Assembly (NCBI GenBank): GCA_002897715.1
Contig: BDUA01000039.1
Location: 244 to 64,243, forward strand
Length of the DNA: 64,000 nucleotides
Direction of reading: 5' to 3'
From: a bacterium BMS3Abin01
GTDB lineage: Bacteria; Actinomycetota; Thermoleophilia; BMS3ABIN01
Made by a program: the position numbers and the translations under genes
In this document: one piece after another, positions 1 through 64,000 of the stretch
Layout of the letters: each line of letters opens with the position of its first letter
Numbering within the stretch: the first letter of the stretch is position 1
The notes under the pieces: generated by a model
The model's database searches: none
Told to the model about the DNA's origin: nothing
The model's input: the letters and a program-made list of their open reading frames with translations, nothing else

Positions 1-68
1 ACGTAGAGCCGCTGCCGGCGGGCGGTTTGGAACCGGACGATCGGGGGACGATTCCCAGTAGATAATCC

Positions 69-512
69 TCAGACAGGCGCCGGATCCGAGAACCAGTGAG
101 GGTTGCTGCCTTCGTCGAGACAGCTGGCGTTGTTCACCGCTGTGAACCTGCTGACGCCCGGCGACACGTAATAGGTGAAGCTGTAGGCCAGGGAGCCGTC
201 AACGGTGAACTCACCCAGTGCCACCGGCAACGGCCCCAGGGGCAGGACTCCGTAGGTAGCCGAACCGCTGGTGACCTCTCCGGCCAGACACGAACCCGTA
301 CCCAGGTTCCTCACCCGGTAATCGACCATCAGCCGCCACTGCTGATAGGCGGCGAAGCTGGGCCAGTATGTTTTCGTGTTCGCCAGCGTCAACCGGGGCG
401 AGGTCACGGTGAACGACCATGTCTGCTCGGCAACCAGTCCGTCCAGGTCGGCGGCGACGATCTGTACCTGGTGCGTTCCGTCGTCAAGGCCGTGGTCCGT
501 TTCTGGCGCCAT
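69..512 (-). CDS. C-terminal continuation of the secreted beta-rich protein. Possible pseudogene or readthrough partner of 516..899
   Basis: Same reading frame as the upstream ORF. Composition is beta-strand rich (T/S/V/Y-rich, Ig-like). No independent ribosome-binding site was evaluated. Confidence 0.4.
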   Translation of the reverse strand: MAPETDHGLDDGTHQVQIVAADLDGLVAEQTWSFTVTSPRLTLANTKTYWPSFAAYQQWRLMVDYRVRNLGTGSCLAGEVTSGSATYGVLPLGPLPVALGEFTVDGSLAYSFTYYVSPGVSRFTAVNNASCLDEGSNPHWFSDPAPV

Positions 513-515
513 CCG

Positions 516-899
516 TTACTGGACCAGACCGCCGTTGATGTTGGCGCCGGCGGTGATATCCGCGCCGTCCAGGTAGACATGGACGGATGCCTGGTCTACA
601 CCCACCCCCTTATCAACGACCTCGGCGGATACCGGCGCCCAGGAGTTGTTCACCGTCGCCCCCGGTATCGGCTGCAGGTCGTCGATCGCAGGCGGATTAA
701 TATCGATACGGGCCTGATAGATATCCCAGTTGCCGGCGCGCTTGTCCACCCAGACCACGGTCCGGCGGCCGCTGATGGCGAAGTTGACCTGATCCAACGG
801 GTCTGACACCACCGGTGACTCGCCGTAAACGGCATATGCCGGGAGCACCAGGGCCAGGGCCAGAAACAGCCCGAGAACAAAAACCGTGTTTTTTCTCAA
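516..899 (-). CDS. Secreted protein, signal peptide plus one PD40/TolB-like beta-propeller repeat. An in-frame TAA at 516-518 separates it from ORF 69..512
   Basis: N-terminal hydrophobic signal sequence (VFVLGLFLALALVLPAYA). 'DKRAGNWDIYQARID' resembles a PD40 repeat. Same frame as 69..512, separated only by a TAA stop and one codon. Confidence 0.5.
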   Translation of the reverse strand: MRKNTVFVLGLFLALALVLPAYAVYGESPVVSDPLDQVNFAISGRRTVVWVDKRAGNWDIYQARIDINPPAIDDLQPIPGATVNNSWAPVSAEVVDKGVGVDQASVHVYLDGADITAGANINGGLVQ

Positions 900-1124
900 C
901 TAAGTCCCACCTCATCCCCGCCCTTGCCCTGGTCATCTCCGGTCGTCATGGCAGACCGCCGCAAGCAGAAAGCCCCGGGCAAGCCTTCGGCTATTAGGCT
1001 CGCTCCGGAGCATTCGTCCAAACCAGAATCCCACTTACACTTTCACATGTATTATTTAATTTTACACTCTATCGGCAGAATATCATGATGCAGTTTCTGT
1101 ACGTTCTGGTTAATAATAACCAAA

Positions 1125-2612
1125 TTATTCGCTGGAGACGGCGCCGCGAACCCCCCGCAGCAACCACCAGTCGATGGGTAGCCCCCAGTACTGCCGCCGG
1201 CACCTGGCGGAACTGAGCCCGGTGGCCGCCTTGACATAAGCGGCGCGCAGGCGGCTGCGCGCCGCCCGGCGGCGCACCCATTCGGAGGGATAGCCGTAAA
1301 CCAGGTAGAACTCCCGCTGCTTCATGCGGTTCTGGAAACTCTTGCTCATCCAGGGCAGGCCCCCCTTCACGGTGCTGAACGCTGCCCACTCCTCTAGCGA
1401 GCCGGGGCCTTCAAGCCCCAGTTCCAGGGCACGGTCATACAGAGCGTTGCCCGGCGTGGGCGCGTAGAAGTGCAGCTGCGAATTGTACTCGCCGACGATA
1501 CGCGACACCTGTTCCATCACCTGCCAGGTCTCCTCTATCTCCTGCTCCGACTCGCCCGGGAAACCGACGATGTAGCTGTAGGAGATCTTGACGCCATGCC
1601 GGGTGGCCACCCGCGCCGCCTCCAGGATGTCCCGGGGCTCTATGTCCTTCTGCATGGTATGCAGCTGCGTCTCCGAACCGCTCTCGGCTCCCACCAGGAA
1701 GGCCCAGAGCCCGCTCTGCTTGAGGACGTCGAAGGTGGCGTCCTCGAACTTCCCCAGCTGCGGCGCCCGGGCGTTAGCGGCCCAGCCGAACCGCATTCCC
1801 TTCTCCACCATCTTCTGGGAGATCTCCACCGCGCGGCGTTCGTTGACGAAATAGGTGGAATCGAAATACATTATGCCGTTTACGCCCAGGAAGCTCTCCA
1901 GGAACTCCAGGTCGGCAAGCACCCTGTCAGGGGTATAGGCCTTCCAGCGACGCCCGTAGACCAGAGGCTCGGCGCAGAACTGACAGCGGGACGGGCAGCC
2001 CTGGCTGGAAACATAGTTGATCACGCGCGAACCCACGTGCATGTTGTTCAGGTATCGCCGGGGCTGCTCCAGCTTCTCGTAGGGCAGGCGGGGGAACCGG
2101 TTGATATCCGCCACCTTGCGCCCCGGGTTGGACACGGTCTCGCCTTCACGGGTGAAGGTTATGCCCTCCAGGTCGGAGAAATCCTCGCCCTGGCTCAGCC
2201 GGCCGGCCAGCGCCAGCAACGTCAGCTCCCCCTGGCCCCGCACCACCGCGTCGACGAACCGGTTGCGGCTGGTCTGCTCCGGCAGGATGGAGGGATGGTA
2301 ACCACCCCAGATAATGGGCAGCTTCAAGCCCGCCTGCCTCACGGCTTTCGCCGCCTCCAGCCCGAAATGTATCTGAGGCCCGGTCATGCAGCTGATGCCC
2401 AGCATCAGCGAGCCGCGGCACTCTTCCACCAGGCGCTGGCGCCAGTGCGGTTCCAGGTTGGCGTCCAGCAGCACCACATCGTACCCTTCGGCGAACAGGG
2501 GCGCGGACACCGCCATTATGGGTAGCGGCGCCCAGGTCCAGGGGTGATAGACCTTGTCGAAATGGTTCCTGGGATAAAGCAGGGTGATTTTCTTTCTGTT
2601 ATTCCTGGTCAT
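1125..2612 (-). CDS. Cobalamin-binding (class B) radical SAM enzyme
   Basis: N-terminal B12-binding-like Rossmann region (ITLLYPRNHF...VVLLDAN...IIWGGYHPS). CxxxCxxC motif 'CPSRCQFC' preceded by 'SSQG'. Domain order is typical of B12-rSAM methyltransferases. Confidence 0.8.
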   Translation of the reverse strand: MTRNNRKKITLLYPRNHFDKVYHPWTWAPLPIMAVSAPLFAEGYDVVLLDANLEPHWRQRLVEECRGSLMLGISCMTGPQIHFGLEAAKAVRQAGLKLPIIWGGYHPSILPEQTSRNRFVDAVVRGQGELTLLALAGRLSQGEDFSDLEGITFTREGETVSNPGRKVADINRFPRLPYEKLEQPRRYLNNMHVGSRVINYVSSQGCPSRCQFCAEPLVYGRRWKAYTPDRVLADLEFLESFLGVNGIMYFDSTYFVNERRAVEISQKMVEKGMRFGWAANARAPQLGKFEDATFDVLKQSGLWAFLVGAESGSETQLHTMQKDIEPRDILEAARVATRHGVKISYSYIVGFPGESEQEIEETWQVMEQVSRIVGEYNSQLHFYAPTPGNALYDRALELGLEGPGSLEEWAAFSTVKGGLPWMSKSFQNRMKQREFYLVYGYPSEWVRRRAARSRLRAAYVKAATGLSSARCRRQYWGLPIDWWLLRGVRGAVSSE

Positions 2613-2653
2613 AACCTGCCGTTCTGCCTGGTTTGTTTATTGGCCACAACAGC

Positions 2654-4315
2654 TCACCCGGGGTCCGTCTGGTTCAGCCTGAAGATCATTAGCTCACGAT
2701 CGGTCCCTTTATAAAGAGTCTTGACCAGCACCCATTGCGGGTGTTCATCCGCAGACGACAGCAGCTCGAAAAGTTCCGGCCGCCAGTCAGCAAGCTCCCG
2801 CTTGCCGATCACCAGGTAGTCGACGTCTTTCTCGCGGGCGTAATCAGTGGTGCTTTGATAGTCGGCGTAAGGAAGGATGACCTCTATCCCGTCAGCGTAA
2901 AAAGCCGGAGAATAATACCTGCTGAGTATCCTTTCCCCCGGTCCCGCAGTCTCCTTGATCCACTCACCCGCTACCCGGTATTCAGTCGGATAGCTTTTCC
3001 TCAGCACCGTGGATAACGAGAACAGCAGCAGCGGCGCCAGGACGGCGATACCCACCAGCCAGGGGACCCTGGACCGCCAGGACGAATGGCGTTCCTCGCC
3101 GAAGGACAGGAGTAGTGTCTCATCGCCCCATTGCTCCAGCCGCTGCCAGCCCTGGGCCACCCATATGGCTATCAGGGGCAGGAACGGCAGGAAGAAACGG
3201 TCATGCACATAGAAGGCGATGATGAACAGAGCCGGCAGCATTAGCAGAAGAAAATAGCCGACGCCCGCCGCCCGCCGGCGGTCCCAGCCACTGGCGAACA
3301 GACCAAGGCCCAGCAGCGGCAGCAGCCACAGCGGCAGTATCTTCGGCAGCTCCTCCGTGACAAGGATGTAGCCCTGCCGGGCAAAGACCTTGGTCGCCAG
3401 CACCGGCTCCCTGACGATATTCTTCAAGGGGTCGTTGTATTTATCGAGGCGCAGGGCGACAATGTCCTGTCCGTCGTCGGTGAGCCCCTGAAGCTTCTTC
3501 TCCCAGGCCAGGGTGCCGTAGCTGAGATCATGGGTAGCGGTATAGTAGTTGCCGCCGGTGGTTTTCCCACTATAGGTCCACTCGCCCAGCTCCGCGTGGA
3601 GGAAAACGAAGTAGGGTACGGCGTAAACGGCGAAGCACAGCAGGAAGATCAGCATGGCCTTGATCATCTGGCGCCACAGGCCGAAGTAAATACTCCGCGC
3701 CGCCAGCAGGGCCAGGAAAAGAACAGGATAATAGATGGCCGCGGGATTGGCGAGATAGGCAAGCCCCAGCGAGGCTCCCGCCAGCGTGCTGCATAGCACC
3801 CGGCACCCTCTGATCATGTGGAACCCGAACACAAATGCCAACGTCAGGAAAAAAACGTAGACGCTCTCGTTGTAGATCCTGGATGAGTAGTCAACAACCA
3901 GCGGCAGCACCGCGACGATCGCCGCCGCCATCAGCCCCACCCTCTCGCTGACGAACTCTTTCCCCAGCAGATAGGTCGGCAGCAGGATCAGGCTGCCGAA
4001 GGCTATCACGATCACGTAGGCGGCTACGACATAATCCCTGACAATGGTGGATAAACCGGCTATCAACAAGGGCAGCAACGGTGAGAAGTGGGTAGCGGTC
4101 CTGCCTACCTCGGTGATATCCTTCATGCCGTTTCCGGATACAAGGTCCTGCGCCAGGCGCACATAGGCGGTTTCGTCCAGCATGATCATCTGCCGCGACA
4201 GTACCGCTACGACGCGCACTATCATCGCCAGCAGGATCAGCAGGAACAGGATCCTGCCCGAACTCAGCCGGGGCCTGGTGACTGCATCTCTTGTTGTTTT
4301 CATATTTTCATCCAT
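2654..4315 (-). CDS. GT-C fold membrane glycosyltransferase, ArnT/PMT (GT39/GT83)-like
   Basis: About 11 TM helices. Conserved first-loop 'LDETAY' (DE motif of ArnT/PMT). C-terminal extracytoplasmic soluble domain. Confidence 0.7.
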   Translation of the reverse strand: MDENMKTTRDAVTRPRLSSGRILFLLILLAMIVRVVAVLSRQMIMLDETAYVRLAQDLVSGNGMKDITEVGRTATHFSPLLPLLIAGLSTIVRDYVVAAYVIVIAFGSLILLPTYLLGKEFVSERVGLMAAAIVAVLPLVVDYSSRIYNESVYVFFLTLAFVFGFHMIRGCRVLCSTLAGASLGLAYLANPAAIYYPVLFLALLAARSIYFGLWRQMIKAMLIFLLCFAVYAVPYFVFLHAELGEWTYSGKTTGGNYYTATHDLSYGTLAWEKKLQGLTDDGQDIVALRLDKYNDPLKNIVREPVLATKVFARQGYILVTEELPKILPLWLLPLLGLGLFASGWDRRRAAGVGYFLLLMLPALFIIAFYVHDRFFLPFLPLIAIWVAQGWQRLEQWGDETLLLSFGEERHSSWRSRVPWLVGIAVLAPLLLFSLSTVLRKSYPTEYRVAGEWIKETAGPGERILSRYYSPAFYADGIEVILPYADYQSTTDYAREKDVDYLVIGKRELADWRPELFELLSSADEHPQWVLVKTLYKGTDRELMIFRLNQTDPG

Positions 4316-4327
4316 CAGGTTGGTCCT

Positions 4328-6187
4328 TCAGTCCACTCTTCTATAGACCTTTATGCCGTCCTCTTCGAATATCAGCCGGTAGGGGCTGCCCGGAGCGACC
4401 ACGAAGCTGAAGGACCCCTCGTCATTATAAAGCGGGTTCCCGAACGGCTTCAGGATCACATAATCGGCTCGCTCCAGCTGTTCCAGGCCCTGCGGCAGCC
4501 GGTCCGGTTCCTCCGGTACTGCCCAGATCAGCGGCTCATACAGGCCCCAGCGCGATGAGAGCCGCGGAAAGACCCGTCCGTCGTTGGAGGCCACAGGAGC
4601 GTCCGCGGGCACCATATCGATCGCCTTGTCCAGGGCTGCTGCCGCCGCCGGCTTCCCCAGCGGCAGGTTATAGGTCCACAGGTGCGCGGCTGAACCGATC
4701 AGGGTAATGAATATCACCGAGAATATTATAGCTGTTCTGCGTCGATCCGCTGCCGGAACCCTTTGCTGCGCCCTGTTGATGAAACTGACGATACCCAGCC
4801 AGAGTGCTGATACTATCAAAACCGAGTAATGGGCGATCCCCCCCGCCGCCAGGGAAACATCATTGCTGCGCGCTAAGAATGTCGCCAGGTTCGGCAGTGC
4901 GAAGATACTCACCAGGCTGGTCCAGGGCAGGACCAGACCCATGGGCATGAGCAGATTGTAAACATAGCTTTTCTGCAAACGCCAGGTCTCCTCCAGGGCA
5001 TAAAGGGGGTGGCCTGCTATCGTTTTAACCATTTGCGCCGGCGAGTCGCCGAAATGCCCGTAATAAAAATTAAACACCCAGTGTTCGGTCGTGGCCGCGA
5101 ATATCAGTACCACCACCGACTGCCAGACGATCCAGGCCGCGAACGGCGCCACAACCCATTTCCAGGGCATGCGCTTCAATAACGAATAGAAGGAGAAGAC
5201 CAGGGCCACCGGGATAAAGTCTTCCCGAACCGTCAACACCATCAACAGAAAAAACATGAACAGGCCGAACCGCTTCTCCATGAAGAAATAAAAAGCCGCG
5301 AAGAAGAACACAGCGACGAAAACCACTTCATAACCTGAGGTAAAGTGCTGTGAGACTATCTCCGGATGGAACAGGAACGCCGCCGACAGCAACAGCCCGG
5401 CAATCCCGCTGCCGGTGAGCCGGCGGACACAATAAAACAGCGGGACCGCGGCCAGGGCCAGCGCCAGGCTCCTCAGCACCAGGATCGTTATCGGCGACTG
5501 GTACAGGGCATAAACCGGAAGGATCATCAACAGGAACGGCGATACGTGGGTGCTCAGGTAGCTACCGGAGGTCTCCTCCAGGGATGAATAAAAAAAATCG
5601 CCCCGAAGCGTCGCCCACAGGGTCTGATTGTACTGGGCCAGGTCACTGTGATAGCGGAACTGGCTGTAAGCCAGCAGGGCGAGCCCGGCGAACACCACAA
5701 AATACAGGGCCGTCCCCCCCCAGAGTATGCGTACTGAGTTTTTCTCCAGGGCGGCGGTCACCCTGTCTGAGCGCCGCCAGAATAACAGCAGCTTTATGCA
5801 GATGCTGCCGGCCACCGAGAGTCCCAGCAGCCATAGACAGAGCGCGGCCAGCCGGGTGGGCGATGGGTTCCCTTTCAGAAAGGAACTGAACACCCTGTGG
5901 CTGAGGTACGGCGAGGATAACGGGAAAACAATGAAAGGCACAAGGGAGACGGCGACCTTGCACGATGCATCCTGCAGGGGGAGGCCCGTCAACCTGGAAA
6001 CAATCCCGGATTCCGCCAGCCACACCGCCATCAGTCCCAGAGCCGCCGCCAGGACCGCCGCCAGCCGTGCCCCGGGCGCCCAGCCCAGCGCGCCCGTCAG
6101 CGCCCAGGCGAAGACCCCGCAACCCGCCGACAGCGCCGGCGGCAGCCAGGCCGTCAGGCGTTTTCTCAGGAGGACGGCTGCAGACAA
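4328..6187 (-). CDS. Large polytopic membrane protein with C-terminal extracytoplasmic domain (DUF2079-like / possible GT-C transferase)
   Basis: More than 12 predicted TM segments followed by a ~150-aa soluble C-terminus. No catalytic motif recognised. Confidence 0.5.
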   Translation of the reverse strand: MSAAVLLRKRLTAWLPPALSAGCGVFAWALTGALGWAPGARLAAVLAAALGLMAVWLAESGIVSRLTGLPLQDASCKVAVSLVPFIVFPLSSPYLSHRVFSSFLKGNPSPTRLAALCLWLLGLSVAGSICIKLLLFWRRSDRVTAALEKNSVRILWGGTALYFVVFAGLALLAYSQFRYHSDLAQYNQTLWATLRGDFFYSSLEETSGSYLSTHVSPFLLMILPVYALYQSPITILVLRSLALALAAVPLFYCVRRLTGSGIAGLLLSAAFLFHPEIVSQHFTSGYEVVFVAVFFFAAFYFFMEKRFGLFMFFLLMVLTVREDFIPVALVFSFYSLLKRMPWKWVVAPFAAWIVWQSVVVLIFAATTEHWVFNFYYGHFGDSPAQMVKTIAGHPLYALEETWRLQKSYVYNLLMPMGLVLPWTSLVSIFALPNLATFLARSNDVSLAAGGIAHYSVLIVSALWLGIVSFINRAQQRVPAADRRRTAIIFSVIFITLIGSAAHLWTYNLPLGKPAAAAALDKAIDMVPADAPVASNDGRVFPRLSSRWGLYEPLIWAVPEEPDRLPQGLEQLERADYVILKPFGNPLYNDEGSFSFVVAPGSPYRLIFEEDGIKVYRRVD

Positions 6188-7296
6188 TCCTGGTGCTCCT
6201 GTAGGAAGGCCAGAATGGTATCGATCACCTGGCCGAGCTGTGCCTGGTCGATCTCAGGGAAAACGGGCAGCGAAAGGATCTCCTTCACTATCCGTTCAGT
6301 GACCGGCAGGACCATACCCCCCGTCTCATCTGCATAAGCCGGCTGCTTATGCACCGGGACCGGATAGTGGACCAGGGTCCGCACCCCCCTGGTTGACAGG
6401 TACGACTGCAGTTCATCCCGCCTGGCTGTGCGGATAACGAACAGATGATAAACATGGCGACCCCATTCCCGCTCCACCGGCAGTATCAATCCCGAGCCGG
6501 ACAGCCCCCGGCGATAAACAGACGCCGCCCGCCGGCGCCTGTTCGAATATTCATCCAGCCTCTTCAGCTTTACCCGTAGTATTGCCGCCTGTATCTCGTC
6601 CAGCCGGCTGACGTCGCCCTTGTAGATGTTCAGGTATCGCTGCTGGCCCTGGCCGCAGTTGGCCAGGGAGCGGATCTTGGCCGCCAGGCCGCTGTCGGCG
6701 GTAACCACGGCGCCGCCATCGCCGCAAGCCCCCAGGTTCTTTGTGGGATAAAAACTGAAACAGCCCACGGTACCGATGGTCCCGGCGGCGCGCCCCTTGT
6801 ACGCGGCGCCATGGGCCTGGGCACAATCCTCTATCACGGCCAGTCCGTGTTCCCCGGCAAAAGCCATAATGGGGTCCATGTCCGCCGGATGTCCATAAAG
6901 ATGCACCGGCATGACCGCCCTGGTCCGGTCGGTCCTCACCCTTTCCAGCCCCTCCGTATTCATGCAGTATGTATCCTCATCCACATCCAGGAGAACCGGC
7001 CTGGCCCCGGTCTTGGAGATGGCCAGGGCCGTGTTCACCGCAGTATGGGAAACGGTGACCACCTCGTCACCGGCACCGATGTCCAGCGCCTTGAGCGCCA
7101 GGTACAAGGCATCGGTTCCGGAATTCACTGTGGCGACCTCCACCCCTCCCAGCCAGCGTCCGAATTCTTCCTCAAAGGCTTCTACGTTTTCACCCAGCAC
7201 GAAACAGCCGCCGGCAAGTACCCGGGAGACAGCCGCGTCTATCTCGTCTTTAAGGTCTTCATAACCGGCCTTCAGATCGATATAAGGAACATCCAT
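6166..7296 (-). CDS. DegT/DnrJ/EryC1/StrS (ArnB-like) PLP-dependent sugar aminotransferase
   Basis: Fold-type I aminotransferase signature: 'VLGENVEAFEEEFGRWLG', 'VNSGTDALYLAL', 'VTVSHTAV', 'FSFYPTKNLGACGDGG' (lysine region). Confidence 0.85.
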   Translation of the reverse strand: MDVPYIDLKAGYEDLKDEIDAAVSRVLAGGCFVLGENVEAFEEEFGRWLGGVEVATVNSGTDALYLALKALDIGAGDEVVTVSHTAVNTALAISKTGARPVLLDVDEDTYCMNTEGLERVRTDRTRAVMPVHLYGHPADMDPIMAFAGEHGLAVIEDCAQAHGAAYKGRAAGTIGTVGCFSFYPTKNLGACGDGGAVVTADSGLAAKIRSLANCGQGQQRYLNIYKGDVSRLDEIQAAILRVKLKRLDEYSNRRRRAASVYRRGLSGSGLILPVEREWGRHVYHLFVIRTARRDELQSYLSTRGVRTLVHYPVPVHKQPAYADETGGMVLPVTERIVKEILSLPVFPEIDQAQLGQVIDTILAFLQEHQDCLQPSS

Positions 7297-7298
7297 GA

Positions 7299-8390
7299 CT
7301 AGATGAATTCCAGGTGTTTCCGGTTTTCAACTATCCAGTCGCGCGCCAGCACGGCCGCCTCGTGGAACGGACAGTCGAACACGGCGCATTCCCTGGGCCT
7401 GGTGGCGTGAAACGCATCGAGGTGACGCCGGCTGTACCAGATCTCCGGAAAGCTCTTGTTATAGACATTGCCGATGCGGTGTGTTTTCTTGCGATGATGG
7501 AAAAAGGCGCAGAGGTACATGGTGCCGGTGGCGTCGATCACCGGATGGATGGGGTTGAGAAAGCAGCGTCCGATGACTTTCGTCTTTTCCAGGCTGCCGA
7601 AAACCTGGAATGATTCATCCGAGAGCTCCATGGCCCGCTGCGCGACTTCGCCGGCACGCTCCAGCTCATCGCCTTCCAGGGTGAACTTGCTGGCGCGCAG
7701 TGCCTTGTATTGAAGGTAATCCAGCCCCATGTCCCTGGCAAGCTCCGCGGCGACAGCCAGCTCCGGCCAGTTCTTGCTGGAAACCAGGTATTTAGCGCCG
7801 ATGGTGGCGCTGCCGTATTTTAACCGCCGCGCCGCGCCTTCCCCTTCCCCGGTTGTCCTGGTTCTCCGGTCTGCCAGATCCTCAAGATTCCTGACAAGGG
7901 TTTCGAACTCATCCCGCCCATGGATCTTCCGGTAGGTTTCCCGGGTGCCCGCGTCAAAGGCCACCCGCAGGAACAGCAGATTCTGCACCAGGAACTCCGA
8001 CAGCTCGTCGTTCAGCAGGGTGCCATTGGTGAACATCCCCACTTTCAGGCCCCGGCTGCGCATGAAGGCTATCGCCGGGACGATGCTGGGGTAAAGCAGC
8101 GGCTCCCCCCCTCCCGATATCTCCACTCCCTCCACCCCCAGCTCGGCTATGTCGGTCACGACCTCCTTGAAAATTTCGAAATCAAGAAAGCGCTCCTCGT
8201 CTTTGTGCATATACCGGGAATGGCAGCCGGCACAGGCGTGGTTGCAGGTATTGGACAGGAAGAACTCCATGGTGCGGGGAACGGGCATCTTGCCCTCCAG
8301 TATCTGCCGCACCTCGTGGTAGCAGGAAAGGATCTTCATCGCCCCGATGGGGATCTTGTCTACGCTAATCATGGTCAGCTTTCCGGTCAT
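7299..8390 (-). CDS. Radical SAM enzyme with C-terminal Cys-rich SPASM/twitch-like extension
   Basis: 'CNHACAGC' CxxxCxxC motif. Additional C-terminal cysteines (CFLNP...CAFF...CAVFDC). Translationally coupled to the downstream GT2. Confidence 0.75.
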   Translation of the reverse strand: MTGKLTMISVDKIPIGAMKILSCYHEVRQILEGKMPVPRTMEFFLSNTCNHACAGCHSRYMHKDEERFLDFEIFKEVVTDIAELGVEGVEISGGGEPLLYPSIVPAIAFMRSRGLKVGMFTNGTLLNDELSEFLVQNLLFLRVAFDAGTRETYRKIHGRDEFETLVRNLEDLADRRTRTTGEGEGAARRLKYGSATIGAKYLVSSKNWPELAVAAELARDMGLDYLQYKALRASKFTLEGDELERAGEVAQRAMELSDESFQVFGSLEKTKVIGRCFLNPIHPVIDATGTMYLCAFFHHRKKTHRIGNVYNKSFPEIWYSRRHLDAFHATRPRECAVFDCPFHEAAVLARDWIVENRKHLEFI

Positions 8391-9180
8391 AGGTCTTTGT
8401 CCGTTCGGCGGCCGTGGCCGGCAACCGTCCCTTCAGGAACCGGTTGAAACGACGCTTGACCCTGATCGTCCCCACCAGCATCTTCACGCTCTCTTTCCAG
8501 ACATCGGTCTCGCCGCTGGTAGTATCATGACGCCAGGGCAATCCCACCTCCACAACCCTGTACCCACATGCGTTTGCCTGGGCGACCAGCTCCGTCAACA
8601 GCTCGAAACCATCGGACCGCAGGTCGACATCCGCCAGAATCTTCCGGTAAAAGGCCATAAAACCTGTCTGGGTATCGGTAATGTCGAGGTGAAACAACAG
8701 GCGTGTCAGCAGAGTGTAGCCGCGGCTGAATATCCGGCGCTTCAACGGATAGTCGGCCCGGATACCGGCATACCTCGACCCCACGGCCATGTCGGCTCCC
8801 TCCAGTGATTCTAGCAGTTCCGGCAGAGTCCTCTCCGGCGGCATCGCCATGTCGGCGTCCATCTGAAAGATTATCTCTCCCGCGGCGATCCCGTACATCT
8901 GCCGGTATGTGAACCCCGCCCCCCGGTTGGGGTAGTGGCTGGCCACCTTTACCGCCGCATCCTCCCCGGCCAATCTCCTTAACGACTCCAGGGTGCCGTC
9001 GGTGCTGCCGTCATCGCCGAAAATGATCTCGTAGGTCACCGGCAGCGCCCGACAGGCCTCCTTGAGCTTCTCGTAACTGCTCCTGATGATCGTTGCTTCG
9101 TTAAAGCAGGGAACCAGCACGCTTATCCGTGGTCCCTCACCTGCTTCGGCCCGGGGATGATCCGGTTCGACGGCGTTCAC
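8365..9180 (-). CDS. GT2 glycosyltransferase, polyprenyl-phosphate sugar synthase (Dpm1/ArnC)-like
   Basis: 'ISVLVPCFNEA', 'DDGSTDGT' and a DxD region. ~270 aa soluble GT-A fold. GTG start overlaps the TGA stop of the upstream radical SAM gene (GTGA). Confidence 0.75.
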   Translation of the reverse strand: MNAVEPDHPRAEAGEGPRISVLVPCFNEATIIRSSYEKLKEACRALPVTYEIIFGDDGSTDGTLESLRRLAGEDAAVKVASHYPNRGAGFTYRQMYGIAAGEIIFQMDADMAMPPERTLPELLESLEGADMAVGSRYAGIRADYPLKRRIFSRGYTLLTRLLFHLDITDTQTGFMAFYRKILADVDLRSDGFELLTELVAQANACGYRVVEVGLPWRHDTTSGETDVWKESVKMLVGTIRVKRRFNRFLKGRLPATAAERTKTYDRKADHD

Positions 9181-10619
9181 AGAAGATCCTTCCGGTGATT
9201 ATCGCGGCGGGAGGCCACCACGTACCGCAGGAACTCCCTGGAAGCCCTGATGCTCTCACCGGGATGGCGGGTCAGACTCCCTATCTTCCTGGCGATATAG
9301 GCGGGGTTTAAATAATAGCGGCGGTAGAACTCCGCCTCCCGGCCGGTGCCGGCCTGATTCCTGAATTCACAGGTATAGGGCTTCAGGGAAAAGACGATGT
9401 TGTCCTTCTCCCGCTCGAACAGCTCCGTATTGGGGTAGGGAACCAGAGTGGAGACGGCGATGAATTCCAGTTTCAGCTTCTTTGCCAGGGCGATGCTCTG
9501 CTCGAAATCCGCCCGCTCCTCCACCGGGGACCCCACGATGAACCAGCCGACCATCTCCAGGCCGCTCTGCCGTACTTCCCTGAGGTTGTCCATTACCGCA
9601 TCCAGCCGGTAACCACGCTTGAGGTAATCGATCACTTTCTGTGAGCCGCTCTCGATGCCCACATAGATGCGGCGGCAGCCCGCATCCCGCAGTGCCGCGG
9701 CCACCTCCCCGTCAATGGTATTGGGACGGGTGAGACAGCTCCAGGTTATCTCGCTGGAGAGGTCACGCAGCCCGGCGCATATCTGCAGCGCTCTCTCCCG
9801 GGAGGCGGTAAAGGTATCGTCCATGAAACGGAAGTACCTGATGCCGGAGCCCTCCACCGCCGACCTCACCTCACTGACCACATGTTCTGCGGAAGCCTTG
9901 ACGAACTTGCGGCCGTAGGTCCTGACACAATACACGCAGGGGAACGGGCATCCCCTCGAAGACTGGAAGGTGGTATAGGGGTGGCCGAAAAACGGCTCGC
10001 CGTAGCGGGAATGGTCGATGGCGGCCTGGTCGGCGAACGGCAGTTCGTCCAGAGATTCGATCCGCTGATAATCGGCGGGGATGAACTGCCCGTCATCTTT
10101 CATGGCAGCCACACCGTCACCTTCCAGCGGTTGATTGTTCATCAGCCTCTGGAGAGCCTTGCGGAAGGAGTTGTCCGGCTCGCCGACCAGCACAAAATCG
10201 GTTTCCGTCGCCCTCAGGCATTCGTGGCTGAAACTGCTGGGAAGGTGGCCGAAGGTGCCCACCATCGCTCCCGGTAACTCCTTTTTCAGTCTTGCCATGA
10301 ATTCCACGTCATTATCGAAGAATTCGATCGCCATAATGGCGACGACCATATCGGGATCGTATCTTCCGGCCTGCTCCAGTGCTTCTTCCGCTGACAAGGC
10401 CTCGGCGATGCAGTCCATCAGACGCACCTGGCAACCACCCTCCGCCCTGGCCTGCGCCGACAGATACATCAGTTCCATGGGGGGGAACAGAAAGTTTGGC
10501 GCGTTGTATGAGCAGACATAACGCCGGATAATCTGGGACCGGTAAGGGGGATTGATAAGAAGTACTTTCAAATCACACCGTCCGGGTAAGTAAATATGCT
10601 GTGTATGGTAGTATAGCAA
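9177..10619 (-). CDS. Cobalamin-binding (class B) radical SAM enzyme
   Basis: 'LKVLLINPPY' B12-binding-like N-terminus. 'SSRGCPFPCVYC' radical SAM motif. Confidence 0.8.
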   Translation of the reverse strand: MLYYHTQHIYLPGRCDLKVLLINPPYRSQIIRRYVCSYNAPNFLFPPMELMYLSAQARAEGGCQVRLMDCIAEALSAEEALEQAGRYDPDMVVAIMAIEFFDNDVEFMARLKKELPGAMVGTFGHLPSSFSHECLRATETDFVLVGEPDNSFRKALQRLMNNQPLEGDGVAAMKDDGQFIPADYQRIESLDELPFADQAAIDHSRYGEPFFGHPYTTFQSSRGCPFPCVYCVRTYGRKFVKASAEHVVSEVRSAVEGSGIRYFRFMDDTFTASRERALQICAGLRDLSSEITWSCLTRPNTIDGEVAAALRDAGCRRIYVGIESGSQKVIDYLKRGYRLDAVMDNLREVRQSGLEMVGWFIVGSPVEERADFEQSIALAKKLKLEFIAVSTLVPYPNTELFEREKDNIVFSLKPYTCEFRNQAGTGREAEFYRRYYLNPAYIARKIGSLTRHPGESIRASREFLRYVVASRRDNHRKDLL

Positions 10620-10663
10620 GGCATGGAGGAATACATCGGCACATCCCCCCCTGGTTTTCAGTC

Positions 10664-11059
10664 ATGATCTTCATGATTATCGGCATTACTTTACTGGCGA
10701 GCACGGCCGATGTCATGCTGAAGGTCGGCGCCTCCCGGGCCGGCGGCGCCTTGACCGACCCGCTGGTCCTTATCCAGATCCCCTGGGTCTGGCTGGGCGC
10801 GATACTTGGACTCGCCGCCATGGCCCTGTGGATCTACGTTCTGAGCAAACATCACATCAGCCATGCCTATCCGATATTCGTAGGCATGACCTTCATTAAT
10901 ATTTCGCTGGCCGCCGGCATCTACCTCGACGAGAGGTACAGCGTCAGGCGGCTGTCCGGCACCGTGATGGTTCTGGCGGGTATTGTCGTTGTTCACATCT
11001 TTTCCCGGGATCTCGCCCCGGCCTCACCGCGGCGGCGGGAGCGGGGGAAACAGGATTGA
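10664..11059 (+). CDS. Small 4-TM EamA/SMR-like membrane protein, ArnE-like flippase subunit
   Basis: ~130 aa with four hydrophobic helices. Adjacent to, and coupled with, a second paralogous small 4-TM gene, as in arnE/arnF. Start chosen at the internal Met after the divergent promoter; the track ORF starts at 10601. Confidence 0.55.
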   Translation: MIFMIIGITLLASTADVMLKVGASRAGGALTDPLVLIQIPWVWLGAILGLAAMALWIYVLSKHHISHAYPIFVGMTFINISLAAGIYLDERYSVRRLSGTVMVLAGIVVVHIFSRDLAPASPRRRERGKQD

Positions 11060-11060
11060 C

Positions 11061-11426
11061 ATGGATGCCGCCTGGATCCCGCTGGTACTCTCCGTCTCGC
11101 TTTTCGCGGCCCTGGGCAACACGCTGTTAAAGCTGGGGGCGGACCGCGGGCCGGGTGAAGCGCCCATCACTATCGGCACCCTTCACCATACACTGCTGAA
11201 ACCGGTGATTATCGTCGGTGTCGCCGCCTATGCCGTCTCTCAGGTGTTGTGGATCACGGAGCTGAGGGTTACCGACCTCTCGCTTGCCTATCCTCTGCAG
11301 ATCGGCCTTAATTTCACCATGATCACCGGTATCGCCCGGCTCTACCTGAAGGAACCGATGTCCACCGGGAAGCTGATGGGCATAGCCCTGATCCTGGCGG
11401 GTATCGTCCTGGTGACCACCGGCTGA
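11061..11426 (+). CDS. Small 4-TM EamA/SMR-like membrane protein, ArnF-like flippase subunit
   Basis: ATG at 11061 lies 1 nt after the upstream TGA, with a 'GGGGGAAACAGGA' Shine-Dalgarno-like stretch upstream. Four TM helices. Confidence 0.55.
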   Translation: MDAAWIPLVLSVSLFAALGNTLLKLGADRGPGEAPITIGTLHHTLLKPVIIVGVAAYAVSQVLWITELRVTDLSLAYPLQIGLNFTMITGIARLYLKEPMSTGKLMGIALILAGIVLVTTG

Positions 11427-11450
11427 GGCAAAACCGGCATGGTTTGAACC

Positions 11451-12866
11451 TCAGGCCCAATGAAGGAAATCCTTCGCCATGCGCGCCAGGGCGCCGATGT
11501 CCCCGGTGGACTTTATCTTTCCCAGCGTTTTCATGACCACATGCGGCTGGCGATAGAAGCTCAGATAAGCCCGGTCCCTGGCGGCCATGACCTGTTCAGT
11601 GCTCAGTGAGGGCGTAGAAAGGATAGAGGTGTTCTGCTCGAAGTATTTCCAGTCCGTCTCACCGAGCCATCCGTTCTCGATGCTCTGTTCGTAAAGTTCG
11701 GAGCCGGGGAAGGCGACGGCGCAATAGAACTGCGCATAGTCCAGCCTGAGGAACCTGGCGAGATCTATCGTCATTTGCAGCGATTCCTCTGTTTCACCGG
11801 GCAGGCCCAGGATGCAGTGACCGGTTACTTCCAGCCCCACCTCATGGGCCATCCTCACGGCGGTGACCACATCGGTGATAGTGGTTTTCTTTTTTACCGC
11901 GTCCAGTATCTCCTGGCTGCCGCTCTCGATGCCGAACCCGATCATCCAGCAGCCGGCTTCCTTGATGGTCCTTAAAAACTCGGGGGATACCGTATCCACC
12001 CGGCTGTTACATACCCAGCTGACGTCCAGGTTGCGATCGATCATCTCCCGGGCGGTGGCTATCGCGTAATCCTGGTCATTGGTGAAGGACTCCGCCCAGA
12101 ACAGGAAATCCCGAATACCGAAGCTGTCCCTGATCCAGGATATCTCGTCCACGATCCTGGCGGGAGACCGTTTGCGTACCCTGGCCCCGTAATAAGCCTT
12201 GCTGGCGCAGAAGGTGCAGGCGTAGGGACAGCCGCGGGCGCTGGCGACCAGCAGGTACCGCTTGCCGGTGAAGGGCAGCCGGTAGCGGCCGGTGTCCACC
12301 AGGTCCCAGGCCGGGAACGGCAGCTCGTCCAGATCCTCGATGAACGGCCGCCTCTCATTATGGTGGACGATACCGTCCCGGCGATAGGAGAGCCCCGGGA
12401 TACCTTCCAGAGACCTGTCCTCGCTTATGGCCGCGGCCGCGTCCCGTATGGAGTATTCCGGTTCGCCGCGAACGATGATGTCCAGCCGGTCGTTGATGGC
12501 AAAACATTCATCCGGCAGGGTGCTGGGATGTATGCCCATGACCAGCGTCCGGCAGGCGGGAGCGGCGTCCTTTACCAGCGCCGCCACGGCGATATCCTGA
12601 TCGATGGAGGTGGTAGCCGTGTTTATCACCACCAGCGACGGCTGCCAGTCCCTGACCTCCCGGCTGACATCCTCGCCGCTGATATCCTCGACGCTGCCGT
12701 CGCGTATCCTGACTTCGAACCCCTCGTCCCTCAGCACGGCGGCGACGGTCGCCAGGGACACCGGCGACCATACGGTCGTCCAGGCGTCGGTCCTCTGCAT
12801 GCAACGCCCCTCCCTGATGACGTTCACCCCCTGCTCCGGCGGCGGGTTCAGTAACAGCACTCTCAT
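11451..12866 (-). CDS. Cobalamin-binding (class B) radical SAM enzyme
   Basis: 'MRVLLLNPPP' B12-binding-like N-terminus. 'SARGCPYACTFC' motif. Confidence 0.8.
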   Translation of the reverse strand: MRVLLLNPPPEQGVNVIREGRCMQRTDAWTTVWSPVSLATVAAVLRDEGFEVRIRDGSVEDISGEDVSREVRDWQPSLVVINTATTSIDQDIAVAALVKDAAPACRTLVMGIHPSTLPDECFAINDRLDIIVRGEPEYSIRDAAAAISEDRSLEGIPGLSYRRDGIVHHNERRPFIEDLDELPFPAWDLVDTGRYRLPFTGKRYLLVASARGCPYACTFCASKAYYGARVRKRSPARIVDEISWIRDSFGIRDFLFWAESFTNDQDYAIATAREMIDRNLDVSWVCNSRVDTVSPEFLRTIKEAGCWMIGFGIESGSQEILDAVKKKTTITDVVTAVRMAHEVGLEVTGHCILGLPGETEESLQMTIDLARFLRLDYAQFYCAVAFPGSELYEQSIENGWLGETDWKYFEQNTSILSTPSLSTEQVMAARDRAYLSFYRQPHVVMKTLGKIKSTGDIGALARMAKDFLHWA

Positions 12867-12901
12867 GTGATGATCATCATCCGGATCAACCTCTCAACCT
12901 C

Positions 12902-14281
12902 TCAATTGCTGTAGGAGATCAGGGCCTTCAGTATCTCTTTTACCTGGCCGGGCCGCGTATTGCGGAGCAGATGCCACATCTGATGGGGGCGTCCGTAGAA
13001 TCTCAGAACCGACCGGCGCTGCCAGCGATTCAGCTGCCTGGCATCAAGATCCCCCATCGGGAACGGCGTGAAATAGTTGAAAGCCCTGTAATCTATGCTT
13101 CCATCCCGGGAACGGTCCAGTACCTGCTCCTGAAAGATGGCCGATCCGGGCAGGGGAGCCAGCAGGCCGAAATTGGCCCGGTCGAAAGGAACCTTCAGGG
13201 CAAAGGATACGGTCTCCTTGATGGTATCCACCGTCTCTCCCGGCAGGCCGATGATGAAGAAGCCGTTGGTCTCGATGCCGTGACCTTTGACCATCTCCAC
13301 CTTGCCGGCCACTTTTTCCAGGTTCAGCCTCTTGTGGTTGATGTCCAGCACCTTCTGGCTGCCGGATTCGATGCCGAACCCCAGGGCGTAACAACCGGAG
13401 CGCCGCATCAGGTCCAGCAGTTCATCGTCCAGCGAATCGATGCGCACGCCGTTGGGTGTGCTCCAGACGATATCCAGCCCGCGCCGCAGCATCTCTTCAC
13501 AGATGGCGGCCGCATGGCTGCGCTTCAGGGTGAAATTATCATCCTCGAAATGTATCTCCTGCACCTGGTAATCCTTAACCAGCATCTCAATCTCATCCAC
13601 CACGTTCTCCGGCGACCGCGTCCGCCATCTCTTCCCCCAAAGGGTGGTAGAGGCGCAGAAAGTACAGTCAAAGGGGCAGCCGCGGCTGGTCATGACCGAA
13701 CCCACGGGAAACTTCCGGGAAAGCAGCTGGTGCGGCAGGTCCGGATATGTGCGGGGGTCCATCAGCTCCCATGCCGGAAAGGGCAGGGAATCCAGGTCTT
13801 CGATGAATGGCGAGCGCCGGCTGCAGCTGACCTCATCACCGACCAGCCGGCAGACACTCGCCAGCTCACCGTCAGGGCTGCGGCCGGCCGCCAGCGCATC
13901 GACTACCCGGGGGAACACCAGCTCCGCCTCGCCGATGATCCCCAGCGGCACCCCCAGGTTCTTCAGAGCGTCATCGGGGACCGCCGTGACATGGGGACCG
14001 CCGATCACCAGCGGTACGGACGGCAATTTCTGCTTGATGGCGGCAATCAGCTCCTGGGCGGGAAGATAGGCGGTGCTGAGGATGCTGATACCTATGAGGT
14101 CGGGCTTCAGCAGGGCAAGCTCCCTGACCCCGCTCTCGGCGCCCAGCCGCCGCCTGGCGAGATCCAGCAGCGCCACCTCGTGGCCTCTTTGCTGGACACA
14201 GGCCGCCAGATAACCCAGCCCCAGGGGTGGGGTTACAGTGTGGGCGCTTGAGTTGGGAGCAACCAGGACTACTTTCATCAC
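12902..14281 (-). CDS. Cobalamin-binding (class B) radical SAM enzyme
   Basis: 'MKVVLVAPNSS...IGGPHVT' B12-binding-like N-terminus. 'TSRGCPFDCTFC' motif. Confidence 0.8.
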   Translation of the reverse strand: MMKVVLVAPNSSAHTVTPPLGLGYLAACVQQRGHEVALLDLARRRLGAESGVRELALLKPDLIGISILSTAYLPAQELIAAIKQKLPSVPLVIGGPHVTAVPDDALKNLGVPLGIIGEAELVFPRVVDALAAGRSPDGELASVCRLVGDEVSCSRRSPFIEDLDSLPFPAWELMDPRTYPDLPHQLLSRKFPVGSVMTSRGCPFDCTFCASTTLWGKRWRTRSPENVVDEIEMLVKDYQVQEIHFEDDNFTLKRSHAAAICEEMLRRGLDIVWSTPNGVRIDSLDDELLDLMRRSGCYALGFGIESGSQKVLDINHKRLNLEKVAGKVEMVKGHGIETNGFFIIGLPGETVDTIKETVSFALKVPFDRANFGLLAPLPGSAIFQEQVLDRSRDGSIDYRAFNYFTPFPMGDLDARQLNRWQRRSVLRFYGRPHQMWHLLRNTRPGQVKEILKALISYSN

Positions 14282-14306
14282 AAGGGGCGGCGATATCCGG
14301 ACTGTC

Positions 14307-14993
14307 TTATTTGATAAGGTTCTTGATCAGGCACCAGACATACCTGTAGGCGACCTTCCACACCACGATCTGGGATTCACCTGCACGTCGCTGATATTCA
14401 TGAGTGGGAACTTCGGAGATACGGAAGCCCCGCCTCAGGCACTTCATTATCATTTCCTGCTCGATGGTGAAAATATCTTCTGTCATCATGATGGTCCGCG
14501 CCGCCTCGGTGGAAATGGCCCGGAAACCGTTCTGGCTATCGGTCAGCTTGACATGCCAGCGGTAATTGATCGACAGGGTGATTATGGAACTGCCGGTGCT
14601 GCGGATAAATTTGCCCATGTCACCGAAAAGCTCGTCGCTGCCGCCCTTCCAGCGTGAGCCGACCACCAGATCGGACCTCCCTTCGGCAATGGGGGCCACC
14701 AGCGCCGGGATATCATCCGGGTCGTGTGACAGGTCGGCGTCGATGAAGACCAGGATATCCCCCCGGGCGACCTCGATAGCCTTCCTGATGCCATCGCCCT
14801 TGCCATGGCCATCATCCAGGACTACGGTGGCGCCCAGCGATTCTGCTATCTGCCGCGTACGGTCCTGGGAGTGACCATCCACCACCAGGGTCTCATCAGC
14901 GTGCGGCATCACACCGGTTACCGCTTCTTCGATAGTGGCCTGTTCATTGCGCGTCATGATGGCCACTGTCACTTTTTTATCGTTACCTGCCAA
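14307..14993 (-). CDS. GT2 glycosyltransferase, polyprenyl-phosphate sugar synthase (Dpm1/ArnC)-like
   Basis: 'KVTVAIMTRNE', 'VVDGHSQDRT' and 'FIDADLSHDP' (DxD). Start refined to TTG at 14991-14993, preceded by AAGGAG at 7-nt spacing. The track ORF extends to 15116 and would overlap the upstream gene by 34 nt. Confidence 0.7.
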   Translation of the reverse strand: MAGNDKKVTVAIMTRNEQATIEEAVTGVMPHADETLVVDGHSQDRTRQIAESLGATVVLDDGHGKGDGIRKAIEVARGDILVFIDADLSHDPDDIPALVAPIAEGRSDLVVGSRWKGGSDELFGDMGKFIRSTGSSIITLSINYRWHVKLTDSQNGFRAISTEAARTIMMTEDIFTIEQEMIMKCLRRGFRISEVPTHEYQRRAGESQIVVWKVAYRYVWCLIKNLIK

Positions 14994-15082
14994 ACGATTG
15001 CTCCTTGGAATTAGAGGGTAGCATACGCCCCTGACTATCGCTACGCAGCCGTCTCGCGGCCCTTTCTCCCGGCTATGCCGGT

Positions 15083-15910
15083 TCAGGCCATGAAGGGGGA
15101 CCCGATGAAGGCACACAGTCCGTTGACGAATTTATCTCTTTCCCTGCCGCGAATCACATCGGAGGTCTCGTTCCTCACCGGACTGTCGGTCACCAGCAGC
15201 GCCATGGCGGTCTTCAGGCCCATATAGTTTGCCAGAGCGAACTGGCTGGACGCTTCCAGCTCTACCGCCAGCAGACCGTCCCGGTTCCAGGATGAGATTA
15301 GCTCCTCCGTCTCCCGGAAGACGGCGCCGGTGGTAACAATGGGCCCCTGTCTGACCGGTAACCCCCGCCCGTCGAGAAAACCGGCAAGAGCGGCGGTAAG
15401 CTCGGGGTCCGCCGGAACCAAGTCACCGTACTCATAGCCGTAATGGAGCGACAGGCAGTCGCCCGCCCGGGAGGACTCGGCCACGATGATGTCACCGCAG
15501 TCGATATCCTCCTGCAGGGCGCCGCAGGTGCCCAGGCCGATGACCGTATCGACGCGGGTGAACTTCAGGCTGCGCATGATGCCCTCCAGGATGACCGTCC
15601 CCGGCGGCACCCGCATATAGCCCACCAGCCGGCCACCGATATAGCCCGTGTACAGGGCGCCGAAATGCTTATGGCTACCCAGCAGGGGGCTGAGGAAATC
15701 CTCGCCCAGGGCCAGCAACATTACCCTGGGGGTAAAATCATGGGGGTCGCTTCCCTGGAAGACCCAGCGCTCAGAGGCGAAACGGATGAATTTTTCTTCC
15801 CAGTTGGTCATCATGTCTCCATTTACAATTTCATTATCCTTAAGCCACTCCCGTTCGTGTCCCGCCGCCCCCGGTGCCTGTATCATATCCCCCATCCGGA
15901 AACCGGACAA
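15083..15910 (-). CDS. MTA/SAH (5'-deoxyadenosine) nucleosidase family protein (Pfs/MtnN-like) with N-terminal extension
   Basis: Aligns by eye to E. coli MTAN: 'VIGLGTCGAL' vs 'SGIGKVAAAL', 'GDIIVAE...GYEYGDL' vs 'GDIVVSD...GYEYGQL', 'AVELEASS' vs 'AVEMEATA'. Confidence 0.75.
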   Translation of the reverse strand: MSGFRMGDMIQAPGAAGHEREWLKDNEIVNGDMMTNWEEKFIRFASERWVFQGSDPHDFTPRVMLLALGEDFLSPLLGSHKHFGALYTGYIGGRLVGYMRVPPGTVILEGIMRSLKFTRVDTVIGLGTCGALQEDIDCGDIIVAESSRAGDCLSLHYGYEYGDLVPADPELTAALAGFLDGRGLPVRQGPIVTTGAVFRETEELISSWNRDGLLAVELEASSQFALANYMGLKTAMALLVTDSPVRNETSDVIRGRERDKFVNGLCAFIGSPFMA

Positions 15911-16012
15911 CGCCGGCCGTAGCCGCTGGACTTCCGCCAGGGACTTCCATGTTCCATAACATGGTCGCGGGACGCAAGGACAGTCCCGCCGGCTGGACAG
16001 CGGGCGCCGCCG

Positions 16013-18562
16013 CTACACAGTGTAATCGCCGTGGATGAATCGCCGCGCATATTCGTCAGCGACCGCATCGCTGATCAACGGCGCATCCAGCTGGCGGGTA
16101 TAGGCCATGAGCCTGCCGACCTGATCCAGGACGCGCAGGGCTTCCGCCTCGTTCACGTTGGTGACCACGCCCGTGATCAAGTCTCCCTTTATCTCGGTCA
16201 CAAAACCAAAATGCCGGAGTATGGTTTCCAGCATGTGGACCCGCCGCACCCGTTTGGAGACGGCCGCCGCCCCGCCCAGAAAGCGGAAATAGACGTGATT
16301 ATTGACGGATTTGGTATCGACGAAAGCGTCGACTATGGTGAAATGGTAACCGAAACGTACGGCCAGGTTCAGGTAGCGCCGCGATATCACGGCCAGGTTT
16401 ATATGGACGCTGTCCTGGATATCCCCGGTGCGCATGCTGGCGGTCATCAGGTCCGACAGGCTGACGTTGCCTACGCTCTGGCGCCAGGCGCCCGGATGGG
16501 TCATCCCTTCAAGAACGGCCCGCAACGGCGCCGAATTCACCTGCTCCATGGAAACCTTTTTTTCCGTATCCGGCTTCAACCCGTCGCCGATGTCGATAAC
16601 ATGTATGTCTTCCATCAGGGAGATATCCAGCTGTTTGAGCGAAGCCCGCCGGTCGGCATACCGCGAGGAGTCGATCAGCTTCTGCATCGATTTTTCGTGC
16701 ATGAACCTGAGGATATCGTGGACGGTGCGGCAGCGTTCCGGCAGGAAATCATCGGTAAAGGGATTTACCAGGTTCAGCGGCGCGATGAACTTCATGATGT
16801 ATTTTTTCCGGCGGAACTCGAACAGCTCTTCCAGCTTGATGAAACTGTCGTGATGCCCGCCGATGATTCCAGTGGCCACCCCCCGGTACACCACCATGCC
16901 GCCATCCTCGCCGGCCTTCAGGGTGATCTCCTCGCCGGACTTTATCAGGTCGGTGGCGTTGCCGGCATTGACCACAGTAGGAACCCTGAACTCGCGGCTG
17001 ACTGAAGCCATATGGCTGGTGGCGTTGCCCGAATCGGTGATAATGGCCGCGGCGTAGGGCATGACGCGGACGAACTGGGGTGAATCGTTGCGCGCGACCA
17101 GTATGGCCCCCCAGGGAAAATCATCAAGGGTCGACGTTTCATCAACCATAAACGCCCTGCCGCCCACAACCCCCGGATAAACCACTATGCCCTGGTCGTG
17201 CATAAGCACCGGGTGCTCTCCGGCCGGTTGTGCGTCCACTGTTTTCGTGGTCTCCCCGCCGGCGGGCTCCTGTATCCTGAGGAGCCGTGACTGCAGGATA
17301 ACCACCCGTCCGTTCCGATCCAGCGCCCATTCGATATCCTGGGGCTCATGGTAAAAGTTCTCGATCTTCATCGCCTGCCGGGACAGCTCAGCCAGCTGTT
17401 CCTCATTGAGCGAGGGGGCGCGCTGCCGGTCGGCGGACACCTCACGCTCCTCCAGCCCGCCCGCCGCGGCCATAACGGCCATGGTGTCCTTCTTCCCCAG
17501 CCTGATCTCTTCCGGCTGGAAGGGGGGTGTCTTTTTTACCCGGAACGTATCCGCTTCGGTGAGATTGTCCACCACGGAGGTTCCCAGCCCCCAGGCGGAG
17601 TTGATCAGCATCGACTGCCGGTCTTTACCCATGGGGTTGACTGTATAAGCCACACCACTGGCGACGGCGTCCACCATGGCTATGACCCCCACTGCCATCC
17701 TCATGGCGGCGGGGCTGTAGTTGAGGTTCAGCTGATAGGCGATAGCATCTTCGGAGAACAGGCTGGCGACGACCCGGCGGTAAGCGTCCAGAACGGCGTC
17801 CACGTCAGGGGATACGTTCAATACGGTCTCGAACTGGCCGGCGAAAGAGAAGACCTCATCTTCCTCTTCACCGCTGCTGCGCACCGCCAGGCTGCAGGCG
17901 CCTTCACATTCCTGCCGCAGCCTTCCCAGCGCCTCCTCCACTTCCCTCTTCAGGGAGTCCGGGAACCCGCCCGCCATTACGCGGGCGCGCAGCTCCGCCA
18001 GCATGCCGGGCTCGTACTCATGTTCTTCCAGCTCGGCGAGGTCCTGGTCCAGATGGTTATGCCTGATGAAGTCATCGTAAGCGTGAACGGTGAGGACGAA
18101 CCCATCGGGGACCGCCAGCCCCACGGCGTTCTTTACCTGGGAAAGGTGGTAATTCTTGCCCCCCACCGCTTTCGCCGCCTCCGGCAGGATATCATCGAAG
18201 GATATCAGCCGCCGCTGAGCCCTCTTTGCCTGAGGGTTGAGCAGCTCCCGGATATGCAGGTCGATGCTGTTGAAAACCGGTTCAAGCTGCGGATACTGGC
18301 CATCAGTAAGCCGGTTGAAATCCGCCAGGGAAACCCGCATGGCCGTAGCCAGCTCGCTGTAGGCCTCCCGCATATAGGCGATGTCGAACAGGTACCCCCC
18401 GCTCATCTTTTCGCTCATGTCATTAATGATCTTCAGAGCGCGGTCGTTATCATCGAGGATCTTCTTGTAACCCTGGAATACGGACTGGATATTGACATGC
18501 CTGACTTGCAACTGACTTCCGTATCGCCCCAGCAGGGACCGCATTTTCTTCAGTATGGCCAT
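16013..18562 (-). CDS. PEP synthase / pyruvate phosphate dikinase family phosphotransferase (PPDK_N ATP-grasp + phosphohistidine swivel domain + divergent C-terminal domain)
   Basis: 'GGKNYHLSQVKNAVGLAVPDGFVLT' PPDK_N signature. Mobile-domain 'DSGNATSHMASVSREFRVPTVV' (TSHAAI-like phospho-His). The ~330-aa C-terminus does not resemble the canonical PEP-utilising TIM barrel. Confidence 0.7.
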   Translation of the reverse strand: MAILKKMRSLLGRYGSQLQVRHVNIQSVFQGYKKILDDNDRALKIINDMSEKMSGGYLFDIAYMREAYSELATAMRVSLADFNRLTDGQYPQLEPVFNSIDLHIRELLNPQAKRAQRRLISFDDILPEAAKAVGGKNYHLSQVKNAVGLAVPDGFVLTVHAYDDFIRHNHLDQDLAELEEHEYEPGMLAELRARVMAGGFPDSLKREVEEALGRLRQECEGACSLAVRSSGEEEDEVFSFAGQFETVLNVSPDVDAVLDAYRRVVASLFSEDAIAYQLNLNYSPAAMRMAVGVIAMVDAVASGVAYTVNPMGKDRQSMLINSAWGLGTSVVDNLTEADTFRVKKTPPFQPEEIRLGKKDTMAVMAAAGGLEEREVSADRQRAPSLNEEQLAELSRQAMKIENFYHEPQDIEWALDRNGRVVILQSRLLRIQEPAGGETTKTVDAQPAGEHPVLMHDQGIVVYPGVVGGRAFMVDETSTLDDFPWGAILVARNDSPQFVRVMPYAAAIITDSGNATSHMASVSREFRVPTVVNAGNATDLIKSGEEITLKAGEDGGMVVYRGVATGIIGGHHDSFIKLEELFEFRRKKYIMKFIAPLNLVNPFTDDFLPERCRTVHDILRFMHEKSMQKLIDSSRYADRRASLKQLDISLMEDIHVIDIGDGLKPDTEKKVSMEQVNSAPLRAVLEGMTHPGAWRQSVGNVSLSDLMTASMRTGDIQDSVHINLAVISRRYLNLAVRFGYHFTIVDAFVDTKSVNNHVYFRFLGGAAAVSKRVRRVHMLETILRHFGFVTEIKGDLITGVVTNVNEAEALRVLDQVGRLMAYTRQLDAPLISDAVADEYARRFIHGDYTV

Positions 18563-18568
18563 TACGGT

Positions 18569-18943
18569 TTAGGGCTTATCATCCGGGATCAACGCTTTCC
18601 GGATCGACTCCTTCAGTTCCTTGATCCTGACCGGCTTGGGAAAGAAGTCGAATACGTCCTCCTTGATGGCTTCGATGGCCACGTCCAGGTTGGCAAAAGC
18701 GGTTATCATGATGACCTTGGTATTGGGATACAGCTTCTTCACCGTCCTTAGAACCTCCAGGCCGTCGATATTCTTCATTTTCAGGTCGGTTACCACTACA
18801 TCGAAGGGCTGCTCCTCCAGCTTCTTCAGAGCCGGGCCGGCGTTTAGGAAAGTCTCCACCTCGTAGCCCTCTTCCTCCAGTGATATCTTGGCCATGTCTC
18901 CAACTATTTTCTCATCATCTATGATCATGATCCTGTGACTCAT
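18569..18943 (-). CDS. Stand-alone response regulator receiver domain (CheY-like)
   Basis: 'IMIIDDE...VVTDLKM...IMITA' with conserved Asp/Lys positions. No output domain. Confidence 0.85.
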   Translation of the reverse strand: MSHRIMIIDDEKIVGDMAKISLEEEGYEVETFLNAGPALKKLEEQPFDVVVTDLKMKNIDGLEVLRTVKKLYPNTKVIMITAFANLDVAIEAIKEDVFDFFPKPVRIKELKESIRKALIPDDKP

Positions 18944-20349
18944 GCGCTCCCTTTCTCCTGGTCGTTGACAGGTAGCTGAATAGTGAATGTAGTGCCCAAC
19001 CCCATGCGGCTGTCAACCTTGATATTACCGCCATGGGATTTGATGATACTGTAGCTCACCGACAGGCCCAGGCCGGTCCCTCCCTCCTCCTTGGTGCTGA
19101 AGAACGGATCGAATATATGGGGGATGTATTCGGAAGGTATCCCCTTGCCGGTGTCAGTAATCCTTATCTCCACCATGCCGTTTTCCGAATCAAGGCTGGT
19201 TCTTACGGTAAGCCGGCCCTCCGGCCGCATGGCCTGGGCGGCGTTGACAAACAGGTTTACCAGGACCTGCTGCATCTGGTTTTCATCCAGTAACAGCCGC
19301 GGCAACCCTTCGGCCAGCTCCACGCGGCTTTTGATATTGGCCACATTCAGGCTGTTCTGTACCAGCAGCAGCGCCTTCCTCAACAGCTCGTTGATGTCCA
19401 CTTCGCTGAGCCTGGGCTCCCTGGGTTTGGCAAAATCCAGAAGGTTATCGACTATCTGCTTGATCCGCTCCGACTCCTGGTCCACTTTCTCCATGAACTC
19501 CCGCCTCTGGGACGGGCTCAACTTGTCGTACATCTCTTCATATGTCTGGGCGATCATGGAGATATTGTTGACCGGGTTGTTGAGTTCATGCGCCACTCCG
19601 GCAACCAGTACGCCCATGGAGGCCAGCTTCTTGGACTGGATCAGTTCTTCTTCCCGCTGCTCCAGCTCCTCCGACATGGTGTTGATCGCCTCGATGACCA
19701 CCCCGAACTCGTCCCGGCGTATAGACGACTCGATCTTGCTGTAATCACCGGCGGCGATCGATCTGGCCTGGAGCTCTATGTACTTTATGGGCTTCAGAAC
19801 CATCCGGGAAACCACCCGGCTGACAATCAGCGCCGTCACTATCACGGCGAAGAAGGATGAGAACAGCAGCAGCTTGGACCGGTTGATGATGTTGCTGATA
19901 TGCTCCCGCTCCAGCTTGGTGATGCGGGAGGAGGTCTCCTCCAGATCATGTCCCTTCGCCCTGATATTGTCCGCGATCTGCTGGTTCCAGGAGTCATTAT
20001 CGATCGCCTCCGTTACCGCCACGTTATAATCGTAGAGTCCCTTTTCAAGCTGGTTATAACCTGACTCACCGATAACGGGGATAATGTCATCCTTCACCTC
20101 ATCCAGTACATCGTTAGCCTTGGAGATGTTGGTCTTGATCTCGTACAGGGCGGTGATGTTGTTAAACAGGAAATAGTTCTTTTCCGAGAGCCTCATCTCC
20201 AGAAAGGAAGTATTGAGGTCGTCGGCTATCTCCAGGAACCTTTGCTTGGAGCTGACGCTGTTCAGTGACTGGATGGCGGAACCACCGATGATCACGATGA
20301 GCACCAGGTAGATCGCGTTCAGGAGGATGATTTTTCGTTCGATCTTCAT
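18940..20349 (-). CDS. Sensor histidine kinase with extracytoplasmic sensor domain
   Basis: Two TM segments flank a ~150-aa sensor domain. H-box 'HELNNPVNNI'. HATPase_c 'DTGKGIP...GGTGLGLSVS'. Confidence 0.85.
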   Translation of the reverse strand: MKIERKIILLNAIYLVLIVIIGGSAIQSLNSVSSKQRFLEIADDLNTSFLEMRLSEKNYFLFNNITALYEIKTNISKANDVLDEVKDDIIPVIGESGYNQLEKGLYDYNVAVTEAIDNDSWNQQIADNIRAKGHDLEETSSRITKLEREHISNIINRSKLLLFSSFFAVIVTALIVSRVVSRMVLKPIKYIELQARSIAAGDYSKIESSIRRDEFGVVIEAINTMSEELEQREEELIQSKKLASMGVLVAGVAHELNNPVNNISMIAQTYEEMYDKLSPSQRREFMEKVDQESERIKQIVDNLLDFAKPREPRLSEVDINELLRKALLLVQNSLNVANIKSRVELAEGLPRLLLDENQMQQVLVNLFVNAAQAMRPEGRLTVRTSLDSENGMVEIRITDTGKGIPSEYIPHIFDPFFSTKEEGGTGLGLSVSYSIIKSHGGNIKVDSRMGLGTTFTIQLPVNDQEKGSA

Positions 20350-20352
20350 TAT

Positions 20353-21444
20353 TTATCGCACCGGGTCGGACAGCAGCCGTTCCAGCTTCGGTTCTTCCTT
20401 TCGGGTTGGCAGATACCATTGCAGCCCGTCGATGATCATCGTCCCGCCGGCCAGTATCAATATCAGACCCCACAAGGACACCATGTCCACCTGGAAATAA
20501 CGAACCAGGCCCAGGCCGATACCCAGAAAGACGATCCCGGTCCTGATGAAAGCCAGGCCGGTCCGCGCCCGGGCATACAGGGTCCTGTAGCAGGCGGCCA
20601 ATGTTCGTTGGGCGGCCAGTATATCGCGTTCACGGGCCAGGTGCGTCCGTTCACGGCTTTCCGGTTCCGGCCGCAACAGGGAACAGTAGCTGGGCAGAAA
20701 ATCTGTCAGCCGCGACAGCATGGTTGCCTTTGTTCTGGGCCTGGGCGCGTAATCAACCTGGTAGTCTTCCACGAAGCGCAGCGCCGCCCCCGTCACCTCA
20801 ACCAGGGTCTGCGGGCCCGGGGACCTCATCATCAAACGGCGCAGCTTCAGGTAAAGATAAAGCCCCACGCCGGTAATGGCTATTCCCGATACCAGCAGGA
20901 CCCAGTAAACAAGCTGGGTGAAGGTGAAGCTCCACCCCAGCACGGCGGAGGCGCTGGCCAGGGTGACGAAACCCAGCCCCCACCTGAGGACCGACAGCGA
21001 CACCCTGATCTTGGCGAGATCGGTGCGGTAGCAGGCCAGCCTGGTCCTCCAGGTAGCCATGGTGTTGCGCCAGTATGCCAGTCCGGTGCGTTCGGTGCCG
21101 ATGATCTCACCGGGCGGCGCGTTCAGATAGTCATCGATCATCCACCTGATATGCGATTCCGGAGCCACGCGCAACTCGTAGGGAGCGCCCCGGACCACCT
21201 TCCTCACCACTTCCATGTCAACATTTTCGGGGTCGGCGACCGCGACCACGATCCGGTCGCCATCCTTGATCACCGGGAACACCAGCGCCCGCGCCAGCAG
21301 ATCCGGATCCATGCCCTCCAGCAGTTCCGGCGGCACCGGCAGCCGTTCATCGTACTGGATGGACTCAATCCCGTATCTTCGCGACAGCTCCTTCAGAGCC
21401 TCCCCGCAGTCAGCCCAGTCCTGCTCCTGATCATAGGTCGTCAT
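20353..21444 (-). CDS. Membrane protein with N-terminal GspE/PilB N-terminal-like (T2SSE_N, second half) domain and tandem DUF202 (YidH-like) repeats
   Basis: 'ELLEGMDPDLLARALVFPVIKDGDRIVVAVADPENVDMEVVRKVVRGAPYELRVAPESHIRW' resembles the T2SSE_N fold. Repeated 'ERTxLAxxRTxLA' DUF202 units, each followed by TM helix pairs. Start moved to the Met at 21442-21444 to avoid a 125-nt overlap; the track start is 21555. Confidence 0.55.
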   Translation of the reverse strand: MTTYDQEQDWADCGEALKELSRRYGIESIQYDERLPVPPELLEGMDPDLLARALVFPVIKDGDRIVVAVADPENVDMEVVRKVVRGAPYELRVAPESHIRWMIDDYLNAPPGEIIGTERTGLAYWRNTMATWRTRLACYRTDLAKIRVSLSVLRWGLGFVTLASASAVLGWSFTFTQLVYWVLLVSGIAITGVGLYLYLKLRRLMMRSPGPQTLVEVTGAALRFVEDYQVDYAPRPRTKATMLSRLTDFLPSYCSLLRPEPESRERTHLARERDILAAQRTLAACYRTLYARARTGLAFIRTGIVFLGIGLGLVRYFQVDMVSLWGLILILAGGTMIIDGLQWYLPTRKEEPKLERLLSDPVR

Positions 21445-22747
21445 GGCTGAACACCACCTTACTCCAGCGACTTGCGGGTACGCCATAATTGGGCATGCCG
21501 ATCTCAAGGTCGCCGTAACAATAGGGGAACTGCTCCCTGACCTTCTCGGAAACACGGAACCAGCGCAATCCGTCCAGGATGAGCGTCATTCCCAGCATTA
21601 CCATGATAACCTCTATAATCACCCACATCAGACCGCCCGGCAGGAAGGTGATCAGACCCGCCCCAACCGCTGATATGCTGGTGCCGGTGCGGATAAAGGC
21701 AAGCCCGGTCCTGGAATGGGCCATCACCACCCTTAATCGCGACATCAGGTTCCGGCGCTCCGCCAGAACGGTCCGCTCCAGCGCCAGCCCGGTTGTACCC
21801 CATACACCGGGGGCGTGAGACGCTTTAACCGGCGGATAGGTATCCCGGAAACGATTGAGCGGCGGAAATTCAATATCCCAGATATTCTTTTCCTTGAGGG
21901 ACTTCCTGAATATCCTCATGGCTTTACTGCCGGCGCGATAGCCGGGTACGTACCAGTAAAACCCCTCCAGAGCCATGGCCGAGCCCACCACTATCAGGAA
22001 GATGTCGAAATAGGTCCAGACGCTGGCCGGAAAGCTCCTGATGAGGGCCAGCCCCAGTCCGGCAAAAGCCACGCCGGAGCGGGTAAAAGCCAGGCCGATG
22101 CGCGTTTTGGCCATGATCGTCCTCAGCGAAGCATAGGCGGTGCGGTCCTCTGCCATGTCGGTGCGGTCGTTGGCCAGGAACCTCCGGCGCTCCACCGGCG
22201 CCAGTTCGTTCCAGCCGGCGCGGAGCTGCTCCGCGCCCCTGACCGCGTCGCTACGGAAATAACGGGGGTCCGTGAGCTCGTCCGCTACGCCCAGCACAGT
22301 TACTCCCGGCTCCCTGGGAGTACTCTCGTAACCCAGATTACGGGCAGCGTCCTTGCGCACCGGTAAATACCATCTGAGGCCGTCAAGGATCATCACCACC
22401 CCCGCCGCCAACAGCGCCAGGTCGAGCGTCAGGATGACGGCTCCGGTGCCGAAAAACCGCGTAAAGGAAACGGCGATGGTTACCATGGCGATGCCGGTAC
22501 GGAAGAACGCCAGGCCGGTCCTGCCCTTTGCCAGAGCGGTCCGCTGTGAAGACAGCGCCGACCGGCGGCCGGACAGATGGGTCCGTACCTTCGCCAGAGG
22601 TGTCCTGCCGGCGAAAGGAGGGAACCCCGGGTTCAGGTCCTGCCGGACCCCGGTGGTCTGGGTTTCCCCGGTAGATTCGCCGGAAGAATATGCCCCCCCG
22701 GTCATCAAGCCTGATTCCGCTTCATCGGAGTGATTACTCTGTCGCAA
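21431..22747 (-). CDS. Membrane protein with three or four tandem DUF202 (YidH-like) repeats
   Basis: Repeated 'NDRTxxAxxRTxxAxxRTGLAFxRTG' units, each followed by two TM helices. Paralogous to the adjacent gene. Confidence 0.6.
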   Translation of the reverse strand: MRQSNHSDEAESGLMTGGAYSSGESTGETQTTGVRQDLNPGFPPFAGRTPLAKVRTHLSGRRSALSSQRTALAKGRTGLAFFRTGIAMVTIAVSFTRFFGTGAVILTLDLALLAAGVVMILDGLRWYLPVRKDAARNLGYESTPREPGVTVLGVADELTDPRYFRSDAVRGAEQLRAGWNELAPVERRRFLANDRTDMAEDRTAYASLRTIMAKTRIGLAFTRSGVAFAGLGLALIRSFPASVWTYFDIFLIVVGSAMALEGFYWYVPGYRAGSKAMRIFRKSLKEKNIWDIEFPPLNRFRDTYPPVKASHAPGVWGTTGLALERTVLAERRNLMSRLRVVMAHSRTGLAFIRTGTSISAVGAGLITFLPGGLMWVIIEVIMVMLGMTLILDGLRWFRVSEKVREQFPYCYGDLEIGMPNYGVPASRWSKVVFSHDDL

Positions 22748-22886
22748 ATGATCAAATCTGTGATACAGATAACTTCATAAACTATAATTATATAACGTTT
22801 AGCTGCGACATTTATATATGGAGGCACCCCCGGGAATCCGGCGAAGATATGTATGCCGGTAAAAACCGCTTTCCACAGGTAACTCA

Positions 22887-24332
22887 TTGGCTGACAGAAG
22901 CAGAGTACCACTTAACGCTGTCCTGCTGAGCACATCCCAGTTCCTCCGGGCGGTCATCGGTTTCCTTTTTTTCCTGTTTCTGGCCCGCCGCCTGGGACCG
23001 GTCGATTACGGCAGGTATATGTTCGCCTTCGCCCTGGCGGAGATCTTCTCCATCATGGGCGACTTCGGCCTCCACGAATACTCCATCCGGGAATTCGCCC
23101 GCCGACCTGAGCTGCTTGCCCGGCGGTTGCCCGGCATCCTGGGACTTAAAACGGTACTGTCCTGCCTCTCCGCCGCAGTCATGATCGCCCTGGTGCCGCT
23201 GCTGGGCCGGGACCCCGCCACCTCGCTGGCGGTGACCGCCTTCGCCCTGGCCCAGATAGGCTATTCCTGGTACTACGCGGCCACCATCGCCTACTCGGTA
23301 AAGCAGGACCTGCATATCCAGGCGTTGCTCTGGCTGCTGCAGAAGTTCTTCTTCGTCGCCGCCGGCGTGGCCGTGATACTGGCCGGACGCGGCTTCGTCG
23401 CCGTGGCCTTCAGCAACACCCTGGTACAGTTCGCCGGCGGCCTGGTGGCGGTGGCCATCGTCCTGAAGAAATACGGGCCCTTCGTCCGCTCCCTTGACCA
23501 CCAGCGATGGCTGGGCTACCTGAAGGCCGCCCTGCCCTTCGGCCTCATCGTCGCCTTCTACCTGGTCTATTTCCGGGTGGACAGCGTGATGATCTCCTTC
23601 TTCCGCGGTGATGCCGAAGTGGGCCAGTACAACGCCGCCTACAGCCTGGCGTCGGCGATGATGTTCGCCCCCGCCGGCCTGGTCGCCGCCCTGTTCCCCC
23701 GGCTGGCCGGTACCTACCGCTCTCCCGGAGACAACCTGGACGCGCCGTTCCAGCGGGCCGCCCGCTGGTTGCTGGTGATGTCACTGCCCCTGGCGGTGGG
23801 GGGCTGGCTGCTGGCGGACCAGCTCATGGTCTGGCTGCTGGGCGCCACCTACCTCCCGGCGGCCTCGGCGCTGAAGATACTGGCGTGGACCCTGCCCGTC
23901 TGGTTCATCACCTTCCTGCAGGGCAACCTGCTCACCATCATCGAACGGCAGAAGGCGGTGGCGGTGGTGGGCTTCGTCAACATGACGGCCAACGTGGTGC
24001 TGAACCTGATAATCATCCCCCGCTACGGTTTCGCCGGCGCCGCCGCCACCACCCTGGCTACGGAGGTCATCGGTATGGCCCAGATGTTCTACCTGCTCCG
24101 GCGCAACATCACCCTGACACGGACCGCCCTCACCGCCGCTTCCATCGGCGCCCTGTCCGCGCTGACCGGGGCACTCATCTGGCAGCTGCGTGACAATCTG
24201 CATGTCCTGGGGGTTATCCTCATCGCCACTGTGTTTTATGGAACGGCGGTGATGGGGCTGAAGATCATACGCCCGTCCGAGCTGAAGGCGCTGCTGGGCC
24301 GCGGACGCCCCGGTGGCGGCGGTGAAGGCTAG
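22887..24332 (+). CDS. Wzx-type oligosaccharide/polysaccharide flippase (MOP superfamily)
   Basis: ~480 aa with 12-14 TM helices. Composition typical of a 'polysaccharide biosynthesis protein'. Located in a GT/Wzy context. Confidence 0.7.
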   Translation: MADRSRVPLNAVLLSTSQFLRAVIGFLFFLFLARRLGPVDYGRYMFAFALAEIFSIMGDFGLHEYSIREFARRPELLARRLPGILGLKTVLSCLSAAVMIALVPLLGRDPATSLAVTAFALAQIGYSWYYAATIAYSVKQDLHIQALLWLLQKFFFVAAGVAVILAGRGFVAVAFSNTLVQFAGGLVAVAIVLKKYGPFVRSLDHQRWLGYLKAALPFGLIVAFYLVYFRVDSVMISFFRGDAEVGQYNAAYSLASAMMFAPAGLVAALFPRLAGTYRSPGDNLDAPFQRAARWLLVMSLPLAVGGWLLADQLMVWLLGATYLPAASALKILAWTLPVWFITFLQGNLLTIIERQKAVAVVGFVNMTANVVLNLIIIPRYGFAGAAATTLATEVIGMAQMFYLLRRNITLTRTALTAASIGALSALTGALIWQLRDNLHVLGVILIATVFYGTAVMGLKIIRPSELKALLGRGRPGGGGEG

Positions 24333-25453
24333 GCCTTCTTTTCGGACCTGCCGCCAGGGCCGGCGGCGGCCTCGTCCAGCCGCGCCGCCACGAAATCGGC
24401 TATCTCCCGCCTGAATCGTTCTTTGGAGAATGAAGCAGCGTGCCGCGACAGCTTTGCCGCATCGAAATCCCCGGGGGCGAAGCGTGATACCCCCTCGATC
24501 AGGGAGGCGACCGTGGGCTCGGGGAACAGTACGCCGGTCTCGCCGTCGATCACCGTCTCCAGCAGCCCGCCGCGGCCCAGCCCGATCACCGGCTTGCCGG
24601 CGGCCATGGCCTCCACCGGAACGATGCCGAAGTCCTCTTCGCCCGGGAACACCAGCGCCACGCACCCGTCTATCAGCTCCGGCACCTGCTCGTCGAAGGC
24701 GTAGCCGCTGAACCGGACATTCGCCGCCGCCATGCGTTCCAGCCGCTTCCGCTCCGGACCGTCGCCCACTACCTTGAGCGGCAGACCCAGGCGGGAGAAG
24801 GCCTCCACCGCCAGTTCCACGCGCTTGTAGGCCACCAGTCGCGACAGCACCAGGAAGTAGCTTCCCTGTTTCCCGCGGGGCGGGAATCGTTCCACGTCCA
24901 CCGGGGGGTTGATTACCGTCGCCTGGCGACGGTAATACTTGGCTATCTTGGCGGCGATGTTCCGCGAGTTGGCGATGAAGTGATCCACCCGGTCCGCCGC
25001 CAGCCGGTCCCACAGGCGCAGGTAGTGGAGCACCAGGTTGCTGCCGGCTCTGGCCACCGGGTTGGCGAACCGGAGGCGCGCGTCCAGATGCGGCTCCCAG
25101 GCGTAGCGCAGGGGCGTGTGGCAATAACAGACATGCAGCGTCCCGGGCCCGGTGAGGATACCCTTGGCGCAGGCCGAGCTGGAGGAGAGAACCAGGTCGT
25201 AAGCGGAGAAATCAAAGGATTCAAAAGCCAGGGGGAAAAGGGGTATGTACCTCTGCGCCACCTGGTGCAGAAAGGGCAGCTTCTGCACGAACGAAGTACG
25301 CACGTCCCAGGACATAACCGAATCCGGCAGGTTACGGCTGGAAAGAAAGCTGGTATAGACCGGGGCGTCCGGGTAAACCTCCAGGAACGCCTCCACCACC
25401 CGCTCGGACCCGCCCAGCGTCGTCAGCCATTCATGTGAGATCGCGACCTTCAA
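24329..25453 (-). CDS. GT4 (GT-B fold) glycosyltransferase
   Basis: 'EDFGIVPVEAMAAGKPVI' EX7E-like C-terminal motif. N-terminal 'KVAISHEWLTTLGGSERV'. Confidence 0.8.
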   Translation of the reverse strand: MKVAISHEWLTTLGGSERVVEAFLEVYPDAPVYTSFLSSRNLPDSVMSWDVRTSFVQKLPFLHQVAQRYIPLFPLAFESFDFSAYDLVLSSSSACAKGILTGPGTLHVCYCHTPLRYAWEPHLDARLRFANPVARAGSNLVLHYLRLWDRLAADRVDHFIANSRNIAAKIAKYYRRQATVINPPVDVERFPPRGKQGSYFLVLSRLVAYKRVELAVEAFSRLGLPLKVVGDGPERKRLERMAAANVRFSGYAFDEQVPELIDGCVALVFPGEEDFGIVPVEAMAAGKPVIGLGRGGLLETVIDGETGVLFPEPTVASLIEGVSRFAPGDFDAAKLSRHAASFSKERFRREIADFVAARLDEAAAGPGGRSEKKA

Positions 25454-25638
25454 GTAGACCCCCTGTCAATGCCATCTGTCTATCTGTCGGCGCCGGCGGG
25501 GAAAAATTCAGCCCCGGCGCCCGGCCGTCCCGGCCGTCTTCATTTGAGAATAGCCGCCAGAAAGCATATACTTTTTGTAGGAATTATTCAGTAACGGATG
25601 ATATTGTGTGTTGTTCAGCGAATACCTTGAAGCGGTAC

Positions 25639-26589
25639 ATGGCCCCAGCAAAGTCTCAGAAAAGCATGGACGAAGCTATCATCAAAGCGCTCTGTTACGC
25701 TGATATCTTCAACTTCCCCTTGACCCTCGAAGAGATCGTCCGTTTCGTCCCCGGGACCGAGCTCAGCATCGATGAAGCCGCCAGCCGGATCAGCAACAGC
25801 AAACCGCTGGGCAGGGTCGTGAAGAAGAACACCCACATGTTCTACCTTGAAGGCAGGGAGGCCAACTGCCGGGTGCGGCAGGACCGTGAGCCCGTCTCCA
25901 AACAGAAGCTGGAGATAGCCCTCCGGCGCCTCATCCCCCTGCAGGGCATACCCTTCCTGCGGACAGCTCTGATAACCGGCGCCCTGGCGGCTTTCAACTC
26001 CCCCGAGGGCGACGATGTGGATCTGCTTATCATCAGCGCCCCACGGCGTGTATGGACCACTTATTTCTTCCTGCGCGTCTGGCGCCTGTTCGGACACAAC
26101 CCGGACATCTGCTTCAACATGTTCCTCAGCGAGGGAAACCTGGAGCTGGAAGGCGGCAATCAGAATTTCTTCTACGCCCGCGAGATACTGGGCGGCATAA
26201 AGGTATTCAACGAGACCGGCACCTTCGACCGCTTCCTGGACAGGAATCCCTGGGTCTACGATTTCTTCCCCTCCTACATCGCCGACGGCGAGCGCCTGGG
26301 CTTCCGCATCTGCCGCAGCCCGCGCTGGCGACGGCGCCAGGCGAAGCTGGAGCGCCTGCTGAGCGGCTTTCCGGGGGACCTGCTGGAATACGCGGTGCGG
26401 AAGGCGCAGTACCGGCAGATGGTGAAATCCACCCCGGGCGCCGCCGAACGCATGGACTCCAGGCGCATCAAGCTTCACAAGAGCGACAACCGCCCGCCCA
26501 TCCTCAACAGGTACGAACAGAACGTGCGGCACTGGCTGGACCGGTACAACCGTCCGTCCCGGGGAAAAAGGAAGAAGGAGCGGGCCTGA
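25639..26589 (+). CDS. Hypothetical protein, possible nucleotidyltransferase-fold (Pol-beta/LicD-like) enzyme
   Basis: 'GALAAFNSPEGDDVDLLIISAP' fits the G[SA]x9-13DxD NTase motif. Start set at the ATG at 25639; the track ORF starts earlier in a low-complexity region. Confidence 0.4.
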   Translation: MAPAKSQKSMDEAIIKALCYADIFNFPLTLEEIVRFVPGTELSIDEAASRISNSKPLGRVVKKNTHMFYLEGREANCRVRQDREPVSKQKLEIALRRLIPLQGIPFLRTALITGALAAFNSPEGDDVDLLIISAPRRVWTTYFFLRVWRLFGHNPDICFNMFLSEGNLELEGGNQNFFYAREILGGIKVFNETGTFDRFLDRNPWVYDFFPSYIADGERLGFRICRSPRWRRRQAKLERLLSGFPGDLLEYAVRKAQYRQMVKSTPGAAERMDSRRIKLHKSDNRPPILNRYEQNVRHWLDRYNRPSRGKRKKERA

Positions 26590-26602
26590 GCCCGGGCAGT
26601 CC

Positions 26603-28009
26603 TCAGGCGTCCCGCTTCACGAAAGCGATCAGCGTCTTCAGCATTATCTTGACGTCAAACCAGGGGCTCCAGTTCTCGATATAGTAGATGTCGTATTCAG
26701 CCCGCTCACTGATGTCCGTATCACCCCTGAGACCGTTTATCTGGGCCCAGCCCGTCAGGCCCGGCCGGACCCGGTGGCGGCTGGAGTAGGAAGGGATCCT
26801 TCGGGAGAACTTCCTGGCGTGATCCGGCTGCTCCGGCCGCGGCCCGACCAGGCTCATGTCCCCCTGGATGACGTTTATCAGCTGCGGCAGTTCATCGATG
26901 GCGAGAGGCCGGATCACCCTTCCCACCCTGGTGCGCCTGGCGTCACCGGCGGTGGTCCATCCTTGCGCCTCCCGGTCTGAACCTTTCCTCATGGAGCGGA
27001 ACTTGAGCATCTCAAAAGGCTTCTCGTTCTTGCCCAGCCGCGTCTGCCGGTAGAGCAGGGGGCCCCGCGAATCTATCTTGATAGCCAGCGCCGTCAGCAG
27101 CAGCACCGGGGACAACAGCACCAGCAGCAGTAGCGATATGACTATATCCATGCCGCGCTTGACGAAGCCCTGCAACCCGCTGATGTTGCTGCGCTGGAGC
27201 CCCACTACGGGAAGGCCGCGGATATGCTCCACGCCCACCCGGTCGCTGAACAGTTCATAGAGCCGCGGTACGATGGTGAAATCGACCCCGTAGGGGAAGC
27301 ACCGCTCCATGAGCTCCACCGTCTTGTCGTGCCGGTCGCGGGAGAAGGCCACCACCATGTGCTGGATGCCCTGCTCTTCCAGTACCTCCTCCAGTTTGCT
27401 GTAATCTTGGTACACCGGGTAGGAGCCCAGCTCCCGGGCCTGCCCGGACGGCTTCTCGTCGAGGAAGCCGACGAAGTTCAGACCCAGTTCGGGGTTGCGG
27501 ATGAGCTTGCGCGCGCAGGATACACCCACGGTCCCGGCGCCCAGCACCAGGGTGTTCTTGGCATAGCGTCCATGCCGCCGCCCCGATTTCTGCAGCATGT
27601 AGATCAACAGGCGCAACAGGGAGACGGAGAAGATGACACAGACCCATGAAATGACGATGACGTTACGCGAGTAATGGGTCGGGGGGAAGATGAATATGGT
27701 GAGCGCCAGCAGCATCAGTGATGCCTCGGTGATGGCCGAGAATATCTGCGGCAGTACCTCCAGCAGGCTGAGGTTGAGCCGGAAACGGTAGAGTCCGTGC
27801 AGTTTGAACAACAGCCAGTACAGCGGCAGGATCACCAACGCTATCGCCATGTAAAACTCAAATGACGGGGCGGCCTCTCCCACATCCTCATACCTGATGC
27901 CGAACTGGAAATATATCGCCCAGGCAAGGCGGTAGCCGGCCAGCACGCCAAGGAAATCGCCGACAACCAGCGAGATCTGAGTGAAACGGTGTGAAGTCAA
28001 TATATTCAT
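26603..28009 (-). CDS. Polyprenyl-phosphate glycosyl-1-phosphate transferase (WbaP/WcaJ-like bacterial sugar transferase), pathway-initiating enzyme
   Basis: Four N-terminal TM helices plus a central NAD-binding-like region. C-terminal 'bacterial sugar transferase' signature: 'KRGMDIVISLLLL...DSRGPLLYRQTRLGKNEKPFEMLKFRSM...DELPQLINVIQGDMSLVGPRP'. Confidence 0.85.
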   Translation of the reverse strand: MNILTSHRFTQISLVVGDFLGVLAGYRLAWAIYFQFGIRYEDVGEAAPSFEFYMAIALVILPLYWLLFKLHGLYRFRLNLSLLEVLPQIFSAITEASLMLLALTIFIFPPTHYSRNVIVISWVCVIFSVSLLRLLIYMLQKSGRRHGRYAKNTLVLGAGTVGVSCARKLIRNPELGLNFVGFLDEKPSGQARELGSYPVYQDYSKLEEVLEEQGIQHMVVAFSRDRHDKTVELMERCFPYGVDFTIVPRLYELFSDRVGVEHIRGLPVVGLQRSNISGLQGFVKRGMDIVISLLLLVLLSPVLLLTALAIKIDSRGPLLYRQTRLGKNEKPFEMLKFRSMRKGSDREAQGWTTAGDARRTRVGRVIRPLAIDELPQLINVIQGDMSLVGPRPEQPDHARKFSRRIPSYSSRHRVRPGLTGWAQINGLRGDTDISERAEYDIYYIENWSPWFDVKIMLKTLIAFVKRDA

Positions 28010-28145
28010 TACCCACTAAACCGGTCGATGCTCAGGATTATGCCGATGCCACATTCTAGGGCTTTTAACGGACTTCCCCAAACAGGGCCAAGTCCTCCGC
28101 TGTGATTCCTGTCGGTTTTCACAAGGTAGTGCTAAAATCGGGGGC

Positions 28146-29273
28146 ATGCTGAGCATAGGGATCAACGGTCGCTCCATATTCCGTCAACTCACCGGCGTCC
28201 AGCACTACGCGATAGAGATCTCGCAGGCGCTTTGCGCCCTCCAGCCGGAGGATACCCGCTTTACGGTATTCGCCGGACGCGAAGGCCGCTCTCTTCCGGA
28301 GACCGGCATGCCCGTCTCATCAGGCTTCTTCCCGGCCGACGGGCCGGTGCGGGGGATCCTGTGGGAACAGGCGCTCCTCCGCAGGATGGTCCGCAAGGCC
28401 GGGGTCGATGTACTTTTCAATCCCGGCAATGTCGCCCCCCTGTTCCCGGGGGTCACCAGCGTAGTCACCATCCATGACCTTGCTTTTCTCCTGTTCCCCG
28501 GGTTCTTCTCCCGGAGCTTCGCCCGCTACTACCGCGAGGCGATCCCCAGGATAGCCGCCCGCGCCGGCGCCATAATCACTGATTCAAACAGTACCAGGGA
28601 TGACCTGCTGAACCACTATGCCCTTCAACCCGGTAAGATCTCGGTAGTGCCGCTGGGGGTGTCTCCCAGGTTCCGCGTCAGGCCGTCCGAGGAGAAACTG
28701 CGGGAGATACGGAAGCGGTATGGCCTCCCAGCCAGGTTCTTTCTTTCCATCTCCAGTTTTGAGCCGCGAAAGAATCTGCGGGCCCTGGTCAAGGCCTTCC
28801 GGCTCCTGTCGGCGGATGTCCTCAACGAATATGGTCTGGTGCTGACCGGCGCCGGTGGACATGTGTTCGCCGACGACGGCACCGCGGCGGAGATTTCAAA
28901 GCTGGAGAGCGGCAATGTGATAACTACCGGCTACGTGCCCGCGGATGACCTGATAGCCATATACCATCTCGCCGCCGCACTGGTATATCCCTCACTGTAC
29001 GAGGGATTCGGCCTGCCGGTCCTGGAAGCGATGGCATCGTCCACTCCCGTTATCACCTCCGACCGCTCGGCACTGCCCGAGGTCGCCGGTCACGCCGCCA
29101 TACTGATAGACCCGGAAGATACCGAGCAGCTGACCGCGGCCATGGAACTCATCGCCACTGATTCCGGCACCAGGAATCTCCTGGTGGAGCGCGGCAGGAA
29201 GAGGTCCGCCCTGTATACCTGGGAGGATTCTGCCGAGAAGACACTGGCCGTCATCCGGTCCGTGGCCGATTGA
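28146..29273 (+). CDS. GT4 (GT-B fold) glycosyltransferase
   Basis: 'EGFGLPVLEAMASSTPVITSD' motif. Confidence 0.8.
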   Translation: MLSIGINGRSIFRQLTGVQHYAIEISQALCALQPEDTRFTVFAGREGRSLPETGMPVSSGFFPADGPVRGILWEQALLRRMVRKAGVDVLFNPGNVAPLFPGVTSVVTIHDLAFLLFPGFFSRSFARYYREAIPRIAARAGAIITDSNSTRDDLLNHYALQPGKISVVPLGVSPRFRVRPSEEKLREIRKRYGLPARFFLSISSFEPRKNLRALVKAFRLLSADVLNEYGLVLTGAGGHVFADDGTAAEISKLESGNVITTGYVPADDLIAIYHLAAALVYPSLYEGFGLPVLEAMASSTPVITSDRSALPEVAGHAAILIDPEDTEQLTAAMELIATDSGTRNLLVERGRKRSALYTWEDSAEKTLAVIRSVAD

Positions 29274-29277
29274 GCCA

Positions 29278-31023
29278 TCATGGCTGACGCCCGCCGGTCT
29301 TCCCGGCCGACAGCGACACCAGGCCCAGCAGGATGAACCACATCAGCATCACACCCGTCTGCCATAACGGATACTCGAACATCCCGTGGCCGATATAGGC
29401 GATCATGGACACCAGGAGTCCCAGGGATAACAACCTGACATCGCCGGCAGCCGACCGGTCGCGGGCCGTCTTCACCAGCAACCAGACCGCGGAGGCCAGC
29501 AGGTACACCAAAGCGGCAAGACCGGTTATTCCAGTATTGGCCATGGCATTCAGGAAGATGTTGTGGGCTCCCAGCCTGGGGTCCAGCTCGACGCCCGGCA
29601 GGAACTCCACATATCGTTTTCTGAACTGATCCGGACCCAGACCCAGTATCGGGTTCGCCTTCCAGGCACTGACGGCAGCGCTCCATAGCTGTCTCCTGGG
29701 TATGGACATCGGCGCCGGGTTCCTGTCATAGAACGTGGACGGGGATTCAGGTATGACGAACAGGCTGCTTCCTGATTCCTCGAGATCGACCGGTACCACC
29801 AAGGGACTCACGCCGGTATGTGAGAACGGCGCGTCGATGAACAGTTCATAAACCAGAACATACCTTCCCGGCGTTGCCGGTGTCATGACATCCACATCGA
29901 TATCAACCTCATCCCCCGGATATACATCACGGGGGACATCGGCAACGATCAGCTCCACGTCCTGGTTGACCATCTGCGGATAACTCAACCACCGGTATAC
30001 CACCAGCGCCGGTTCATCTCCCGGACCCGCCCATTTTTCCGTCCCCCGGTTGCTTGCATGGATCCTGGTCGAGATCTTCTCACCCGGTCTGAATTCCGGG
30101 GTAATAGCGGTCAGGGTGTACTCGGCGTTGAAGCGCTGCTCCTGTTCGGCCAGGCCCAGCCTGAAAGCCATGGTATTGCTGAAGACGGCGGAGACACCCA
30201 CCAGAGACACGAAAAAGACCGCCGCCACCGCGAAAGACAGGTAGACGCGGCGCCCGTAGCCGCAGACAGCCGCCAGGACAGCGCCGCCAAGGAGGGTGGC
30301 CGGCGCCACCACATAGGCGCTCCGGGTGTAGGTGTAAGCAATGGCAGCCAGAGGGATGAAGGTGCAAACCAGCGTGAGGACCATCAGCAGCCTTCTCTGT
30401 TTCAGTTCTTTCGCGGTCCCCGCCAGCCACAGGCCGAAAGCAAGCAGCACCGGTATCAACATCTCCAGGTAGAAAGCGAATATCGTCGGGAAGGGAAGCG
30501 TGGATGAGATCCTTACGTTGTAATAGGCGCCGAAGGTGATGATCCTCTCTTTAAAAGGTGAGAGTAGCGCCTTCATGCAGGTCAGGCTGAAGTTCTCCAG
30601 CACCCCCACCAGGGATACCAGCACGACCGTGGCCGCGATGGCGCCGGCGACGACCAGATGCGGCCGGTACCGTCGCGGCAGCCTGGTTATGCCAAAATAT
30701 ACCAGCGTGCCGTAAGTCAGCCTCAGGGAGAACTTGAACGCACTCGGCCGGTCTTCCGATAATGCTGATGAGAGATAGTTGCTGGCCAGGAACAGGATAA
30801 CGGCCAGGTCGAGGGACTTGAGCCTGAATATCCTCCTGCCCGCCTGGAGACCCCAGACTACCGATGTGGCGATAAAGAATCCGACCGCGATCTCGGAGGT
30901 GGTGAATCCTACCGGCCCCAGGGAGAAGACCGGCGTCAGCACCTCCAGCGTAGTCGCGACTATCGCGACCACCGCACCGAACATCACCAGCCTTGCTGGA
31001 AACCGGTCACTATCTGTTCTCAT
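29278..31023 (-). CDS. Wzy/O-antigen ligase family membrane protein with inserted extracytoplasmic beta-rich domain
   Basis: Ten or more TM helices. Wzy_C-like 'GAHNIFLNAMANTGITGL'. A ~130-aa hydrophilic insert sits between TM blocks. Confidence 0.65.
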   Translation of the reverse strand: MRTDSDRFPARLVMFGAVVAIVATTLEVLTPVFSLGPVGFTTSEIAVGFFIATSVVWGLQAGRRIFRLKSLDLAVILFLASNYLSSALSEDRPSAFKFSLRLTYGTLVYFGITRLPRRYRPHLVVAGAIAATVVLVSLVGVLENFSLTCMKALLSPFKERIITFGAYYNVRISSTLPFPTIFAFYLEMLIPVLLAFGLWLAGTAKELKQRRLLMVLTLVCTFIPLAAIAYTYTRSAYVVAPATLLGGAVLAAVCGYGRRVYLSFAVAAVFFVSLVGVSAVFSNTMAFRLGLAEQEQRFNAEYTLTAITPEFRPGEKISTRIHASNRGTEKWAGPGDEPALVVYRWLSYPQMVNQDVELIVADVPRDVYPGDEVDIDVDVMTPATPGRYVLVYELFIDAPFSHTGVSPLVVPVDLEESGSSLFVIPESPSTFYDRNPAPMSIPRRQLWSAAVSAWKANPILGLGPDQFRKRYVEFLPGVELDPRLGAHNIFLNAMANTGITGLAALVYLLASAVWLLVKTARDRSAAGDVRLLSLGLLVSMIAYIGHGMFEYPLWQTGVMLMWFILLGLVSLSAGKTGGRQP

Positions 31024-32149
31024 TTGCGACTTCCCTGAGGAGCGCGAGGGTCTTCCCGGCTACATTCTCCCACTTGAACTGCCGGGCGCGCGCCAGGCCT
31101 TTGTCCCTCAGGCTCTGCGCCAGGCCGGCGTCGCCCAGTATGCGCTCTATGGCCTCGGCCACATCATCCACGCTGAGGGCATTGATATACAGGCCGGCGT
31201 CGCCCACCACCTCGGGCAGCGACGAGTTGCGGGAGACTACTACCGGGGTGCCGGAGGCCATGGCCTCCAACGGCGGCAGGCCGAACCCTTCATACAGCGA
31301 AGGATAGACCAGCGCCTCGGCCTGCCGGTACAGGGGCGGCAGGAACTCATCGGGGACGTATCCGGTGATATGTACCCTCCCCAGCAGGTCACGCCGCTCC
31401 AGTTCGTCGAAGATGGCCTGCGCCATCCAGCCGCGCCTTCCGGCCAGCACCAGATGGATATCCGGCCGCGTGGCTGCCACCTTGTCGAAACCCTTGATCA
31501 GCAGGTTGATGTTCTTTCGAGGCTCCAGGGTCCCCACGAACAGCACATAGGGCCGGAGGATACCGAAATATTCCAGCACCTTGCCGTCATCGGGTCCGGG
31601 TTCGGGACTGAACTCCGGCGAGGCGCCCAGGTGGATGACCTCCACCTTGTCGTCGGGCACACCCATGACCCGGATCAGGTCCAGCTTGGTATTGTTGGAA
31701 TCGGCGATAAGGCGGACACTGCGGCGCGTCGACATCGGCACCAGGCTCCGCGCCCAGACCACATTGCGCAGGGAATGGGTCTTGGGGAACAGCCTGAAGG
31801 AAAGGTCGTGAATGGTGATCACGGTGGGACACGGGGATGCCAGCGCCGAGACGAAATTGGTGAAGAAGCAGACATCGATGCGGTACTTCCTGAGCATGGC
31901 CGGCAGGATGAACTGCCGCCAGGGCTCCTGGAAGCGGAAACCGCTCCTGACAACGGTGACATCCGGGCGCCGGCCTGCCTCCTCCTCGAACCCGGTCTCA
32001 CGATTGCTGAACAGGAAGAGCTCCTCGCCGTCGCCCAGCATGTTCATCATGTTGCGGATGACATGGTGGGTATACCAGTCGACGCCGCTCTTGATGGCCT
32101 GGATAGCCGACAGGTCGGCCCCGATGCGCAATGAATTATCTTCTACCAT
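31010..32149 (-). CDS. GT4 (GT-B fold) glycosyltransferase
   Basis: 'EGFGLPPLEAMASGTPVVVS' motif. Confidence 0.8.
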   Translation of the reverse strand: MVEDNSLRIGADLSAIQAIKSGVDWYTHHVIRNMMNMLGDGEELFLFSNRETGFEEEAGRRPDVTVVRSGFRFQEPWRQFILPAMLRKYRIDVCFFTNFVSALASPCPTVITIHDLSFRLFPKTHSLRNVVWARSLVPMSTRRSVRLIADSNNTKLDLIRVMGVPDDKVEVIHLGASPEFSPEPGPDDGKVLEYFGILRPYVLFVGTLEPRKNINLLIKGFDKVAATRPDIHLVLAGRRGWMAQAIFDELERRDLLGRVHITGYVPDEFLPPLYRQAEALVYPSLYEGFGLPPLEAMASGTPVVVSRNSSLPEVVGDAGLYINALSVDDVAEAIERILGDAGLAQSLRDKGLARARQFKWENVAGKTLALLREVANENR

Positions 32150-32209
32150 ATATCCGCATTTTATCTGCCAGTCGTTACTTATCCAAACACCGTTCTCCCA
32201 TCTCCCGTC

Positions 32210-33316
32210 TCAACCGCCCAGGAAGCGGCGGATGACGTCCCGGTTCGCCTCCTCATCCAGGACCACATAGGAGACGCCGCCGATATACCGGCCGTAGCCC
32301 ACCAGGGTGAAGTTGCGGCTGTTCCCGTCCGGCGTGCGATATTTGCTCCATGCCAGTCTGATCAGGTCGTTGGTGGACATATCAGTAGTCATGTCGCCGA
32401 TTATGGCCGGTCCCACCGCCGGCATCTTCAGCAGGTTGACGGGGCTGGTCAGCTTCTGCTGAAGCGCCTGCATGAACTGCTGCTGGCGCCCCATCCGCTG
32501 GAAGTCGTCATCCGAGTATCTGACGCGGACATAGACCAGCGCCCGTTCGCCGTCCATGTGCTGCAGCCCGGCGTCGAAGTGGACCTGGGTCCACTGCGTG
32601 CCCTCGGGGTACTGGGAATCTATGGCCTTGGGAACGTCGATATCGACGCCGCCCAGGCTGTCAACGATCCCGGGGAACCCGTCGAAGTCCAGTTCCACAT
32701 AATGATTCACCGGCAGGCCGGTGAGCTGTTCCACCGATTCAATCTGCAACGCCGGCCCGCCGTAGGCGTAGGCCGAGTTGATCTTGCCCTCACCGTATCC
32801 GGGGATATCCGCCAGCGTATCTCGCGGAATCGACAGCTGCGAGATAGTCTTGTTCCTGCCGTCGACCCGCATCAGCAGCAGGGTATCGGCCCGCGCCGAC
32901 TCTCCCGGCCGCTGGTCGCTGCCGATGAACAGGATATTCACCGGACTCGACAGCATCCCTCCCGCGGGGGCGTCCAGGGCCTGCCGAGCGTCGGCGGGCA
33001 CCCGCTGGTTGCTGGCGCGCACCGCCTGGTCCAGCCGCCAGTAAAAGATACCGCCTGCCGCCAGCATCATTATCAGCAGCAGCAACAGCGTCACACCGAT
33101 GCGTTTCCACCAGAAGCGGCGTCGGCGCGATGGCGCGGGCGGCGGCGGCTGTCCGGACCGCCCCGGTCCGTCCGTACCCCGCGGCGGCGGCCCTGCCGGC
33201 GGCTGCTCCGTCGGCTGCTGATCCAGCTTGACCGGCCGGCCGAACCGGGAGCGCAGGCGTGAGCTGCGGTAGCGGGTATAGGGCTTGGGTTCTCTGGGCT
33301 TGTTCCTGTCTTTCAA
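32210..33316 (-). CDS. LytR-CpsA-Psr (LCP) family glycopolymer phosphotransferase
   Basis: Basic/proline-rich cytoplasmic N-terminus plus one TM. LCP core 'ILFIGSDQR...RADTLLLMRVD...SIPRDT...INSAYAYGG'. Confidence 0.85.
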   Translation of the reverse strand: MKDRNKPREPKPYTRYRSSRLRSRFGRPVKLDQQPTEQPPAGPPPRGTDGPGRSGQPPPPAPSRRRRFWWKRIGVTLLLLLIMMLAAGGIFYWRLDQAVRASNQRVPADARQALDAPAGGMLSSPVNILFIGSDQRPGESARADTLLLMRVDGRNKTISQLSIPRDTLADIPGYGEGKINSAYAYGGPALQIESVEQLTGLPVNHYVELDFDGFPGIVDSLGGVDIDVPKAIDSQYPEGTQWTQVHFDAGLQHMDGERALVYVRVRYSDDDFQRMGRQQQFMQALQQKLTSPVNLLKMPAVGPAIIGDMTTDMSTNDLIRLAWSKYRTPDGNSRNFTLVGYGRYIGGVSYVVLDEEANRDVIRRFLGG

Positions 33317-33463
33317 TGCGTGATCCGTTCGAGGGGCGCCGGGTAAAGGAAACCTTCAGCGCGCGCTGTCACTGCCGGGTAGTCTTGCAGGTAAAGTGCA
33401 CGGGCGCAAGCGCCGTGCCCGGATAGCTACCGGCGCGCCGCCGGCCGCGGCGGGCGCACCCGG

Positions 33464-33976
33464 TTACAGGCTCAGCTGGAAAACCAGGTGATAAATTACC
33501 ACGGCGCCATAGCAACCTGTGAGCACAGCCATGCCGCGGGTTGCCAGAACAGCCTGGCGGAACCTCCACAGGATGTAGGCGCCGCCGGCGACCACGGCGA
33601 ACTTGCAGGCCATGCCCAGGGGAACACTGATCGCAAACAGGCCGGCCATAGCCGGATTGGCCTCGGTAAAACCCAGCGACAGGGCGCGGGCGGTGAGGAC
33701 GGCATCCAGGGCGTTGAAGGTCAACAGGAGGATGATCATCGCCCAGATAAAGGTGCCGGCGTTGCCGCGCGAAAACCTCTCCGACAGCAGGCCCTCTTCC
33801 AGCTGCAGTTCCGTGGGGATCCAGTTACTGGCGATCCGGCGCTCATTGAACGACCAGTGCCACCAGGGGGTTTTATCCCGACGCCGGTTTGTTATCAGGA
33901 ATCTGCAGTCCCCGCAATCACTATCGCAGGAAGACCGCCAGTTGATATCTGCCATACAGACGAGTTCAGCTGCCAC
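33464..33976 (-). CDS. Small membrane protein with N-terminal Cys cluster and DUF5658-like domain
   Basis: 'CDSDCGDC' Cys-rich head. 'LLLTFNALDAVLTARALSLGFTEANP' resembles DUF5658. Three TM helices. Confidence 0.4.
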   Translation of the reverse strand: MAAELVCMADINWRSSCDSDCGDCRFLITNRRRDKTPWWHWSFNERRIASNWIPTELQLEEGLLSERFSRGNAGTFIWAMIILLLTFNALDAVLTARALSLGFTEANPAMAGLFAISVPLGMACKFAVVAGGAYILWRFRQAVLATRGMAVLTGCYGAVVIYHLVFQLSL

Positions 33977-34170
33977 TTTCTCTTCACTTTCTCTCCCCCC
34001 TGCTTTCAGGCCTCCTCTCTTTTTAACATCCGGAGGCAGGATCCATCAATACCCCTTGGGGTATATTCGGGGAGGGGTTGTGTCCTGTTTGTCAACCCAT
34101 CCCCCGGCTCCACCAACCGCCACCCCTCCCTTGTCATTGACTCCCATGCAGGATAAGTTACACGCTGACA

Positions 34171-35166
34171 ATGGATATACAGGGAATGGAACGCGTAATC
34201 ATGACAGCTGACACGGACAAAATCGTTATCGGAGTCGATGTGGGCGGCACTACCACCACCGCAGGGCTCATCGACTCCGGCCTGAACGTGCTGGAGAGCA
34301 GCGAACGCCAGACGGACACCTCCAGTCAGCAGGCTCTGCTGTCCAGCCTTCAGGATACGGTCCGTGACCTGGCTGCCGCCCTGGACGGTCCGGTGGCTGC
34401 CGTGGGTTTCGGTATCCCCTCCATGATCGACCAGTCCCGCGGCAGGACCGTGATGTCGGTGAATGTCCCCCTTGCCGATTTGGATTTCGTCCAGTACATG
34501 CGGCGCCGTCTGGACATGCCGGTGTTCATCGACAATGACGCCAACGTCGCCGCCCTGGCGGAGGCCCGGGCCGGCGCTGCCCGGGGCGCCAGGCATATGG
34601 TCATGGTGACTCTCGGCACCGGCATCGGCGGCGGCATCATCATCGACGGCCGCGTCTACCGCGGCGCCACGGGCAGCGCCGCCGAGCTGGGACACATGGT
34701 GATAGACGCCAACGGTCCCCAGTGCCCCGGCGCCTGCCCCAACTACGGATGCTTTGAGGCCATGGCCTCCGGGCCGGCGCTGACCCGCTACGCTCGCGAG
34801 GCGGCGACGGCCAACCCCGGCTCACCCCTGGGGCAGGCCGCAGCCGCGGGCGAAAAGCTGGACGGGGCCCTGGTCCAACGGCTGGCGGACGGCGGCGACC
34901 GGGTGTCAGGTGACGTCTTCGACCGCCTGGGCTTCTACCTGGGAGTGGGTATGACCAGTCTGGTCAACATCTTCAACCCGGAATACTTCATTGTCGGCGG
35001 CGGCGTTATGCGCGCCGGCGGCCTGGTACTGGAACCCGCCCTCGAGGTACTGAGGACCCGCGGGCTGAAGCCCAACCGCGATATCGTCCAGGTGAAGGCC
35101 GCCCGGTTCGGCCCCGAGGCCGGCATGCTGGGCGCCGCCTGCCTGGCACTGGAAAGTATGGAGTGA
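34171..35166 (+). CDS. ROK family sugar kinase (glucokinase-like)
   Basis: 'IGVDVGGTTT' ATP-binding motif. ROK glycine-rich and Cys/His zinc motif region (CPGACPNYGC). Confidence 0.8.
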   Translation: MDIQGMERVIMTADTDKIVIGVDVGGTTTTAGLIDSGLNVLESSERQTDTSSQQALLSSLQDTVRDLAAALDGPVAAVGFGIPSMIDQSRGRTVMSVNVPLADLDFVQYMRRRLDMPVFIDNDANVAALAEARAGAARGARHMVMVTLGTGIGGGIIIDGRVYRGATGSAAELGHMVIDANGPQCPGACPNYGCFEAMASGPALTRYAREAATANPGSPLGQAAAAGEKLDGALVQRLADGGDRVSGDVFDRLGFYLGVGMTSLVNIFNPEYFIVGGGVMRAGGLVLEPALEVLRTRGLKPNRDIVQVKAARFGPEAGMLGAACLALESME

Positions 35167-36329
35167 CGACTTTGGGGAAAGTATATTTCGTATCAAGCCG
35201 CGCCGACAGCAAGGACCGCACCCTCACCAAATACCGGCGCCTGGTGAGCGCCCTGGGCCTGCGGCGCATCATAGCTGAAAACGACCTGGTAGCCATCAAG
35301 CTCAGCTTCGGTGAACCGGGGAACTTCACCTACCTGCGCCCCCAGTACGTACGCGTCATCGTCGACGAGGTCAAACGGTTGGGAGGACGGCCCTTCCTCA
35401 CCGATGCCAATACACTGTACGCCGGCGCCCGCCAGAACTCCCGTGACCATCTGATAACCGCCATGGAGAACGGCTTCGGCTACGACGTGACCGGGGCGCC
35501 GGCCGTTATCGCCGACGGGCTCCTGGGGCACGATTACCGGACGGTGTCCATCAGAGGCGAACACTTCGATGAGGTGAAGATCGCCTCCGCGGCCCTGGAC
35601 GCCGATGTCATCATCTCCCTGGCGCACTTCAAGGGTCACATGGTCAGCGGATTCGGCGGCACCCTGAAAAACCTCGGCATGGGGCTGGGCGCCAGGCCCG
35701 GCAAGCAGATGATGCATTCCGGCATCCATCCCCGGGTGACGGCCCGGGAGTGCGAAGGCTGTGCCCGCTGCCTCAAGTGGTGCCCCGAGGGCGCCATCAC
35801 CCTGGTCCCCCGACCTCGCAGCAGGAAGAAGGAAAAGGTGGCGCTCATCGACAGTGGGGCCTGCATCGGCTGCGGCGAGTGCGTAGCCTCCTGCTTTACC
35901 GGCGCCATCGCTATCAACTGGAAGACCGATCCGGCGGTTATGCAGCAGAAGATGGTGGAGTTCGCCCTGGGCGTTCTCCGGGACAAGAAGGGGAAGTTCG
36001 CGGCTATCAACTACATCCTGGATGTCACCCCCGACTGCGACTGCCTGGGCTGGAGCGACAACCCCATCGTCCCCAACATCGGTATCGCCGCCTCCCGCGA
36101 CCCGGTAGCCGTTGACGCCGCCGCACTGGACATGGTCGATCACGCCCGGGGTAGCGCCGACAGCGCCCTGCCGGCATCACGACTCAGCGGCGGAAACAAG
36201 TTCGGCGCCATACACCGGGGTATCGACCCCCGGGCGCAACTGGACCATGGGGAGCGGATCAGACTGGGCAGGAAGAACTATGAACTGGTCAAACTTGACA
36301 AATCCGGTCGCAAAGGGCATAAAGAATAA
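35163..36329 (+). CDS. DUF362 domain protein with 2x[4Fe-4S] ferredoxin-like insert
   Basis: 'CEGCARCLKWCPEGAI' and 'CIGCGECVASC' cluster motifs inside a DUF362-like scaffold. Confidence 0.65.
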   Translation: MTTLGKVYFVSSRADSKDRTLTKYRRLVSALGLRRIIAENDLVAIKLSFGEPGNFTYLRPQYVRVIVDEVKRLGGRPFLTDANTLYAGARQNSRDHLITAMENGFGYDVTGAPAVIADGLLGHDYRTVSIRGEHFDEVKIASAALDADVIISLAHFKGHMVSGFGGTLKNLGMGLGARPGKQMMHSGIHPRVTARECEGCARCLKWCPEGAITLVPRPRSRKKEKVALIDSGACIGCGECVASCFTGAIAINWKTDPAVMQQKMVEFALGVLRDKKGKFAAINYILDVTPDCDCLGWSDNPIVPNIGIAASRDPVAVDAAALDMVDHARGSADSALPASRLSGGNKFGAIHRGIDPRAQLDHGERIRLGRKNYELVKLDKSGRKGHKE

Positions 36330-36369
36330 TAACGTTATCACTTCGAGTTATTCACAGGAGGAAGAACGA

Positions 36370-36540
36370 TGCCCTTTGAGATCTCTGATGAATGTCTCAT
36401 CTGCGGGGTCTGCCTGGACGAATGCCCCGTGGAAGCCATCTCCGAAGGTGAAGACCAGTATTTTATCGATGTCGATGAGTGTACGGACTGCGGTTCCTGC
36501 TATGAGATCTGTCCCAACGATTCCATCAACGAGATGTAGC
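36370..36540 (+). CDS. Small 2x[4Fe-4S] ferredoxin (56 aa), not in the supplied ORF track
   Basis: Manual translation gives MPFEISDECLICGVCLDECPVEAISEGEDQYFIDVDECTDCGSCYEICPNDSINEM. Two CxxCxxCxxxCP motifs. GGAGGAAG sits 6-7 nt upstream of the ATG. Confidence 0.7.
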
Positions 36541-36573
36541 CCGATCCGGCCCCGTATCACCACCGCCAAAGAG

Positions 36574-36604
36574 GAGCGAGGACGCCGTCCTTGCTCTTTC
36601 CGCT
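36574..36604 (+). terminator. Candidate intrinsic terminator hairpin after the ferredoxin gene
   Basis: GAGCGAGGAC-GCCG-GTCCTTGCTC inverted repeat with one G:U, followed by CTTTCC. The U-tract is weak. Confidence 0.35.
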
Positions 36605-36616
36605 GAAGAGGACGGC

Positions 36617-37444
36617 ATGCTCTACGTCTGCCCCACACCCATCGGCAACCTGGGAGACATCACCCTCAGGGTGCTGGAGACGCTGCAGCGGGTGGACCTG
36701 GTTGCCGCCGAGGACACCCGCCGCACGGCACAGCTTCTCAGCCACTTCGATATAAGCAAGCCGCTGCTGAGCTTCTTTGAACATAACGAACTGCGCCGGT
36801 TGCCGGAACTGTTGGACCACCTCAGGGCCGGCAGGGATATCGCCCTGGTCTCGGACGCCGGCATGCCGGGTATCAGCGACCCGGGTTACACGCTCATCCA
36901 CTCCGCCCTGGACGAGGGCCTGGCGGTGGAGGTGCTGCCGGGACCGTCGTCCATCGAAACGGCGCTGGTGTCATCGGGGTTCCCTGCCGACAGCTTCCTG
37001 TTCCGGGGCTACCTGCCGAGGAAGAAGGGCGAACTGCGGCGGGCACTGGAGGAGATCGCCGCGTCCGGGCGCACCTGTGTCACCTTCGAGTCACCGCGGC
37101 GCCTGCGCCACACCCTGGTAGAGGCGGAGACTATCACCGGCATGGGCCATATCGCCGTCTGCCGCGAGCTGACCAAGAGATTCGCCGAAATCAAACGCGG
37201 CCCGGCGTCGGTGCTGCTGGAAAACCTGCCGGATAATATCAAGGGCGAGATAGTGCTGGTGTTCGCGCCGGCGGAGCAGACGGACCTCACCACTACCGAT
37301 CGCCGTCAGCTGGAGCGCGCCGTCAGAGAGCTGCAGGCGGAGGGGCTGTCCACCAGGCGGGTCGCCGAACTGGTTTCCTTCTTCACCGGCGCGCCCCGCA
37401 GAAAAGTCTACGACATGGCCCTGCGATTGAAGGAGGAGCACTAG
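36617..37444 (+). CDS. rsmI: 16S rRNA (cytidine1402-2'-O)-methyltransferase
   Basis: 'LYVCPTPIGNLGDITLRVLETLQRVDLVAAEDTRRT' is diagnostic of the RsmI/tetrapyrrole-methylase fold. Confidence 0.9.
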   Translation: MLYVCPTPIGNLGDITLRVLETLQRVDLVAAEDTRRTAQLLSHFDISKPLLSFFEHNELRRLPELLDHLRAGRDIALVSDAGMPGISDPGYTLIHSALDEGLAVEVLPGPSSIETALVSSGFPADSFLFRGYLPRKKGELRRALEEIAASGRTCVTFESPRRLRHTLVEAETITGMGHIAVCRELTKRFAEIKRGPASVLLENLPDNIKGEIVLVFAPAEQTDLTTTDRRQLERAVRELQAEGLSTRRVAELVSFFTGAPRRKVYDMALRLKEEH

Positions 37445-38097
37445 ACCGGTTCCGCCGTCAGAATCTCGAACAGTCCCCTGCCGGCCGCCTGACGCCGGAT
37501 TATGCGGAACCCCGATGACTCCATCTCCCGGGACAGGCCACGAGCCCACATGTCGGTCAGGGTCTCTGTCTCCGCCAGCTTGACCACCGCCATGCCCAGC
37601 CGCGTGAAGGTCGTGTCCGGCCGACGCAGGTCCGCCACCACCAGCCTGCCGCCGTCAGCCAGCACCCGGCGCATCTCCATCAGGGCGTTCTCCCGTCCCC
37701 GACGGTTCATCTCGTGAACGGCCAGCGAACTGGTGACTCGGTCGAAGGCGGTATCGCCAAAGGGGAGGTCCTCGGCGTTGGCATTGATGAATTCCAGACC
37801 AGCAGACCCTGCCTTGCGGCGGGCTACTTCCAGCATCCCGTCCGCCAGGTCCGTGCCCACCACCCGGCCTCCGGGCCCGGCACGGCCCGCCAGCAGCAGC
37901 GCCAGGGTGCCCGTGCCGCAATTGACATCGAGCACAGCGTGCCCCGGCTGGATATCAGCTGCTTCGGCTATGGCCTCCCGGAAGGTCCGCTCGCCGCCTA
38001 TCAGTCTGAAGGCGGCGCGCAGGCCGCCGTCATAGAAGCGGGCCAACCGGCCGAATTCGTCGCGGTAGTAACCGGAAGTCCTGTTGCCGCCGGCCAC
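37441..38097 (-). CDS. Class I SAM-dependent methyltransferase
   Basis: 'VLDVNCGTGTLALLLA' motif I. Confidence 0.8.
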   Translation of the reverse strand: MAGGNRTSGYYRDEFGRLARFYDGGLRAAFRLIGGERTFREAIAEAADIQPGHAVLDVNCGTGTLALLLAGRAGPGGRVVGTDLADGMLEVARRKAGSAGLEFINANAEDLPFGDTAFDRVTSSLAVHEMNRRGRENALMEMRRVLADGGRLVVADLRRPDTTFTRLGMAVVKLAETETLTDMWARGLSREMESSGFRIIRRQAAGRGLFEILTAEPV

Positions 38098-38104
38098 GAC
38101 CGCC

Positions 38105-39400
38105 TCAGTCCTGCTGGCTTACCTGGTACAGCTTGCGGTAGATAGTGCTGTTGCGGGTGAAGACATATGAGCGGTAGAAGCTCTTCATGTAAACCAACGA
38201 TCGTATGCCCCGCTTGACGATGGCCGGGATGGAGTAGACCTTCTCGCAGGCCCAGTTGTAGCCCTGCTGCAGCTCCGCGGCCGTCATCTTCTTGGGGATG
38301 AAAGTGACATTGCCCACGTCGTATTTCTCCCAGTGCGAATGGATGATCCTCCCCCGGGATTCCAGTTCGGACCGGATGGCCGTTCCCGGATAAGGTGTCA
38401 GCACGGTCAACTGCGGACAATCGATGTTGTTGCGCTTGATAAATTTCACCGTTTTCTTGAACACCGACTTGTCGTCGCCGTCGAAACCGAACACGAAGCA
38501 GCCGATAAGCCCGATCTTGTAGGAATGAAAGACCTTGATCTTGTCCTCATATTCGGCGACGCGGTTGGAGGCCTTCTTGCCCATGCCCTCGATGTTCTCG
38601 TCCGAAAGGGACTCAAAACCCACCAGCATGCCGGCGCAACCGCTCCTTTGCGCCAGATCCATCAGCTCCGGGTCGTCGGCCATATCGATAGACCCCTGGC
38701 TCAGCCAGTGGATACCCAGCGGCTCCAGCGCCCGGAACAGCCTTTTGGCGTACTTCTTGTTGGCGGTAATGTTGTTATCGGTGAAGAAGACAAAGCGGTG
38801 CTGGGCGTCACGCACCTCCTTCACTACTTCCTCCACCGGACGAAAGCGCATGCGCGGCCCGTAAAAGACAGTGGTGGAACAGAAGGAACAGCGGTAGGGG
38901 CACCCCCGCGATGTCTCCACCTTGGGGATGTTGAGGTAGGCATCCTCCTTCATCAGGTCGCGCCGGGGCATCGGCAGTCCCACCAGGTCCGGCTTGACCT
39001 CCGCCAGGTAACGCGATTGCATACCGCCGTCCTCCAGGTCGGCCAGCAGCTGCGGCCAGCTGTCCTCGGACTCGCCCACGACCACGGCATCGGCGTGCGC
39101 GGCGGCCTCCTCGGCCATCAGCGACGGATGCACGCCACCGAGCACCACCTTCTTGCCGCGGCGGCGGAACTCGTCGGCGATCTCGTAAGCCCGCGGCGCC
39201 GTCGGCGTCAGTGCCGTAATGGATATCAGATCCGCGTCCACGTTGAAGTCCAGAGGCTCCACATTCTCGTCGATCACGCTCACCTGGTGCTTCGACGGGG
39301 TCAGCGCCGCCATCAGCGGCAGCGTTAACTGACTCATATAGATACGTCCGCGGGTCTTAACATTGGACTTATGATAAGGTTGGATTATTAGGATTTTCAT
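38105..39400 (-). CDS. Cobalamin-binding (class B) radical SAM enzyme
   Basis: 'MKILIIQPYH' start at 39400, with GGGAG 6 nt upstream. 'TSRGCPYRCSFC' motif. Confidence 0.8.
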   Translation of the reverse strand: MKILIIQPYHKSNVKTRGRIYMSQLTLPLMAALTPSKHQVSVIDENVEPLDFNVDADLISITALTPTAPRAYEIADEFRRRGKKVVLGGVHPSLMAEEAAAHADAVVVGESEDSWPQLLADLEDGGMQSRYLAEVKPDLVGLPMPRRDLMKEDAYLNIPKVETSRGCPYRCSFCSTTVFYGPRMRFRPVEEVVKEVRDAQHRFVFFTDNNITANKKYAKRLFRALEPLGIHWLSQGSIDMADDPELMDLAQRSGCAGMLVGFESLSDENIEGMGKKASNRVAEYEDKIKVFHSYKIGLIGCFVFGFDGDDKSVFKKTVKFIKRNNIDCPQLTVLTPYPGTAIRSELESRGRIIHSHWEKYDVGNVTFIPKKMTAAELQQGYNWACEKVYSIPAIVKRGIRSLVYMKSFYRSYVFTRNSTIYRKLYQVSQQD

Positions 39401-39519
39401 GGCAGACTCCCGATATTGACCTCTATGAACTCTAGCAACAAGACGGAACGCAAACAAGGAGCGCCGCTACCTATGGTTCCAGCCCCCGGGGTGACCGGCC
39501 CCAAACCGATAAGACAGAG

Positions 39520-40872
39520 ATGCTTACACCTGAACGAGTGGTAAAATTGGCTGAAGTGATACCTTTCCGCGGCCTGCGGTATAACCGGGATGCGATAGCC
39601 GACCTCTCCCGGGTTGTATCCCCTCCCTACGATATCATCAGCCCTGAGCGTCAGAAGCACTTCCACGACAAGCACACCCGTAACGCCATCCATCTGGAAT
39701 ACGGGCTGGAGCTGCCCGATGATGACGGCGACAACAACCGCTACGCGCGCGCCGCGGCCAACCTCGACCGCTGGCTTCAGGACAGGATACTGGTTCCGGA
39801 GCCGTCCCCCGCTTTTTACTTCTGTCGCGAGGAATACAGTATCCCCGGCGGCGGCCGGGCTGTACGCGACGGTTTCATCGGCGCCGTACGCCTGGTGGAT
39901 TTTTCCCGGGGGATAGTCCTCCCCCATGAGCGCACCCACTCCGGCCCCAAGGAGGACCGCCTCAAACTGCTGGAAGCTACCGGCGCCAATCTCAGCCCCG
40001 TCTACAGCCTCTATCCCGACGCCGACCTGAAAGTCGACTCGCTGCTTAAGGAAGCCACCGCGTCCCGTGACCCCGACATCGATTTCACCGATGAGGCCGG
40101 GACGCGCCAGATGCTCTGGGTTATCGACGACCCGGCTATCACCTCGTCCCTGAGCGCGGCCCTGTCTGAACGCAACCTGTTCATCGCCGACGGCCACCAT
40201 CGCTACGAGACCGCCCTGGCTTACAGTCAGGCGCGCCACGCCGCCGGCGACGCCCAGGGCCTTCCCCATGATTACCTGATGATGTACCTGTCCAGCCTGG
40301 ACGATGAAAGTCAGCCCATCCTGCCGGTGCACCGCTTCGTCTTCGGGCTGGCAAGGGAGACGCTGGCGCAATGGAAAAGGAAGCTGGCGGGCGATTTCCA
40401 TATTACGGCCGTGCCCGGCAGCGGCGGCGATGGCGCCGCCTCCCTGATATCCAGCCTGGAAGCCGCCCCCGCGGACCGCAACGCCTTCGGCATATATATC
40501 GCCGCCGGCGACAGCTGCTATTTACTGACGGCCCGTCGCCCCCGGCCCCTGATAAGTCCGGATGACAGCGACCGTTCGCCCGCATGGCGCTCACTGGATG
40601 TGGCTGTCCTGGATCGCCTGGTGTTCGCGGAGACGCTCGGCATGACCCCGGGAGGGAACAACGCCGGCGCCGGGGTCCGTTACGTCGAGCGTACCGACCA
40701 GGCGCTGTCGGAGATCGACCGGGGCGGTTTCGATATCGCTTTCTTCGTCAGGCCGACGACCATGGCGGAGATCAGGAGCGTCGCCCAGGCGGGTGATAAG
40801 ATGCCGCAGAAGTCCACTTATTTCTTCCCCAAGCCCCTCACCGGACTGGTCTTCCGCAGCTTTGCCTACTAG
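39520..40872 (+). CDS. DUF1015 family protein
   Basis: N-terminal 'FRGLRYNRDAIADLSRVVSPPYDIISPE' is characteristic of DUF1015. Confidence 0.7.
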   Translation: MLTPERVVKLAEVIPFRGLRYNRDAIADLSRVVSPPYDIISPERQKHFHDKHTRNAIHLEYGLELPDDDGDNNRYARAAANLDRWLQDRILVPEPSPAFYFCREEYSIPGGGRAVRDGFIGAVRLVDFSRGIVLPHERTHSGPKEDRLKLLEATGANLSPVYSLYPDADLKVDSLLKEATASRDPDIDFTDEAGTRQMLWVIDDPAITSSLSAALSERNLFIADGHHRYETALAYSQARHAAGDAQGLPHDYLMMYLSSLDDESQPILPVHRFVFGLARETLAQWKRKLAGDFHITAVPGSGGDGAASLISSLEAAPADRNAFGIYIAAGDSCYLLTARRPRPLISPDDSDRSPAWRSLDVAVLDRLVFAETLGMTPGGNNAGAGVRYVERTDQALSEIDRGGFDIAFFVRPTTMAEIRSVAQAGDKMPQKSTYFFPKPLTGLVFRSFAY

Positions 40873-40873
40873 C

Positions 40874-41872
40874 ATGACCGGTTTTCTTCTGTTAATCAGC
40901 CTGATCGTCATCCTGGGCGGATGCGAGGGTTTCACCAACGGCGTCGAGTGGTTCGGCAAGAAGTACGGCCTGGGAGAAGGCGCTGTGGGCAGCGTCCTGG
41001 CCGCCGTGGGCACTGCCCTGCCGGAGACCCTTATCCCCTTCGTGGCCATCGTCTTCTCCACCGGAAAGCACTCCGAGGACATCGGCATCGGCGCCATCCT
41101 CGGCGCCCCCTTCATGCTGTCCACCCTGGCCATGTTCGTAACCGGCGCCGCCCTGGTAATCTTCCATTTCACCCGCGGGCGGGAGCTGGACCCCCGGGTC
41201 AACGCCAACATCATCGGCCGGGATCTGCTGTTCTTCATCCCGTTTTATGCCATCGCGGTGGCCGCCGGGGTGCTGCACAACTACGCGCTCAGATGGGTCA
41301 TCGCCGCCGGTCTGTTCATCGGTTACGGGATTTATGTCTATATCACCCTCAAATCTGAAGGCGACCTGGAGGGCCATACCCGGCCGCTGTATCTCGCCAG
41401 CTCCCATCCACCCAGCCTGCCGCGGCTGCGCTGGATCCTGCTGCAGGTATTCATCTCCCTGAGCGCCATCATCGGCGGCGCCTACCTCTTCGTCGGCGCC
41501 GTCAACGAACTGGCCGTATACCTGGGAGTGTCGGCGCTGGTGATATCGATGCTGATAACCCCCATCGCCACCGAGCTGCCGGAGAAATTCAACAGCGTCC
41601 TGTGGATACGCAGCCGCAAGGATACGCTGGCCCTGGGCAACATCACCGGCGCCATGGTCTTCCAGAGCACCTTCCCGGTCACCATCGGCCTGCTGCTGAC
41701 CGATTGGAAGTTGGGTAAAGTCTCCATCCTCAGCGCCGTGTTCGCCCTGGGTTCGGCATCGCTGATGCTGTTCTGGATCAGGTTGAGGAAGACCATCTCC
41801 TGGTGGATGCTGTTGCTGGGAGGGGTCTGGTATGTCGTGTTCGTAGCCCTGGTGCTCAGATACGCCATCTGA
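40874..41872 (+). CDS. Ca2+:cation antiporter (CaCA/YrbG-like) membrane protein
   Basis: Two internally repeated alpha-repeat halves: 'GVEWFGKKYGLGEGAVGSVLAAVGTALPE' and 'GNITGAMVFQSTFPVTIGLLL'. Start at 40874; the track start overlaps the upstream gene. Confidence 0.75.
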   Translation: MTGFLLLISLIVILGGCEGFTNGVEWFGKKYGLGEGAVGSVLAAVGTALPETLIPFVAIVFSTGKHSEDIGIGAILGAPFMLSTLAMFVTGAALVIFHFTRGRELDPRVNANIIGRDLLFFIPFYAIAVAAGVLHNYALRWVIAAGLFIGYGIYVYITLKSEGDLEGHTRPLYLASSHPPSLPRLRWILLQVFISLSAIIGGAYLFVGAVNELAVYLGVSALVISMLITPIATELPEKFNSVLWIRSRKDTLALGNITGAMVFQSTFPVTIGLLLTDWKLGKVSILSAVFALGSASLMLFWIRLRKTISWWMLLLGGVWYVVFVALVLRYAI

Positions 41873-42009
41873 CTGCGACCGTTCCGCCTTGCCGCTGTCG
41901 CCGGCTTCATCCCGCCGCGGCACTGTGCTACACTATTCCACCGGTCAGGCGTGCGGCCAACGGTCGGACCGGCCCGCGGTGAACCGTCCGGCCTGTATTC
42001 AACATAGAT

Positions 42010-42085
<76 letters not shown>

Positions 42086-42100
42086 GATACCTGCCTGTCC

Positions 42101-43420
42101 CTACTTAACTTTTCCCGTGAACATGGGGATGCCCACACGCTTGCGGGCGGTCTCTCCCCTGAACAGATCCCCCTTGCGCGCCGGCGCGTCGCCGCGCTCT
42201 CCCAGGTGCTGCCCGAACCTGTGGGCGGCGAAACTGGAGCCCAGGAAAAGCGTATGCTTGCCGTACTTGAGACGCACCCCATCCACCGCCGCGTAGACCC
42301 GCCCCACCTTCTCTATCTGCGCCGTCATCCCGAACAGGTCCGGCTGGAGGATGACATCATCCTCCAGCTTGAACAGCACCACCCCCGTGGAGCGGTAGAG
42401 CTTCCCCGGGTTGAACAGCCGCTCGAAGGCCGGCTCCAGGGCGGCCAGCACCTGGTGGGGAAAGGCGGTGGGACGCGAGAAGCGGACCTCGGCGCCCGCA
42501 CCGCGAAAGTCCCGGGTCTTCAGGAAACATACGGCCCGGCCCGCCGCCAGATGATAGCGCCGCGCCTTCATGGTGGCGTTCTCCACGTTCTTGGAAAGCT
42601 GGGCGAAGACGAACTCCCGGTCTCCCGACGGCGGCGTGAAGGTCTTCATCTTCCGGATGGAGCCGTAGGTCTCTTTTTCCTCCGTCTCCAGGCCGATGAC
42701 AGCCTCACCGTTGAGCTCCCGCCAGGTTTCCTGAAAGGGTTTGCTGAACCGTTCCTTCACCCACACCTCGTCCTTGAGGGCGAACTGCAGCGCCGTGCTT
42801 ACCCCCTGCTTGCCCAGGAAGGCGGTGGTCTGGGGTCCTATCCCCCATACCCTGTCCACCGGCAACCGCTCCAGGTAGCGGGCGATGTCCCGGCCGGGGA
42901 CCGCCGTCAGCCCCGACGGCTTCTTCCACTTGGAGGCTATCTTGGCGATGGTCTTGTTGGGGGCCAGCCCCACGGAGAAGGTGAAGCCGAAACAGCGTTC
43001 CAACTCCTCCTTCATGGCCCGGGCGATACCCGGATAGCCCATACGCAACGGCCGGCGCATGCCGGTGATGTCGGCGAAACACTCGTCGATGCCGTATTCC
43101 TCCACCTCCGGCGTGTACTTGCGCACGATGCTGAAAAAACGCCGGGAGAGCAGGCTGTAGGTCTCGTAGTCCGAGGGCAGGAACACCGCGTCGGGACACA
43201 GGCGCCTCACCTCGGAGAGGCGCATGGCACGCTCCACGCCGCGGGCCTTGGCCTCATAGCTCATGGACGCCACGATATTGCGCTCCTTGCCGGTAATGAC
43301 CGGCCGCCCCTTGAGTTCCGGGTTGCGCGACTGCTCCACGGCGGCGAAAAAGGCGTCAGCGTCGATATGGATGATGGCTCGCGGATAGGAGCCGATGGCG
43401 ATTACCCTGTCGTTTCCCAC
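42101..43420 (-). CDS. Y-family (DinB/UmuC-like) translesion DNA polymerase, second gene of the lexA operon
   Basis: 'AIIHIDADAFFAAVE' and 'YGIDECFADITG' catalytic D/D/E motifs. Extended C-terminus (~440 aa total). Start tentatively at GTG 43418-43420, because the track ATG at 43591 lies 135 nt inside lexA. Confidence 0.7.
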   Translation of the reverse strand: MGNDRVIAIGSYPRAIIHIDADAFFAAVEQSRNPELKGRPVITGKERNIVASMSYEAKARGVERAMRLSEVRRLCPDAVFLPSDYETYSLLSRRFFSIVRKYTPEVEEYGIDECFADITGMRRPLRMGYPGIARAMKEELERCFGFTFSVGLAPNKTIAKIASKWKKPSGLTAVPGRDIARYLERLPVDRVWGIGPQTTAFLGKQGVSTALQFALKDEVWVKERFSKPFQETWRELNGEAVIGLETEEKETYGSIRKMKTFTPPSGDREFVFAQLSKNVENATMKARRYHLAAGRAVCFLKTRDFRGAGAEVRFSRPTAFPHQVLAALEPAFERLFNPGKLYRSTGVVLFKLEDDVILQPDLFGMTAQIEKVGRVYAAVDGVRLKYGKHTLFLGSSFAAHRFGQHLGERGDAPARKGDLFRGETARKRVGIPMFTGKVK

Positions 43421-43455
43421 GATAAACCGGTTTCGTCGGGACCACCGGAGCGGTC

Positions 43456-44025
43456 TCAGTATTTCCGGATCACCGCCTTCACTACCGCCGCCGCCCTGAG
43501 CTCCTTCTCCGGGTAGATCGGCTTGTACCTGCGATTGGCGGCCTCCAGATACACCTTGCCGCCCCGCTGGCGAAAATACTTCATGGTCCACTCGCCGTCC
43601 ACCTCGGCGATGATGATGTCACCGTCCTTCTCCCGCACGCCCCGCTCCACCAGGACCATGTCCCCCGGCATGATGCCGGCATCGATCATGGAATCTCCCT
43701 GCACCTTGAGCATGAAGGTGGCCCCCGGTCGTTCCACCAGGAACTCGTCCAGGGTCATGGTGTCCAGCAGCTCCTCCTCCGCCGGTGAAGGCCAGCCGGC
43801 GCTCACCGCTCCCAGCAGGGTGACACTGTGGAAGCGCCTGCCCGGCAACAGCCGGCCGGTCTCGTCCCGCTCCACCAGCCCCAGCTCCACCAGGCGGTTC
43901 ACCAGCTTGTGAGTACTGCCCTTGGAACTGAGCCCCGCCGCCCTGGCTATCTCGCTATGGCTGGGCATGCGCCGGTGGGCACGGTAGAAATCCCTTATCT
44001 TGTCGAAATGTCTGGGCGTCTCCAT
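43456..44025 (-). CDS. lexA: LexA transcriptional repressor (SOS regulator)
   Basis: wHTH N-terminus 'MPSHSEIARAAGLSSKGSTHKLVNRLVELGL'. S24 peptidase 'VQGDSMIDAGIMPGDMVLVER' Ser/Lys dyad region. Start set at 'METPRHFDKIRDF' (ATG 44023-44025) rather than the track TTG at 44064. Confidence 0.85.
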   Translation of the reverse strand: METPRHFDKIRDFYRAHRRMPSHSEIARAAGLSSKGSTHKLVNRLVELGLVERDETGRLLPGRRFHSVTLLGAVSAGWPSPAEEELLDTMTLDEFLVERPGATFMLKVQGDSMIDAGIMPGDMVLVERGVREKDGDIIIAEVDGEWTMKYFRQRGGKVYLEAANRRYKPIYPEKELRAAAVVKAVIRKY

Positions 44026-44066
44026 GACAGGAACAGTATAGGCGTACGTTCGTACGCCTGTCAAGA
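44026..44066 (-). promoter_or_regulatory. lexA promoter with SOS-box-like 8-2-8 palindrome in the spacer
   Basis: Minus strand reads TTGACA-GGCGTACGAACGTACGCC-TATACT, with the ATG 9 nt downstream. Perfect inverted repeat GGCGTACG-AA-CGTACGCC between a consensus -35 and a near-consensus -10. Confidence 0.65.
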
Positions 44067-44106
44067 AGATGCCTCCGGGCGGAGGGAAACCGTGGACAGC
44101 GGCCTA

Positions 44107-45681
44107 TCAACCGCCGGGGTATGGAGCCGGGATCAGGTATGTCTCACCGCTGCCGGCCATGGCGGTGGCGAAGAGCGTGGAGCGGAACGAATCTACTCCC
44201 TGGGGAATCCTGTATTTGAGGGTGAAGGAGCTTCCCTGGCTGCCGGGGTCAACGATCCCCGTCGCCAGCGGCAGTGGCGTCGTCATAGCCGCGCCACCGC
44301 TCTCTATGGAGCCGACGATAGTGAGCTCCTGGATGAAAACTTCCTGGCTGGTGATCCTGTAATCAACCGACAACTCCCCCGACTGGTAATCCGCATAGGA
44401 TGACCAGTATATATTTGTTGCGGCGATACCAAAGTTATTGTCTATCACTACTCCGATCTCCGCAGTACCGGCATTGCCGGCGGCATCGTATGCAACCGCC
44501 CTCAGGACGTGGGGGCCGCTGGCAAAACCCCCGGTCGCCAGGTCAAAGTCATAAGGCGCGGCGGTTCTGACGCCCGCCAGGTTATCGCCGACATAGAGCT
44601 CCACCCTGGAGACCGCATCATTGTCCGAGGCGGCTGTGACAACGGTCACCGTATCCGACAGGCTGGCTCCCGGGAGCGGCGAGTCGATGGAAACGGTCGG
44701 CGCGGTGACATCCGGAGCCTTGGCGGCGTTACGGAAGGCCTCGAGGCTCCCCGGAGAGCTATTGACTCGCCAGTCAGTTTCCTTGTTGGTATCGAACCAG
44801 ACCAGGCTCTCGATCCTGGGGAACCTGACCGGAAGGCTGGCAAACGTGTCGGTTATCCAGCCGGGTTTGCTGCCACCCAGCTCGGCTGACGCGGTCTCGC
44901 ACACCATGACCGGTTTGCCGCTACGCGCGGTGAACTCATCGTAGCTGGGTCCGAAGATGGCAGCGAAATCCCGCCATACAGAGGTCCATTCCGGCGTGTT
45001 TTGCGTCGTGCCCCAGTTGTATCCGTCCAGGCCCAGATAATCGATATAGGCATCACCGGGATAATATGTGCTGAAGGTACCGGCGGCGCCCGCAGCGTCG
45101 CTATTGGCATTCGGTGACCAGACGAACTCCACGTTCGCGGCGCCCTCCTGGACGAAGATGTCGTGAATATGACGCCAGGCCGGGATGAAGTCCGAAGGCT
45201 GGTTGCCGTTGGCCGTGCCCGACCAGACGGTCCAGTCACCATTCATCTCGGGCATCGGCCGGAAACGGACCGGATAGCCGAAGTCTCTCAGTTGACGCGC
45301 CCAACGGTGGATGTCGCCGTCGAAGTTGCCGCTGGTTATATTCCGCAGCTGATAGTCGGGCTGGTTGATCAGGTCGGCGGCGCCGGGGTCCCATGGCTCC
45401 CAGGTCACCATTATGATCTTTCCCTGCTGGGAGATAGAACGTAAAGCGCCCGCGTTGAAGTCGTCACCAATAGCGTAGAAAGAATGAAAGATGTCGACGG
45501 CGCGACCGGTATCGTTCTCGAAGCTCCCCAGGTCTCCCGGATTCTCAAGGAATACCCCCAGCTTGAAGCCCGGAGCGGTAGCAGCATCAGCGCTGTCGTT
45601 ACTTACCATTAACACGCCCGCGAGAAGCAGCGGCAGAAAAGCGATTGTGATTAAAGATCGGAGCGAACTCATTGAAGTCAA
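44107..45681 (-). CDS. Secreted glycoside hydrolase family 26 (beta-mannanase-like) with C-terminal Ig-like domains
   Basis: Signal peptide. 'VRFRPMPEMNGDW' (GH26 acid/base region) and 'VMVCETAS' (nucleophile region). C-terminal beta-rich repeats. Confidence 0.7.
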   Translation of the reverse strand: MTSMSSLRSLITIAFLPLLLAGVLMVSNDSADAATAPGFKLGVFLENPGDLGSFENDTGRAVDIFHSFYAIGDDFNAGALRSISQQGKIIMVTWEPWDPGAADLINQPDYQLRNITSGNFDGDIHRWARQLRDFGYPVRFRPMPEMNGDWTVWSGTANGNQPSDFIPAWRHIHDIFVQEGAANVEFVWSPNANSDAAGAAGTFSTYYPGDAYIDYLGLDGYNWGTTQNTPEWTSVWRDFAAIFGPSYDEFTARSGKPVMVCETASAELGGSKPGWITDTFASLPVRFPRIESLVWFDTNKETDWRVNSSPGSLEAFRNAAKAPDVTAPTVSIDSPLPGASLSDTVTVVTAASDNDAVSRVELYVGDNLAGVRTAAPYDFDLATGGFASGPHVLRAVAYDAAGNAGTAEIGVVIDNNFGIAATNIYWSSYADYQSGELSVDYRITSQEVFIQELTIVGSIESGGAAMTTPLPLATGIVDPGSQGSSFTLKYRIPQGVDSFRSTLFATAMAGSGETYLIPAPYPGG

Positions 45682-46135
45682 GTCTCCTGGTCGGCAGCCA
45701 AGCTGTCATAGCCCCGGTGGACCTTAGACCTTTGGCTTTGCGCCGCCCCGTTTCCGGGGTTTTGCCTTTTTCACAGGGGCCCGGCTTCTCCCAATACCCA
45801 AACCCGTGTCTGTAAGCTATATCGGAAATGATCTTGAGAATATTAACCGCACAGACATCGACGGTTTGAGCGGTTATAGCCCCGTTTTTCGGAAACGGCG
45901 GCACGGTGGAAGCGGCATCCGGCCGGATAGGCGGCAATCAGGTGAGTTCCGTATTGAAATAATCGTACATTTATGAGACTATTACTTTGTTTTGGGGCAC
46001 TGTTGCACTTATTGAAGGCGGGAAAAGCGGGGGCATGGCTGGCCTGAGCGGAGCCTGGGCCGTAAGATGTTGGCCGGGATTAAGCAGGTTTATAGTCCCG
46101 CCGGAAATGTAGATCAGCTATAGAGAATTAAAAAA

Positions 46136-47266
46136 ATGTCTGATTGCCCCAGCAACAACAGAGATATTGCAGGCATGAATATCGTGGTTTTAGTGCCTGC
46201 CCATAACGAGGAAGAATCAGTCGAGGCCACCGTCTCGTCTTTATTGTCGCAAAGCCGGTTACCGGACCTGGTCGTCGTGATTTGCGATAACTGCACGGAC
46301 GATACGGAAGACGTGGCCAGCATCTTCACCTATCATCCGAATTTCCGTTTACTCCGAACCGTCGACAACACCCACCGGAAATCGGGCGCGCTCAACCTGG
46401 CCTACTCGAAATTCTGCGACGATGCCGATCTCATCATCACGGTCGATGCCGACACCATCCTCTCACCGACAGCAATCGAGAACTGGGAGCGGGAGTTTGA
46501 AGCCGATCCTGATCTGGGCGGTTCCGTGGCCAGATTCACCATACGCGGCACAGACATCCTCAGCAGGCTGCAGCGAAACGAGTATGCTCGCGGCATCGAC
46601 ATGGGATTGCGCCGGGGATGGACCTCCGTGCTGGGCGGCGCCGCCAGCGCCCTCAGAAAATCCGTTATGGATCGGGTGGCGGCGCTGCAGGACGGGCGTT
46701 CCGGCCCCTGGACCTACGCCTCGCTGGTGGAAGACTTCGAGCTGACTTACAAAATACACAGCTTCGGATGCCGCTGCTGCATCTCCCCCACCGTGCGTGC
46801 TTACACCGATTCGATGAAAACCATCCGGTCGCTGTGGGGCCAGCGCATGAAATGGCAGGTCGGCACCGTATCGGAGCTGTTCAAGGTAGGCATCAACAAG
46901 GTATCCCTGCTTCAATGGTACTCCCAGATCCAGGGAATGCTCGTCGTCGTTATCAGGATCCTTTGGTTGTATCTGATGGCTACCGCCATCGCTGCCGGAC
47001 ATCTCACTTTCAATCTGTGGTGGATCTGGATTCTCATACCGGTGATCATCACCGCCAATGAATTCAAGCACGCCCTTCGGATCCCCCATCGAGACCGGTG
47101 GGACCTGGTAATCGTTTTAACGGTCTTACCGGTCGAGCTCTTCTCGTGGCTACGCATGGGGTGGTTCGTTGCCGGCTGGTGGAAAGCCGTGATGGCCAAC
47201 ATCACCGGCCGTCAGAAAGACTGGTGGGCAATGCAATATCAAGCCGAGAGAGGGGGTGATAGATAA
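46136..47266 (+). CDS. GT2 glycosyltransferase with C-terminal TM helices, processive synthase-like (NodC/PgaC/cellulose-synthase-like)
   Basis: 'VLVPAHNEE', 'DNCTDDT' and 'TVDADT' (DxD). 'GQRMKWQ' resembles the Q(Q/R)xRW motif. Three to four C-terminal TM helices. Confidence 0.7.
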   Translation: MSDCPSNNRDIAGMNIVVLVPAHNEEESVEATVSSLLSQSRLPDLVVVICDNCTDDTEDVASIFTYHPNFRLLRTVDNTHRKSGALNLAYSKFCDDADLIITVDADTILSPTAIENWEREFEADPDLGGSVARFTIRGTDILSRLQRNEYARGIDMGLRRGWTSVLGGAASALRKSVMDRVAALQDGRSGPWTYASLVEDFELTYKIHSFGCRCCISPTVRAYTDSMKTIRSLWGQRMKWQVGTVSELFKVGINKVSLLQWYSQIQGMLVVVIRILWLYLMATAIAAGHLTFNLWWIWILIPVIITANEFKHALRIPHRDRWDLVIVLTVLPVELFSWLRMGWFVAGWWKAVMANITGRQKDWWAMQYQAERGGDR

Positions 47267-47427
47267 TGAATTACGGAACAGGATCTACATTGAGTACCGC
47301 CTCGCTGCCTGTAACAGGCCTTGCGTTCAACTATCCGCTATGGATCATAGTCACCGTGGCCACCGGGCTGTTTGTTGTTGGGGCGCTGGTATCCCTGATA
47401 AGGAAACCGGGGGAGAACCGGCCGTAA
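47266..47427 (+). CDS. 53-aa single-TM peptide resembling an isolated LPXTG sorting signal, translationally coupled to the GT2
   Basis: ATG overlaps the GT2 stop (TAATG). 'AGGGGGTGA' Shine-Dalgarno 6 nt upstream. Sequence MNYGTGSTLSTAS-LPVTG-[26 hydrophobic]-IRKPGENRP. Absent from the track (<60 aa). Confidence 0.5.
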   Translation: MNYGTGSTLSTASLPVTGLAFNYPLWIIVTVATGLFVVGALVSLIRKPGENRP

Positions 47428-47593
47428 TGACTGTAAACGTTCCGAGCCCGCGGGGTATATCCCGGCATACCCCTTGCAAGAGCCGTTTCCCGGTTCAGCA
47501 GGGTTCGCCTGCCGGGCCCGGCCGTTCTGAATAGAAAACATGCGGGGACACTGAGTACGAGGATGACAAACAATAAAGTGAAGCGGTAAGCAA

Positions 47594-49342
47594 ATGGACA
47601 GGCAACAGGAAACAGCCACCGGCCGGAAGCTGATGCGCTTGTTGACAGATATGGTGACAGAGAGGGGCTCCGGGTTTAAATACCGTCTTTTCTTTTCGAT
47701 TGCGGTATCTGTTTTTCTGTTTTCCGCCCATACGGCCTTCGCGGCCCAGACCTATGTCTCGCTAACCTTCGATGACGGCCGGGCCAGCCAGGTCAACGCC
47801 GGACCCATACTGGAGGCTTATGGCGTCCAGGGCACCTTCTACATCATCTCCGGCGACCTGGGCAGCGACCCGTATTACATGTCGCTGGACCAGGCCTACG
47901 GTCTGGCGGCGGCGGGGAATGAAATAGGCGGGCACACCCGCACGCACCCCGACCTGACGCAACTCCCGGAGAGCGCGGCGGCTGAAGATATCTGCGGCGA
48001 CCAGCAGCAGTTGCAAAGCTGGGGCTTCCCCGCGGTGTCGTTTGCTTACCCCTTCGGCGCCACCAACCCGGCTGTGGAAGCGATCGTAAGCAGCTGCAAG
48101 GAGCGCGGCTACAGCGTGTCGGCGGATTATTCCAGCGCCCGCATCGTCGGCGGCCTGCAATGTCCCGGCTGCGATGTTGCCGAGAGCCTGCCGCCACAGG
48201 ATGCTTTTTCCATACGCACCGCCGGTGACGGCCCCAAAAACTCGACGACCCTGGATGACCTCAAATCCATGGTCATCCAGGCGGAGGCAACTGGTGGCTG
48301 GCTGGTGATCCCCTTCCATTCAGTATGCTCCGCACCCGGCACGGCGCCCGTACCCGGTGACGCCAGCGACTGCGGCGGCTTGTACTCCACCTCTTACGAC
48401 GACCTCGATCAGTTCGTCCAGTGGTTGAGCGGACGTTCCGGTTCGGGTACGACGATCAAGACGGTCGGTGAGGTCATGCAGATGTCGTTCCCACCACCGC
48501 CGCCGCCCGTCCCCGCCGGGCCGAACCTGGTGTTGAACCCTTCCCTGGAACTGGATGCGAACGTCGATGACATACCTGACGGATTCCTTCTCAGCGGCTA
48601 TGGCGCCAATATATATAGCTATTCCCGCGTTAATTCCGGCGCCCATTCCGGCACTTACGCCGAGCGGCTGACCATTGCCTCCCTGAGCAGCGGCGACCGT
48701 AAGCTGATTACGACCCAGGACCTGAGCAGCTGGAACATTTTCGCCGTTCCGGGCGAGAGTTATGAGACCTCGGTCTGGTACCGGTCCGACGTGCCCATCC
48801 TGCTCATCGCTTTTTACCATGATGCCGGTGGCTGGCACTACTGGAGTGAAAGCCCCCAGGCGGCCGCTTCCGGCTCCTGGACGGAACTGAACTGGCGTAC
48901 CCCGCCGATGCCAGCGGGCGCAGATTACTGGAGTTTCGGGCCGGCGCTCCTCCAGGCCGGGACCATGACCATTGACGACTTCAGCGCCGCCATGGCCAAT
49001 GACGGCGGCAACGCCTGTGAGAACGCCAGGCCCGCGCTGTCATTGAGCAATACCTCCGTTTACTGGGCCAGCTTCACCGACTACCAGTCCAATGAACTGA
49101 GCGTGGATTTCGACATGACCAACACCGGTTCCACGACATCCTACAACGTACAGGTGGAAGACCTGCCGGCGACCAACGGCGTCATCTGCGTCACTTCGCC
49201 GCCCCTGCTGCTGGGCCATATCCCGCCGGGCGGCTTACGGTCATTCACGGTCAGATACAGCATTCCGCCGGGCGCCAACAGCTTCCGGGCGTCGGTTTCC
49301 GCTTCGGCCGAGGATGGCTGCGCCGCCAGCTACCGCTATTGA
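47594..49342 (+). CDS. Secreted polysaccharide deacetylase (CE4, NodB homology domain) with C-terminal beta-rich domains
   Basis: Signal peptide. 'VSLTFDDGRASQ' (motif 1, Asp-Asp), 'GHTRTHPDL' (His motif), 'FAYPFGATN'. ~300-aa C-terminal extension. Confidence 0.8.
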   Translation: MDRQQETATGRKLMRLLTDMVTERGSGFKYRLFFSIAVSVFLFSAHTAFAAQTYVSLTFDDGRASQVNAGPILEAYGVQGTFYIISGDLGSDPYYMSLDQAYGLAAAGNEIGGHTRTHPDLTQLPESAAAEDICGDQQQLQSWGFPAVSFAYPFGATNPAVEAIVSSCKERGYSVSADYSSARIVGGLQCPGCDVAESLPPQDAFSIRTAGDGPKNSTTLDDLKSMVIQAEATGGWLVIPFHSVCSAPGTAPVPGDASDCGGLYSTSYDDLDQFVQWLSGRSGSGTTIKTVGEVMQMSFPPPPPPVPAGPNLVLNPSLELDANVDDIPDGFLLSGYGANIYSYSRVNSGAHSGTYAERLTIASLSSGDRKLITTQDLSSWNIFAVPGESYETSVWYRSDVPILLIAFYHDAGGWHYWSESPQAAASGSWTELNWRTPPMPAGADYWSFGPALLQAGTMTIDDFSAAMANDGGNACENARPALSLSNTSVYWASFTDYQSNELSVDFDMTNTGSTTSYNVQVEDLPATNGVICVTSPPLLLGHIPPGGLRSFTVRYSIPPGANSFRASVSASAEDGCAASYRY

Positions 49343-49377
49343 AACCGGCGTGATCCTTCCGTCAGGTCTGCGGCTCA

Positions 49378-50949
49378 TCACCGGCCCGGATCCCCACCGG
49401 CTCTTTCCAGAGTGTAGATACCCCCGTCATCCAGCCAGACCGTCTGCTCGATATGGGCGGCTCGCCGCAGGTCGTCGACAGTAAATAAATAGTCGCCCTT
49501 TATCTTGTCGAACCAGACCAGGCATGCCTCGCCCTCTTCCGGCCATCTGCCCCTGAGCTGTGAAAGGTCGTTGAGCGCATCCGGGGAGTTGACGTTTGAT
49601 TTCAGCGGGGCCATCCTGGCGTGAAGACCGGCCAGGATGTAGGCGACATCCGGTCCGTTCGTGTAATAGGTACACCCGGACCCCGGACCCGGATGATCGA
49701 CAAGGTACTGAACAGTGTCGCTGCCTTTCCAGTATTTACCGTTATAACCCCATCCCCCTTCGCTGATATGTTTCTCCACCAGCGATAATGTCGCTGTCGC
49801 CGGATAGACCATGAAGATAATAATCACGGCTGCCAGGGAAAGATCGACCAGCCTCTGCGGAAAACGCCGGCCCAGTATAACCGAGGCCCGGCCCACCAGT
49901 AACAGCAGCAGCAGAAGTACGGGGACAGCAACCGGGGACAGCAACCGGTTGCCGATCTCATCGAAGCCGATAATCGATGAATATCCGGCCAGGAAACCGG
50001 TATAGCCGGCTACCAGCAGGAGAATCGGGCCTATATCCTGTAGCGTGGCTCTCATCTTCGACCTGTTGGCCCAAAGGGCTGCTCCGGCCAGGAAGCTGAC
50101 CGCCAGGCCTGCCAGCACCACCATGGCATCGTTCCCGGTGACCGTTTCCGGAACAAACCAGTGGAGAAGGGTTTTCAGGGTGAGCATCAGGTTCTGCGAT
50201 AACGAGTAGACCGATGAGGTCCGTGAGCCGAAGGTGACGCCGGCAACATGATAGTTCCTCATCGCCCAGATTCCCAGCGGCAGGATGGAGATAGGCAGAA
50301 ACAGGGCAAGGTGCCGGATCCTTGTCTTCATATCCTTGGGGCTGAACAGCAGGATGCTGACAACCCCTGCCGGAACGAGGACGGCGCCGATGTATCTTGT
50401 CATGCAGGCCAACGCCACCGACACCGACAGGAGCACTATGGAGCGGGTTTCACCTTCTTCCTGATATGACCGGAAGTTGATCAGATACAGGAGAATAAAA
50501 CAGATGAACAGAAGCTCCGACCATGCCATCAGGGAGACTTCGACCAGCGCTACCGAAACCAGCAAAAAGGCCGTGCCCAGGAACGCCAGGAACAGGGACG
50601 GCTTCAGGTATTCGAAGAGCAGCAACCCGGACATGTATATGACCAGCCCGAACAGGCAGGCGTTGATAATCGGGGCCGCTGTCAGTGGATCGATTCCCAG
50701 AAAGACATTGGTAACCGCCAACAGCAGGGGATAAAGCGGCGGCTGCACTACCAGCGGCAAACCATTATAACTCATCACCCCGGCGCCACTGGCGATATTC
50801 CTGGCGGTGCCTATGTACCCCACCGAATCCGGCGACAGCCCGGCGCCATACCAGTGCGTCGCCAGCATTATCAGGCTGAACCCCGCCAGCGCCAGCGCGC
50901 CCAGAAGCAGCTTCTTCTTCATTTTACTCATCACTGCATACTCTGTCAC
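49378..50949 (-). CDS. GT-C fold membrane glycosyltransferase (ArnT/PMT/GT39-like)
   Basis: 11-13 TM helices. N-terminal loop 'GLSPDSVGYIGTARNIASG' resembles the GT-C first-loop motif. C-terminal soluble domain. Confidence 0.6.
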   Translation of the reverse strand: MTEYAVMSKMKKKLLLGALALAGFSLIMLATHWYGAGLSPDSVGYIGTARNIASGAGVMSYNGLPLVVQPPLYPLLLAVTNVFLGIDPLTAAPIINACLFGLVIYMSGLLLFEYLKPSLFLAFLGTAFLLVSVALVEVSLMAWSELLFICFILLYLINFRSYQEEGETRSIVLLSVSVALACMTRYIGAVLVPAGVVSILLFSPKDMKTRIRHLALFLPISILPLGIWAMRNYHVAGVTFGSRTSSVYSLSQNLMLTLKTLLHWFVPETVTGNDAMVVLAGLAVSFLAGAALWANRSKMRATLQDIGPILLLVAGYTGFLAGYSSIIGFDEIGNRLLSPVAVPVLLLLLLLVGRASVILGRRFPQRLVDLSLAAVIIIFMVYPATATLSLVEKHISEGGWGYNGKYWKGSDTVQYLVDHPGPGSGCTYYTNGPDVAYILAGLHARMAPLKSNVNSPDALNDLSQLRGRWPEEGEACLVWFDKIKGDYLFTVDDLRRAAHIEQTVWLDDGGIYTLERAGGDPGR

Positions 50950-51235
50950 GACAAACCGGGGTTTTCCAGTAAACCCCTCCCAGTGCCGGACCGGTGGGAG
51001 AGTCGCAAGTTTAAATAACCCCCATCCGTGGGATAAAAAATAAGGATCCTTTTCCCCGGCGGCACATCACGGTACCTGTTTTCCCCATCATGGCCGATAA
51101 CAATTGGGATCGGTAATGTCTGCATGGGAAGCAGTCAAGGCTTGACTGTGCTAAAATAGCCGCTTGGCATTTTCCGGTAACGGGCAAAAAAAGGAAAAGG
51201 CAATACCGAATAGAAAGATAGAGCAAGTGACAACG

Positions 51236-52303
51236 ATGACTGAACTTCCTATTGAATTGACTCAAAACCTGATAACACAGGGGCACGAGAAAGGGTTTCT
51301 CACCCTGGACGACATCGCCGACGCTCTGCAGGAAGCAGATCTGTCTACAGAGCAGATAGAGGATGTCTACTCGCGCATCGCCGATGACGGCATCGATATC
51401 ATCGAAAGCCCTGACGGTGGCGATGCCGGCAAGGAGCCCGCGGAGGCGGTCAAGGAAACCCCGGCCGACCGGCCGACGGCCACTGATGACTCCCTGCGCA
51501 TGTATCTCAGGGACATCGGCCGTATCCCCCTTCTTTCGGCCGCCCAGGAAGTATCGCTGGCCAAACGTATGGAACGCGGCGACATGGAGGCTAAAAGCCG
51601 GCTGGTGGAAGCCAACCTGCGCCTCGTCGTCAGCATAGCCAAGCGCTATCTCGGGCGGGGGCTCTCATTCCTCGATCTGATTCAGGAAGGAAACCTCGGC
51701 CTCATCCGCGCTGTGGAGAAGTTCGATTACCGTCGTGGCTATAAATTCTCAACTTACGCCACCTGGTGGATACGCCAGGCGGTGACCCGCGCCATCGCCG
51801 ACCAGGCGCGCACCATCCGCATCCCGGTCCATATGGTGGAGAAGCTGAACCATCTGGTCAGGGCCAAGCGCCAGCTGATTCAGGACCTGGGACGGGAACC
51901 GACGCCCGAGGAGATCGCCAAGGTGATGGACACGTCACTGGACAAGGTCCAGCACCTGATCAAGATCTCCCAGAGCCCGGTGAGCCTGGAAAAGCCGGTC
52001 GGCGACGAAGAGGAGGCGGAACTGGGAGATTTCCTGGAGGACGAAGGCACCCCCAAGCCCATGGAAGCCGCTGTCTCGGAGATAAAGAAGGATGACCTCA
52101 ACAAGGTCCTGGAATCGCTGCCTCACCGCGAGCGCAAGATCCTGGAGCTTCGTTACGGGCTCAACGGCGAGCACCCCCGCACCCTGGAACAGATCGGGCG
52201 CAGGTTCGGTGTCACCCGTGAGCGGATCCGTCAGATAGAGGCCAACACCCTCTCGCGTCTGAAGGAACTGCAGGAGACGCAGCACCTGCGCGAGAGCGCC
52301 TGA
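51236..52303 (+). CDS. rpoD: Primary RNA polymerase sigma-70 factor
   Basis: Region 1.1 '[12 protein letters not shown]', region 2 '[59 protein letters not shown]', and regions 3 and 4. Start at ATG 51236; the track TTG at 51164 is probably artefactual. Confidence 0.9.
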
Positions 52304-52332
52304 TCCAACCACGACGCCCAGCGGGGATTGCG

Positions 52333-52956
52333 CTACGGCGCCTGCAGTACTCCCGAACCAGCCTGTTCCATGAACTGCTTGGATTCCTGGCCGATGGTCG
52401 AGTTGGGATCGAGGTCGTATGAATGCTGCCAGGCGGCTACCGCCTCATCGGTCTTCTCCAGACGGCTCAATACTACTCCGTACACATGCCAGCCCCGCTG
52501 GTTGGATGGTGAAGCGATGGTGACCGCCTTCAGTTCACGCTCCGCTACTTCGAACATCAGCAGGTTGTAATAGGTATAGCCGAGATCGATGCGGACATCC
52601 GCGTCATCCGGCTTCAGTTGCAAGTATCTCTGGTATGCGTCCGCCGCCGCCTTATAGCTGCGGAAGGAGCCGTTGACATCGCCGCCCTCCGACTGCAACA
52701 TGCCTAGTTCCAGGTAGGCATTGCCCAGGTTCTCCAATGCCAGCGCATCGCCGGCGTCGCTGTCGACCAGCGCTTGTGTCTGATCGATGACCTGCTGCTT
52801 GTCGGTTATCTCCAGCTGGATCGCCTGATTCTGTCCGCCGGTATCGTCCGTACTGCTGCTGTCGCCCTGGCTCAACCACCCGGTGATCAGGTAGCCGGCG
52901 ATGACCGCCCCGGCGATGACCGGTATCATCAGCAACCATTTCCAGTAATCCTTCAT
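52333..52956 (-). CDS. Membrane-anchored tetratricopeptide repeat protein
   Basis: N-terminal TM followed by TPR-like repeats (ALENLGNAYLELG, AADAYQRYLQL). Confidence 0.65.
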   Translation of the reverse strand: MKDYWKWLLMIPVIAGAVIAGYLITGWLSQGDSSSTDDTGGQNQAIQLEITDKQQVIDQTQALVDSDAGDALALENLGNAYLELGMLQSEGGDVNGSFRSYKAAADAYQRYLQLKPDDADVRIDLGYTYYNLLMFEVAERELKAVTIASPSNQRGWHVYGVVLSRLEKTDEAVAAWQHSYDLDPNSTIGQESKQFMEQAGSGVLQAP

Positions 52957-53540
52957 CAGTTATCCACCAGGTGCTGTATCAGCTGGAAATTGGATGGTCC
53001 CAGCTGGCCGACGACCCGCTCGACGATAACACCGTCCTTGTCGATAATGAAACTCTCGGGGAACTTGCTCGACTGGAAGAGGCCACCCACATTCTTGTCG
53101 GGATCCAGCAGGATCGGGAAGGTCAGCCCGTACTCCTTTACGAACGGCTCCACCTCGGTCTCACCCAGCCGGTCCTGGCTTACGGCCAGGATCTCGAACG
53201 GCTGGTCCTTGAGATTCTGGTACTGTCTCTCCATGTAGGGCATCTCCTCCCGGCAGGGGTTACACCATGTGGCCCATATATTCACCAGCACCACCTTGCC
53301 GCGCAGGTCGGAAAGTGATATCTGTCCGCCGTCCAGGGTCTGCAGGGTAAAGTCCGGGGCCATGTCGCCCTCCATCAGCGGCGGCGTCTTCTCAGCCTGG
53401 TAGATGAAGAAACCGCCCACCGCCACAGCGATAATGACGGCGAAAGCGATCAGGGCGATGATGATATCCCGTGCCTGCCACGCCTCTTCCGGCTCTACCG
53501 GCACTGCGTGACCTGCATTCTTGTCTTGTTCTTCGCTCAT
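52956..53540 (-). CDS. TlpA/ResA-like membrane-anchored thiol-disulfide oxidoreductase
   Basis: 'APDFTL...GKVVLVNIWATWCNPCREEMP' thioredoxin fold with a WCxxC active site. N-terminal TM anchor. Confidence 0.85.
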   Translation of the reverse strand: MSEEQDKNAGHAVPVEPEEAWQARDIIIALIAFAVIIAVAVGGFFIYQAEKTPPLMEGDMAPDFTLQTLDGGQISLSDLRGKVVLVNIWATWCNPCREEMPYMERQYQNLKDQPFEILAVSQDRLGETEVEPFVKEYGLTFPILLDPDKNVGGLFQSSKFPESFIIDKDGVIVERVVGQLGPSNFQLIQHLVDN

Positions 53541-53728
53541 TGTTTACACATCATTTACTCATGCGGTTTCAAAAGACGCCGCTTCAGACAGGGCTGTGTG
53601 TCCTGGCGTCGGCGACGCATTCAAGGTGGGCTCCATACAGAAAAAAGTGGTTCAAGGTAATAAGATATTAGCATCTGCGAGCCGCAATCGACAACACGCC
53701 GGCAAACGGAAAGCCCTGCGGCCGCACA

Positions 53729-54661
53729 TCATACATTGATAGCCGGCATCCACTTCTGTAGCCACTGGGTCATGATCTCCATCTCTCCGGTGGCGAGCAT
53801 CAATCCGAACAGTATGAGCAGTATGCCGGAGCCGATCTTGATGGCGCCGAAATGCCGCTTGATGGAATCGAAGGTACCGACCATCCTGGTGAACAGGAAT
53901 CCGGCGAGGACGAAGGGTGCGCCCATACCCAGGCCATAGACGAACATCAGGCTGGCGCCGGCGGCGGGGCTCTGTGTCCCTATGGCGAGCATGATCACCG
54001 AGCCCAGCAGGGGGCCGGTGCACGGTCCGATCCCCAGGGAGAATACCATCCCCGCCAGGATCACACCGACCAGGCTCGCAGGTTTCTTCAACAGCCGGAA
54101 GCGCCTTTCCTTTTCCAGGAAATCCAGGGGAAACAGGCCGACGGCGAATACCGCCAGGACGGTCAGGCCGACCAGCAGATAGACGATCGCATCCTGCGCG
54201 GTGTTGGTGCTGGTATCCCTGACGGCATAGGCGAATGCCAGGAAAAGAAACAGGCCGAGCAGCAGCAGTGACAGATACTTGGCCTTTCTCTCCCGGTACC
54301 TGAGAGCCTCTCCCACCATATAGGCGCCGAAGCCGGTCAACAGGGTCCCGGCAAGAACCTCCAGGAAATGCTTCCCCTCACCTGTGCTGCTGGTGAAGAA
54401 GTTGATAAAGTCGCCCAGCGCGCTGCCGGCCAGACCGGCGGCCGCCCCCTGCAGCGCGAAGAAGACGGTGAAACCGGCGACGAAAGCCAGGCTGGCAATG
54501 GCGACCTTCCTGGTCTTGGTGCCCAGTTCATCGATGCCCACTCCGGAAATGAATGACAGGTAGCCGGGAAGCAGGGGCAGGACGCAGGGAGACAGGAATG
54601 ACGCCAGACCGGCGATGAAGGCCCACACGAATGCGATTAATGATACCTCGGTTATCTGCAA
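53729..54661 (-). CDS. ccdA: Cytochrome c biogenesis / disulfide-reductant transporter CcdA (DsbD core) family
   Basis: 'FIAGLASFLSPCVLPLLPGYLSFISG' with the conserved Cys in TM1. Second Cys in a mid TM ('GIGPCTGPLLG'). Confidence 0.8.
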   Translation of the reverse strand: MQITEVSLIAFVWAFIAGLASFLSPCVLPLLPGYLSFISGVGIDELGTKTRKVAIASLAFVAGFTVFFALQGAAAGLAGSALGDFINFFTSSTGEGKHFLEVLAGTLLTGFGAYMVGEALRYRERKAKYLSLLLLGLFLFLAFAYAVRDTSTNTAQDAIVYLLVGLTVLAVFAVGLFPLDFLEKERRFRLLKKPASLVGVILAGMVFSLGIGPCTGPLLGSVIMLAIGTQSPAAGASLMFVYGLGMGAPFVLAGFLFTRMVGTFDSIKRHFGAIKIGSGILLILFGLMLATGEMEIMTQWLQKWMPAINV

Positions 54662-54825
54662 CTCGGGGTTCCCGCCTTTTGGTCAGGCCGGCCGGCCGGG
54701 AGATATGAGCGGGAGATAGATGACGGTCTGTCTCCCGGTACAGTGGAATAGTTCAAAATACAGAAACAAGTTTGTGAATCATTACCAGGGGGTTTGTTCA
54801 ATATAGCACACGCTTTCAGGGGTTA

Positions 54826-55593
54826 TCAACGTCGCTCTGGACGGGTGTGGATCCAGACCAGGGCAACAGCCGCCGCTATAGCCGTCGCCAGCGCCAGGAG
54901 CCGCTGCTGTGTCTGGCCGTCGCGCTGGAAACGCACGAACTCCACCAGGAACCGTTCCGTCCCCGCCATTACCAGATAAGCACAGAAAAGCTCCCAGTCC
55001 CGCTTTAGCCGGGGCCAGAGGAAGAGCAGTACGAAGAAGATGAGAATGGCGGCGCCCACCTCGTACAGCTGGGTCGGCTGCACCGTGATCCCCGGCGGCG
55101 TCGGTGGTGAGCCCCGGGGGAAACCCATCGCCCACGGTAGCGTCGAGGTTATGCCGTAATCGTCACCATTTAGAAAACAGCCCATGCGGCCGAAAGCGTA
55201 GCCCAGCGCTATGGCCGGCGCCGCCGCGTCCAGCACCTTGCCCCAGGGCAGCTTCAGGAAGGTCATGACCATGAGCGCCGTCACCAGGCCGCCCACCATG
55301 CCGCCGTACCATACCAGGCCGGCCCCGCTGAAGGCACTCCTGAGCGGGGTGTCTCCCAGCTCGCTCAGATTCAGCAACAGGTAGTGTATCTTGCTGCCCA
55401 GCACCCCTCCTACAGCTGTGGCGATAACCAGCCAGAAGAGGTTCTCCGTATCCAGCCCCTTGCGCCTGAAGCCGTAATAGGCGGCGATCCCGGCGGCCAG
55501 GAACCCGAGCGCCATCATCAGCCCGAAGGTATGAATGGTGAAAGGTCCTATGGAAAGAAGTTCTGGATACATCGTTATCAATGACTTTATCAT
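54826..55593 (-). CDS. lgt: Prolipoprotein diacylglyceryl transferase
   Basis: 'IGPFTIHTFGLMMALGFL', 'PTQLYE' and 'GDDYG' Lgt signatures. True start possibly at the 'MYPELL' Met (55572). Confidence 0.8.
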   Translation of the reverse strand: MIKSLITMYPELLSIGPFTIHTFGLMMALGFLAAGIAAYYGFRRKGLDTENLFWLVIATAVGGVLGSKIHYLLLNLSELGDTPLRSAFSGAGLVWYGGMVGGLVTALMVMTFLKLPWGKVLDAAAPAIALGYAFGRMGCFLNGDDYGITSTLPWAMGFPRGSPPTPPGITVQPTQLYEVGAAILIFFVLLFLWPRLKRDWELFCAYLVMAGTERFLVEFVRFQRDGQTQQRLLALATAIAAAVALVWIHTRPERR

Positions 55594-55669
55594 ATTACTC
55601 TAAAGGAACTAATAAGGCCCTAAAGGTTTTATTAGGTTCTGCCGATAGCGGGCTTGAAGAAAGTCGTAC

Positions 55670-55760
55670 CACACTCGACAAAGGCAAACCCGTCGTGAGG
55701 CGGGGACGCAAAGCCAGGGGTCTCCGGTTGGGAGACAGCCCAGCCGCCGAAGCTTTTTGA
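55670..55760 (+). ncRNA. Candidate cyclic-di-GMP-I (GEMM) riboswitch in the leader of the surface-protein cluster
   Basis: 'AAAGGCAAACC', then the GNRA hairpin CGUC-GUGA-GGCG, then 'GGGACGCAAAGCC' + AGGGG. Then hairpin GUCUCC-GGUUG-GGAGAC and 'CAGCCCAGCCGCC'. Matches the Vc2-type GEMM core '...GGCAAACC...GAAA...GGGACGCAAAGCC...GG' by eye. Confidence 0.55.
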
Positions 55761-55938
55761 ACGAAGCTCGCTGGACTGGGCTTTTCAGTATTGAGGCCCT
55801 GGTGGAGTGATACGCAAGTTCAATTGCTTTGGCATCGCCAGGCGATTGAACTTTTTTATTGCCGGCACCAGTGGGACAGGGGATGAATCTTGGTAATTCT
55901 TGGTTGTTAAAGCGCGAGACAGAAAGGGGTGCACATAG

Positions 55939-56538
55939 GTGAAACGTTCAACGAAAATTGCTCTTCTGGCAGCAGGCACTACTCTAATCCTGGTCATGGC
56001 CCTTACTTCAGCGGTATACGGGGCCTCGTCGGCATCAGACCCCGTAGCGGTTACCCTGACGGTGGATGACTATATCTCCCTCAGCAACCCGGGCGATGTA
56101 GCACTGGCGAACATCGCCGGTACCGGCGGCTCGGCGGAAAACAGCGCCACCTGGACCGTAGCCACCAATAACGACGCCGGCTACAAGCTGGAGGTCTCCG
56201 CCTCCGGGACGCCGGCCATGACCAAGGGCGGCGACTCCTTCGCCGACCTGGTCGACGGCGGCACTCCCATTCCCTGGTCGGTGGCGTCAGCCGACTCCGC
56301 ATTTGGTTTCAGCGCCGAGGGCACGGCCACGTCCTCCTCGCTGTGGGGAACCCCCAGCACCGGCTCCGGCAAGTACCGCGGCTTCAGCGGCGGAACCGCC
56401 ATCGAGGTCGCCAACGACAGCAATGAGACCAGCGGTGAGGACACCACCATCTACTTCAAGGCCGAAGTAGGCGCCAGCCACCTGCAGGCCAGCGGTTCCT
56501 ACGCCGCCAACCTGACAGTCACAGCCACTACGCTGTAA
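55939..56538 (+). CDS. Secreted 199-aa beta-rich protein, possible divergent WxL-like cell-surface domain
   Basis: GTG start with AAAGGGGTG Shine-Dalgarno. Signal peptide. 'SATWTVATN', 'IPWSVAS', and C-terminal 'SYAANLTVTATTL' reminiscent of WxL motifs (YSATLTWTL). Confidence 0.4.
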   Translation: MKRSTKIALLAAGTTLILVMALTSAVYGASSASDPVAVTLTVDDYISLSNPGDVALANIAGTGGSAENSATWTVATNNDAGYKLEVSASGTPAMTKGGDSFADLVDGGTPIPWSVASADSAFGFSAEGTATSSSLWGTPSTGSGKYRGFSGGTAIEVANDSNETSGEDTTIYFKAEVGASHLQASGSYAANLTVTATTL

Positions 56539-56674
56539 TTGCATATATAACTTAATAGCAACAGATCAACGCAACATGTTTCAGACAGAAGCTCCCCTTC
56601 CGGGAGCTTCTGTCTTTGGCAAAGTCTGTCTTGCAGGAAAGCCGTTTGATAAAGCGAAGTCTACACCCCAGTAA

Positions 56675-58069
56675 GTGGCAATAAAAAAACAACACGTGAA
56701 TTCGCAGACAACAAACCCGGTTAACGCTGCTTGCTGCCACGAGAGGGCATCGGGCGCGGGAAGGTTATGGCGAGGCCTGTTCTCCGGAGCCATAGCCTTG
56801 ATTGTGTTGCTGTTTATTACCGTCACCATACCCGCCGGCGCCCGGGCCTACACCGTGGAAAAACACGACGACCAGGTGACCGGCCAGATTGTCATCTCCC
56901 CCACCAAGATCGAACTCAACCTGGATCCGGGCGATACGGCCACCGCCGAGGTGGTATTGGTGAACCGCACCGGCGAGCCCGTCACTTTCCAGTTCTCCGC
57001 TGAGGACTTCGAGGGCTCCCATGATGCCTCACAGGCTACGGTCTTTCTGGGCGATGAGTTGAGCCCCAGAGGCGCCAGCCGGTGGCTCCACCCTGAAGTC
57101 AGCAGTATCGTGCTCGACAACGGCGAGACGCTCACCATGGCTGTCGAGGTATCCGTACCTCCCGGCGCCGAGCCCGGAGGCCACTATGCCGCCCTGTTCG
57201 CCTCGCGGACCACTGATCAATATGATAACGGCACCGCCATCAAGGTAACCGAGCGGCTGGGTACATTGTTCCTGATCAAGGTTACCGGCGCCATAGACGA
57301 AGCGGGAACATTGGATACGCCGGAGGTCAAGGGCTTCCTGGAGTACGGGCCGGTTTACATCGGCCTGGTGTTCAACAACCAAGGCAACATCCATCTTAAG
57401 CCGTCGGGGAAGGTGACCGTCCGCAACCTGCTGGGTCAGACAGTCGCAGAGATCCCCGTGGAAGAATGGATAGTCCTGCCTGACTCGTCGCGCCGCACCC
57501 TTGTAAAATGGGACCGTCACTACCTGCTGGGGCGCTACACGGCCACAGCCGAGATCACCTACGGCGACAGCGGCACCATCCTCATGTCCCAGAGTTCCTT
57601 CTGGGTGATCCCCTGGAAGATAATCCTCACACTTGTTCTCGGCCTGCTGCTTCTGGGCTTCATTATCAACAAACTGTACTGGCGGTCGGCGAAGCGTGAA
57701 CAGCCCGGCGACGGCACCGCGGATGAGCCGCCCCGGGTTGGCGCCCCGGCGGCACAACCGGACGAGCAGGCCCAGCCGCCCCATCAGGAGACCATGCCCC
57801 TGGAGCCCGTGGTACCCGATAGCTATATCGCCCTCAACGAGCTGTTCCCTTCCATGGGCGATGACCAGGTCATCAATCTGGATGACGCCGAGACCCACAG
57901 GCTGGTGCGGGAGATGATCAACAACAAACTGGATCTGGCGCGATCCTACCAGAAGCAGGGCATGACCGAAGCGGCGCGCTACGAACTGTATGAGGCTCGG
58001 GCCGCAGCCCAACGTATCGGGCTGCTGTCGGAGATCGGCATCATCGATGATCTGCTGATCTGGCTCTAG
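56675..58069 (+). CDS. Membrane-anchored cell-surface protein (signal peptide, ~280-aa beta domain, C-proximal TM after conserved 'WVIPWK', Pro-rich cytoplasmic tail), DUF916/DUF3324-like architecture
   Basis: Architecture matches the paralogue at 61843..62700: 'ISPTKIELNLDPGDTATAEVVLVNRTGEPV' vs 'VSPTVISPTIAAGDETRETVVLHNLSGRAL'. Conserved Trp-rich segment before the TM. Confidence 0.45.
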   Translation: MAIKKQHVNSQTTNPVNAACCHERASGAGRLWRGLFSGAIALIVLLFITVTIPAGARAYTVEKHDDQVTGQIVISPTKIELNLDPGDTATAEVVLVNRTGEPVTFQFSAEDFEGSHDASQATVFLGDELSPRGASRWLHPEVSSIVLDNGETLTMAVEVSVPPGAEPGGHYAALFASRTTDQYDNGTAIKVTERLGTLFLIKVTGAIDEAGTLDTPEVKGFLEYGPVYIGLVFNNQGNIHLKPSGKVTVRNLLGQTVAEIPVEEWIVLPDSSRRTLVKWDRHYLLGRYTATAEITYGDSGTILMSQSSFWVIPWKIILTLVLGLLLLGFIINKLYWRSAKREQPGDGTADEPPRVGAPAAQPDEQAQPPHQETMPLEPVVPDSYIALNELFPSMGDDQVINLDDAETHRLVREMINNKLDLARSYQKQGMTEAARYELYEARAAAQRIGLLSEIGIIDDLLIWL

Positions 58070-58440
58070 GGCCGGCGGCGCTTCGCTGATTGACATCCTG
58101 TAGCTAAAATGATAGCGTCATTGTTGCCGGTTCAAGCGTTTTACGGAGGCAGTGGCGATCATCCCCGGGCGTTGGTATCTCTTTCCTATGGTAGCTGTGA
58201 CGATGTTGGCAGCTTCTGCGGTCCTGCTGTTTTTCACCGTGGCCCCACCTTCCCTGGCCGCGTCTCGCTCCCGGCCCGCCATGGAGGCGGGACATACCCG
58301 GGTGACCGTCCGGGTGACCAGTTCCCTGGCTGTATCCACTGATGGCAGTGCCGAAGCCTCGGGGCCGGTGATCCGTATCAGGGGCCCTCAACCCGCAACC
58401 GTCTCCTTCCTGGTGATGGACGGCTGAGCGTTCCGGTCTT

Positions 58441-61400
58441 TTATTCCGGATAGGCGGTATAGACCACGTTAGCGGTGTAACTGCCGGAGACAGACGGCGC
58501 CGGCACGACCAGACGGTAGTCGAACAGAAACGAGGCGCCGGCGGTCGCGGGCAGTCCGTCGGCTACGATCGTGCTCGCCGGGGTCTTCACAAACGGCTGA
58601 TAGGCCGATGGCGCCTGAGCGTTCTGCTTCCAGCCCAGGTTCACGATATCGATGAAATTGGCCGGATTGGACTGCAACAGATCCCCGTCAGACGCGACTT
58701 TCAGCCCCCAGGTGACATTGGACTTGACCGTGAGCCTGGCGGCATAAGCCGGAGACGAAGCATCCCCTACGTAATAGGTCGTACCCTCACTGACATTGCC
58801 GAAACCCACCGAGCTGGTACCCGGGGTGCCGTCACGGTTCCAGGTATCGTCGATGGTCACGGTTATGGAGCCCGGCGCCGGCACGTACTCGATCACCAGC
58901 TTGGGCCTGAGGGACGGATCGGCGCTGAAGTCGGATGAATAGAACAGTTTAACGTCAGACTCCGCCGGGTTCTCCACATCCTTCTTGATGATCATCCCCC
59001 TGTTGGTTACCGTGCCGTTCACCCATGACTGGGTCAACGCCGCAAGGTCCCAATCGACCCAGACCGCGGTCGCCGCCGGTGCCACGGCGCTGGCGCTGAC
59101 GGTGGCGTTGAAGTCCCCGCCGGGGCTGGCCCAGCTGCTGCTGCCGTCGTAGGTATTCCAGGTGGCCCCGTCACCGCTCTGGGTCCAGTAGCCGGTGCCC
59201 TCCGTCCAGTCGCGGGTAAGATAGTGCACGTCCATGGTCGGGGTGCTGGTATCCCCCTGACCCGCCTGGTAGAGCGACAGCGTTGCCGAGTTGATCGTCG
59301 ACCCGGTGGGTATGGCTGACAGGTCAAAACGAAGGTTGCAGCGTATGTTCCCCCAGAAGGAAGTGGGATAATCCCCCGCCAGCAGCCATGTCGTCGCGCC
59401 CGAGTTCAGGTCCGGCCGGTAGCTCTGCAGGGTATCGTCCACACCGTCGGCCGGCCCGGGCTGGATCACCATCTGGATGGCGGCCTGGAAGACATAGTCA
59501 CCGGAAACGGTCTCGTTGCCGGATGGGTCGATGGTTCTGACCCGGTAATGGTAGACGGTGCCCGCGGTCAGACCGGACAGGGACACCACGTGCTGGTTGC
59601 TGATGGCCGTGTCCAGAGTAGTGGTCGAACCATAACTGGTGGTGGTGCCGTATTCCACCTGGGATGTTCCCCCTTCGCAACTGGACCATTTTATGTCGGC
59701 TGTGGTGGTAGTGATGTTCTCAGCCCGGACCTCGCCCAGGTTGGGGGGCGTGACATCGTCGCCCAGCCATTCGATGGTCAGCTTGGGTCTTAACGTACGG
59801 TCCACCACGTATTCGGAGGAGTAGAATTCCTTGGCGTCACTGCCGGTGGGGCTCTCCGGATCCTGTTTGATGAGGACACCGAAATTGTCAACAGTGCCGT
59901 CTATCCAGTCCCGGGTGAGCGCAGCCAGATCCCAGTCCACCCAGACACCGGTGACCCCGGGCGCCACGGCGCTGGCGCCGGCGGTGGCGTTGAAATCCCC
60001 GCCGGGGCTGGTCCAGCTGTTGCTGCCGTCGTAGGTGTCCCAGGTGGCCCCGTCGCCGGTTACCGATCCGCTGCCGGTCCCTTCACTCCAGTCGCCGGTC
60101 AGATAGTGGGCATCCAGGTCAGGGGTACTGCTGTCCCCCTGACCCATCTGGTACAGTGACATGGTAGCGCTGTTGATGGTGGCGCCGGCCGGTATGAAAC
60201 CCAGGTCGAAATCCAGCAGGGACCGCATGGTCCCCCAGTCGGCGCCCGGCAGGTCGCCGACCTGGAGGCTGGTCTCGGCGCCCCGGTTCCATGCAGGCCG
60301 TGAGCTGCCGATATACGTGTCCCTGGCCATGGCGGGAAAGGGCTGCAGAACGGTGATGTTGGCGGTCCTGAAGCTGTTCTCCGCCGAGTAGGAGATGTTA
60401 CCGGCCCGGTCCGCCGAACGCACACGGTAATAATAGGTAGTCGATTCCTGCAAGCCGGAGATGGGTTGGCTGTGGCCGGTCAGCATGGTGCTGTCCAGCG
60501 GCGTCGACCAGGTATATACGCCGGAACTGGTGCCATATTCCACCTGGGAGTCGGCGGCCTCGTCCGTGGTCCAGGTGATGATGACGTTGCTGCTGGCTAT
60601 ATTGCCCGCCTGCACTGCGGAGATCACCGGAAAGGTATTGTCAACATTAACCTGGATGGAAGACACCGCCGTGTTGTAAGCACGGTCCGTCGCCGTCAGG
60701 CGCAGGGTATAGAGGCCGTCGCTGACGGCGGCCGTGTCCCAGGTGCCCAGCAGGCCCGCCAGCACCGGGCTGGCGCCGATGGTAATCTGCGTCCACGAGA
60801 CCGGCGCCGCACCGGCGCCGTACTCCAGCAGGTAGTTATAGAAGCTGTAAGCGTCGTCTACCGTGCCCCGTACCGGCAGCGAACCAGAGACCCAGTCGCC
60901 GTCTGACGGGTCGGAGATGATGGCGGTGGGCGCGGAGGCGTCTATCTGGAGCATGCGTGACTGCCTCTGGATATCGTCGCCGGTGGCAGACAGCAGCCGC
61001 GTTCTCAGCCAGTACCAGTCACCGTCGGTAAGACCACCGGCCGGCAGGGTAAGCTGGAAATCATACCAGTTGCCGTTCCGGGTCACGGCAGGCGCCGCCC
61101 ACGACTTCACGCTGCTGTTGGTAAATCTCCGCAGCCGCTGCTGGCCGCTGCCGGTTAATATCTGGTCGTAGTCCGCCCCCGTGCCCCAGGCGCGGATGTA
61201 TACGGTGGCGCCGGGGGCAAAGGTGTAGGATTCATCTGTTCGCGCCGCATCGCTGTAAATTCTGGCGTACTGGTTTAGGCCGTACAGCGATATCTGCTGC
61301 TCGAACTGAACACGGGGGCCGCTGCCGCCGTTTCTCACCCTTCCCCATATTTTCATATAGTCTGACTGGCCGGCGGGGATGGTCACCTGGGACGTATAGA

Positions 61401-61788
61401 TATATGGCGCGGTGAAAGTGACCTGGGTCCAGTTGGCAACCCGGATATTGGTGTTCTGGTAGCGGCGTAACCGCATCCTGTTTCTCTTGCCGGAAACAGC
61501 GCCGACGCGGTCGGTCGTCACCCGCACATAGACCGTATCGCCCGGGTTGAACTCGGTGGTGTGAACCATACAGGCGGCATCGGCGCAGATCTCGATAATA
61601 TCGCCGTTGGCTTCGGTGTAGGGAGCATCCGGCCCCAGGACCGCCTGGGAGCGGTAGGCCGTCAGGAAAAAAACGGCCGCAGCCGCGGCCAGCACCAGCA
61701 GGACGCCGGCAAACGCCCTCCCTGGCTCCACCTGGTTATGATAATCATGCCGGCGGTCTTGCGCACCGGTTTCGGGCCCGTCTGCCAA
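58441..61788 (-). CDS. Giant (1115 aa) secreted/anchored protein with fibronectin type III domains and two tandem ~215-aa repeats
   Basis: N-terminal signal anchor. FN3-like 'VEYGTSSGVYTW...YYYRVRSADRAGN' and 'VEYGTTTSYGSTT...YHYRVRTIDPSGN'. Two repeats about 70% identical, 'SLLDFDLGFIPAGATINSATMSLYQMGQGDSSTPDLDAHYLTGDWSEGTG...RPKLTIEW' and 'RFDLSAIPTGSTINSATLSLYQAGQGDTSTPTMDVHYLTRDWTEGTG...RPKLVIEY'. Confidence 0.7.
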   Translation of the reverse strand: MADGPETGAQDRRHDYHNQVEPGRAFAGVLLVLAAAAAVFFLTAYRSQAVLGPDAPYTEANGDIIEICADAACMVHTTEFNPGDTVYVRVTTDRVGAVSGKRNRMRLRRYQNTNIRVANWTQVTFTAPYIYTSQVTIPAGQSDYMKIWGRVRNGGSGPRVQFEQQISLYGLNQYARIYSDAARTDESYTFAPGATVYIRAWGTGADYDQILTGSGQQRLRRFTNSSVKSWAAPAVTRNGNWYDFQLTLPAGGLTDGDWYWLRTRLLSATGDDIQRQSRMLQIDASAPTAIISDPSDGDWVSGSLPVRGTVDDAYSFYNYLLEYGAGAAPVSWTQITIGASPVLAGLLGTWDTAAVSDGLYTLRLTATDRAYNTAVSSIQVNVDNTFPVISAVQAGNIASSNVIITWTTDEAADSQVEYGTSSGVYTWSTPLDSTMLTGHSQPISGLQESTTYYYRVRSADRAGNISYSAENSFRTANITVLQPFPAMARDTYIGSSRPAWNRGAETSLQVGDLPGADWGTMRSLLDFDLGFIPAGATINSATMSLYQMGQGDSSTPDLDAHYLTGDWSEGTGSGSVTGDGATWDTYDGSNSWTSPGGDFNATAGASAVAPGVTGVWVDWDLAALTRDWIDGTVDNFGVLIKQDPESPTGSDAKEFYSSEYVVDRTLRPKLTIEWLGDDVTPPNLGEVRAENITTTTADIKWSSCEGGTSQVEYGTTTSYGSTTTLDTAISNQHVVSLSGLTAGTVYHYRVRTIDPSGNETVSGDYVFQAAIQMVIQPGPADGVDDTLQSYRPDLNSGATTWLLAGDYPTSFWGNIRCNLRFDLSAIPTGSTINSATLSLYQAGQGDTSTPTMDVHYLTRDWTEGTGYWTQSGDGATWNTYDGSSSWASPGGDFNATVSASAVAPAATAVWVDWDLAALTQSWVNGTVTNRGMIIKKDVENPAESDVKLFYSSDFSADPSLRPKLVIEYVPAPGSITVTIDDTWNRDGTPGTSSVGFGNVSEGTTYYVGDASSPAYAARLTVKSNVTWGLKVASDGDLLQSNPANFIDIVNLGWKQNAQAPSAYQPFVKTPASTIVADGLPATAGASFLFDYRLVVPAPSVSGSYTANVVYTAYPE

Positions 61789-61842
61789 ATCTTCTACCTC
61801 CCAGGGAATCCCCCACAGAACGAGTTACCGCAGGGGGATTTT

Positions 61843-62700
61843 CTACTGCCCTTTTCGCCAGTTTGGAGGTAAAACATTAGCCACACCGGCAGAGGCGAAC
61901 ATGCCCGCCGCCGCCGCCAGTGATACCGCCGCCAGCGCCAGGAGAAAACGCCAGGGGGCGATGATGAGCCACGCCTTGTGTTCAACGGGAGCACCCACAC
62001 CCGTATCGATGAAAAGGGTTACCCGGCCGAGGGAGAATGCCGGCGTATCGGCCCACACCAAACGCATGCTGGTGCTCTCGCCCACAGCCAGTTCCCCGCT
62101 GCCGGCGGACAGTTTCCTGTCCCGCGCCAGCAAGCCGGAATATTCCATGCCACCGGCCATCCTGGTGGGAAACCTGCCGTTGTTACGGCCGGCCACGGTG
62201 AACAGTATGGGGCTGCCGGCGTCGACCAGGTGAGGAGTGTGAAAAATGGTCTGATCCACCGGGACGATCACCTCGATCTCCAGGTTGACCCCCACCTGCC
62301 CGGCGATGGAGACGTCCTGCTCCCTGGCCGGGGCCGCCAGAAACAGGATGGTGCCATCCACCCTGCCCGCCACTGCCTCCCGGCCGGCGGCCACCCTCAC
62401 TGACACCGGGACGGATTCTCCAGCCGCTATGGTCATCTCGGCCGGCTCCACCCCGGCGGTGACGCCACCCCCTTCAACCCCGCTCAACTCCACCTTGGCC
62501 CGGATCCCGAGCGCCCTGCCCGACAGGTTGTGCAACACCACCGTTTCCCTGGTCTCATCGCCGGCGGCGATGGTGGGGCTGATGACCGTCGGGCTCACCT
62601 GCAGACCCACTTCTTCCCGGGCAAGCGACCCGCCGGTATTGAACAGGGTCAGGAAGACACCGATGCTGACCGCTGTTAGTGTAGCCAAGAACCTGGACAT
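61843..62700 (-). CDS. Membrane-anchored cell-surface protein, paralogue of 56675..58069 (DUF916/DUF3324-like architecture)
   Basis: Signal peptide, beta-rich domain, 'AWLIIAPWRF' + TM near the C-terminus. Confidence 0.45.
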   Translation of the reverse strand: MSRFLATLTAVSIGVFLTLFNTGGSLAREEVGLQVSPTVISPTIAAGDETRETVVLHNLSGRALGIRAKVELSGVEGGGVTAGVEPAEMTIAAGESVPVSVRVAAGREAVAGRVDGTILFLAAPAREQDVSIAGQVGVNLEIEVIVPVDQTIFHTPHLVDAGSPILFTVAGRNNGRFPTRMAGGMEYSGLLARDRKLSAGSGELAVGESTSMRLVWADTPAFSLGRVTLFIDTGVGAPVEHKAWLIIAPWRFLLALAAVSLAAAAGMFASAGVANVLPPNWRKGQ

Positions 62701-62743
62701 GCAGGCCTACTTCTGCATGAAGGGATATTTCACCTGCAAAAAG

Positions 62744-64000
62744 TCACTTTTTCCTCGAAAGGAGCAGAGGCTTGAGCGCCTTGCCGGTGTATGATTTTCG
62801 CACCCGGATGATCTCTTCCGGCGTTCCCGCCGCCACCACATCACCACCGGCGTCGCCACCCTCCGGACCCAGGTCGATGATGAAGTCGGCGCATTTGATC
62901 ACATCGAGGTTGTGCTCGATCACCACCACCGTGTTACCGGCGTCCACCAGGCGCTGCAGAACCTCCAGCAGCTTCTCGATATCGGCGAAGTGCAGCCCCG
63001 TGGTCGGTTCATCAAGGATATACAGGGTACGGCCGGTGGCTATCTTGTTGAGCTCGGATGATAGCTTGATTCGCTGAGCCTCGCCGCCGGAGAGGGTGGT
63101 GGCCGGCTGACCCAGGCGGATATAGCCTAGCCCCACATCCACCATCGTCTGCAGGCGCCTGACTATCACGGGGATGGCGGCGAAGAATTCCAGCGCCTGG
63201 GCTACGCTCATGTCCAGCACATCGGCGATGTTCTTCCCCTTGAACCTCACTTCCAGGGTCTCACGGTCGTAGCGTCTGCCCCTGCAGACCTCACAAGGCA
63301 CATAGATGTCGGGCAGGAAGTGCATCTCGATCTTGATGGTGCCGTCGCCGCGGCAGGCCTCGCAGCGCCCTCCCTTAACGTTGAAACTGAACCTTCCCGG
63401 TTTGTAGCCGCGCACCTTGGCCTCCGGCGTCACGGCGTACAGCCGGCGTATATGGTCGAAAACACCGGTATAGGTGGCAGGGTTGGAACGGGGCGTACGA
63501 CCGATGGGAGACTGGTCGATGTTGATTACCTTGTCCAGCTGTTCCTTGCCGTCGATGCCGTCGTGTTTGCCGGGAGCCACCTGGGAACGGTATACATCCT
63601 GTGCCAGGGAACGGTACAGTACATCGTTTACCAGGGTGGATTTTCCCGAACCGGATACGCCGGTGACACAGACGAAGCGACCCAGGGGGATCACCACATC
63701 GATGGACTTGAGGTTGTGTTCACTGGCGCCCCTGATGGTCACCTGTCCGTCGCCGGCGGGACGGCGCTCCGGCACCTCGATGGCGCGCCTGCCGGTGAGA
63801 TAGGCGGCGGTGAGACTCTGGCGACACTTAAGGATGCTGGCCATGGTCCCCTGGGCCACCAGCTCTCCCCCGCGCTCCCCGGCTCCCGGCCCCATGTCGA
63901 CGACATGGTCGGCGGCGCGCATGGTCTCCTCGTCGTGCTCTACCACCAGCACCGTATTGCCCAGGTCGCGCAGGCGGTGCAGGGTATCGATGAGCTTCCG
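62744..64000 (-). CDS. uvrA: Excinuclease ABC subunit A (C-terminal part; gene continues beyond the window end)
   Basis: '[33 protein letters not shown]', '[13 protein letters not shown]' (second Walker A), '[15 protein letters not shown]' (ABC signature), zinc-finger CxxC pairs. Open frame runs to position 64000. Confidence 0.9.

Follow-up and report, generated by a model that had tools for sequence, protein, structure and literature searches.

In 'three-component' systems, a cytoplasmic GT2 glycosyltransferase builds a polyprenyl-phosphate sugar, a small flippase turns it outward, and a GT-C glycosyltransferase transfers the sugar to an acceptor outside. Among cobalamin-type (class-B) radical SAM enzymes, HpnJ, AprD4 and BchE are non-methylating. 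Most characterised class-B enzymes are methyltransferases (reviewed in PMC12931638), and both tailoring at the polyprenyl-phosphate stage and three-component systems have precedent (PMC11127046; PMC8035078). Here we describe a locus from 'bacterium BMS3Abin01', an uncultured anaerobic actinobacterium of the Thermoleophilia order BMS3ABIN01, in which the three-component logic appears to be duplicated and elaborated. We found no description of such a cluster in the literature searched, and the original prediction likewise did not recognise the pathway as a described one.

A conserved 13-gene unit and its neighbours

The conserved unit occupies 1125-15910 of the window (the whole 64,000-nucleotide stretch analysed). 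Its 13 genes fall into three transcription units and are closely spaced, with overlaps between start and stop codons. The unit encodes four class-B (B12-domain) radical SAM enzymes (rsA-rsD), one twitch/SPASM radical SAM, a DegT aminotransferase, two GT2s, an ArnE/ArnF-like pair, two GT-Cs and a PNP-family enzyme; every family assignment below superfamily level lies under the curated NCBIfam cutoffs. The original prediction had described a complete Arn-like toolkit in a locus extending to 22747, with a further large polytopic membrane protein. No such transferase-like protein is present within 1125-22747, an ArnA- or ArnD-like gene is absent, and the unit stops at 15910. In other species, the syntenic loci have no counterpart of the block at 16013-22747, which encodes a PEP-synthase-like protein, a response regulator, a histidine kinase and two MshEN/DUF202 proteins; this block is a lineage-specific insertion. 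Beyond it lies a Wzx/Wzy-type wall polysaccharide locus (22887-33316) with a Wzx flippase, GT4s, a Bac_transf initiating transferase, a Wzy_C protein and an LCP ligase, as identified by Pfam. The polysaccharide locus lies immediately next to the PNP gene in at least 10 related genomes, an adjacency that makes the polysaccharide a candidate acceptor polymer.

Conservation in related genomes had been proposed as a check, and at least 15 species-level MAGs of relatives do keep the gene order, with amino-acid identities of 50-80%, which is more than chance; as the related loci come solely from MAGs, binning and assembly errors are possible. All 13 genes occur in identical order in Actinomycetota MAGs L001, L002, L007-L009 and L021, and modular variants exchange whole sub-modules: L012, L014 and L017 are without rsB and the twitch radical SAM and have a different DegT and GT2 instead, and L013, L015, L018 and L020 have two PMT_2 genes and no rsD, DUF2079 or rsA. 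Two GT2s and two GT-Cs are retained in every locus sequenced through both modules (L001, L002, L007-L009, L012, L014, L017, L018 and L021).

Part of the system also recurs far more widely, its most widely conserved member being rsC. Orthologues of rsC (44-51% identity) and the GT2b-rsC pair (43-57%) are found in MAGs whose labels span more than 12 phyla, the pair lying beside GT-C, GT9 and methyltransferase genes. A GT2 or GT9 lies within 10 kb in 71 of 85 rsC orthologue loci and a GT-C-like protein in 36 of the 85. Among 78 loci spanning phyla, 32 have a GT2b orthologue directly upstream of the rsC orthologue, and the two genes often overlap by 4 nt. Among the neighbours elsewhere are PMT_2-TPR, YfhO, Bac_transf and SDR sugar epimerases, and an ordinary class-I methyltransferase frequently adjoins rsC or is fused to it. 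In cultured Lawsonia and Solidesulfovibrio, too, distant homologues lie within glycan clusters.

Glycosyltransferases and the ArnE/ArnF-like pair

Both soluble GT2s are encoded on the minus strand, have no predicted TM helix and share 26% identity. GT2b (14307-15116; probable start at 14993, giving 228 aa; Pfam Glycos_transf_2, 89.5 bits) resembles polyprenyl-/dolichyl-phosphate hexose synthases, with AglJ (136.7), a DolP-hexose transferase and PpgS as its best NCBIfam matches, and GT2a (8365-9180; Glycos_transf_2, 81.6) best matches PgfS, PpgS and ArnC, all under cutoffs in both cases. From these matches and the context we infer a polyprenyl-phosphate specificity for both. The predicted coupling of one GT2 to a radical SAM was recovered: the GTG start of GT2a overlaps the stop codon of the upstream rsB (GTGA), and the same 4-nt overlap occurs in L001.

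The two small membrane proteins, with three to four TM segments each, are encoded on the plus strand, and the pair is kept on the opposite strand in 13 loci. The ArnE-like protein (10601-11059, probable start at 10664; four predicted hydrophobic segments), whose gene is divergent from rsB, matches ArnE at 24.5 and ArnF at 18, below the NCBIfam cutoffs, and Pfam EamA at 21.6. The ArnF-like protein (10983-11426, probable start at 11061), a member of the EamA/SMR superfamily with predicted TM segments, matches ArnF at 43.4 bits (cutoff 99) and ArnE at 31.2, as well as Pfam EamA (24.6) and Multi_Drug_Res (19.9). ArnE and ArnF are thus the best NCBIfam matches of the pair, as had been predicted, though below cutoffs.

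The two predicted GT-C transferases were likewise found, both on the minus strand. The PMT_2-family (ArnT/PMT-like) protein (2654-4315) reaches 29.5 (Pfam gathering score 26.1) and has about 10 predicted TM segments and an invariant D47 in an 'LDET' loop. The other (4328-6187) is a DUF2079 membrane protein (Pfam, 127.5) with an invariant D182 in its first outer loop; a profile-profile comparison of DUF2079 with PMT_2 gave a probability of 14%. Its AF2 model (pLDDT 88.4, pTM 0.90) has GT-C proteins as all of its best 21 Foldseek PDB matches (ArnT first, and PglB, DPY19, STT3, ALG9 and PimE), so that the predicted structure is that of a GT-C fold glycosyltransferase.

Radical SAM, DegT and PNP-family enzymes

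Five ORFs combine B12-binding (PF02310) and Radical_SAM (PF04055) domains above Pfam gathering scores, as predicted, but just four of them lie in the conserved unit. The fifth (38105-39457) is 22 kb off, beyond housekeeping genes, with 22-28% identity to rsA-rsD, and does not demonstrably belong to the system. Each ORF contains one CxxxCxxC; the longer motif originally reported, (S/T)xRGCPxxCxFC, is exact in three of the five and altered in rsA (Q for R) and rsB (Y for F). With 20-33% mutual identity, rsA-rsD are ancient paralogues. No class-B ORF reaches the cutoff of a curated NCBIfam methyltransferase family, and the four unit enzymes reach no curated family cutoff at all.

All four genes are on the minus strand. 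The first gene of transcription unit 3 is rsB (9177-10619; probable TTG start at 10571, giving 464 aa; cluster cysteines C224/228/231), which is HpnJ/AprD4-like, with NCBIfam scores of 202.7 for HpnJ and 120 for AprD4 and PDB scores of 104 for AprD4 and 74 for QCMT. The product of rsC (11451-12866; C213/217/220) is HpnJ-like but not HpnJ: it aligns over the full length at 272.5 bits, against a cutoff of 577.6, and is 30.8% identical to a PGAP-named HpnJ and 28% to BchE. It has further invariant cysteines at C22, C286, C306 and C382, and shares with rsB and HpnJ an N-terminal insertion and a W-x-C-N cysteine. At the N-terminus, the rsC-family domain can be aligned to the cobalamin-binding domains of TokK and OxsB, whereas the non-binding N-terminus of AprD4 gives no alignment. 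A generic BchE/methyltransferase-like enzyme is encoded by rsD (12902-14281; B12-binding 77.4, Radical_SAM 92.9; C202/206/209), which matches BchE (190), Sden_1168 P-methyltransferase (188), ApyD (188) and BzaD (176), none at cutoff, with PDB scores of 80 for AprD4, 75 for TsrM and 65 for QCMT. For rsB, rsC and rsD alike, the best solved relative is AprD4. For rsA (1125-2612; C206/210/213), the last gene of transcription unit 3, NCBIfam scores are 121.6 for HpnJ, 111.9 for the ladderane type and 109.5 for BchE, and the nearest solved relative is the C-methyltransferase QCMT (78; AprD4, 55). In relatives, rsA is always found alongside DUF2079-PMT_2.

The sixth radical SAM, of SPASM/twitch type, is present as predicted (7299-8390, minus strand; Pfam Radical_SAM 61.3, SPASM 32.3). 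Its invariant cysteines are C49/53/56, C276, C294, C335 and C340, and we consider it twitch-like because just four of these are C-terminal. The top Foldseek PDB matches of its AF2 model (pLDDT 89.6) are two enzymes of sugar-nucleotide metabolism, DesII (E 5.5e-16) and BlsE (TMt 0.72), although their TM-scores are modest (0.6-0.7) and the matches barely better than those to RiPP maturases, which follow close behind. Adjacent to it, the predicted DegT/DnrJ/EryC1-family PLP sugar aminotransferase is present (6166-7296, minus strand; Pfam E 5.5e-113) and scores 229.5 for ArnB, 226.6 for PseC and 163.8 for DesI, none at cutoff. At the head of transcription unit 1 is a PNP_UDP_1-family protein resembling nucleoside phosphorylases and nucleosidases (15083-15910, minus strand; 83.8 bits), with a probable start at 15814 and about 243 aa. 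Its best NCBIfam match is DeoD (50.6 bits), with HpnG at 38.6, all under cutoffs, its PDB relatives are PNP, MTAP and MTAN, and 15 Actinomycetota loci have an orthologue of 242-261 aa as the first gene of the cluster.

Alternative readings and a proposed pathway

The original prediction suggested that cobalamin-dependent class-B enzymes repeatedly C-methylate one lipid-linked amino sugar, or else the lipid carrier, before transfer to the envelope. This accords with the methyltransferase activity of most characterised class-B enzymes, the B12-binding domain in all five ORFs, the TokK/OxsB-like N-terminus of the rsC family and the relation of rsA to QCMT. In five loci, related class-B enzymes have RACo-type corrinoid reductive activases next to them, some related loci carry 5-7 tandem class-B enzymes, suggesting iterative chemistry, and a methylated donor would stay usable by a GT-C. 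We nevertheless consider repeated methylation unlikely: one of the five enzymes is outside the unit, no methyltransferase cutoff is reached, and methylation is already supplied by the class-I enzyme that often adjoins rsC or is fused to it. The low mutual identity of the paralogues and their independent assortment among relatives favour different reactions or substrates, and the presence of two GT2s and two GT-Cs speaks for two donors, not one. Clustering with non-methylating enzymes, which had been named as evidence against it, is seen in part: rsB and rsC score best against HpnJ, then AprD4 or BchE. Methylation as such may still occur, rsA being nearest QCMT and corrinoid activases adjoining homologues in some related loci.

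The HpnJ matches raise instead the prospect of membrane glycolipid head-group remodelling, as by hopanoid HpnI/HpnJ/HpnK or archaeal calditol synthase (precedents in PMC13459092). A GT2 would glycosylate a lipid alcohol and an HpnJ-like radical SAM would contract the (amino)hexose to a carbocyclic cyclitol, giving an ether-linked head group resistant to acid and hydrolysis. HpnJ is the best NCBIfam match of rsB and rsC, which share its insertion and cysteine, Burkholderia hpnJ adjoins the GT2 gene hpnI much as rsB adjoins GT2a, and the amino group could come from the twitch radical SAM and DegT, versus HpnK deacetylation in hopanoid producers. Yet identity to HpnJ barely exceeds that to BchE, rsB and rsC score less than half the equivalog cutoff, neither GT2 matches HpnI, and the window has no hopanoid genes; two GT-Cs and a flippase would be superfluous for a simple head-group change, and the conserved neighbour is a polysaccharide locus, all of which makes this reading quite doubtful. 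The AprD4-like enzymes, the DesII- and BlsE-like twitch model and the DegT enzyme, typical of aminoglycoside-type pathways, would also suit the biosynthesis of a diffusible natural product of aminoglycoside-like or aminocyclitol type. We regard this as very improbable, since the cluster has no inosose/cyclitol synthase, resistance gene or typical exporter, its GT-Cs, flippase pair and carrier-type GT2s indicate the envelope, and its order-wide conservation and tight linkage to a wall-polysaccharide locus contrast with the patchy occurrence of secondary-metabolite clusters.

In the Arn-like scheme that we prefer, GT2b and GT2a would each draw on a nucleotide sugar to load polyprenyl phosphate with a common hexose or hexosamine. 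In one branch (PNP-GT2b-rsD-rsC), rsC and rsD would modify unactivated carbons of the carrier-linked sugar. If rsB and rsC instead carried out the ring contraction proposed for HpnJ, a GT-C could no longer use the product, which would have ceased to be a glycosyl-phosphate donor. In the other branch (rsB-GT2a-twitch radical SAM-DegT), radical chemistry would convert a secondary alcohol to a ketone, through dehydrogenation by the twitch enzyme (DesII/BtrN type), AprD4-like diol dehydration by rsB, or both, and DegT would transaminate it to an amino or amino-deoxy sugar; the cluster encodes no NAD-dependent oxidoreductase able to supply the ketone. Because the usual substrates of DegT enzymes are nucleotide sugars, tailoring could come before transfer to lipid. 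The ArnE/ArnF-like heterodimer would flip the donors across the membrane, and the DUF2079 and PMT_2 GT-Cs would each move one to an extracytoplasmic acceptor, most likely the adjoining LCP-anchored Wzx/Wzy polysaccharide, with a protein or lipoglycan possible. Finally, rsA probably further tailors one donor, and the PNP-family enzyme most likely clears 5'-deoxyadenosine and/or SAH, inhibitory by-products of the five SAM-consuming enzymes.

The broader part of the original prediction, an Arn-type lipid-linked sugar pathway with radical SAM tailoring and an envelope acceptor, is supported by synteny, the DUF2079 GT-C fold and the cross-phylum recurrence of GT2, class-B radical SAM and GT-C genes. 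Taken with these data, it seems reasonably probable that 1125-15910 is a conserved envelope-glycan decoration locus, in which two Arn-like three-component branches are joined to radical and PLP tailoring of carrier-linked sugars.

Gene content and limits of the cluster

Positions 1125-15910 of the window hold a close-packed series of minus-strand ORFs, broken by two small plus-strand ORFs, to which we assigned domains with Pfam. The minus-strand series begins with a PNP_UDP_1-family protein (PNP, 15083-15910), a GT2 protein (GT2b, 14307-15116) and two class B radical SAM enzymes, rsD (12902-14281) and rsC (11451-12866). The plus-strand ORFs follow, encoding EamA/SMR-like small membrane proteins (sm1, 10601-11059; sm2, 10983-11426), after which the minus strand continues with a third class B enzyme, rsB (9177-10619), a second GT2 (GT2a, 8365-9180), a radical SAM with a SPASM domain (the twitch rSAM, 7299-8390), a DegT aminotransferase (6166-7296), a DUF2079 protein (4328-6187), a PMT_2 protein (2654-4315) and a fourth class B enzyme, rsA (1125-2612); all four class B enzymes combine B12-binding and Radical_SAM domains. 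Comparison with orthologues revised the starts of rsB to 10571, of GT2b to 14993 and of PNP to near 15814. A GTGA overlap joins the rsB stop to the GT2a start, and most of the remaining junctions overlap or span at most 41 nt. By these overlaps and short gaps the cluster is predicted to form three transcription units: PNP-GT2b-rsD-rsC, the divergent small pair, and rsB-GT2a-twitch rSAM-DegT-DUF2079-PMT_2-rsA. Promoter and terminator consensus scans gave weak matches only, upstream of the PNP and rsB starts, and an Rfam search of the window brought up no cobalamin riboswitch.

The original prediction ran the locus on to 22747, but 16013-22747 codes for five unrelated proteins: an 849-aa PEP-synthase/rifampicin-phosphotransferase-like protein (16013-18562, minus strand; PPDK_N ATP-grasp plus swivel His domain), a response regulator, a histidine kinase and two MshEN/DUF202 membrane proteins. 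We rejected this PEP-synthase-like/two-component/MshEN block as part of the system, as it is common only to the window and a 95%-identical MAG locus (L006). Elsewhere, in at least ten other genomes, PNP directly abuts the Wzx flippase of the polysaccharide locus, which in the window lies at 22887-33316 (Wzx/GT4/Bac_transf/Wzy/LCP); together with a fall in GC to 0.548 within the block, this distribution marks 16013-22747 as an insertion. The 849-aa protein has the domain layout of PEP synthase, rifampicin phosphotransferase and PigC, adjoins the two-component system and ends in about 290 aa without a family match.

A fifth class B enzyme, rsE (38105-39457, minus strand; B12-binding and Radical_SAM domains), had also been counted in. 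It is separated from the cluster by ROK kinase, DUF362 and RsmI genes and shares only 22-28% identity with the four class B enzymes there; having considered its membership, we found nothing that ties it in. On the minus strand (37441-39400) the gene after rsE encodes a class-I methyltransferase that shares 25-33% identity with the family standing beside rsC in other phyla, and the two may form a separate small tailoring unit.

Two c-di-GMP-I riboswitches lie in the window, one at 45690-45776 (minus strand), directly upstream of a GH26 plus Big_7 gene (44107-45681), and the other at 55674-55752 (plus strand), upstream of unannotated ORFs at 55939-58069. The inserted block contributes an MshEN-domain membrane protein (20353-21555, minus strand), a domain family that we take to bind c-di-GMP. 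From the riboswitches and this protein, envelope and exopolysaccharide functions here appear to be c-di-GMP-regulated. Envelope genes continue downstream at 46136-50949 and 58441-61788, among them a PgaC-like GT2 alongside a polysaccharide deacetylase, a third protein resembling PMT_2 (49378-50949; 25.4 bits, marginally under the gathering score of 26.1) and a surface protein of 1115 aa whose repeats are disaggregatase-related.

Radical SAM enzymes and their partners

All five class B ORFs (rsA-rsE) contain CxxxCxxC once, score 68.6-96.5 bits for PF04055 (gathering score 29.5) and carry an N-terminal Rossmann-type PF02310 domain (42.7-77.4 bits; gathering score 32.1). The extended motif (S/T)xRGCPxxCxFC, originally ascribed to every one, is exact in three and bears a single substitution in two. 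DxHxxG is absent, as it is from all structurally known class B enzymes, which hold cobalamin base-off with no protein ligand to cobalt. In profile alignments the N-terminal domain of the rsC family matches the cobalamin domains of TokK and OxsB; in an alignment too remote to rely on, TokK W76, the 'lower axial' residue, falls opposite Thr/Pro86 of the rsC family. The residue at this position sets radical methylases apart from other class B enzymes. ArsL, a class B look-alike, binds no cobalamin. Nor does AprD4 (PMC12931638), and with such a look-alike sequence alone does not settle cofactor use.

The predicted B12-binding and Radical_SAM domains were borne out. No class B enzyme reached any NCBIfam cutoff. 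The best methyltransferase-family scores were 188 bits for rsD against Sden_1168 (cutoff 575), 122 for rsD against HpnR (650) and 121 for rsC against the QCMT family (360). The HpnJ equivalog (TIGR03471, cutoff 577.6 bits) scored 272.5 with rsC, 202.7 with rsB, 159.5 with rsD, 121.6 with rsA and 90.6 with rsE, all under cutoff. HpnJ is the nearest named family of rsC (followed by BchE, 191) and rsB (followed by AprD4, 120); for rsA it is followed by a ladderane-type family (112) and BchE (110), and rsD scores best with BchE (190), Sden_1168, described as a P-methyltransferase (188), ApyD (188) and BzaD (176). Against the PDB, the leading matches were AprD4 (104 bits) and QCMT (92) for rsC, AprD4 (104) and QCMT (74) for rsB, AprD4 (80) and TsrM (75) for rsD, and QCMT (78) and AprD4 (55) for rsA.

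Identity to PGAP-named HpnJ is 30.8% for rsC and 28.8% for rsB, and to BchE 28% and 22%, respectively. An N-terminal insertion with a W-x-C-N cysteine is common to rsB, rsC, HpnJ and the rsC homologue of Lawsonia, and is missing from rsA, rsD, rsE and BchE. Authentic hpnJ is flanked by hpnI and hpnK, and no match to HpnI, HpnK, HpnH or a cyclase was found among the scanned window ORFs. Four rsC cysteines outside CxxxCxxC (C22, C286, C306 and C382) are invariant in 20 family members from several phyla, a possible sign of one more metal or cluster site; we know of no such site in class B enzymes.

The twitch rSAM scores 32.3 bits for PF13186 (gathering score 21.5) C-terminal to its radical SAM core, and four C-terminal cysteines are invariant among 30 homologues, against seven in a full SPASM domain, making it twitch-like. 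Its structural model (pLDDT 89.6) lies nearest DesII and BlsE, at modest TM-scores and with RiPP maturases close behind. DesII and BlsE act on sugar nucleotides. The DegT protein is nearest to ArnB and PseC in NCBIfam. Adenosylation of the HpnG/HpnH type by PNP and a radical SAM was rejected, with HpnG at 38.6 against a cutoff of 187 and HpnH at 40.9 against 225.

The GT2 domain of GT2a and GT2b is certain, and neither protein has predicted TM helices. Their best named matches in NCBIfam (AglJ, DolP-hexose transferase and PpgS for GT2b; PgfS, PpgS and ArnC for GT2a) are all carrier-sugar synthases, each below cutoff. The small pair, adjacent proteins of 3-4 TM helices, shows sub-threshold EamA, SMR and ArnE/F similarity, with ArnE and ArnF as its best NCBIfam matches (below cutoffs), and is kept in 13 loci. 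PMT_2 is above its Pfam gathering score. For DUF2079 (BMS3Abin01_00796, 100% identity), the AlphaFold model (pLDDT 88.4) retrieved GT-C structures only at E<=1e-3, with probability 1.00 and ArnT first, and by this model the protein is a predicted GT-C fold transferase; profile-profile comparison with PMT_2 gave a probability of 14% only. The searched literature offered nothing on DUF2079.

Conservation in relatives and spread of the GT2b-rsC pair

The BMS3Abin01 MAG is the namesake of an uncultured order of Thermoleophilia, BMS3ABIN01, whose members are predicted anaerobic sulfate reducers (PMC13503563, PMC7563247). Scanning an rsC-family alignment against one genome per species gave 272 relatives, and 80 loci were kept. 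Loci L001, L002 and L006-L022 carry the label Actinomycetota, except L006 (no phylum label) and L019 ('archaeon'). The cluster is common to these loci, far beyond chance co-location, and takes three modular forms. One has all 13 genes in the order of the window; another lacks rsB and the twitch rSAM and has a different DegT and GT2; the third lacks rsD, DUF2079 and rsA and has two PMT_2 genes. Two GT2s and two GT-Cs are kept in every locus sequenced through both modules, and rsA is the constant companion of DUF2079-PMT_2.

Orthologues of rsC with 44-51% identity occur in MAGs labelled Nitrospirota, Elusimicrobia, Saccharibacteria and other Patescibacteria, Desantisbacteria, Omnitrophota, Planctomycetota, Clostridia, Zixibacteria, LCP-89, Calditrichaeota, Woesearchaeota and Nanoarchaeota, although such bin labels may err (the 'archaeon' L019 is clearly actinobacterial). 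Identity among paralogues within a locus does not exceed 35%. Immediately upstream of rsC stands an orthologue of GT2b (43-57% identity) in 32 of the 78 loci with upstream sequence, often with a 4-nt overlap. Within 10 kb of the rsC orthologue, 71 of 85 loci have a GT2 or GT9 and 36 of 85 a GT-C-like protein. Other recurrent neighbours are PMT_2-TPR and YfhO GT-Cs, SDR sugar epimerases, Bac_transf proteins and further class B enzymes. Class-I methyltransferases adjoin rsC as separate genes in about 20 loci, and in two Planctomycetia MAGs a member of the same family is fused to the C-terminus of rsC (L076:10001-12175 and L074:59-2269; B12-binding, Radical_SAM and Methyltransf_11).

In five loci (L034, at 12684-14210, L047, L073, L078 and L084), an RACo-type corrinoid reductive activase with Fer2, RACo middle and RACo C-terminal domains lies near rsC-family genes, adjoining a GT2-rsC-GT9-class B rSAM series. 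Its presence beside class B genes is indirect support for genuine Co(I) chemistry of cobalamin among these neighbouring enzymes.

Seven loci from Zixibacteria, LCP-89 and unclassified MAGs (L037, L041, L044, L046, L049, L056 and L068; about 1-12700 in each) contain tandem arrays of 5-7 class B radical SAM genes, an unusually dense set for a glycan context; the array leads into an rsC orthologue, a GT9 and another class B enzyme, beyond which lie genes for an SDR epimerase, a GT2 and a GT2-Bac_transf fusion. Homologues of rsC at about 30% identity also sit amid glycan genes on plasmids of the cultured Desulfovibrionaceae Lawsonia intracellularis (plasmid 1, NC_008012, 4621-19221) and Solidesulfovibrio (S. 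carbinolicus pDCAR1). The Lawsonia cluster further contains GT2s, GalE, two DUF2304 small membrane proteins, a SIS protein, five class-I methyltransferases and a DUF2142 protein.

Proposed carrier-linked sugar tailoring and its alternatives

The decoration of envelopes through lipid-linked donors outside the membrane is well understood, and the scaffold of the cluster is a described kind of system. The Arn pathway, which places L-Ara4N on lipid A, relies on an aminotransferase of the DegT family, a GT2 for loading undecaprenyl phosphate, tailoring of the carrier-bound sugar, a small flippase of EamA/SMR type that works as a heterodimer, and a GT-C transferase; for each of these the cluster has a candidate or proposed counterpart. 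The corresponding ORFs have ArnB, ArnC, ArnE, ArnF and ArnT among their top-ranking matches, but the equivalog cutoffs are missed by a wide margin (ArnB 229.5 against 631; ArnC 46.6 and 29.9 against 529; ArnE 24.5-31.2 against 92; ArnF 18-43.4 against 99) and similarity to ArnT is at the level of fold only. Positions 1125-15910 are free of SDR, formyltransferase and deacetylase domains, and neither ArnA (dehydrogenase/formyltransferase) nor ArnD (deformylase) has a counterpart; conversely, the cluster has two GT2s and two GT-Cs, and its five radical SAMs have no Arn equivalent. An actinobacterial host and an LCP ligase in the locus favour a wall polymer over lipid A as acceptor.

Three-component systems offer a second parallel: a synthase makes the lipid-linked donor, a flippase moves it outward and a GT-C uses it to decorate a pre-made polymer. 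We compared GtrA/B/C, CsbB/GtcA/YfhO, the PPPRS/MATE/GT136 system of Citrobacter youngae with its auxiliary epimerase, and the mycobacterial PpgS-Rv3632-Rv3779 (GalN) and MtxS/MtxT; PpgS is among the best matches of both cluster GT2s. Auxiliary enzymes can alter the carrier-linked sugar in such systems (PMC11127046; PMC8035078; for MtxS, PMC12088412), but in the searched literature we found no radical SAM in any described one. The cluster also differs in that its GT2s lack the C-terminal TM helices of GtrB and its putative flippase is ArnE/F-like, not of GtrA or MATE type.

On this comparison we favour, as a reasonably probable reading, a doubled three-component architecture in which radical SAM enzymes tailor carrier-linked sugars; our confidence in any specific reaction is much lower. 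GT2a and GT2b would produce two polyprenyl-phosphate sugars. In the branch encoded by PNP-GT2b-rsD-rsC, rsC and rsD would modify unactivated carbons. In that encoded by rsB-GT2a-twitch rSAM-DegT, the cluster has no NAD-dependent oxidoreductase, so the ketone for DegT would come from radical chemistry, whether dehydrogenation by the twitch rSAM, AprD4-like dehydration by rsB or both, to yield an amino or amino-deoxy sugar. The ArnE/F-like pair would flip the donors, and DUF2079 and PMT_2 would transfer them, the likeliest acceptor being the adjacent LCP-anchored polysaccharide. 5'-Deoxyadenosine and SAH are known product inhibitors of radical SAM enzymes, and the PNP-family enzyme would plausibly clear both.

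The original prediction was instead that the class B enzymes repeatedly C-methylate a lipid-linked amino sugar or the carrier itself. The RACo neighbours, the QCMT-like character of rsA and the tandem class B arrays of other loci would fit, but we consider it unlikely, because rsB and rsC are HpnJ/AprD4-like, the class B paralogues diverged long ago and assort independently of one another, and rsC already has ordinary methyltransferases beside it. The affinity of rsB and rsC to HpnJ, with the insertion they have in common, recalls HpnI/HpnJ/HpnK and the calditol synthase Cds, where a GT2 and a class B-type radical SAM act on a lipid-linked hexose or hexosamine to build head groups such as the bacteriohopanetetrol cyclitol ether (PMC13459092). 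That the cluster makes a cyclitol head group of this type, as the adjacency of hpnJ and hpnI might also suggest, seems to us rather improbable: identity is about 30%, the equivalog cutoff is missed, hopanoid or tetraether context is lacking, and ring contraction would destroy the glycosyl-phosphate bond that later GT-C transfer from a phosphate-linked donor requires, leaving two GT-Cs and a flippase unexplained.

A soluble, aminoglycoside-like product is brought to mind by the radical tailoring enzymes of aminoglycosides and deoxysugars (AprD4, DesI/DesII, BtrS/BtrN, BlsE and GenK), a set in which radical SAM dehydratases, dehydrogenases, deaminases or decarboxylases act on sugars alongside DegT-type aminotransferases; AprD4, DesII and BlsE are, moreover, the nearest solved structures. 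These enzymes, however, use soluble pseudo-oligosaccharide or nucleotide-sugar substrates in antibiotic pathways, whereas the cluster stands in a carrier-lipid and envelope context, and its membrane machinery and order-wide conservation make such a product very improbable.

No paper in the searched literature describes the presence of four class B and one twitch radical SAM in such a scaffold, or the widespread GT2b-rsC module, and neither matches a curated family; the same literature yielded nothing on a B12/radical SAM with a polyprenyl, GT-C, three-component, lipid-linked glycan or DUF2079 system. More tentatively, we propose that GT2b-rsC may be an ancient two-gene module spanning phyla and possibly domains, often translationally coupled and sometimes with a fused class-I methyltransferase, that makes a radical-SAM-modified polyprenyl-phosphate sugar used by GT-Cs on the envelopes of anaerobes from Thermoleophilia to CPR and DPANN. 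If true, such a donor would represent a new class among lipid-linked glycosyl donors; its sugar might, for example, be C-branched, deoxygenated or epimerised by chemistry that uses neither oxygen nor NAD. The BMS3ABIN01 locus, making two such donors, would then be the module in its most elaborate form. As a compact and highly conserved target for enzymology, the rsC family could tell whether HpnJ-like enzymes methylate, rearrange or dehydrate, and the plasmids of Lawsonia intracellularis and Solidesulfovibrio are a possible cultured entry point. Should the enzymes act on carrier-linked sugars, new sugar structures and new class B reactions would be found in the envelopes of abundant uncultured subsurface anaerobes. 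Recurring as it does in CPR, DPANN, Omnitrophota, Elusimicrobia and Planctomycetota, the core pair suggests that a trait general to anaerobic envelopes has gone unrecognised.

What the first reader, a model, noticed from the sequence alone, without database searches (positions are those of the whole stretch)
15083..15910. MTA/SAH (5'-deoxyadenosine) nucleosidase homologue embedded among the radical SAMs
Every radical SAM turnover releases 5'-deoxyadenosine, a product inhibitor. Pfs/MtnN-type nucleosidases are the known clean-up enzymes. This ORF shows strong MTAN similarity (the GYEYG motif and the catalytic Glu/Asp contexts), carries a ~65-aa N-terminal extension, and sits inside the radical SAM operon. 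That placement argues for a dedicated by-product salvage function for this pathway.
Basis: partly seen in the sequence, partly recalled or inferred. Interest (0 to 1): 0.55.

Follow-up and report, generated by a model that had tools for sequence, protein, structure and literature searches.

The report
Orphan nucleosidase-like gene heading radical-SAM operon
The gene is real and encodes a lineage-specific, uncharacterised relative of nucleoside phosphorylases and nucleosidases that always sits first in a radical-SAM-rich cell-envelope sugar-tailoring operon; it may clear adenosine-type by-products, but it is not an MTA/SAH nucleosidase family member and its substrate is unknown.

Summary
The ORF at 15083-15910 (-) is real, but the gene starts at ATG 15814/15811 and encodes 243/242 aa. 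Most of the "65-aa extension" is an ORF-calling artefact; about 28 conserved residues remain as an extra N-terminal helix. The protein belongs to the PNP_UDP_1 superfamily (E=1.6e-23) but reaches no curated family cut-off, whether MTAN, DeoD, Udp, HpnG, MqnB or AMP nucleosidase. Its fold and best PDB hits are hexameric PNP/Udp type. Similarity to E. coli MTAN is real but modest (29% over 145 aa).

The shared superfamily Glu and Asp (E187, D210) are invariant. MTAN's water-activating E12 and R193 are not conserved, and two of the three phosphate-binding arginines of PNPs are replaced. I infer a phosphate-independent purine N-ribosyl hydrolase.

All close homologues come from Thermoleophilia-type MAGs. 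The gene is always first in an operon, followed in most loci by GT2, B12-radical-SAM(s), an SMR-like pair and a GT-C. Related GT2-rSAM-GT-C modules in other phyla lack it, so it is an accessory add-on.

By-product clean-up (5'-dAdo/SAH) is the best-fitting role (confidence about 0.4) and is untested.

The parts
15083..15814 (-). PNP_UDP_1-superfamily gene (243 aa from ATG 15814, or 242 aa from ATG 15811). It belongs to an orphan subfamily and is predicted to be a phosphate-independent purine N-ribosyl hydrolase.
   Evidence: The ORF was listed and the start was fixed. Pfam gives E=1.6e-23 and no NCBIfam cut-off is reached. The AF2 model has pLDDT 92. Foldseek matches DeoD/Udp-type structures at TM about 0.77.
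15882..15910 (-). Sigma-70-like promoter match (TTGTCC-17-TATGAT) upstream of the real start.
   Evidence: Found. This is a consensus match only: 2 sites were found against 0.5 expected.
14307..15116 (-). GT2 glycosyltransferase 'GT2a', of the polyprenyl-phosphate sugar synthase type (AglJ, dolichyl-P-hexose transferase, PpgS-like). The maximal ORF is over-extended; homologues are about 228 aa, so the start is near 14990.
   Evidence: Pfam. NCBIfam gives AglJ 136.7 bits and PpgS 60.5 bits. It lies directly downstream of the PNP-like gene in 15 of 17 loci.
12902..14281 (-). B12-binding radical SAM enzyme (BchE / P-methyltransferase-like).
   Evidence: It is conserved in most related loci.
11451..12866 (-). 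B12-binding radical SAM enzyme, HpnJ-like over its full length.
   Evidence: HpnJ model 272.5 bits with alignment 1-470 to 1-466, below the cut-off of 577.6. Homologues at about 50% identity in other phyla sit in GT2-rSAM-GT-C modules.
10601..11426 (+). Two overlapping small membrane-protein genes (152 and 147 aa) with weak EamA/SMR similarity. They are candidate ArnE/ArnF-like flippase subunits for a polyprenyl-P-sugar.
   Evidence: ORFs. Pfam hits are weak and below cut-off. The pair is conserved on the opposite strand in 13 of the 19 GTDB loci (14 of the 21 distinct loci).
9177..10619 (-). B12-binding radical SAM enzyme (HpnJ / AprD4-like).
8365..9180 (-). GT2 glycosyltransferase 'GT2b' (PgfS / PpgS / ArnC-like).
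7299..8390 (-). Radical SAM enzyme with a SPASM domain.
6166..7296 (-). DegT/ArnB-type sugar aminotransferase.
   Evidence: Pfam E=5.5e-113. NCBIfam gives ArnB-like 229.5 bits.
4328..6187 (-). DUF2079 membrane protein.
2654..4315 (-). PMT_2 (GT-C fold) glycosyltransferase.
1125..2612 (-). B12-binding radical SAM enzyme.
16013..18562 (-). PEP-synthase-like protein (PPDK_N plus a PEP-utilizers swivel domain, with an unassigned C-terminal region of about 300 aa). It lies directly upstream but is not a conserved partner.
   Evidence: It is present only in the window and its 95%-identical relative L006. In the other loci examined a divergent Wzx-type gene lies upstream instead.

Best explanation
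The gene encodes a lineage-restricted, uncharacterised branch of the NP-I (PNP_UDP_1) superfamily. It most likely hydrolyses, rather than phosphorolyses, the N-ribosidic bond of an adenosine-type purine nucleoside. It is the promoter-proximal gene of an operon that tailors polyprenyl-phosphate-linked sugars with several B12-dependent and SPASM radical SAM enzymes, then flips them and transfers them to a cell-envelope glycan. That arrangement is a 'three-component' GT2 / flippase / GT-C system (PMC11127046). The most likely role is accessory: removing the SAM-derived nucleosides 5'-deoxyadenosine and, for methylating B12-rSAMs, S-adenosylhomocysteine. These inhibit radical SAM enzymes, so the protein would work like Pfs/MtnN without being a member of that family.

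Shown: fold, superfamily membership, conserved Glu/Asp, loss of the phosphate-binding arginines, conserved gene order, and restriction to one lineage.

Inferred: hydrolase chemistry, a purine/adenosyl substrate, and the clean-up role.
For: - Superfamily and fold: Pfam PNP_UDP_1 E=1.6e-23, AF2 pLDDT 92, Foldseek TM about 0.77 to hexameric PNP/Udp.
- Catalytic core kept and invariant: V-E185-L-E187 matches MTAN E172-M-E174 and DeoD E179-M-E181. T209-D210 matches MTAN S196-D197 and DeoD S203-D204, the N7-protonating acid of purine-specific enzymes. E. coli Udp has V221 at this position.
- Canonical phosphate site missing: DeoD R87 and Udp R91 correspond to the invariant G93. DeoD R24 corresponds to L/I41 by hand alignment of the GDPxR loop, while Udp R30 falls in a gap in the hhalign alignment; the MAFFT alignment places this loop differently. 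The column of Udp R48 is variable (K, Q, E or R). Such losses are typical of hydrolytic members (my inference).
- Context: the close family forms a single 50% cluster and comes only from Thermoleophilia/Gaiellales-type MAGs. The gene is first in the operon in all loci. A B12-rSAM gene lies within about 4 kb in 17 of 17 loci with downstream sequence.
- The gene is retained whether the GT2a/rSAM_12902/rSAM_11451 module (L016, L017, L019) or the rSAM_9177/GT2b/SPASM/DegT module (L022) follows it.
- Homologous GT2-rSAM-GT-C modules in Elusimicrobia and other phyla lack any PNP_UDP_1 gene. It is therefore not a required pathway step.
- The window carries 5 radical SAM genes within 14 kb.
- 5'-dAdo inhibits radical SAM enzymes and is removed by a nucleosidase or a phosphorylase (PMC6079011, read).
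Against: - There is no direct evidence for any substrate.
- MTAN's water-activating residues are not conserved: E12 aligns to F40 and R193 to L206. If the protein is a hydrolase, the mechanism must differ; the family-specific G37-E38-D39 and H48-x-H50 motifs are candidates.
- Conserved synteny within one narrow lineage could partly reflect shared descent.
- No SAM, SAH or cobalamin riboswitch lies upstream.
- Other phyla run the same rSAM module without a dedicated nucleosidase, so the need for one is not obvious.
- Remote relatives sit in heterogeneous contexts.
- Whether these genomes have a housekeeping MtnN, MTAP or SAH hydrolase could not be checked.
Confidence: 0.4

Rival explanations
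1. The protein is a pathway enzyme rather than a clean-up enzyme. It would cleave the base from an adenosylated or nucleoside-derived intermediate, as HpnG does for adenosylhopane and MqnB for futalosine. Alternatively it would convert a SAM-derived nucleoside into a pentose that is loaded on polyprenyl phosphate by the adjacent GT2 and delivered by the GT-C, as in the mycobacterial methylthioxylose (MTX) cap made by MtxS and MtxT.
For: - The gene is directly followed by a polyprenyl-P-sugar-synthase-like GT2 in 15 of 17 loci.
- In L022 and in the remote relative P0077 a PMT_2 GT-C is the next gene.
- HpnG is the second-best NCBIfam hit (38.6 bits), and three rSAMs in the cluster are HpnJ-like.
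- MtxS (Rv0539) makes MTX-P-C50 and MtxT (Rv0541c, GT-C) transfers it (PMC8780516).
- From my own memory, unverified: an MTA phosphorylase gene lies near that cluster.
Against: - No adenosyl-transferring rSAM is recognisable. HpnH scores 40.9 bits against a cut-off of 225 on the SPASM enzyme, and there is no MqnE or ArsS hit.
- The window has no squalene-hopene cyclase or mqn genes.
- The conserved operon has no kinase or nucleotidyltransferase to activate a free pentose. The PPDK-like gene is in only 2 loci.
- The GT2-rSAM-GT-C core works without this gene in other phyla.
- The gene is kept regardless of which GT2/rSAM sub-module follows.
Confidence: 0.25
2. The protein is a nucleoside phosphorylase after all, with a purine-salvage or DeoD/MTAP-like role and a non-canonical phosphate site. 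Its position in the operon would be inherited rather than functionally meaningful.
For: - The best sequence and fold matches are hexameric PNPs, S. solfataricus MTAP and Udp.
- JGI auto-annotation calls homologues 'purine-nucleoside phosphorylase'.
- T96 keeps the Ser/Thr of the phosphate loop.
Against: - R87 is replaced by an invariant Gly and R24 by Leu/Ile.
- Scores are 49-51 bits against cut-offs of 230-232.
- The family occurs only at the head of this operon, never in nucleoside-catabolic contexts.
Confidence: 0.15
3. The protein is an AMP-nucleosidase-like or other nucleotide-cleaving enzyme. It would supply ribose 5-phosphate/PRPP or control the adenylate pool for the envelope pathway.
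For: Remote relatives of the family score best against the short AMP nucleosidase model PRK07115, at 57-93 bits. The query itself scores 24.3 bits. Polyprenyl-P-pentofuranose systems start from PRPP (PMC11127046).
Against: - All scores are far below the cut-off of 264.
- The operon has no UbiA-type phosphoribosyltransferase or HAD phosphatase.
- The adjacent transferases are GT2 enzymes that use NDP-sugars.
Confidence: 0.1
4. The protein is a non-catalytic or regulatory NP-I-fold protein, for example a sensor of adenine nucleosides or a scaffold.
For: Both the MTAN-type and the PNP-type nucleophile-handling residues are lost.
Against: E185/E187, D210, the G-T-C-G loop and the base-stacking aromatic region are invariant. 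Family identity is high, at 62-82%. That pattern is typical of an active enzyme.
Confidence: 0.05

Closest known systems
E. coli MTA/SAH nucleosidase (MtnN/Pfs, PDB 1jys/3o4v)
   Same: - NP-I fold.
- 29% identity over residues 54-190.
- E172-M173-E174 matches E185-L186-E187, and S196-D197 matches T209-D210.
- The FGYEYG loop aligns with YGYEYG.
- There is no phosphate-binding Arg at the R87-equivalent position (MTAN N73, query G93).
- It shares the proposed job of clearing 5'-dAdo and SAH.
   Different: - It scores below both curated cut-offs: 26.5 against 73.8, and 28.6 against 169.
- E12 aligns to F40 and R193 to L206.
- It has an extra conserved N-terminal helix of about 28 aa.
- The fold search ranks hexameric PNP/Udp first, and no MTAN appears in the top 50.
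- It carries family-specific G-E-D and H-x-H motifs.
DeoD-type hexameric purine nucleoside phosphorylase (E. coli 1pr0, B. anthracis 1xe3, B. cereus 3uaw) and S. solfataricus MTAP (1jds)
   Same: - These are the best fold and sequence matches: Foldseek E about 1e-18 with TM 0.77, and phmmer 2e-13.
- E181 and D204 are conserved, as is the G-(S/T)-C-G loop.
   Different: - Identity is 18-25%.
- The phosphate-site residues R24 and R87 are replaced by L41 and G93.
- It scores 49-51 bits against cut-offs of 230-232.
- It is never found in a nucleoside-catabolic context.
HpnG (adenosylhopane nucleosidase/phosphorylase) and MqnB (futalosine hydrolase)
   Same: - Same superfamily.
- They are precedents for an NP-I enzyme encoded beside radical SAM genes that removes a purine base from a pathway intermediate (adenine for HpnG).
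- The neighbouring rSAMs here are HpnJ-like.
   Different: - Scores are 38.6 against 187 for HpnG and 24.1 against 124.7 for MqnB.
- The window has no HpnH/MqnE-type adenosylating rSAM, no squalene-hopene cyclase and no mqn genes.
Three-component extracytoplasmic glycosylation systems (GtrA/B/*, Arn, mycobacterial DPA and MTX systems)
   Same: The surrounding operon has the hallmark parts: a GT2 polyprenyl-P-sugar synthase, a small SMR/EamA-like membrane pair, and GT-C transferases (PMC11127046; PMC8780516).
   Different: Known systems carry no B12-radical-SAM tailoring enzymes and no NP-I family gene inside the operon.
Short AMP-nucleosidase-like proteins (NCBIfam PRK07115)
   Same: This is the best-scoring model for several of the family's remote relatives (five of ten tested). 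All are NP-I proteins, mostly without the R87-equivalent arginine.
   Different: The query itself scores only 24.3 bits against a cut-off of 264, and there is no evidence for a nucleotide substrate.

Membership tests
PNP_UDP_1 / NP-I superfamily (Pfam PF01048) | Profile score above the Pfam gathering threshold, and the alpha/beta NP-I fold. | tested here: met
   The score is 83.8 bits against 25.1, E=1.6e-23. The AF2 model has pLDDT 92, and Foldseek gives TM about 0.77 to PNP/Udp structures.
MTA/SAH nucleosidase (MtnN/Pfs; TIGR01704, NF004079) | Score above the curated equivalog cut-off. | tested here: not met
   The scores are 26.5 against 73.8 and 28.6 against 169 bits.
MTA/SAH nucleosidase (MtnN/Pfs) | Glu12 (activates the nucleophilic water) at the start of helix 1. 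| tested here: inconclusive
   hhalign puts E12 on F40. The near-invariant E38 and invariant D39 lie one or two residues earlier. MAFFT aligns this loop differently. No coordinates were available for a superposition.
MTA/SAH nucleosidase (MtnN/Pfs) | Arg193 (positions the catalytic water). | tested here: not met
   It aligns to L206 in both hhalign and MAFFT.
MTA/SAH nucleosidase (MtnN/Pfs) | Glu174 and Asp197. | tested here: met
   E187 and D210 are invariant in 19 of 19 family members. These residues are shared with PNPs and are therefore not diagnostic.
MTA/SAH nucleosidase (MtnN/Pfs) | Hydrolysis of MTA, SAH and 5'-dAdo. | not testable with these tools
   This needs an enzyme assay.
DeoD-type purine nucleoside phosphorylase (TIGR00107, NF004489) | Score above the curated cut-off. 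| tested here: not met
   The scores are 49.3 against 232.25 and 50.6 against 230 bits.
DeoD-type purine nucleoside phosphorylase | Phosphate-binding Arg24, Arg87 and Arg43* (literature numbering). | tested here: not met
   R87 corresponds to the invariant G93. R24 corresponds to L/I41 by hand alignment of the GDPxR loop; MAFFT places this loop differently. The R43* region is H48-x-H50 with a variable middle residue.
DeoD-type purine nucleoside phosphorylase | Glu181 (ribose) and Asp204 (general acid). | tested here: met
   These are E187 and D210.
HpnG hopanoid-associated phosphorylase (TIGR03468) | Score above the cut-off, and co-occurrence with HpnH and squalene-hopene cyclase. | tested here: not met
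   The score is 38.6 against 187.1 bits. No SHC was found, and the HpnH model scores only 40.9 against 225 on the SPASM rSAM.
Futalosine hydrolase MqnB (TIGR03664) | Score above the cut-off, and an mqn gene context. | tested here: not met
   The score is 24.1 against 124.7 bits. No mqn genes appear among the annotated neighbours.
AMP nucleosidase (NF005500 / TIGR01721) | Score above the cut-off. | tested here: not met
   The scores are 24.3 against 264 and 19.9 against 307 bits.

The most novel reading that the evidence does not exclude
The enzyme is not a waste-disposal nucleosidase but the entry point of a glycan pathway. It would take the adenosyl by-product of the operon's own radical SAM enzymes (5'-deoxyadenosine), or an adenosylated lipid-linked intermediate, and release a 5-deoxypentose or ribosyl unit. 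That unit would be loaded on polyprenyl phosphate by the adjacent GT2, remodelled by the B12-radical-SAM enzymes and attached to the cell envelope by the GT-C. This would parallel the methylthioxylose cap of mycobacterial lipoarabinomannan, with a new NP-I active site using G-E-D and H-x-H instead of Glu12/Arg193 or the phosphate arginines.
Probability: 0.12. Interest if true: 0.75.

Novelty: new variant of a known kind. Interest (0 to 1): 0.35.

Why it matters
If the clean-up reading is right, this would be a clear case of a biosynthetic operon carrying its own structurally distinct 5'-dAdo/SAH nucleosidase. That would be useful to know when expressing B12-radical-SAM enzymes heterologously, because they are notoriously prone to product inhibition. 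It would also add a second, independently evolved hydrolytic active site to the NP-I superfamily.

The surrounding operon is arguably more interesting than the gene. It is a three-component (GT2 / flippase / GT-C) envelope glycosylation system decorated with up to five radical SAM enzymes. Its GT2 - HpnJ-like rSAM - GT-C core is widespread in uncultured phyla. I found no paper in the held library that describes it.

Tried and rejected
- **Hopanoid side-chain cluster (HpnG/H/I/J analogy): rejected.** The window has no squalene-hopene cyclase and no HpnH equivalog. The locus sits among Wzy, Wzx, GT4, Bac_transf and LytR-CpsA-Psr genes.
- **Riboswitch control that would hint at a SAM/SAH/B12 link: none found.** Nothing scores at E<=1 in 15600-16200, and the whole window holds only c-di-GMP riboswitches and one tRNA.
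- **Contexts of remote relatives (P0077-P0082): uninformative.** They are heterogeneous and give no shared functional clue beyond occasional GT-C or polysaccharide genes.
- **NCBIfam on 10 remote relatives: no family reached.** The wider clade is also orphan.
- **The primary MTX paper (Angala 2017) and the 2018 review are not held**. Only secondary statements could be cited.
- **A second NP-I gene in the window: none.** tblastn and a profile search of all ORFs of at least 60 aa found only this gene. This says nothing about the rest of the genome.
- **The PPDK-like upstream gene as a partner kinase: rejected as a conserved part.** It is present only in the window and L006.
Full report
**1. Is the feature there?**

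The ORF listing returns a 275-aa ORF from TTG 15910 to 15083 on the minus strand. It is a real gene. Pfam PNP_UDP_1 matches at E=1.6e-23. Seventy-three database proteins are 62-100% identical. AlphaFold2 folds it with mean pLDDT 92 and pTM 0.90.

The start is wrong, however. The close homologues are mostly about 240-256 aa, and those without upstream over-extension begin at 'M(M)T.WE.KF', which is residue 33 of the ORF. An identical protein in the database (P0001) is 243 aa. A GGAG lies just upstream of the tandem ATGs at 15814 and 15811. The TTG at 15910 falls inside the -35-like hexamer of a promoter-like match, TTGTCC-17-TATGAT at 15910-15882.

The '65-aa N-terminal extension' therefore shrinks to about 28 residues relative to E. 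coli MTAN, because MTAN residue 1 aligns with residue 29. That segment is genuine. It is a conserved helix (residues 5-18) with invariant E15-R16-W17-V18-F19 and D23-P24-H25. A similar 'WE..F' helix occurs in remote relatives.

**2. Which family?**

No curated NCBIfam model is reached:

| Model | Score (bits) | Cut-off (bits) |
|---|---|---|
| DeoD | 50.6 | 230 |
| HpnG | 38.6 | 187 |
| Udp | 36.2 | 280 |
| MTAN | 28.6 / 26.5 | 169 / 73.8 |
| AMP nucleosidase | 24.3 | 264 |
| Futalosine hydrolase | 24.1 | 125 |

- Against all PDB sequences the best hits are Gram-positive and Thermus DeoD-type PNPs and S. solfataricus MTAP (2e-13 to 4e-12). MTANs follow at 6e-8.
- The top 50 Foldseek hits are all hexameric PNP, MTAP(Ss) or Udp, with TM about 0.77 and 17-25% identity.
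- I recalled the E. coli MtnN and DeoD sequences from memory and verified them as identical to PDB 3o4v/1jys and 1pr0.
- Pairwise, the protein is closer to E. coli MTAN (29% over 145 aa, E=2e-9, residues 54-190 only) than to E. coli DeoD (18% over 168 aa, E=1e-6).
- Profile-to-sequence hhalign gives 97.1%, 96.0% and 95.7% probability for MTAN, Udp and DeoD, which shows no real preference.
- In a profile search of 1.84 billion representatives the whole close family collapses into one 50%-identity cluster. The next relatives appear only at E about 1e-40 to 1e-24. Ten of these reach no curated family either. Five of the ten score best on the short AMP nucleosidase model, and the rest on Udp or DeoD, with best scores of about 63-107 bits.

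The protein is therefore an orphan branch of the NP-I superfamily, not an MTAN and not a DeoD PNP.

**3. Active site**

Conserved and invariant in the family:
- V-E185-L186-E187 matches MTAN E172-M173-E174 and DeoD E179-M180-E181.
- T209-D210 matches MTAN S196-D197 and DeoD S203-D204. E. coli Udp has V221 at this column.
- The G-T96-C-G loop is conserved.
- An aromatic residue, F166, lies at or next to the base-stacking Phe.

These residues are common to purine-specific NP-I enzymes, so they do not identify an MTAN.

MTAN-specific residues are not kept:
- E12 aligns to F40, although the near-invariant E38 and invariant D39 lie one or two residues earlier.
- R193 aligns to L206.

PNP-specific residues are not kept either:
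- R87 of DeoD (R91 of Udp) is an invariant Gly, G93: 'VIGLGTCG' against 'IIRVGSCG'.
- R24 corresponds to L/I41 by hand alignment of the GDPxR loop, and Udp R30 falls in a gap in the hhalign alignment. The MAFFT alignment places this loop differently.
- The column of Udp R48 is variable. It is flanked by two invariant histidines, H48 and H50.

The GYEYG pentapeptide aligns exactly with E. coli MTAN G106-G110, in the loop that includes F105 and Y107. From memory, those residues line the 5'-substituent pocket. Only H124-Y125-G126 is invariant in the family, and other members read GFEYG, GYEHG, GVEPG or GTPTG.

My inference is a purine N-ribosyl hydrolase that does not use phosphate and activates water differently from MTAN. 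The chemistry is inferred, not shown. The loop after strand 1 is aligned differently by hhalign and MAFFT, and I could not superpose structures.

**4. Context in the window**

The neighbourhood, all on the minus strand unless noted:

| Coordinates | Gene |
|---|---|
| 16013-18562 | PEP-synthase-like protein |
| 15083-15814 | The NP-I gene |
| 14307 to about 14990 | GT2a (AglJ / Dol-P-hexose / PpgS-like) |
| 12902-14281 | B12-rSAM |
| 11451-12866 | HpnJ-like B12-rSAM |
| 10601-11426 (+ strand) | Two small EamA/SMR-like membrane proteins |
| 9177-10619 | B12-rSAM |
| 8365-9180 | GT2b |
| 7299-8390 | SPASM-rSAM |
| 6166-7296 | DegT/ArnB-like aminotransferase |
| 4328-6187 | DUF2079 |
| 2654-4315 | PMT_2 GT-C |
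| 1125-2612 | B12-rSAM |

Further along lie GT4s, Bac_transf, Wzy and LytR-CpsA-Psr genes. No hopanoid or menaquinone genes are present.

This is the architecture of a 'three-component' extracytoplasmic glycosylation system: a polyprenyl-P-sugar synthase, a flippase and a GT-C (PMC11127046). Here it is augmented with radical SAM tailoring enzymes.

**5. Context elsewhere**

A scan of one genome per GTDB species found 19 loci. All are Thermoleophilia, Gaiellales or 'Actinomycetes' MAGs, and JGI and NCBI contigs agree. I mapped the window's proteins onto all loci with tblastn.

- The NP-I gene is always the first gene of the operon. In the loci examined upstream it is usually divergent from a Wzx-type flippase gene.
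- GT2a follows directly in 15 of 17 loci that have downstream sequence.
- A B12-rSAM gene lies within about 4 kb in 17 of 17.
- The gene persists whichever sub-module follows. L016, L017 and L019 have GT2a, two rSAMs, a divergent DegT/GT2, DUF2079 and PMT_2. L022 has PMT_2, rSAM_9177, GT2b, SPASM, DegT, PMT_2 and rSAM_1125, without GT2a.
- The PEP-synthase-like gene is upstream only in the window and its 95%-identical relative L006.

The HpnJ-like rSAM has homologues at about 50% identity in Elusimicrobia, Nitrospirota, Omnitrophota and others. In three such loci the core is GT2 (211-229 aa), then rSAM with overlapping stop and start codons, then in two of the three a methyltransferase followed by a PMT_2 GT-C, and in the third a GT87 GT-C upstream of the GT2. 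None of them has an NP-I gene.

The NP-I gene is therefore a lineage-specific accessory, not an obligatory step of the GT2-rSAM-GT-C chemistry.

**6. Most likely function**

Radical SAM enzymes release 5'-deoxyadenosine. It inhibits them and is removed by a nucleosidase or a phosphorylase (PMC6079011). B12-dependent rSAM methylases additionally produce SAH (established knowledge).

Several observations point the same way:
- The active site is purine-type and lacks the phosphate arginines.
- The gene is strictly associated with operons encoding three to five or more rSAM enzymes.
- That association does not depend on the particular sub-module.
- The core module in other phyla does without the gene.

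Together they are best explained by an accessory clean-up nucleosidase. It would work like Pfs without being one. I put this at about 0.4.

The main rival, at about 0.25, is a pathway role. It could be HpnG/MqnB-like removal of adenine from an adenosylated intermediate. It could also be an MTX-like route in which a SAM-derived nucleoside becomes a polyprenyl-P-linked pentose; MtxS and MtxT are documented in PMC8780516, while the nearby MTA phosphorylase is from my memory only. The immediate GT2 or GT-C neighbours favour this rival. The lack of any recognisable adenosylating rSAM or sugar-activating enzyme, and the points listed above, argue against it.

The remaining rivals are a true phosphorylase with an unusual phosphate site (0.15), an AMP-nucleosidase-like enzyme (0.1) and a non-catalytic protein (0.05).

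**7. Verdict**

The gene, its superfamily, the Glu/Asp pair, the GYEYG string and the rSAM neighbourhood are real. The MTAN assignment, the word 'strong' and the 65-aa extension are not.

The feature is a new variant within a known superfamily and of moderate interest. The operon it heads is the more unusual object.

Noticed in passing
window 45690-45776 (-) and 55674-55752 (+): Two c-di-GMP-I class riboswitches score 83.1 and 73.9 bits, both above the gathering threshold. The first lies directly upstream of a GH26 + Big_7 secreted glycosidase gene (44107-45681, -). The second lies upstream of ORF 55939-56538 (+). A tRNA is at 42010-42082 (+).
   Followed up: no
L033 9327-13710, L034 9363-13713, L035 7924-11416; window 11451-15116: There is a widespread module of a small GT2 (211-229 aa), an HpnJ-like B12-radical-SAM with overlapping stop and start codons, and a nearby GT-C (PMT_2 downstream, preceded by a class I methyltransferase in two loci, or GT87 upstream of the GT2 in the third). 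It occurs in Elusimicrobia and other uncultured phyla. It looks like radical tailoring of a polyprenyl-P-sugar before extracytoplasmic transfer. I found no paper on it in the held library.
   Followed up: partly
window 16013-18562 (-): An 849-aa PEP-synthase-like protein carries a PPDK_N ATP-grasp domain and a PEP-utilizers swivel domain. About 130 N-terminal and about 300 C-terminal residues match no Pfam family. It sits between a histidine kinase (18940-20349) and the operon. It is present only here and in the 95%-identical relative L006.
   Followed up: partly
window 6166-8390 (-): A SPASM radical SAM gene is immediately followed by a DegT-type aminotransferase, and the pair is conserved in many loci. 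From memory, the logic resembles BtrN + BtrS of butirosin biosynthesis: anaerobic oxidation of a hydroxyl to a ketone, then transamination.
   Followed up: no
window 10601-11426 (+): Two overlapping genes encode small membrane proteins with only sub-threshold EamA/SMR similarity. They are conserved as a pair on the strand opposite to the operon in 14 of the 21 distinct related loci. They are candidate ArnE/ArnF-like flippase subunits.
   Followed up: partly
proteins P0077-P0225: There is a large, diverse clade of unclassified PNP_UDP_1 proteins. Its signature is (E/D)119, (H/Y)124-Y125, (F/Y)166-R-E168, (D/E)-M-E187 and S-D210, mostly without the DeoD-R87 arginine. None of 10 tested members reaches any NCBIfam cut-off.
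   Followed up: partly
L014 11495-13010: The homologue of the HpnJ-like rSAM appears split or frameshifted in this MAG. A 192-aa N-terminal fragment is followed by an out-of-frame ORF. This could be an assembly error or a pseudogene.
   Followed up: no
window 38105-39457 (-): A sixth radical SAM gene (B12-binding type) lies outside the operon, next to two ORFs without Pfam hits at 39397-40401 and 40892-41923.
   Followed up: no

Follow-up and report, generated by a model that had tools for sequence, protein, structure and literature searches.

Arginine-Laddered DUF202 Proteins in a Conserved Cassette With a PpsA-Like Enzyme: A Possible Bacterial Anion Conduit

Results and Discussion

The 64,000-nucleotide stretch of contig BDUA01000039.1 of the actinobacterium BMS3Abin01 analyzed here (the window, to which all positions refer) encodes two adjacent membrane proteins, A and B, that are built from five DUF202 modules in total. 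A regular ladder of nearly invariant arginines leads into the first transmembrane (TM) helix of each module, and the gene pair belongs to a conserved cassette that also encodes a HAMP histidine kinase, a CheY-only regulator, and a PpsA-like enzyme. We tentatively propose that A and B are obligate partners that form one five-module (3 + 2) complex, which may act as an arginine-lined conduit for a phosphate-rich anion and may be coupled to the PpsA-like enzyme.

Gene Pair and Number of Modules

The two genes are as follows.

21431..22705, minus strand: gene A, a 424-aa membrane protein with three DUF202 modules (open reading frame and Pfam)
20353..21444, minus strand: gene B, a 363-aa membrane protein with a truncated MshEN-type domain and two DUF202 modules

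The genes are co-directional and overlap by 14 nt, with the start of B inside the end of A. A longer form of gene A (21431..22747) would use a TTG start codon, but the ATG start is more likely because a database fragment of the same protein (P0303) uses ATG. The product of gene B is 100% identical to the database entry ‘hypothetical protein BMS3Abin01_00810’ (363 aa). Gene A lacks an MshEN domain in the Thermoleophilia lineage to which the window belongs.

A previous sequence-only reading of this DNA described the two proteins as tandem paralogues made of repeated DUF202 units, and BLASTP confirms the paralogy (E = 8.6e-23, 30% identity over 245 residues). The DUF202 assignment also stands in Pfam (PF02656, gathering score 23.4), with A above the cut-off (E = 7.9e-12, 45.9 bits) and whole B marginally below it (E = 1.4e-4, 22.7 bits). 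When the modules were scanned in isolation, the scores were 27.2 (A1), 14.8 (A2), 33.7 (A3), 16.2 (B1), and 26.6 bits (B2); A2 and B1 are thus below the cut-off, and all five modules align from profile position 1-2. The same reading counted three or four units per protein, whereas the actual number is three in A and two in B, as its apparent consecutive ERT..LA units are the five to six RTxLAxx heptads that precede each hairpin. Hydropathy and AlphaFold2 helices agree on three TM hairpins (six TM helices) in A and two hairpins (four TM helices) in B. The AlphaFold2 model of A (pLDDT 83.6, pTM 0.81) consists of six long helices forming three hairpins, and that of B has a pLDDT of 79.0 and a pTM of 0.64. 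The module number is constant within the family: in a search across 1.84 billion representatives, all A-type representatives have three modules and all B-type representatives have two, and no natural five-module fusion was present among the top matches of that search.

Arginine Ladder

The five modules are listed below in order from the start of A to the end of B.

22343..22615, minus strand: module A1, six-rung arginine ladder into TM1, followed by TM2 and DGLRWYLPVRK
21902..22198, minus strand: module A2, six-rung arginine ladder (R174 to R209) and TM hairpin
21512..21799, minus strand: module A3, five-rung arginine ladder (T304, then R311 to R339) and TM hairpin
20827..21114, minus strand: module B1, six-rung arginine ladder (R119 to R154) and TM hairpin
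20389..20676, minus strand: module B2, six-rung arginine ladder (R266 to R301), TM hairpin, and DGLQWYLPTRKEE

Each module is built from a first helix of about 52 residues, in which RTxLAxx heptads pass into TM1, and a second helix, TM2. In the AlphaFold2 models, the ladder and TM1 are a single continuous helix in all five modules, and the two helices span residues 34-85 and 89-120 in A1, 170-224 and 231-271 in A2, 304-354 and 359-392 in A3, 115-168 and 174-206 in B1, and 262-317 and 322-344 in B2. The ladder arginines are spaced at exactly seven residues and number 29 per A/B pair. In A1, for example, the rungs are R34, 41, 48, 55, 62, and 69 (numbering of the 424-aa form), and all six are invariant in 48 of 48 homologues. 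Across the 48 A and 51 B homologues that were aligned, whose overall identity is only about 50%, the single exception to invariance is rung 5 of B1 (R in 50 and K in 1 of the 51). The five ladder segments together carry a net charge of +31.

The DUF202 signature (E)RTxLAWxRT at the cytoplasmic start of TM1 takes the form RTGLAF(I/F)RTG in A1, A3, and B2; A2 and B1 carry variants of it, and its glutamate is replaced by G, A, or S. B1 is the most divergent module and lacks the DGLxWY motif. The C-terminal tail that follows A3 is also conserved (FPYC.GD.E...KVVFSHDD).

Correspondence to the VTC Pore

To our knowledge, no bacterial function has been assigned to DUF202/YidH proteins, and the only role that is understood for the family is that of the pore in the eukaryotic VTC polyphosphate channel. 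In yeast, this channel consists of five DUF202 domains with three TM helices per subunit and is lined by the five TM1 helices (PMC9911596), and K24 and R31 form two basic rings that are required for polyphosphate accumulation (PMC9911596; bioRxiv 10.1101/2023.01.27.525886). Residues 24-85 of Vtc1, the sequence of which was confirmed to be identical to chain 8i6v_A, correspond to positions 1-67 of the DUF202 profile in Pfam. In every A/B module, rungs 4 and 5 are located at profile positions 1 and 8, the same positions as K24 and R31, and the rung-4 arginine is precisely where the matches of A1, A3, and B2 open (profile position 1-2). On account of these shared profile positions, rung 4 is equated with Vtc1 K24 and rung 5 with R31. 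The family offers a concrete hypothesis for bacterial DUF202 proteins: its invariant residues occupy the pore-ring positions of VTC in three-fold number, it has as many modules as VTC has subunits, and a PpsA-like phosphotransfer enzyme is genetically locked to it.

Alignment to Vtc1 by hhalign gave the same register at E = 0.015-0.021 and a probability of 2-3%. A has no sequence match in the PDB, and its best Foldseek matches are ABC exporters (E = 0.045, TM ≤ 0.2). Direct similarity to VTC is weak, which leaves the shared Pfam model as the basis of the link.

The A/B pair and the VTC channel (a Vtc1x3/Vtc3/Vtc4 heteropentamer; 7YTJ, 8I6V) have the same number of DUF202 modules, five, and in both the basic residues of TM1 are spaced at i+7, with two in Vtc1, where they make up electropositive rings at the cytoplasmic vestibule, and six arginine rungs here. 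On the other hand, the modules here are tandem repeats on two polypeptides (3 + 2) rather than five subunits, and have two TM helices instead of the three found in the DUF202 domains of Vtc1 and YidH. The phosphotransfer enzyme is fused to the channel in VTC, whereas here it is PpsA-like and encoded in the same operon; neither a TTM polyphosphate polymerase nor an SPX domain was found by Pfam in A, B, or the cassette. At the position of Vtc1 E30, the five modules have G, A, S, A, and A family-wide. The modules thus lack both the glutamate and the TM3 that provide the inter-subunit salt bridge of VTC between E30 (TM1) and R83 (TM3), and the packing must accordingly differ from that of VTC.

YidH and other single-domain DUF202 proteins belong to the same Pfam family and share the RT..LA..RT signature at the entry to TM1. 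Each consists of one module of about 115 aa and has three TM helices, whereas A and B have tandem two-TM modules with additional heptads, an MshEN-type domain in B, and a fixed operon setting. In the only functional screen that our search identified, YidH left D-alanine accumulation unchanged (PMC10299036).

MshEN-Type Domain of B

The N-terminal part of B carries an additional domain.

21121..21426, minus strand: MshEN/GspE-N-type alpha/beta domain of B (residues about 7-108)

The sequence-only reading recognized the second half of the MshEN/T2SSE_N fold here, and both profile and structure searches bear this out. Profile positions 9-85 of the 90 in PF05157 match residues 33-108 (E = 7.6e-12, 45.5 bits, cut-off 23.1), and the top Foldseek match of the B model in the PDB is MshE (5HTL_B, rmsd 2.5 Å, 92 columns of 139 residues, probability 1.00); XpsE-N, the GSPII domain of PilF, and PilB-N, including the PilB-N/PilZ complex (7LKO), were also matched. 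The domain thus shares its profile and the fold of the alpha/beta C sub-domain with the MshEN/GSPII domains of MshE, PilB, PilF, and XpsE, but its fusion partner is a membrane protein and not a secretion ATPase, and it has its own invariant motif, YDERLPVPP. The domain carries the family-invariant motif YDERLPVPPELL.

The same reading further implied a c-di-GMP receptor; spelled out, this would be a membrane effector whose MshEN-type domain senses c-di-GMP and regulates the adjacent polysaccharide or flippase machinery. The profile and fold matches are consistent with such a role, as are the known fusions of MshEN domains to glycosyltransferases and uncharacterized domains (PMC5013675) and the setting of A/B in the window, within a large glycan-biosynthesis cluster and adjacent to a flippase gene. 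However, the c-di-GMP-binding element of MshEN comprises 53 residues in the N-terminal four-helix half (PMC5013675), and this half is absent from the B protein of the window, in which the C-terminal alpha/beta portion and a single helix are all that is left of the domain. Homologues from Nitrospirota have about 50 extra N-terminal residues, and these long forms span the whole MshEN domain. The binding motif consists of a tandem 24-residue sequence, RLGxx(L/V/I)(L/V/I)xxG(L/V/I)(L/V/I)xxxxLxxxLxxQ, for which a relaxed form has also been given (PMC5013675). The A/B family lacks these motifs, as the relaxed form occurred in 0 of 240 family proteins, and the best tandem score, 13-15 of 22 positions, did not exceed that of a spurious match in truncated B. 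Moreover, no c-di-GMP riboswitch was found, and the flippase and polysaccharide genes are not conserved with the cassette, which in relatives is located in other neighborhoods. The c-di-GMP reading is thus very unlikely, and we advise against listing the MshEN-type domain of the B family among the c-di-GMP receptors.

Database names suggest instead a component of type II secretion or of the type IV pilus, and the N-terminal domain does resemble GspE, PilB, PilF, and MshE, which is the only point in favor of this assignment. Pfam identified only MshEN and DUF202 in A and B, with no T2SSE ATPase domain (Walker motifs), and the NCBIfam PilB model, whose cut-off is 675.65, scored 16.6 bits. Genes for T2SS or T4P are absent from the cassette and its conserved neighborhood. 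The domain content effectively refutes the assignment, which has a negligible probability.

Conserved Cassette and Distribution

Genes A and B are followed by three further genes of the cassette and preceded by an intergenic region.

18940..20349, minus strand: third cassette gene, membrane histidine kinase (HAMP, HisKA, HATPase_c; Pfam)
18569..18943, minus strand: fourth cassette gene, single-domain CheY-type response regulator (Pfam)
16013..18562, minus strand: fifth cassette gene, PpsA-like enzyme, 849 aa (Pfam)
22706..22886, no strand: intergenic region between A and the flippase gene, AT-rich, divergent

A adjoins B in 75 of 75 loci. The histidine kinase gene starts 3 nt past the stop codon of B and is located downstream of B in 52 of 65 loci, the regulator gene overlaps the kinase gene by 4 nt and is present in 57 of the 65, and the PpsA-like gene, with a spacing of 6 nt in the window, is present in 51. 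All three follow B in 48 of the 65 loci, across at least three phyla and with unrelated flanks, and in about a quarter of the loci one or more of the three are not directly downstream of B. The two-component system that the sequence-only reading placed beside A/B is therefore real and conserved. The region 22706..22886 is presumed to be the promoter region of the cassette; scans for promoters, sigma-54 sites, and Rfam families gave no signal above chance in it. None of the polyphosphate genes PPK, PPX, Pst, and PhoU is present in the cassette.

A database search identified 839 homologues of gene A, and relatives were found in 249 species genomes, mostly of Nitrospirota, Actinomycetota, and Desulfobacterota. 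The flanks of the cassette vary: it is located between ribosomal-protein genes and rpoB at one locus (L003) and beside Usp and TauE genes at a Nitrospirota locus (L001), and Thermoleophilia also carry the cassette without TauE.

PpsA-Like Enzyme

The 849-aa enzyme consists of an N-terminal extension of about 115 residues, a PPDK_N ATP-grasp domain (131-432), a swivel phospho-histidine domain (483-550), and an orphan C-terminal domain of 290 residues. The swivel histidine is located in the sequence GNATSHMAS, and the catalytic histidine is kept in 53 of 54 orthologues. The ATP-grasp domain and the swivel domain with its TSH motif are shared with PEP synthase, rifampicin phosphotransferase, and PigC/RedH, whereas the N-terminal extension and the C-terminus distinguish the cassette enzyme from PEP synthase and its relatives. 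The PDB structure of PpsA (2ols) aligns with residues 118-562 only, PpsA structures and NCBIfam PEP synthase models in general align to residues about 116-567 only, and the scores of the latter (303 and 294 bits) are far below their cut-offs (598 and 740). The enzyme thus lacks the PEP/pyruvate-binding C-terminal domain of PEP synthase, and its own C-terminal 290 residues had no match in Pfam or the PDB, even as a profile of 31 sequences. The N-terminal extension and the C-terminal domain occur together as stand-alone proteins in Desulfobaccales, where the homologues of the C-terminal domain are surrounded by Usp, TauE, histidine kinase, CheY, and PPDK_N genes. The sequence-only reading mentioned neither this fifth gene nor the arginine ladder.

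Proposed Function and Alternatives

In the proposed complex, the outer 30 or so residues of each first helix, made of RTxLAxx heptads, would project on the cytoplasmic side, and the remainder would form TM1, with the six arginines along one face. Five such helices may assemble as the five TM1 helices of VTC do, creating a pore in the cytoplasmic membrane; we infer that A and B hetero-oligomerize to supply the five modules of this ring and that the arginines face its lumen. The four loci with an A-A-B arrangement speak against a strict 3 + 2 count. The cytoplasmic vestibule of the pore would be lengthened to an arginine-lined funnel of about 40 Å, which may bind or conduct a phosphate-rich anion, candidates being polyphosphate or a phosphorylated polymer or metabolite. 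The funnel may act together with the co-transcribed PpsA-like phospho-histidine enzyme, whose putative acceptor-binding domain is unlike that of PEP synthase, and the system may be controlled by the HAMP kinase and the CheY-only regulator. The truncated MshEN-type domain of B could serve as a cytoplasmic docking or regulatory domain, comparable to PilB-N in its complex with PilZ. If this model holds, it would explain the membrane transport of a phosphate-rich anion in some anaerobic Nitrospirota, Actinomycetota, and Desulfobacterota, and it would add a new acceptor specificity to the PpsA/PPDK enzyme family.

The shape of such a funnel resembles that of CorA, a homopentamer with two TM helices per unit, in which TM1 continues into a long cytoplasmic stalk helix and the cation funnel is acidic or lined by hydroxyl groups. 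The analogy is architectural only and includes the two TM helices per unit, the long TM1 stalk, the short outer loop, and the cytoplasmic location of both ends. The funnel proposed here would instead be pseudo-pentameric and lined by arginine, with the opposite charge, and the searches gave neither a sequence nor a fold match to CorA.

This likeness of a hairpin with a long stalk to pentameric CorA-type channels also suits a channel or transporter for a small anion or other ion (sulfate, sulfite, phosphate, or another oxyanion) that operates independently of the PpsA-like enzyme, so that the gene neighborhood would reflect co-regulation only. Genes for TauE-family anion permeases recur nearby, and many hosts are sulfur-cycling Nitrospirota or Desulfobacterota. 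However, a small ion would hardly call for a vestibule of six rings and about 40 Å, the PpsA-like gene is linked as tightly as the kinase and regulator genes and closely spaced in the window, and the Thermoleophilia cassettes lack TauE. We consider such a channel unlikely.

A further alternative, which is only somewhat unlikely, is that A and B are a membrane scaffold or co-sensor for the kinase, the CheY regulator, and the PpsA-like protein in a stress response, with the arginine helices forming a coiled-coil stalk that binds no ligand. The kinase and regulator genes are typical of the cassette, Usp genes flank the Nitrospirota cassettes and recur with TauE, kinase, CheY, and PPDK_N genes near the Desulfobaccales homologues, MshEN-type domains are known in protein-protein docking (7LKO), and the stalks of 10-20 heptads in relatives appear structural. 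However, 29 invariant, heptad-spaced arginines with their large net positive charge are hard to reconcile with scaffolding, because like charges repel each other in a bundle unless an anion neutralizes them, and the functional pore rings of VTC have their counterparts in two of the rungs.

The arginine-lined conduit may also be extended to a bacterial analogue of VTC. In such a system the PpsA-like enzyme would use its phospho-histidine to build or load a phosphate polymer, for which polyphosphate is the obvious candidate, and pass it on to the 3 + 2 pseudo-pentameric DUF202 channel, which would thread the polymer across the membrane through six arginine rings under the control of the kinase and CheY regulator. 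This extension is decidedly doubtful, but if true it would represent a new bacterial route of polyanion synthesis or export and the first function for prokaryotic DUF202 proteins.

Homologues, Naming, and a Separate DUF202 Family

The architecture was considered undescribed by the sequence-only reading, which calls for a qualification. Our literature search identified no publication on the A/B system and no paper that pairs DUF202 with MshEN or with PpsA-like enzymes. On the other hand, 1017 of 8000 scored database candidates have this architecture at E ≤ 0.001. Their names, among them ‘type II secretion protein’, ‘GspE/PulE/PilB domain-containing protein’, and ‘YidH/DUF202’, either say little or mislead. 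More than 1000 entries labeled with the first two of these names should thus be regarded as mis-named.

A separate family of DUF202 proteins has a single hairpin and 10-20 of the same heptads. Its genes are located beside a Cytidylate_kin2 gene in four of four contexts, one of which is also near a PPDK_N/PEP-utilizers gene.

Cassette organization and distribution

The two tandem membrane-protein genes A and B head a cassette of five genes on one strand, in which the kinase, regulator, and PpsA-like genes follow A and B almost without spacing:

21431..22747 (from a TTG start) or 21431..22705 (424 aa, from an ATG start), minus strand, gene A, made of DUF202 modules A1–A3
20353..21444, minus strand, gene B (363 aa), made of modules B1–B2, 100% identical to ‘hypothetical protein BMS3Abin01_00810 [bacterium BMS3Abin01]’
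18940..20349, minus strand, histidine kinase (HAMP/HisKA/HATPase_c), beginning 3 nt past the stop codon of B
18569..18943, minus strand, CheY-only response regulator, overlapping the kinase gene by 4 nt
16013..18562, minus strand, PpsA-like 849-aa protein with PPDK_N and PEP-utilizers domains, separated from the regulator gene by 6 nt

The stop codon of gene A lies 14 nt inside gene B. Translation of A more probably begins at the ATG (21431..22705) than at the TTG (22747), because a database fragment of the same protein (P0303) has the same start. Promoter, terminator, and sigma-54 scans of 15700..23100 gave counts within chance, with no sigma-54 promoter turning up ahead of gene A, and an Rfam scan for riboswitches returned nothing relevant.

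Relatives of B were found in 249 of the 185,579 species genomes scanned (one genome per species), almost all of them MAGs of Nitrospirota/Thermodesulfovibrionales, of Thermoleophilia and other Actinomycetota, and of Desulfobacterota. Among the best 80 loci, together with two reached through homologues, A is immediately upstream of B in all 75 loci with enough flanking sequence. The kinase (52/65), the regulator (57/65), and the PpsA-like gene (51/65) follow downstream, all three together at 48 of the 65 loci, and several exceptions to the five-gene order are rearranged versions of the same genes. The two-component system that the sequence-only reading had noted beside the pair is thus a conserved feature. 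A and B might accordingly be pictured as a signalling scaffold, an explanation that we regard as rather unlikely. Relatives often have a second two-component system beside the cassette, composed of a HAMP kinase and a sigma-54-type NtrC-family regulator (L001, L007-L012, L023, L028, L031, L033, L043, L051, L053, L056, L072, and L074); in the window, none was detected among the neighbors of the cassette.

The surroundings in the window form a glycan-biosynthesis cluster, which includes a flippase, GT1, GT2, and GT4 glycosyltransferases, a sugar transferase, a DegT aminotransferase, a Wzy_C protein, and three B12-binding radical SAM enzymes. The sequence-only reading had placed the pair upstream of the flippase, but this neighborhood is not kept in relatives: in a Thermoleophilia MAG (L003), the five-gene cassette is flanked by ribosomal-protein genes and rpoB, and in a Nitrospirota MAG (L001), it comes after TauE, Alph_Pro_TM, and two Usp genes. 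A role in polysaccharide export, as inferred from the neighbors, was rejected for this reason. Within the glycan cluster itself, the B12-binding radical SAM genes are paralogous (9177..10619, 11451..12866, and 12902..14281) and lie near SPASM radical SAM, GT2, and DegT aminotransferase genes (6166..9180), a set that suggests an unusually modified sugar or polymer. A putative 384-aa ORF (25435..26589, plus strand) between the GT4 and sugar-transferase genes overlaps a long antisense ORF.

DUF202 modules and the arginine ladder

By BLASTP, A and B are paralogues (E = 8.6e-23, 30% identity over 245 residues), with a second alignment offset by one module. The Pfam DUF202 profile (PF02656) scores 45.9 bits on A and 22.7 bits on B, the latter just under the cut-off of 23.4, and scans of single modules gave 27.2, 14.8, 33.7, 16.2, and 26.6 bits for A1, A2, A3, B1, and B2, respectively. 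Each of the five modules aligns to DUF202 from profile position 1-2, and the modules align with one another without internal gaps across the first 60 columns. The description of A and B as tandem paralogues with DUF202 repeats therefore holds, but not the count of three or four units per protein, as hydropathy and AlphaFold2 both give three modules in A and two in B, with ten transmembrane (TM) helices in total. The consecutive ‘ERT..LA’ units that had been counted are the heptads preceding each hairpin.

Each module consists of five to six R-T-x-L-A-x-x heptads, a hydrophobic helix (TM1), an uncharged loop of 3-7 residues, and a second hydrophobic helix, and ends in the motif D-G-L-x-W-Y-x-P-x-R-K, which is absent from B1. 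AlphaFold2 predicts that the heptads and TM1 form one continuous helix of ~52 residues in every module, at residues 34-85, 170-224, and 304-354 of A (pLDDT 83.6, pTM 0.81) and 115-168 and 262-317 of B, so that ~30 residues of each helix would project into the cytoplasm. Arginine is the first residue of each heptad, giving a ladder with an exact spacing of seven residues and six rungs per module, except for five in A3. Every rung is invariant across 48 A and 51 B homologues, with the sole exception of one lysine at one B1 rung, at an overall identity of only ~50%. There are thus 29 invariant arginines per A/B pair, and the net charge of the five ladder segments is +31. As judged from the heptad pattern, a helical wheel would place arginine in the middle of a conserved face, with leucine on one side and alanine and threonine on the other.

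Relation to the VTC complex

DUF202 is also the TM domain of the eukaryotic VTC polyphosphate polymerase, with an SPX-VTC-DUF202 architecture (PMC12388464). Cryo-EM of VTC revealed a Vtc1:Vtc3:Vtc4 heteropentamer (3:1:1) with a pore lined by five TM1 helices; polyphosphate accumulation needs two basic rings at the cytoplasmic vestibule, which include K24 and R31 of Vtc1, whose E30 pairs with R83 of TM3 in a salt bridge between subunits (PMC9911596; bioRxiv 10.1101/2023.01.27.525886). Residues 24-85 of Vtc1 (sequence of chain 8i6v_A, identical across all 129 residues) match Pfam DUF202 profile positions 1-67. Since the fourth arginine of A1, A3, and B2 is the exact start of the DUF202 match (profile position 1-2), rung 4 corresponds in profile register to K24 and rung 5 to R31, rungs 1-3 being particular to this family. 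Alignment of the module profile with Vtc1 by hhalign gave the same register at statistically weak values (E = 0.015-0.021, probability 2-3%) and serves only to support the Pfam-based mapping.

Unlike VTC, the A/B modules lack TM3, and every one of the five has G, A, or S in place of E30, a joint loss of the two salt-bridge partners that is consistent in itself. This loss also accounts for how modules can be concatenated, as a two-helix module begins and finishes in the cytoplasm. Searched by sequence against every PDB chain, A gave no match at E ≤ 10. Foldseek of the A model against the PDB gave nothing significant, the matches being to long-helix ABC exporters and pore-forming toxins (best E = 0.045, TM ≤ 0.2), an outcome that says nothing for or against VTC.

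On the best-supported reading, which we propose tentatively, A and B would together make up a single membrane complex with five DUF202 modules, arranged as a ring, in which the ladder/TM1 helices would line an arginine-rich vestibule and pore, with arginines facing inward, for a phosphate-rich anion. The complex may work with the PpsA-like phospho-histidine enzyme under the control of the kinase and CheY, and the MshEN-type domain of B may be a docking or regulatory module. The analysis shows the domain content and number of modules, the continuous helices, the invariant ladder, its mapping onto the VTC rings, the obligate pairing of A with B, and the conserved cassette; the ring of five modules, the inward-facing arginines, the kind of anion, and the coupling to the enzyme are inferred. 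Taken jointly, these steps make a possible rather than a probable account. The missing TM3 and glutamate point against such a conduit, as does the fact that no direct structural match to VTC was obtained, and also that no known polyphosphate gene occurs in the cassette. Four Nitrospirota loci (L060, L065, L073, and L076) carry two tandem three-module copies before B (A-A-B), an arrangement at odds with a simple 3 + 2 stoichiometry that likewise argues against the conduit. The pair could instead form a small-anion channel, which seems to us quite unlikely.

Both domains are known, and many homologues are in databases under uninformative or misleading names. The literature search found no paper combining DUF202 with MshEN or with PpsA-like enzymes, and none on tandem two-helix DUF202 modules, an obligate 3 + 2 pair, a six-rung arginine ladder, or a fixed operon with a PpsA-like enzyme. 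YidH was met in a functional context only in a screen for D-alanine export, where expressing it left D-alanine accumulation unchanged. The A/B family gives prokaryotic DUF202 a specific, testable mechanism.

The MshEN-type domain of B

The Pfam MshEN profile (PF05157) matches residues 33-108 of B (45.5 bits, E = 7.6e-12), and the AlphaFold2 model (pLDDT 79.0) has an alpha/beta domain at residues 7-107. The best Foldseek PDB match of this domain is MshE with c-di-GMP (5HTL_B; rmsd 2.5 Å over 92 columns, probability 1.00), followed by the XpsE N-domain, PilF GSPII domains, and the PilB-N/PilZ complex. Despite this resemblance, a secretion component is contradicted by the tests in this analysis, and we give it almost no credence. 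MshEN coverage in B is only about two-thirds of the domain. Nitrospirota and some Actinomycetota homologues have ~50 extra N-terminal residues in the alignment, and a profile of the family covers the GSPII domain of PilB, PilF, and MshE in full. The proposed likeness to the ‘second half’ of the MshEN/T2SSE_N fold is therefore correct for the window lineage. In most lineages, A (~545 aa) also has an MshEN-type domain; in the window lineage, this domain has been lost from A and is truncated in B.

In MshEN, c-di-GMP is bound by a 53-residue element that consists of two 24-residue motifs within the N-terminal four-helix bundle (PMC5013675). The N-terminal part that holds this site is missing from the window B, none of 240 A/B family proteins matches even the relaxed motif of PMC5013675, and the best tandem motif scores (13-15 of 22 positions) are at the spurious level of the shortened window protein. 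The receptor role implied by the sequence-only reading is thus not supported, and a c-di-GMP effector built from A and B is contradicted by these tests and very improbable.

The PpsA-like enzyme and the wider heptad family

Alignments of PEP synthase structures with the PpsA-like protein cover only its residues 118-567, corresponding to the ATP-grasp and swivel domains, and the scores of NCBIfam PEP synthase models fall far short of their cut-offs. Of 54 orthologues, 53 retain the swivel catalytic histidine (motif [TA]SH). The C-terminal 290 residues (16013..16885) have no Pfam match at E ≤ 10, and a 31-sequence profile of this domain gave one chance-level match in the PDB. It carries the conserved motifs FGYHF, YFRFxGGA, and KRxRR, and the homologues found belong only to the same family or to unannotated stand-alone Desulfobaccales proteins (~400 aa; P0275, P0281), which combine it with the N-terminal extension (18200..18562 in the window). 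The stand-alone genes (L088-L090) neighbor Usp, TauE, DVU0150, a dCache kinase, CheY, and another PPDK_N/PEP-utilizers gene. At L015, L019, L024, L069, and L080, the cassette copy is accompanied by another PpsA-like paralogue, which is more divergent (~400 vs ~700 bits).

A five-module profile searched against 1.84 billion representative proteins gave 2228 matches at E ≤ 0.001, with always three matched stretches in A-type and two in B-type proteins; the maximum was three full modules, and no natural five-module fusion was found. Apparent single-module matches that head this list are fragments of genes. Single-hairpin DUF202 proteins with 10-20 xRTxLAx heptads before TM1 (P0301, P0304, P0311, P0323) form a separate family, whose members adjoin a Cytidylate_kin2 (PF13189) gene in all four contexts examined (L084, L085, L087, and a JGI contig). 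One of these contigs has, in addition, PPDK_N/PEP-utilizers, Metallophos, CheY, Alph_Pro_TM, TauE, and HAMP kinase genes. RT-heptad modules thus recur beside nucleotide-dependent phosphotransferases, a pairing that echoes the way in which VTC joins an enzyme to a channel.
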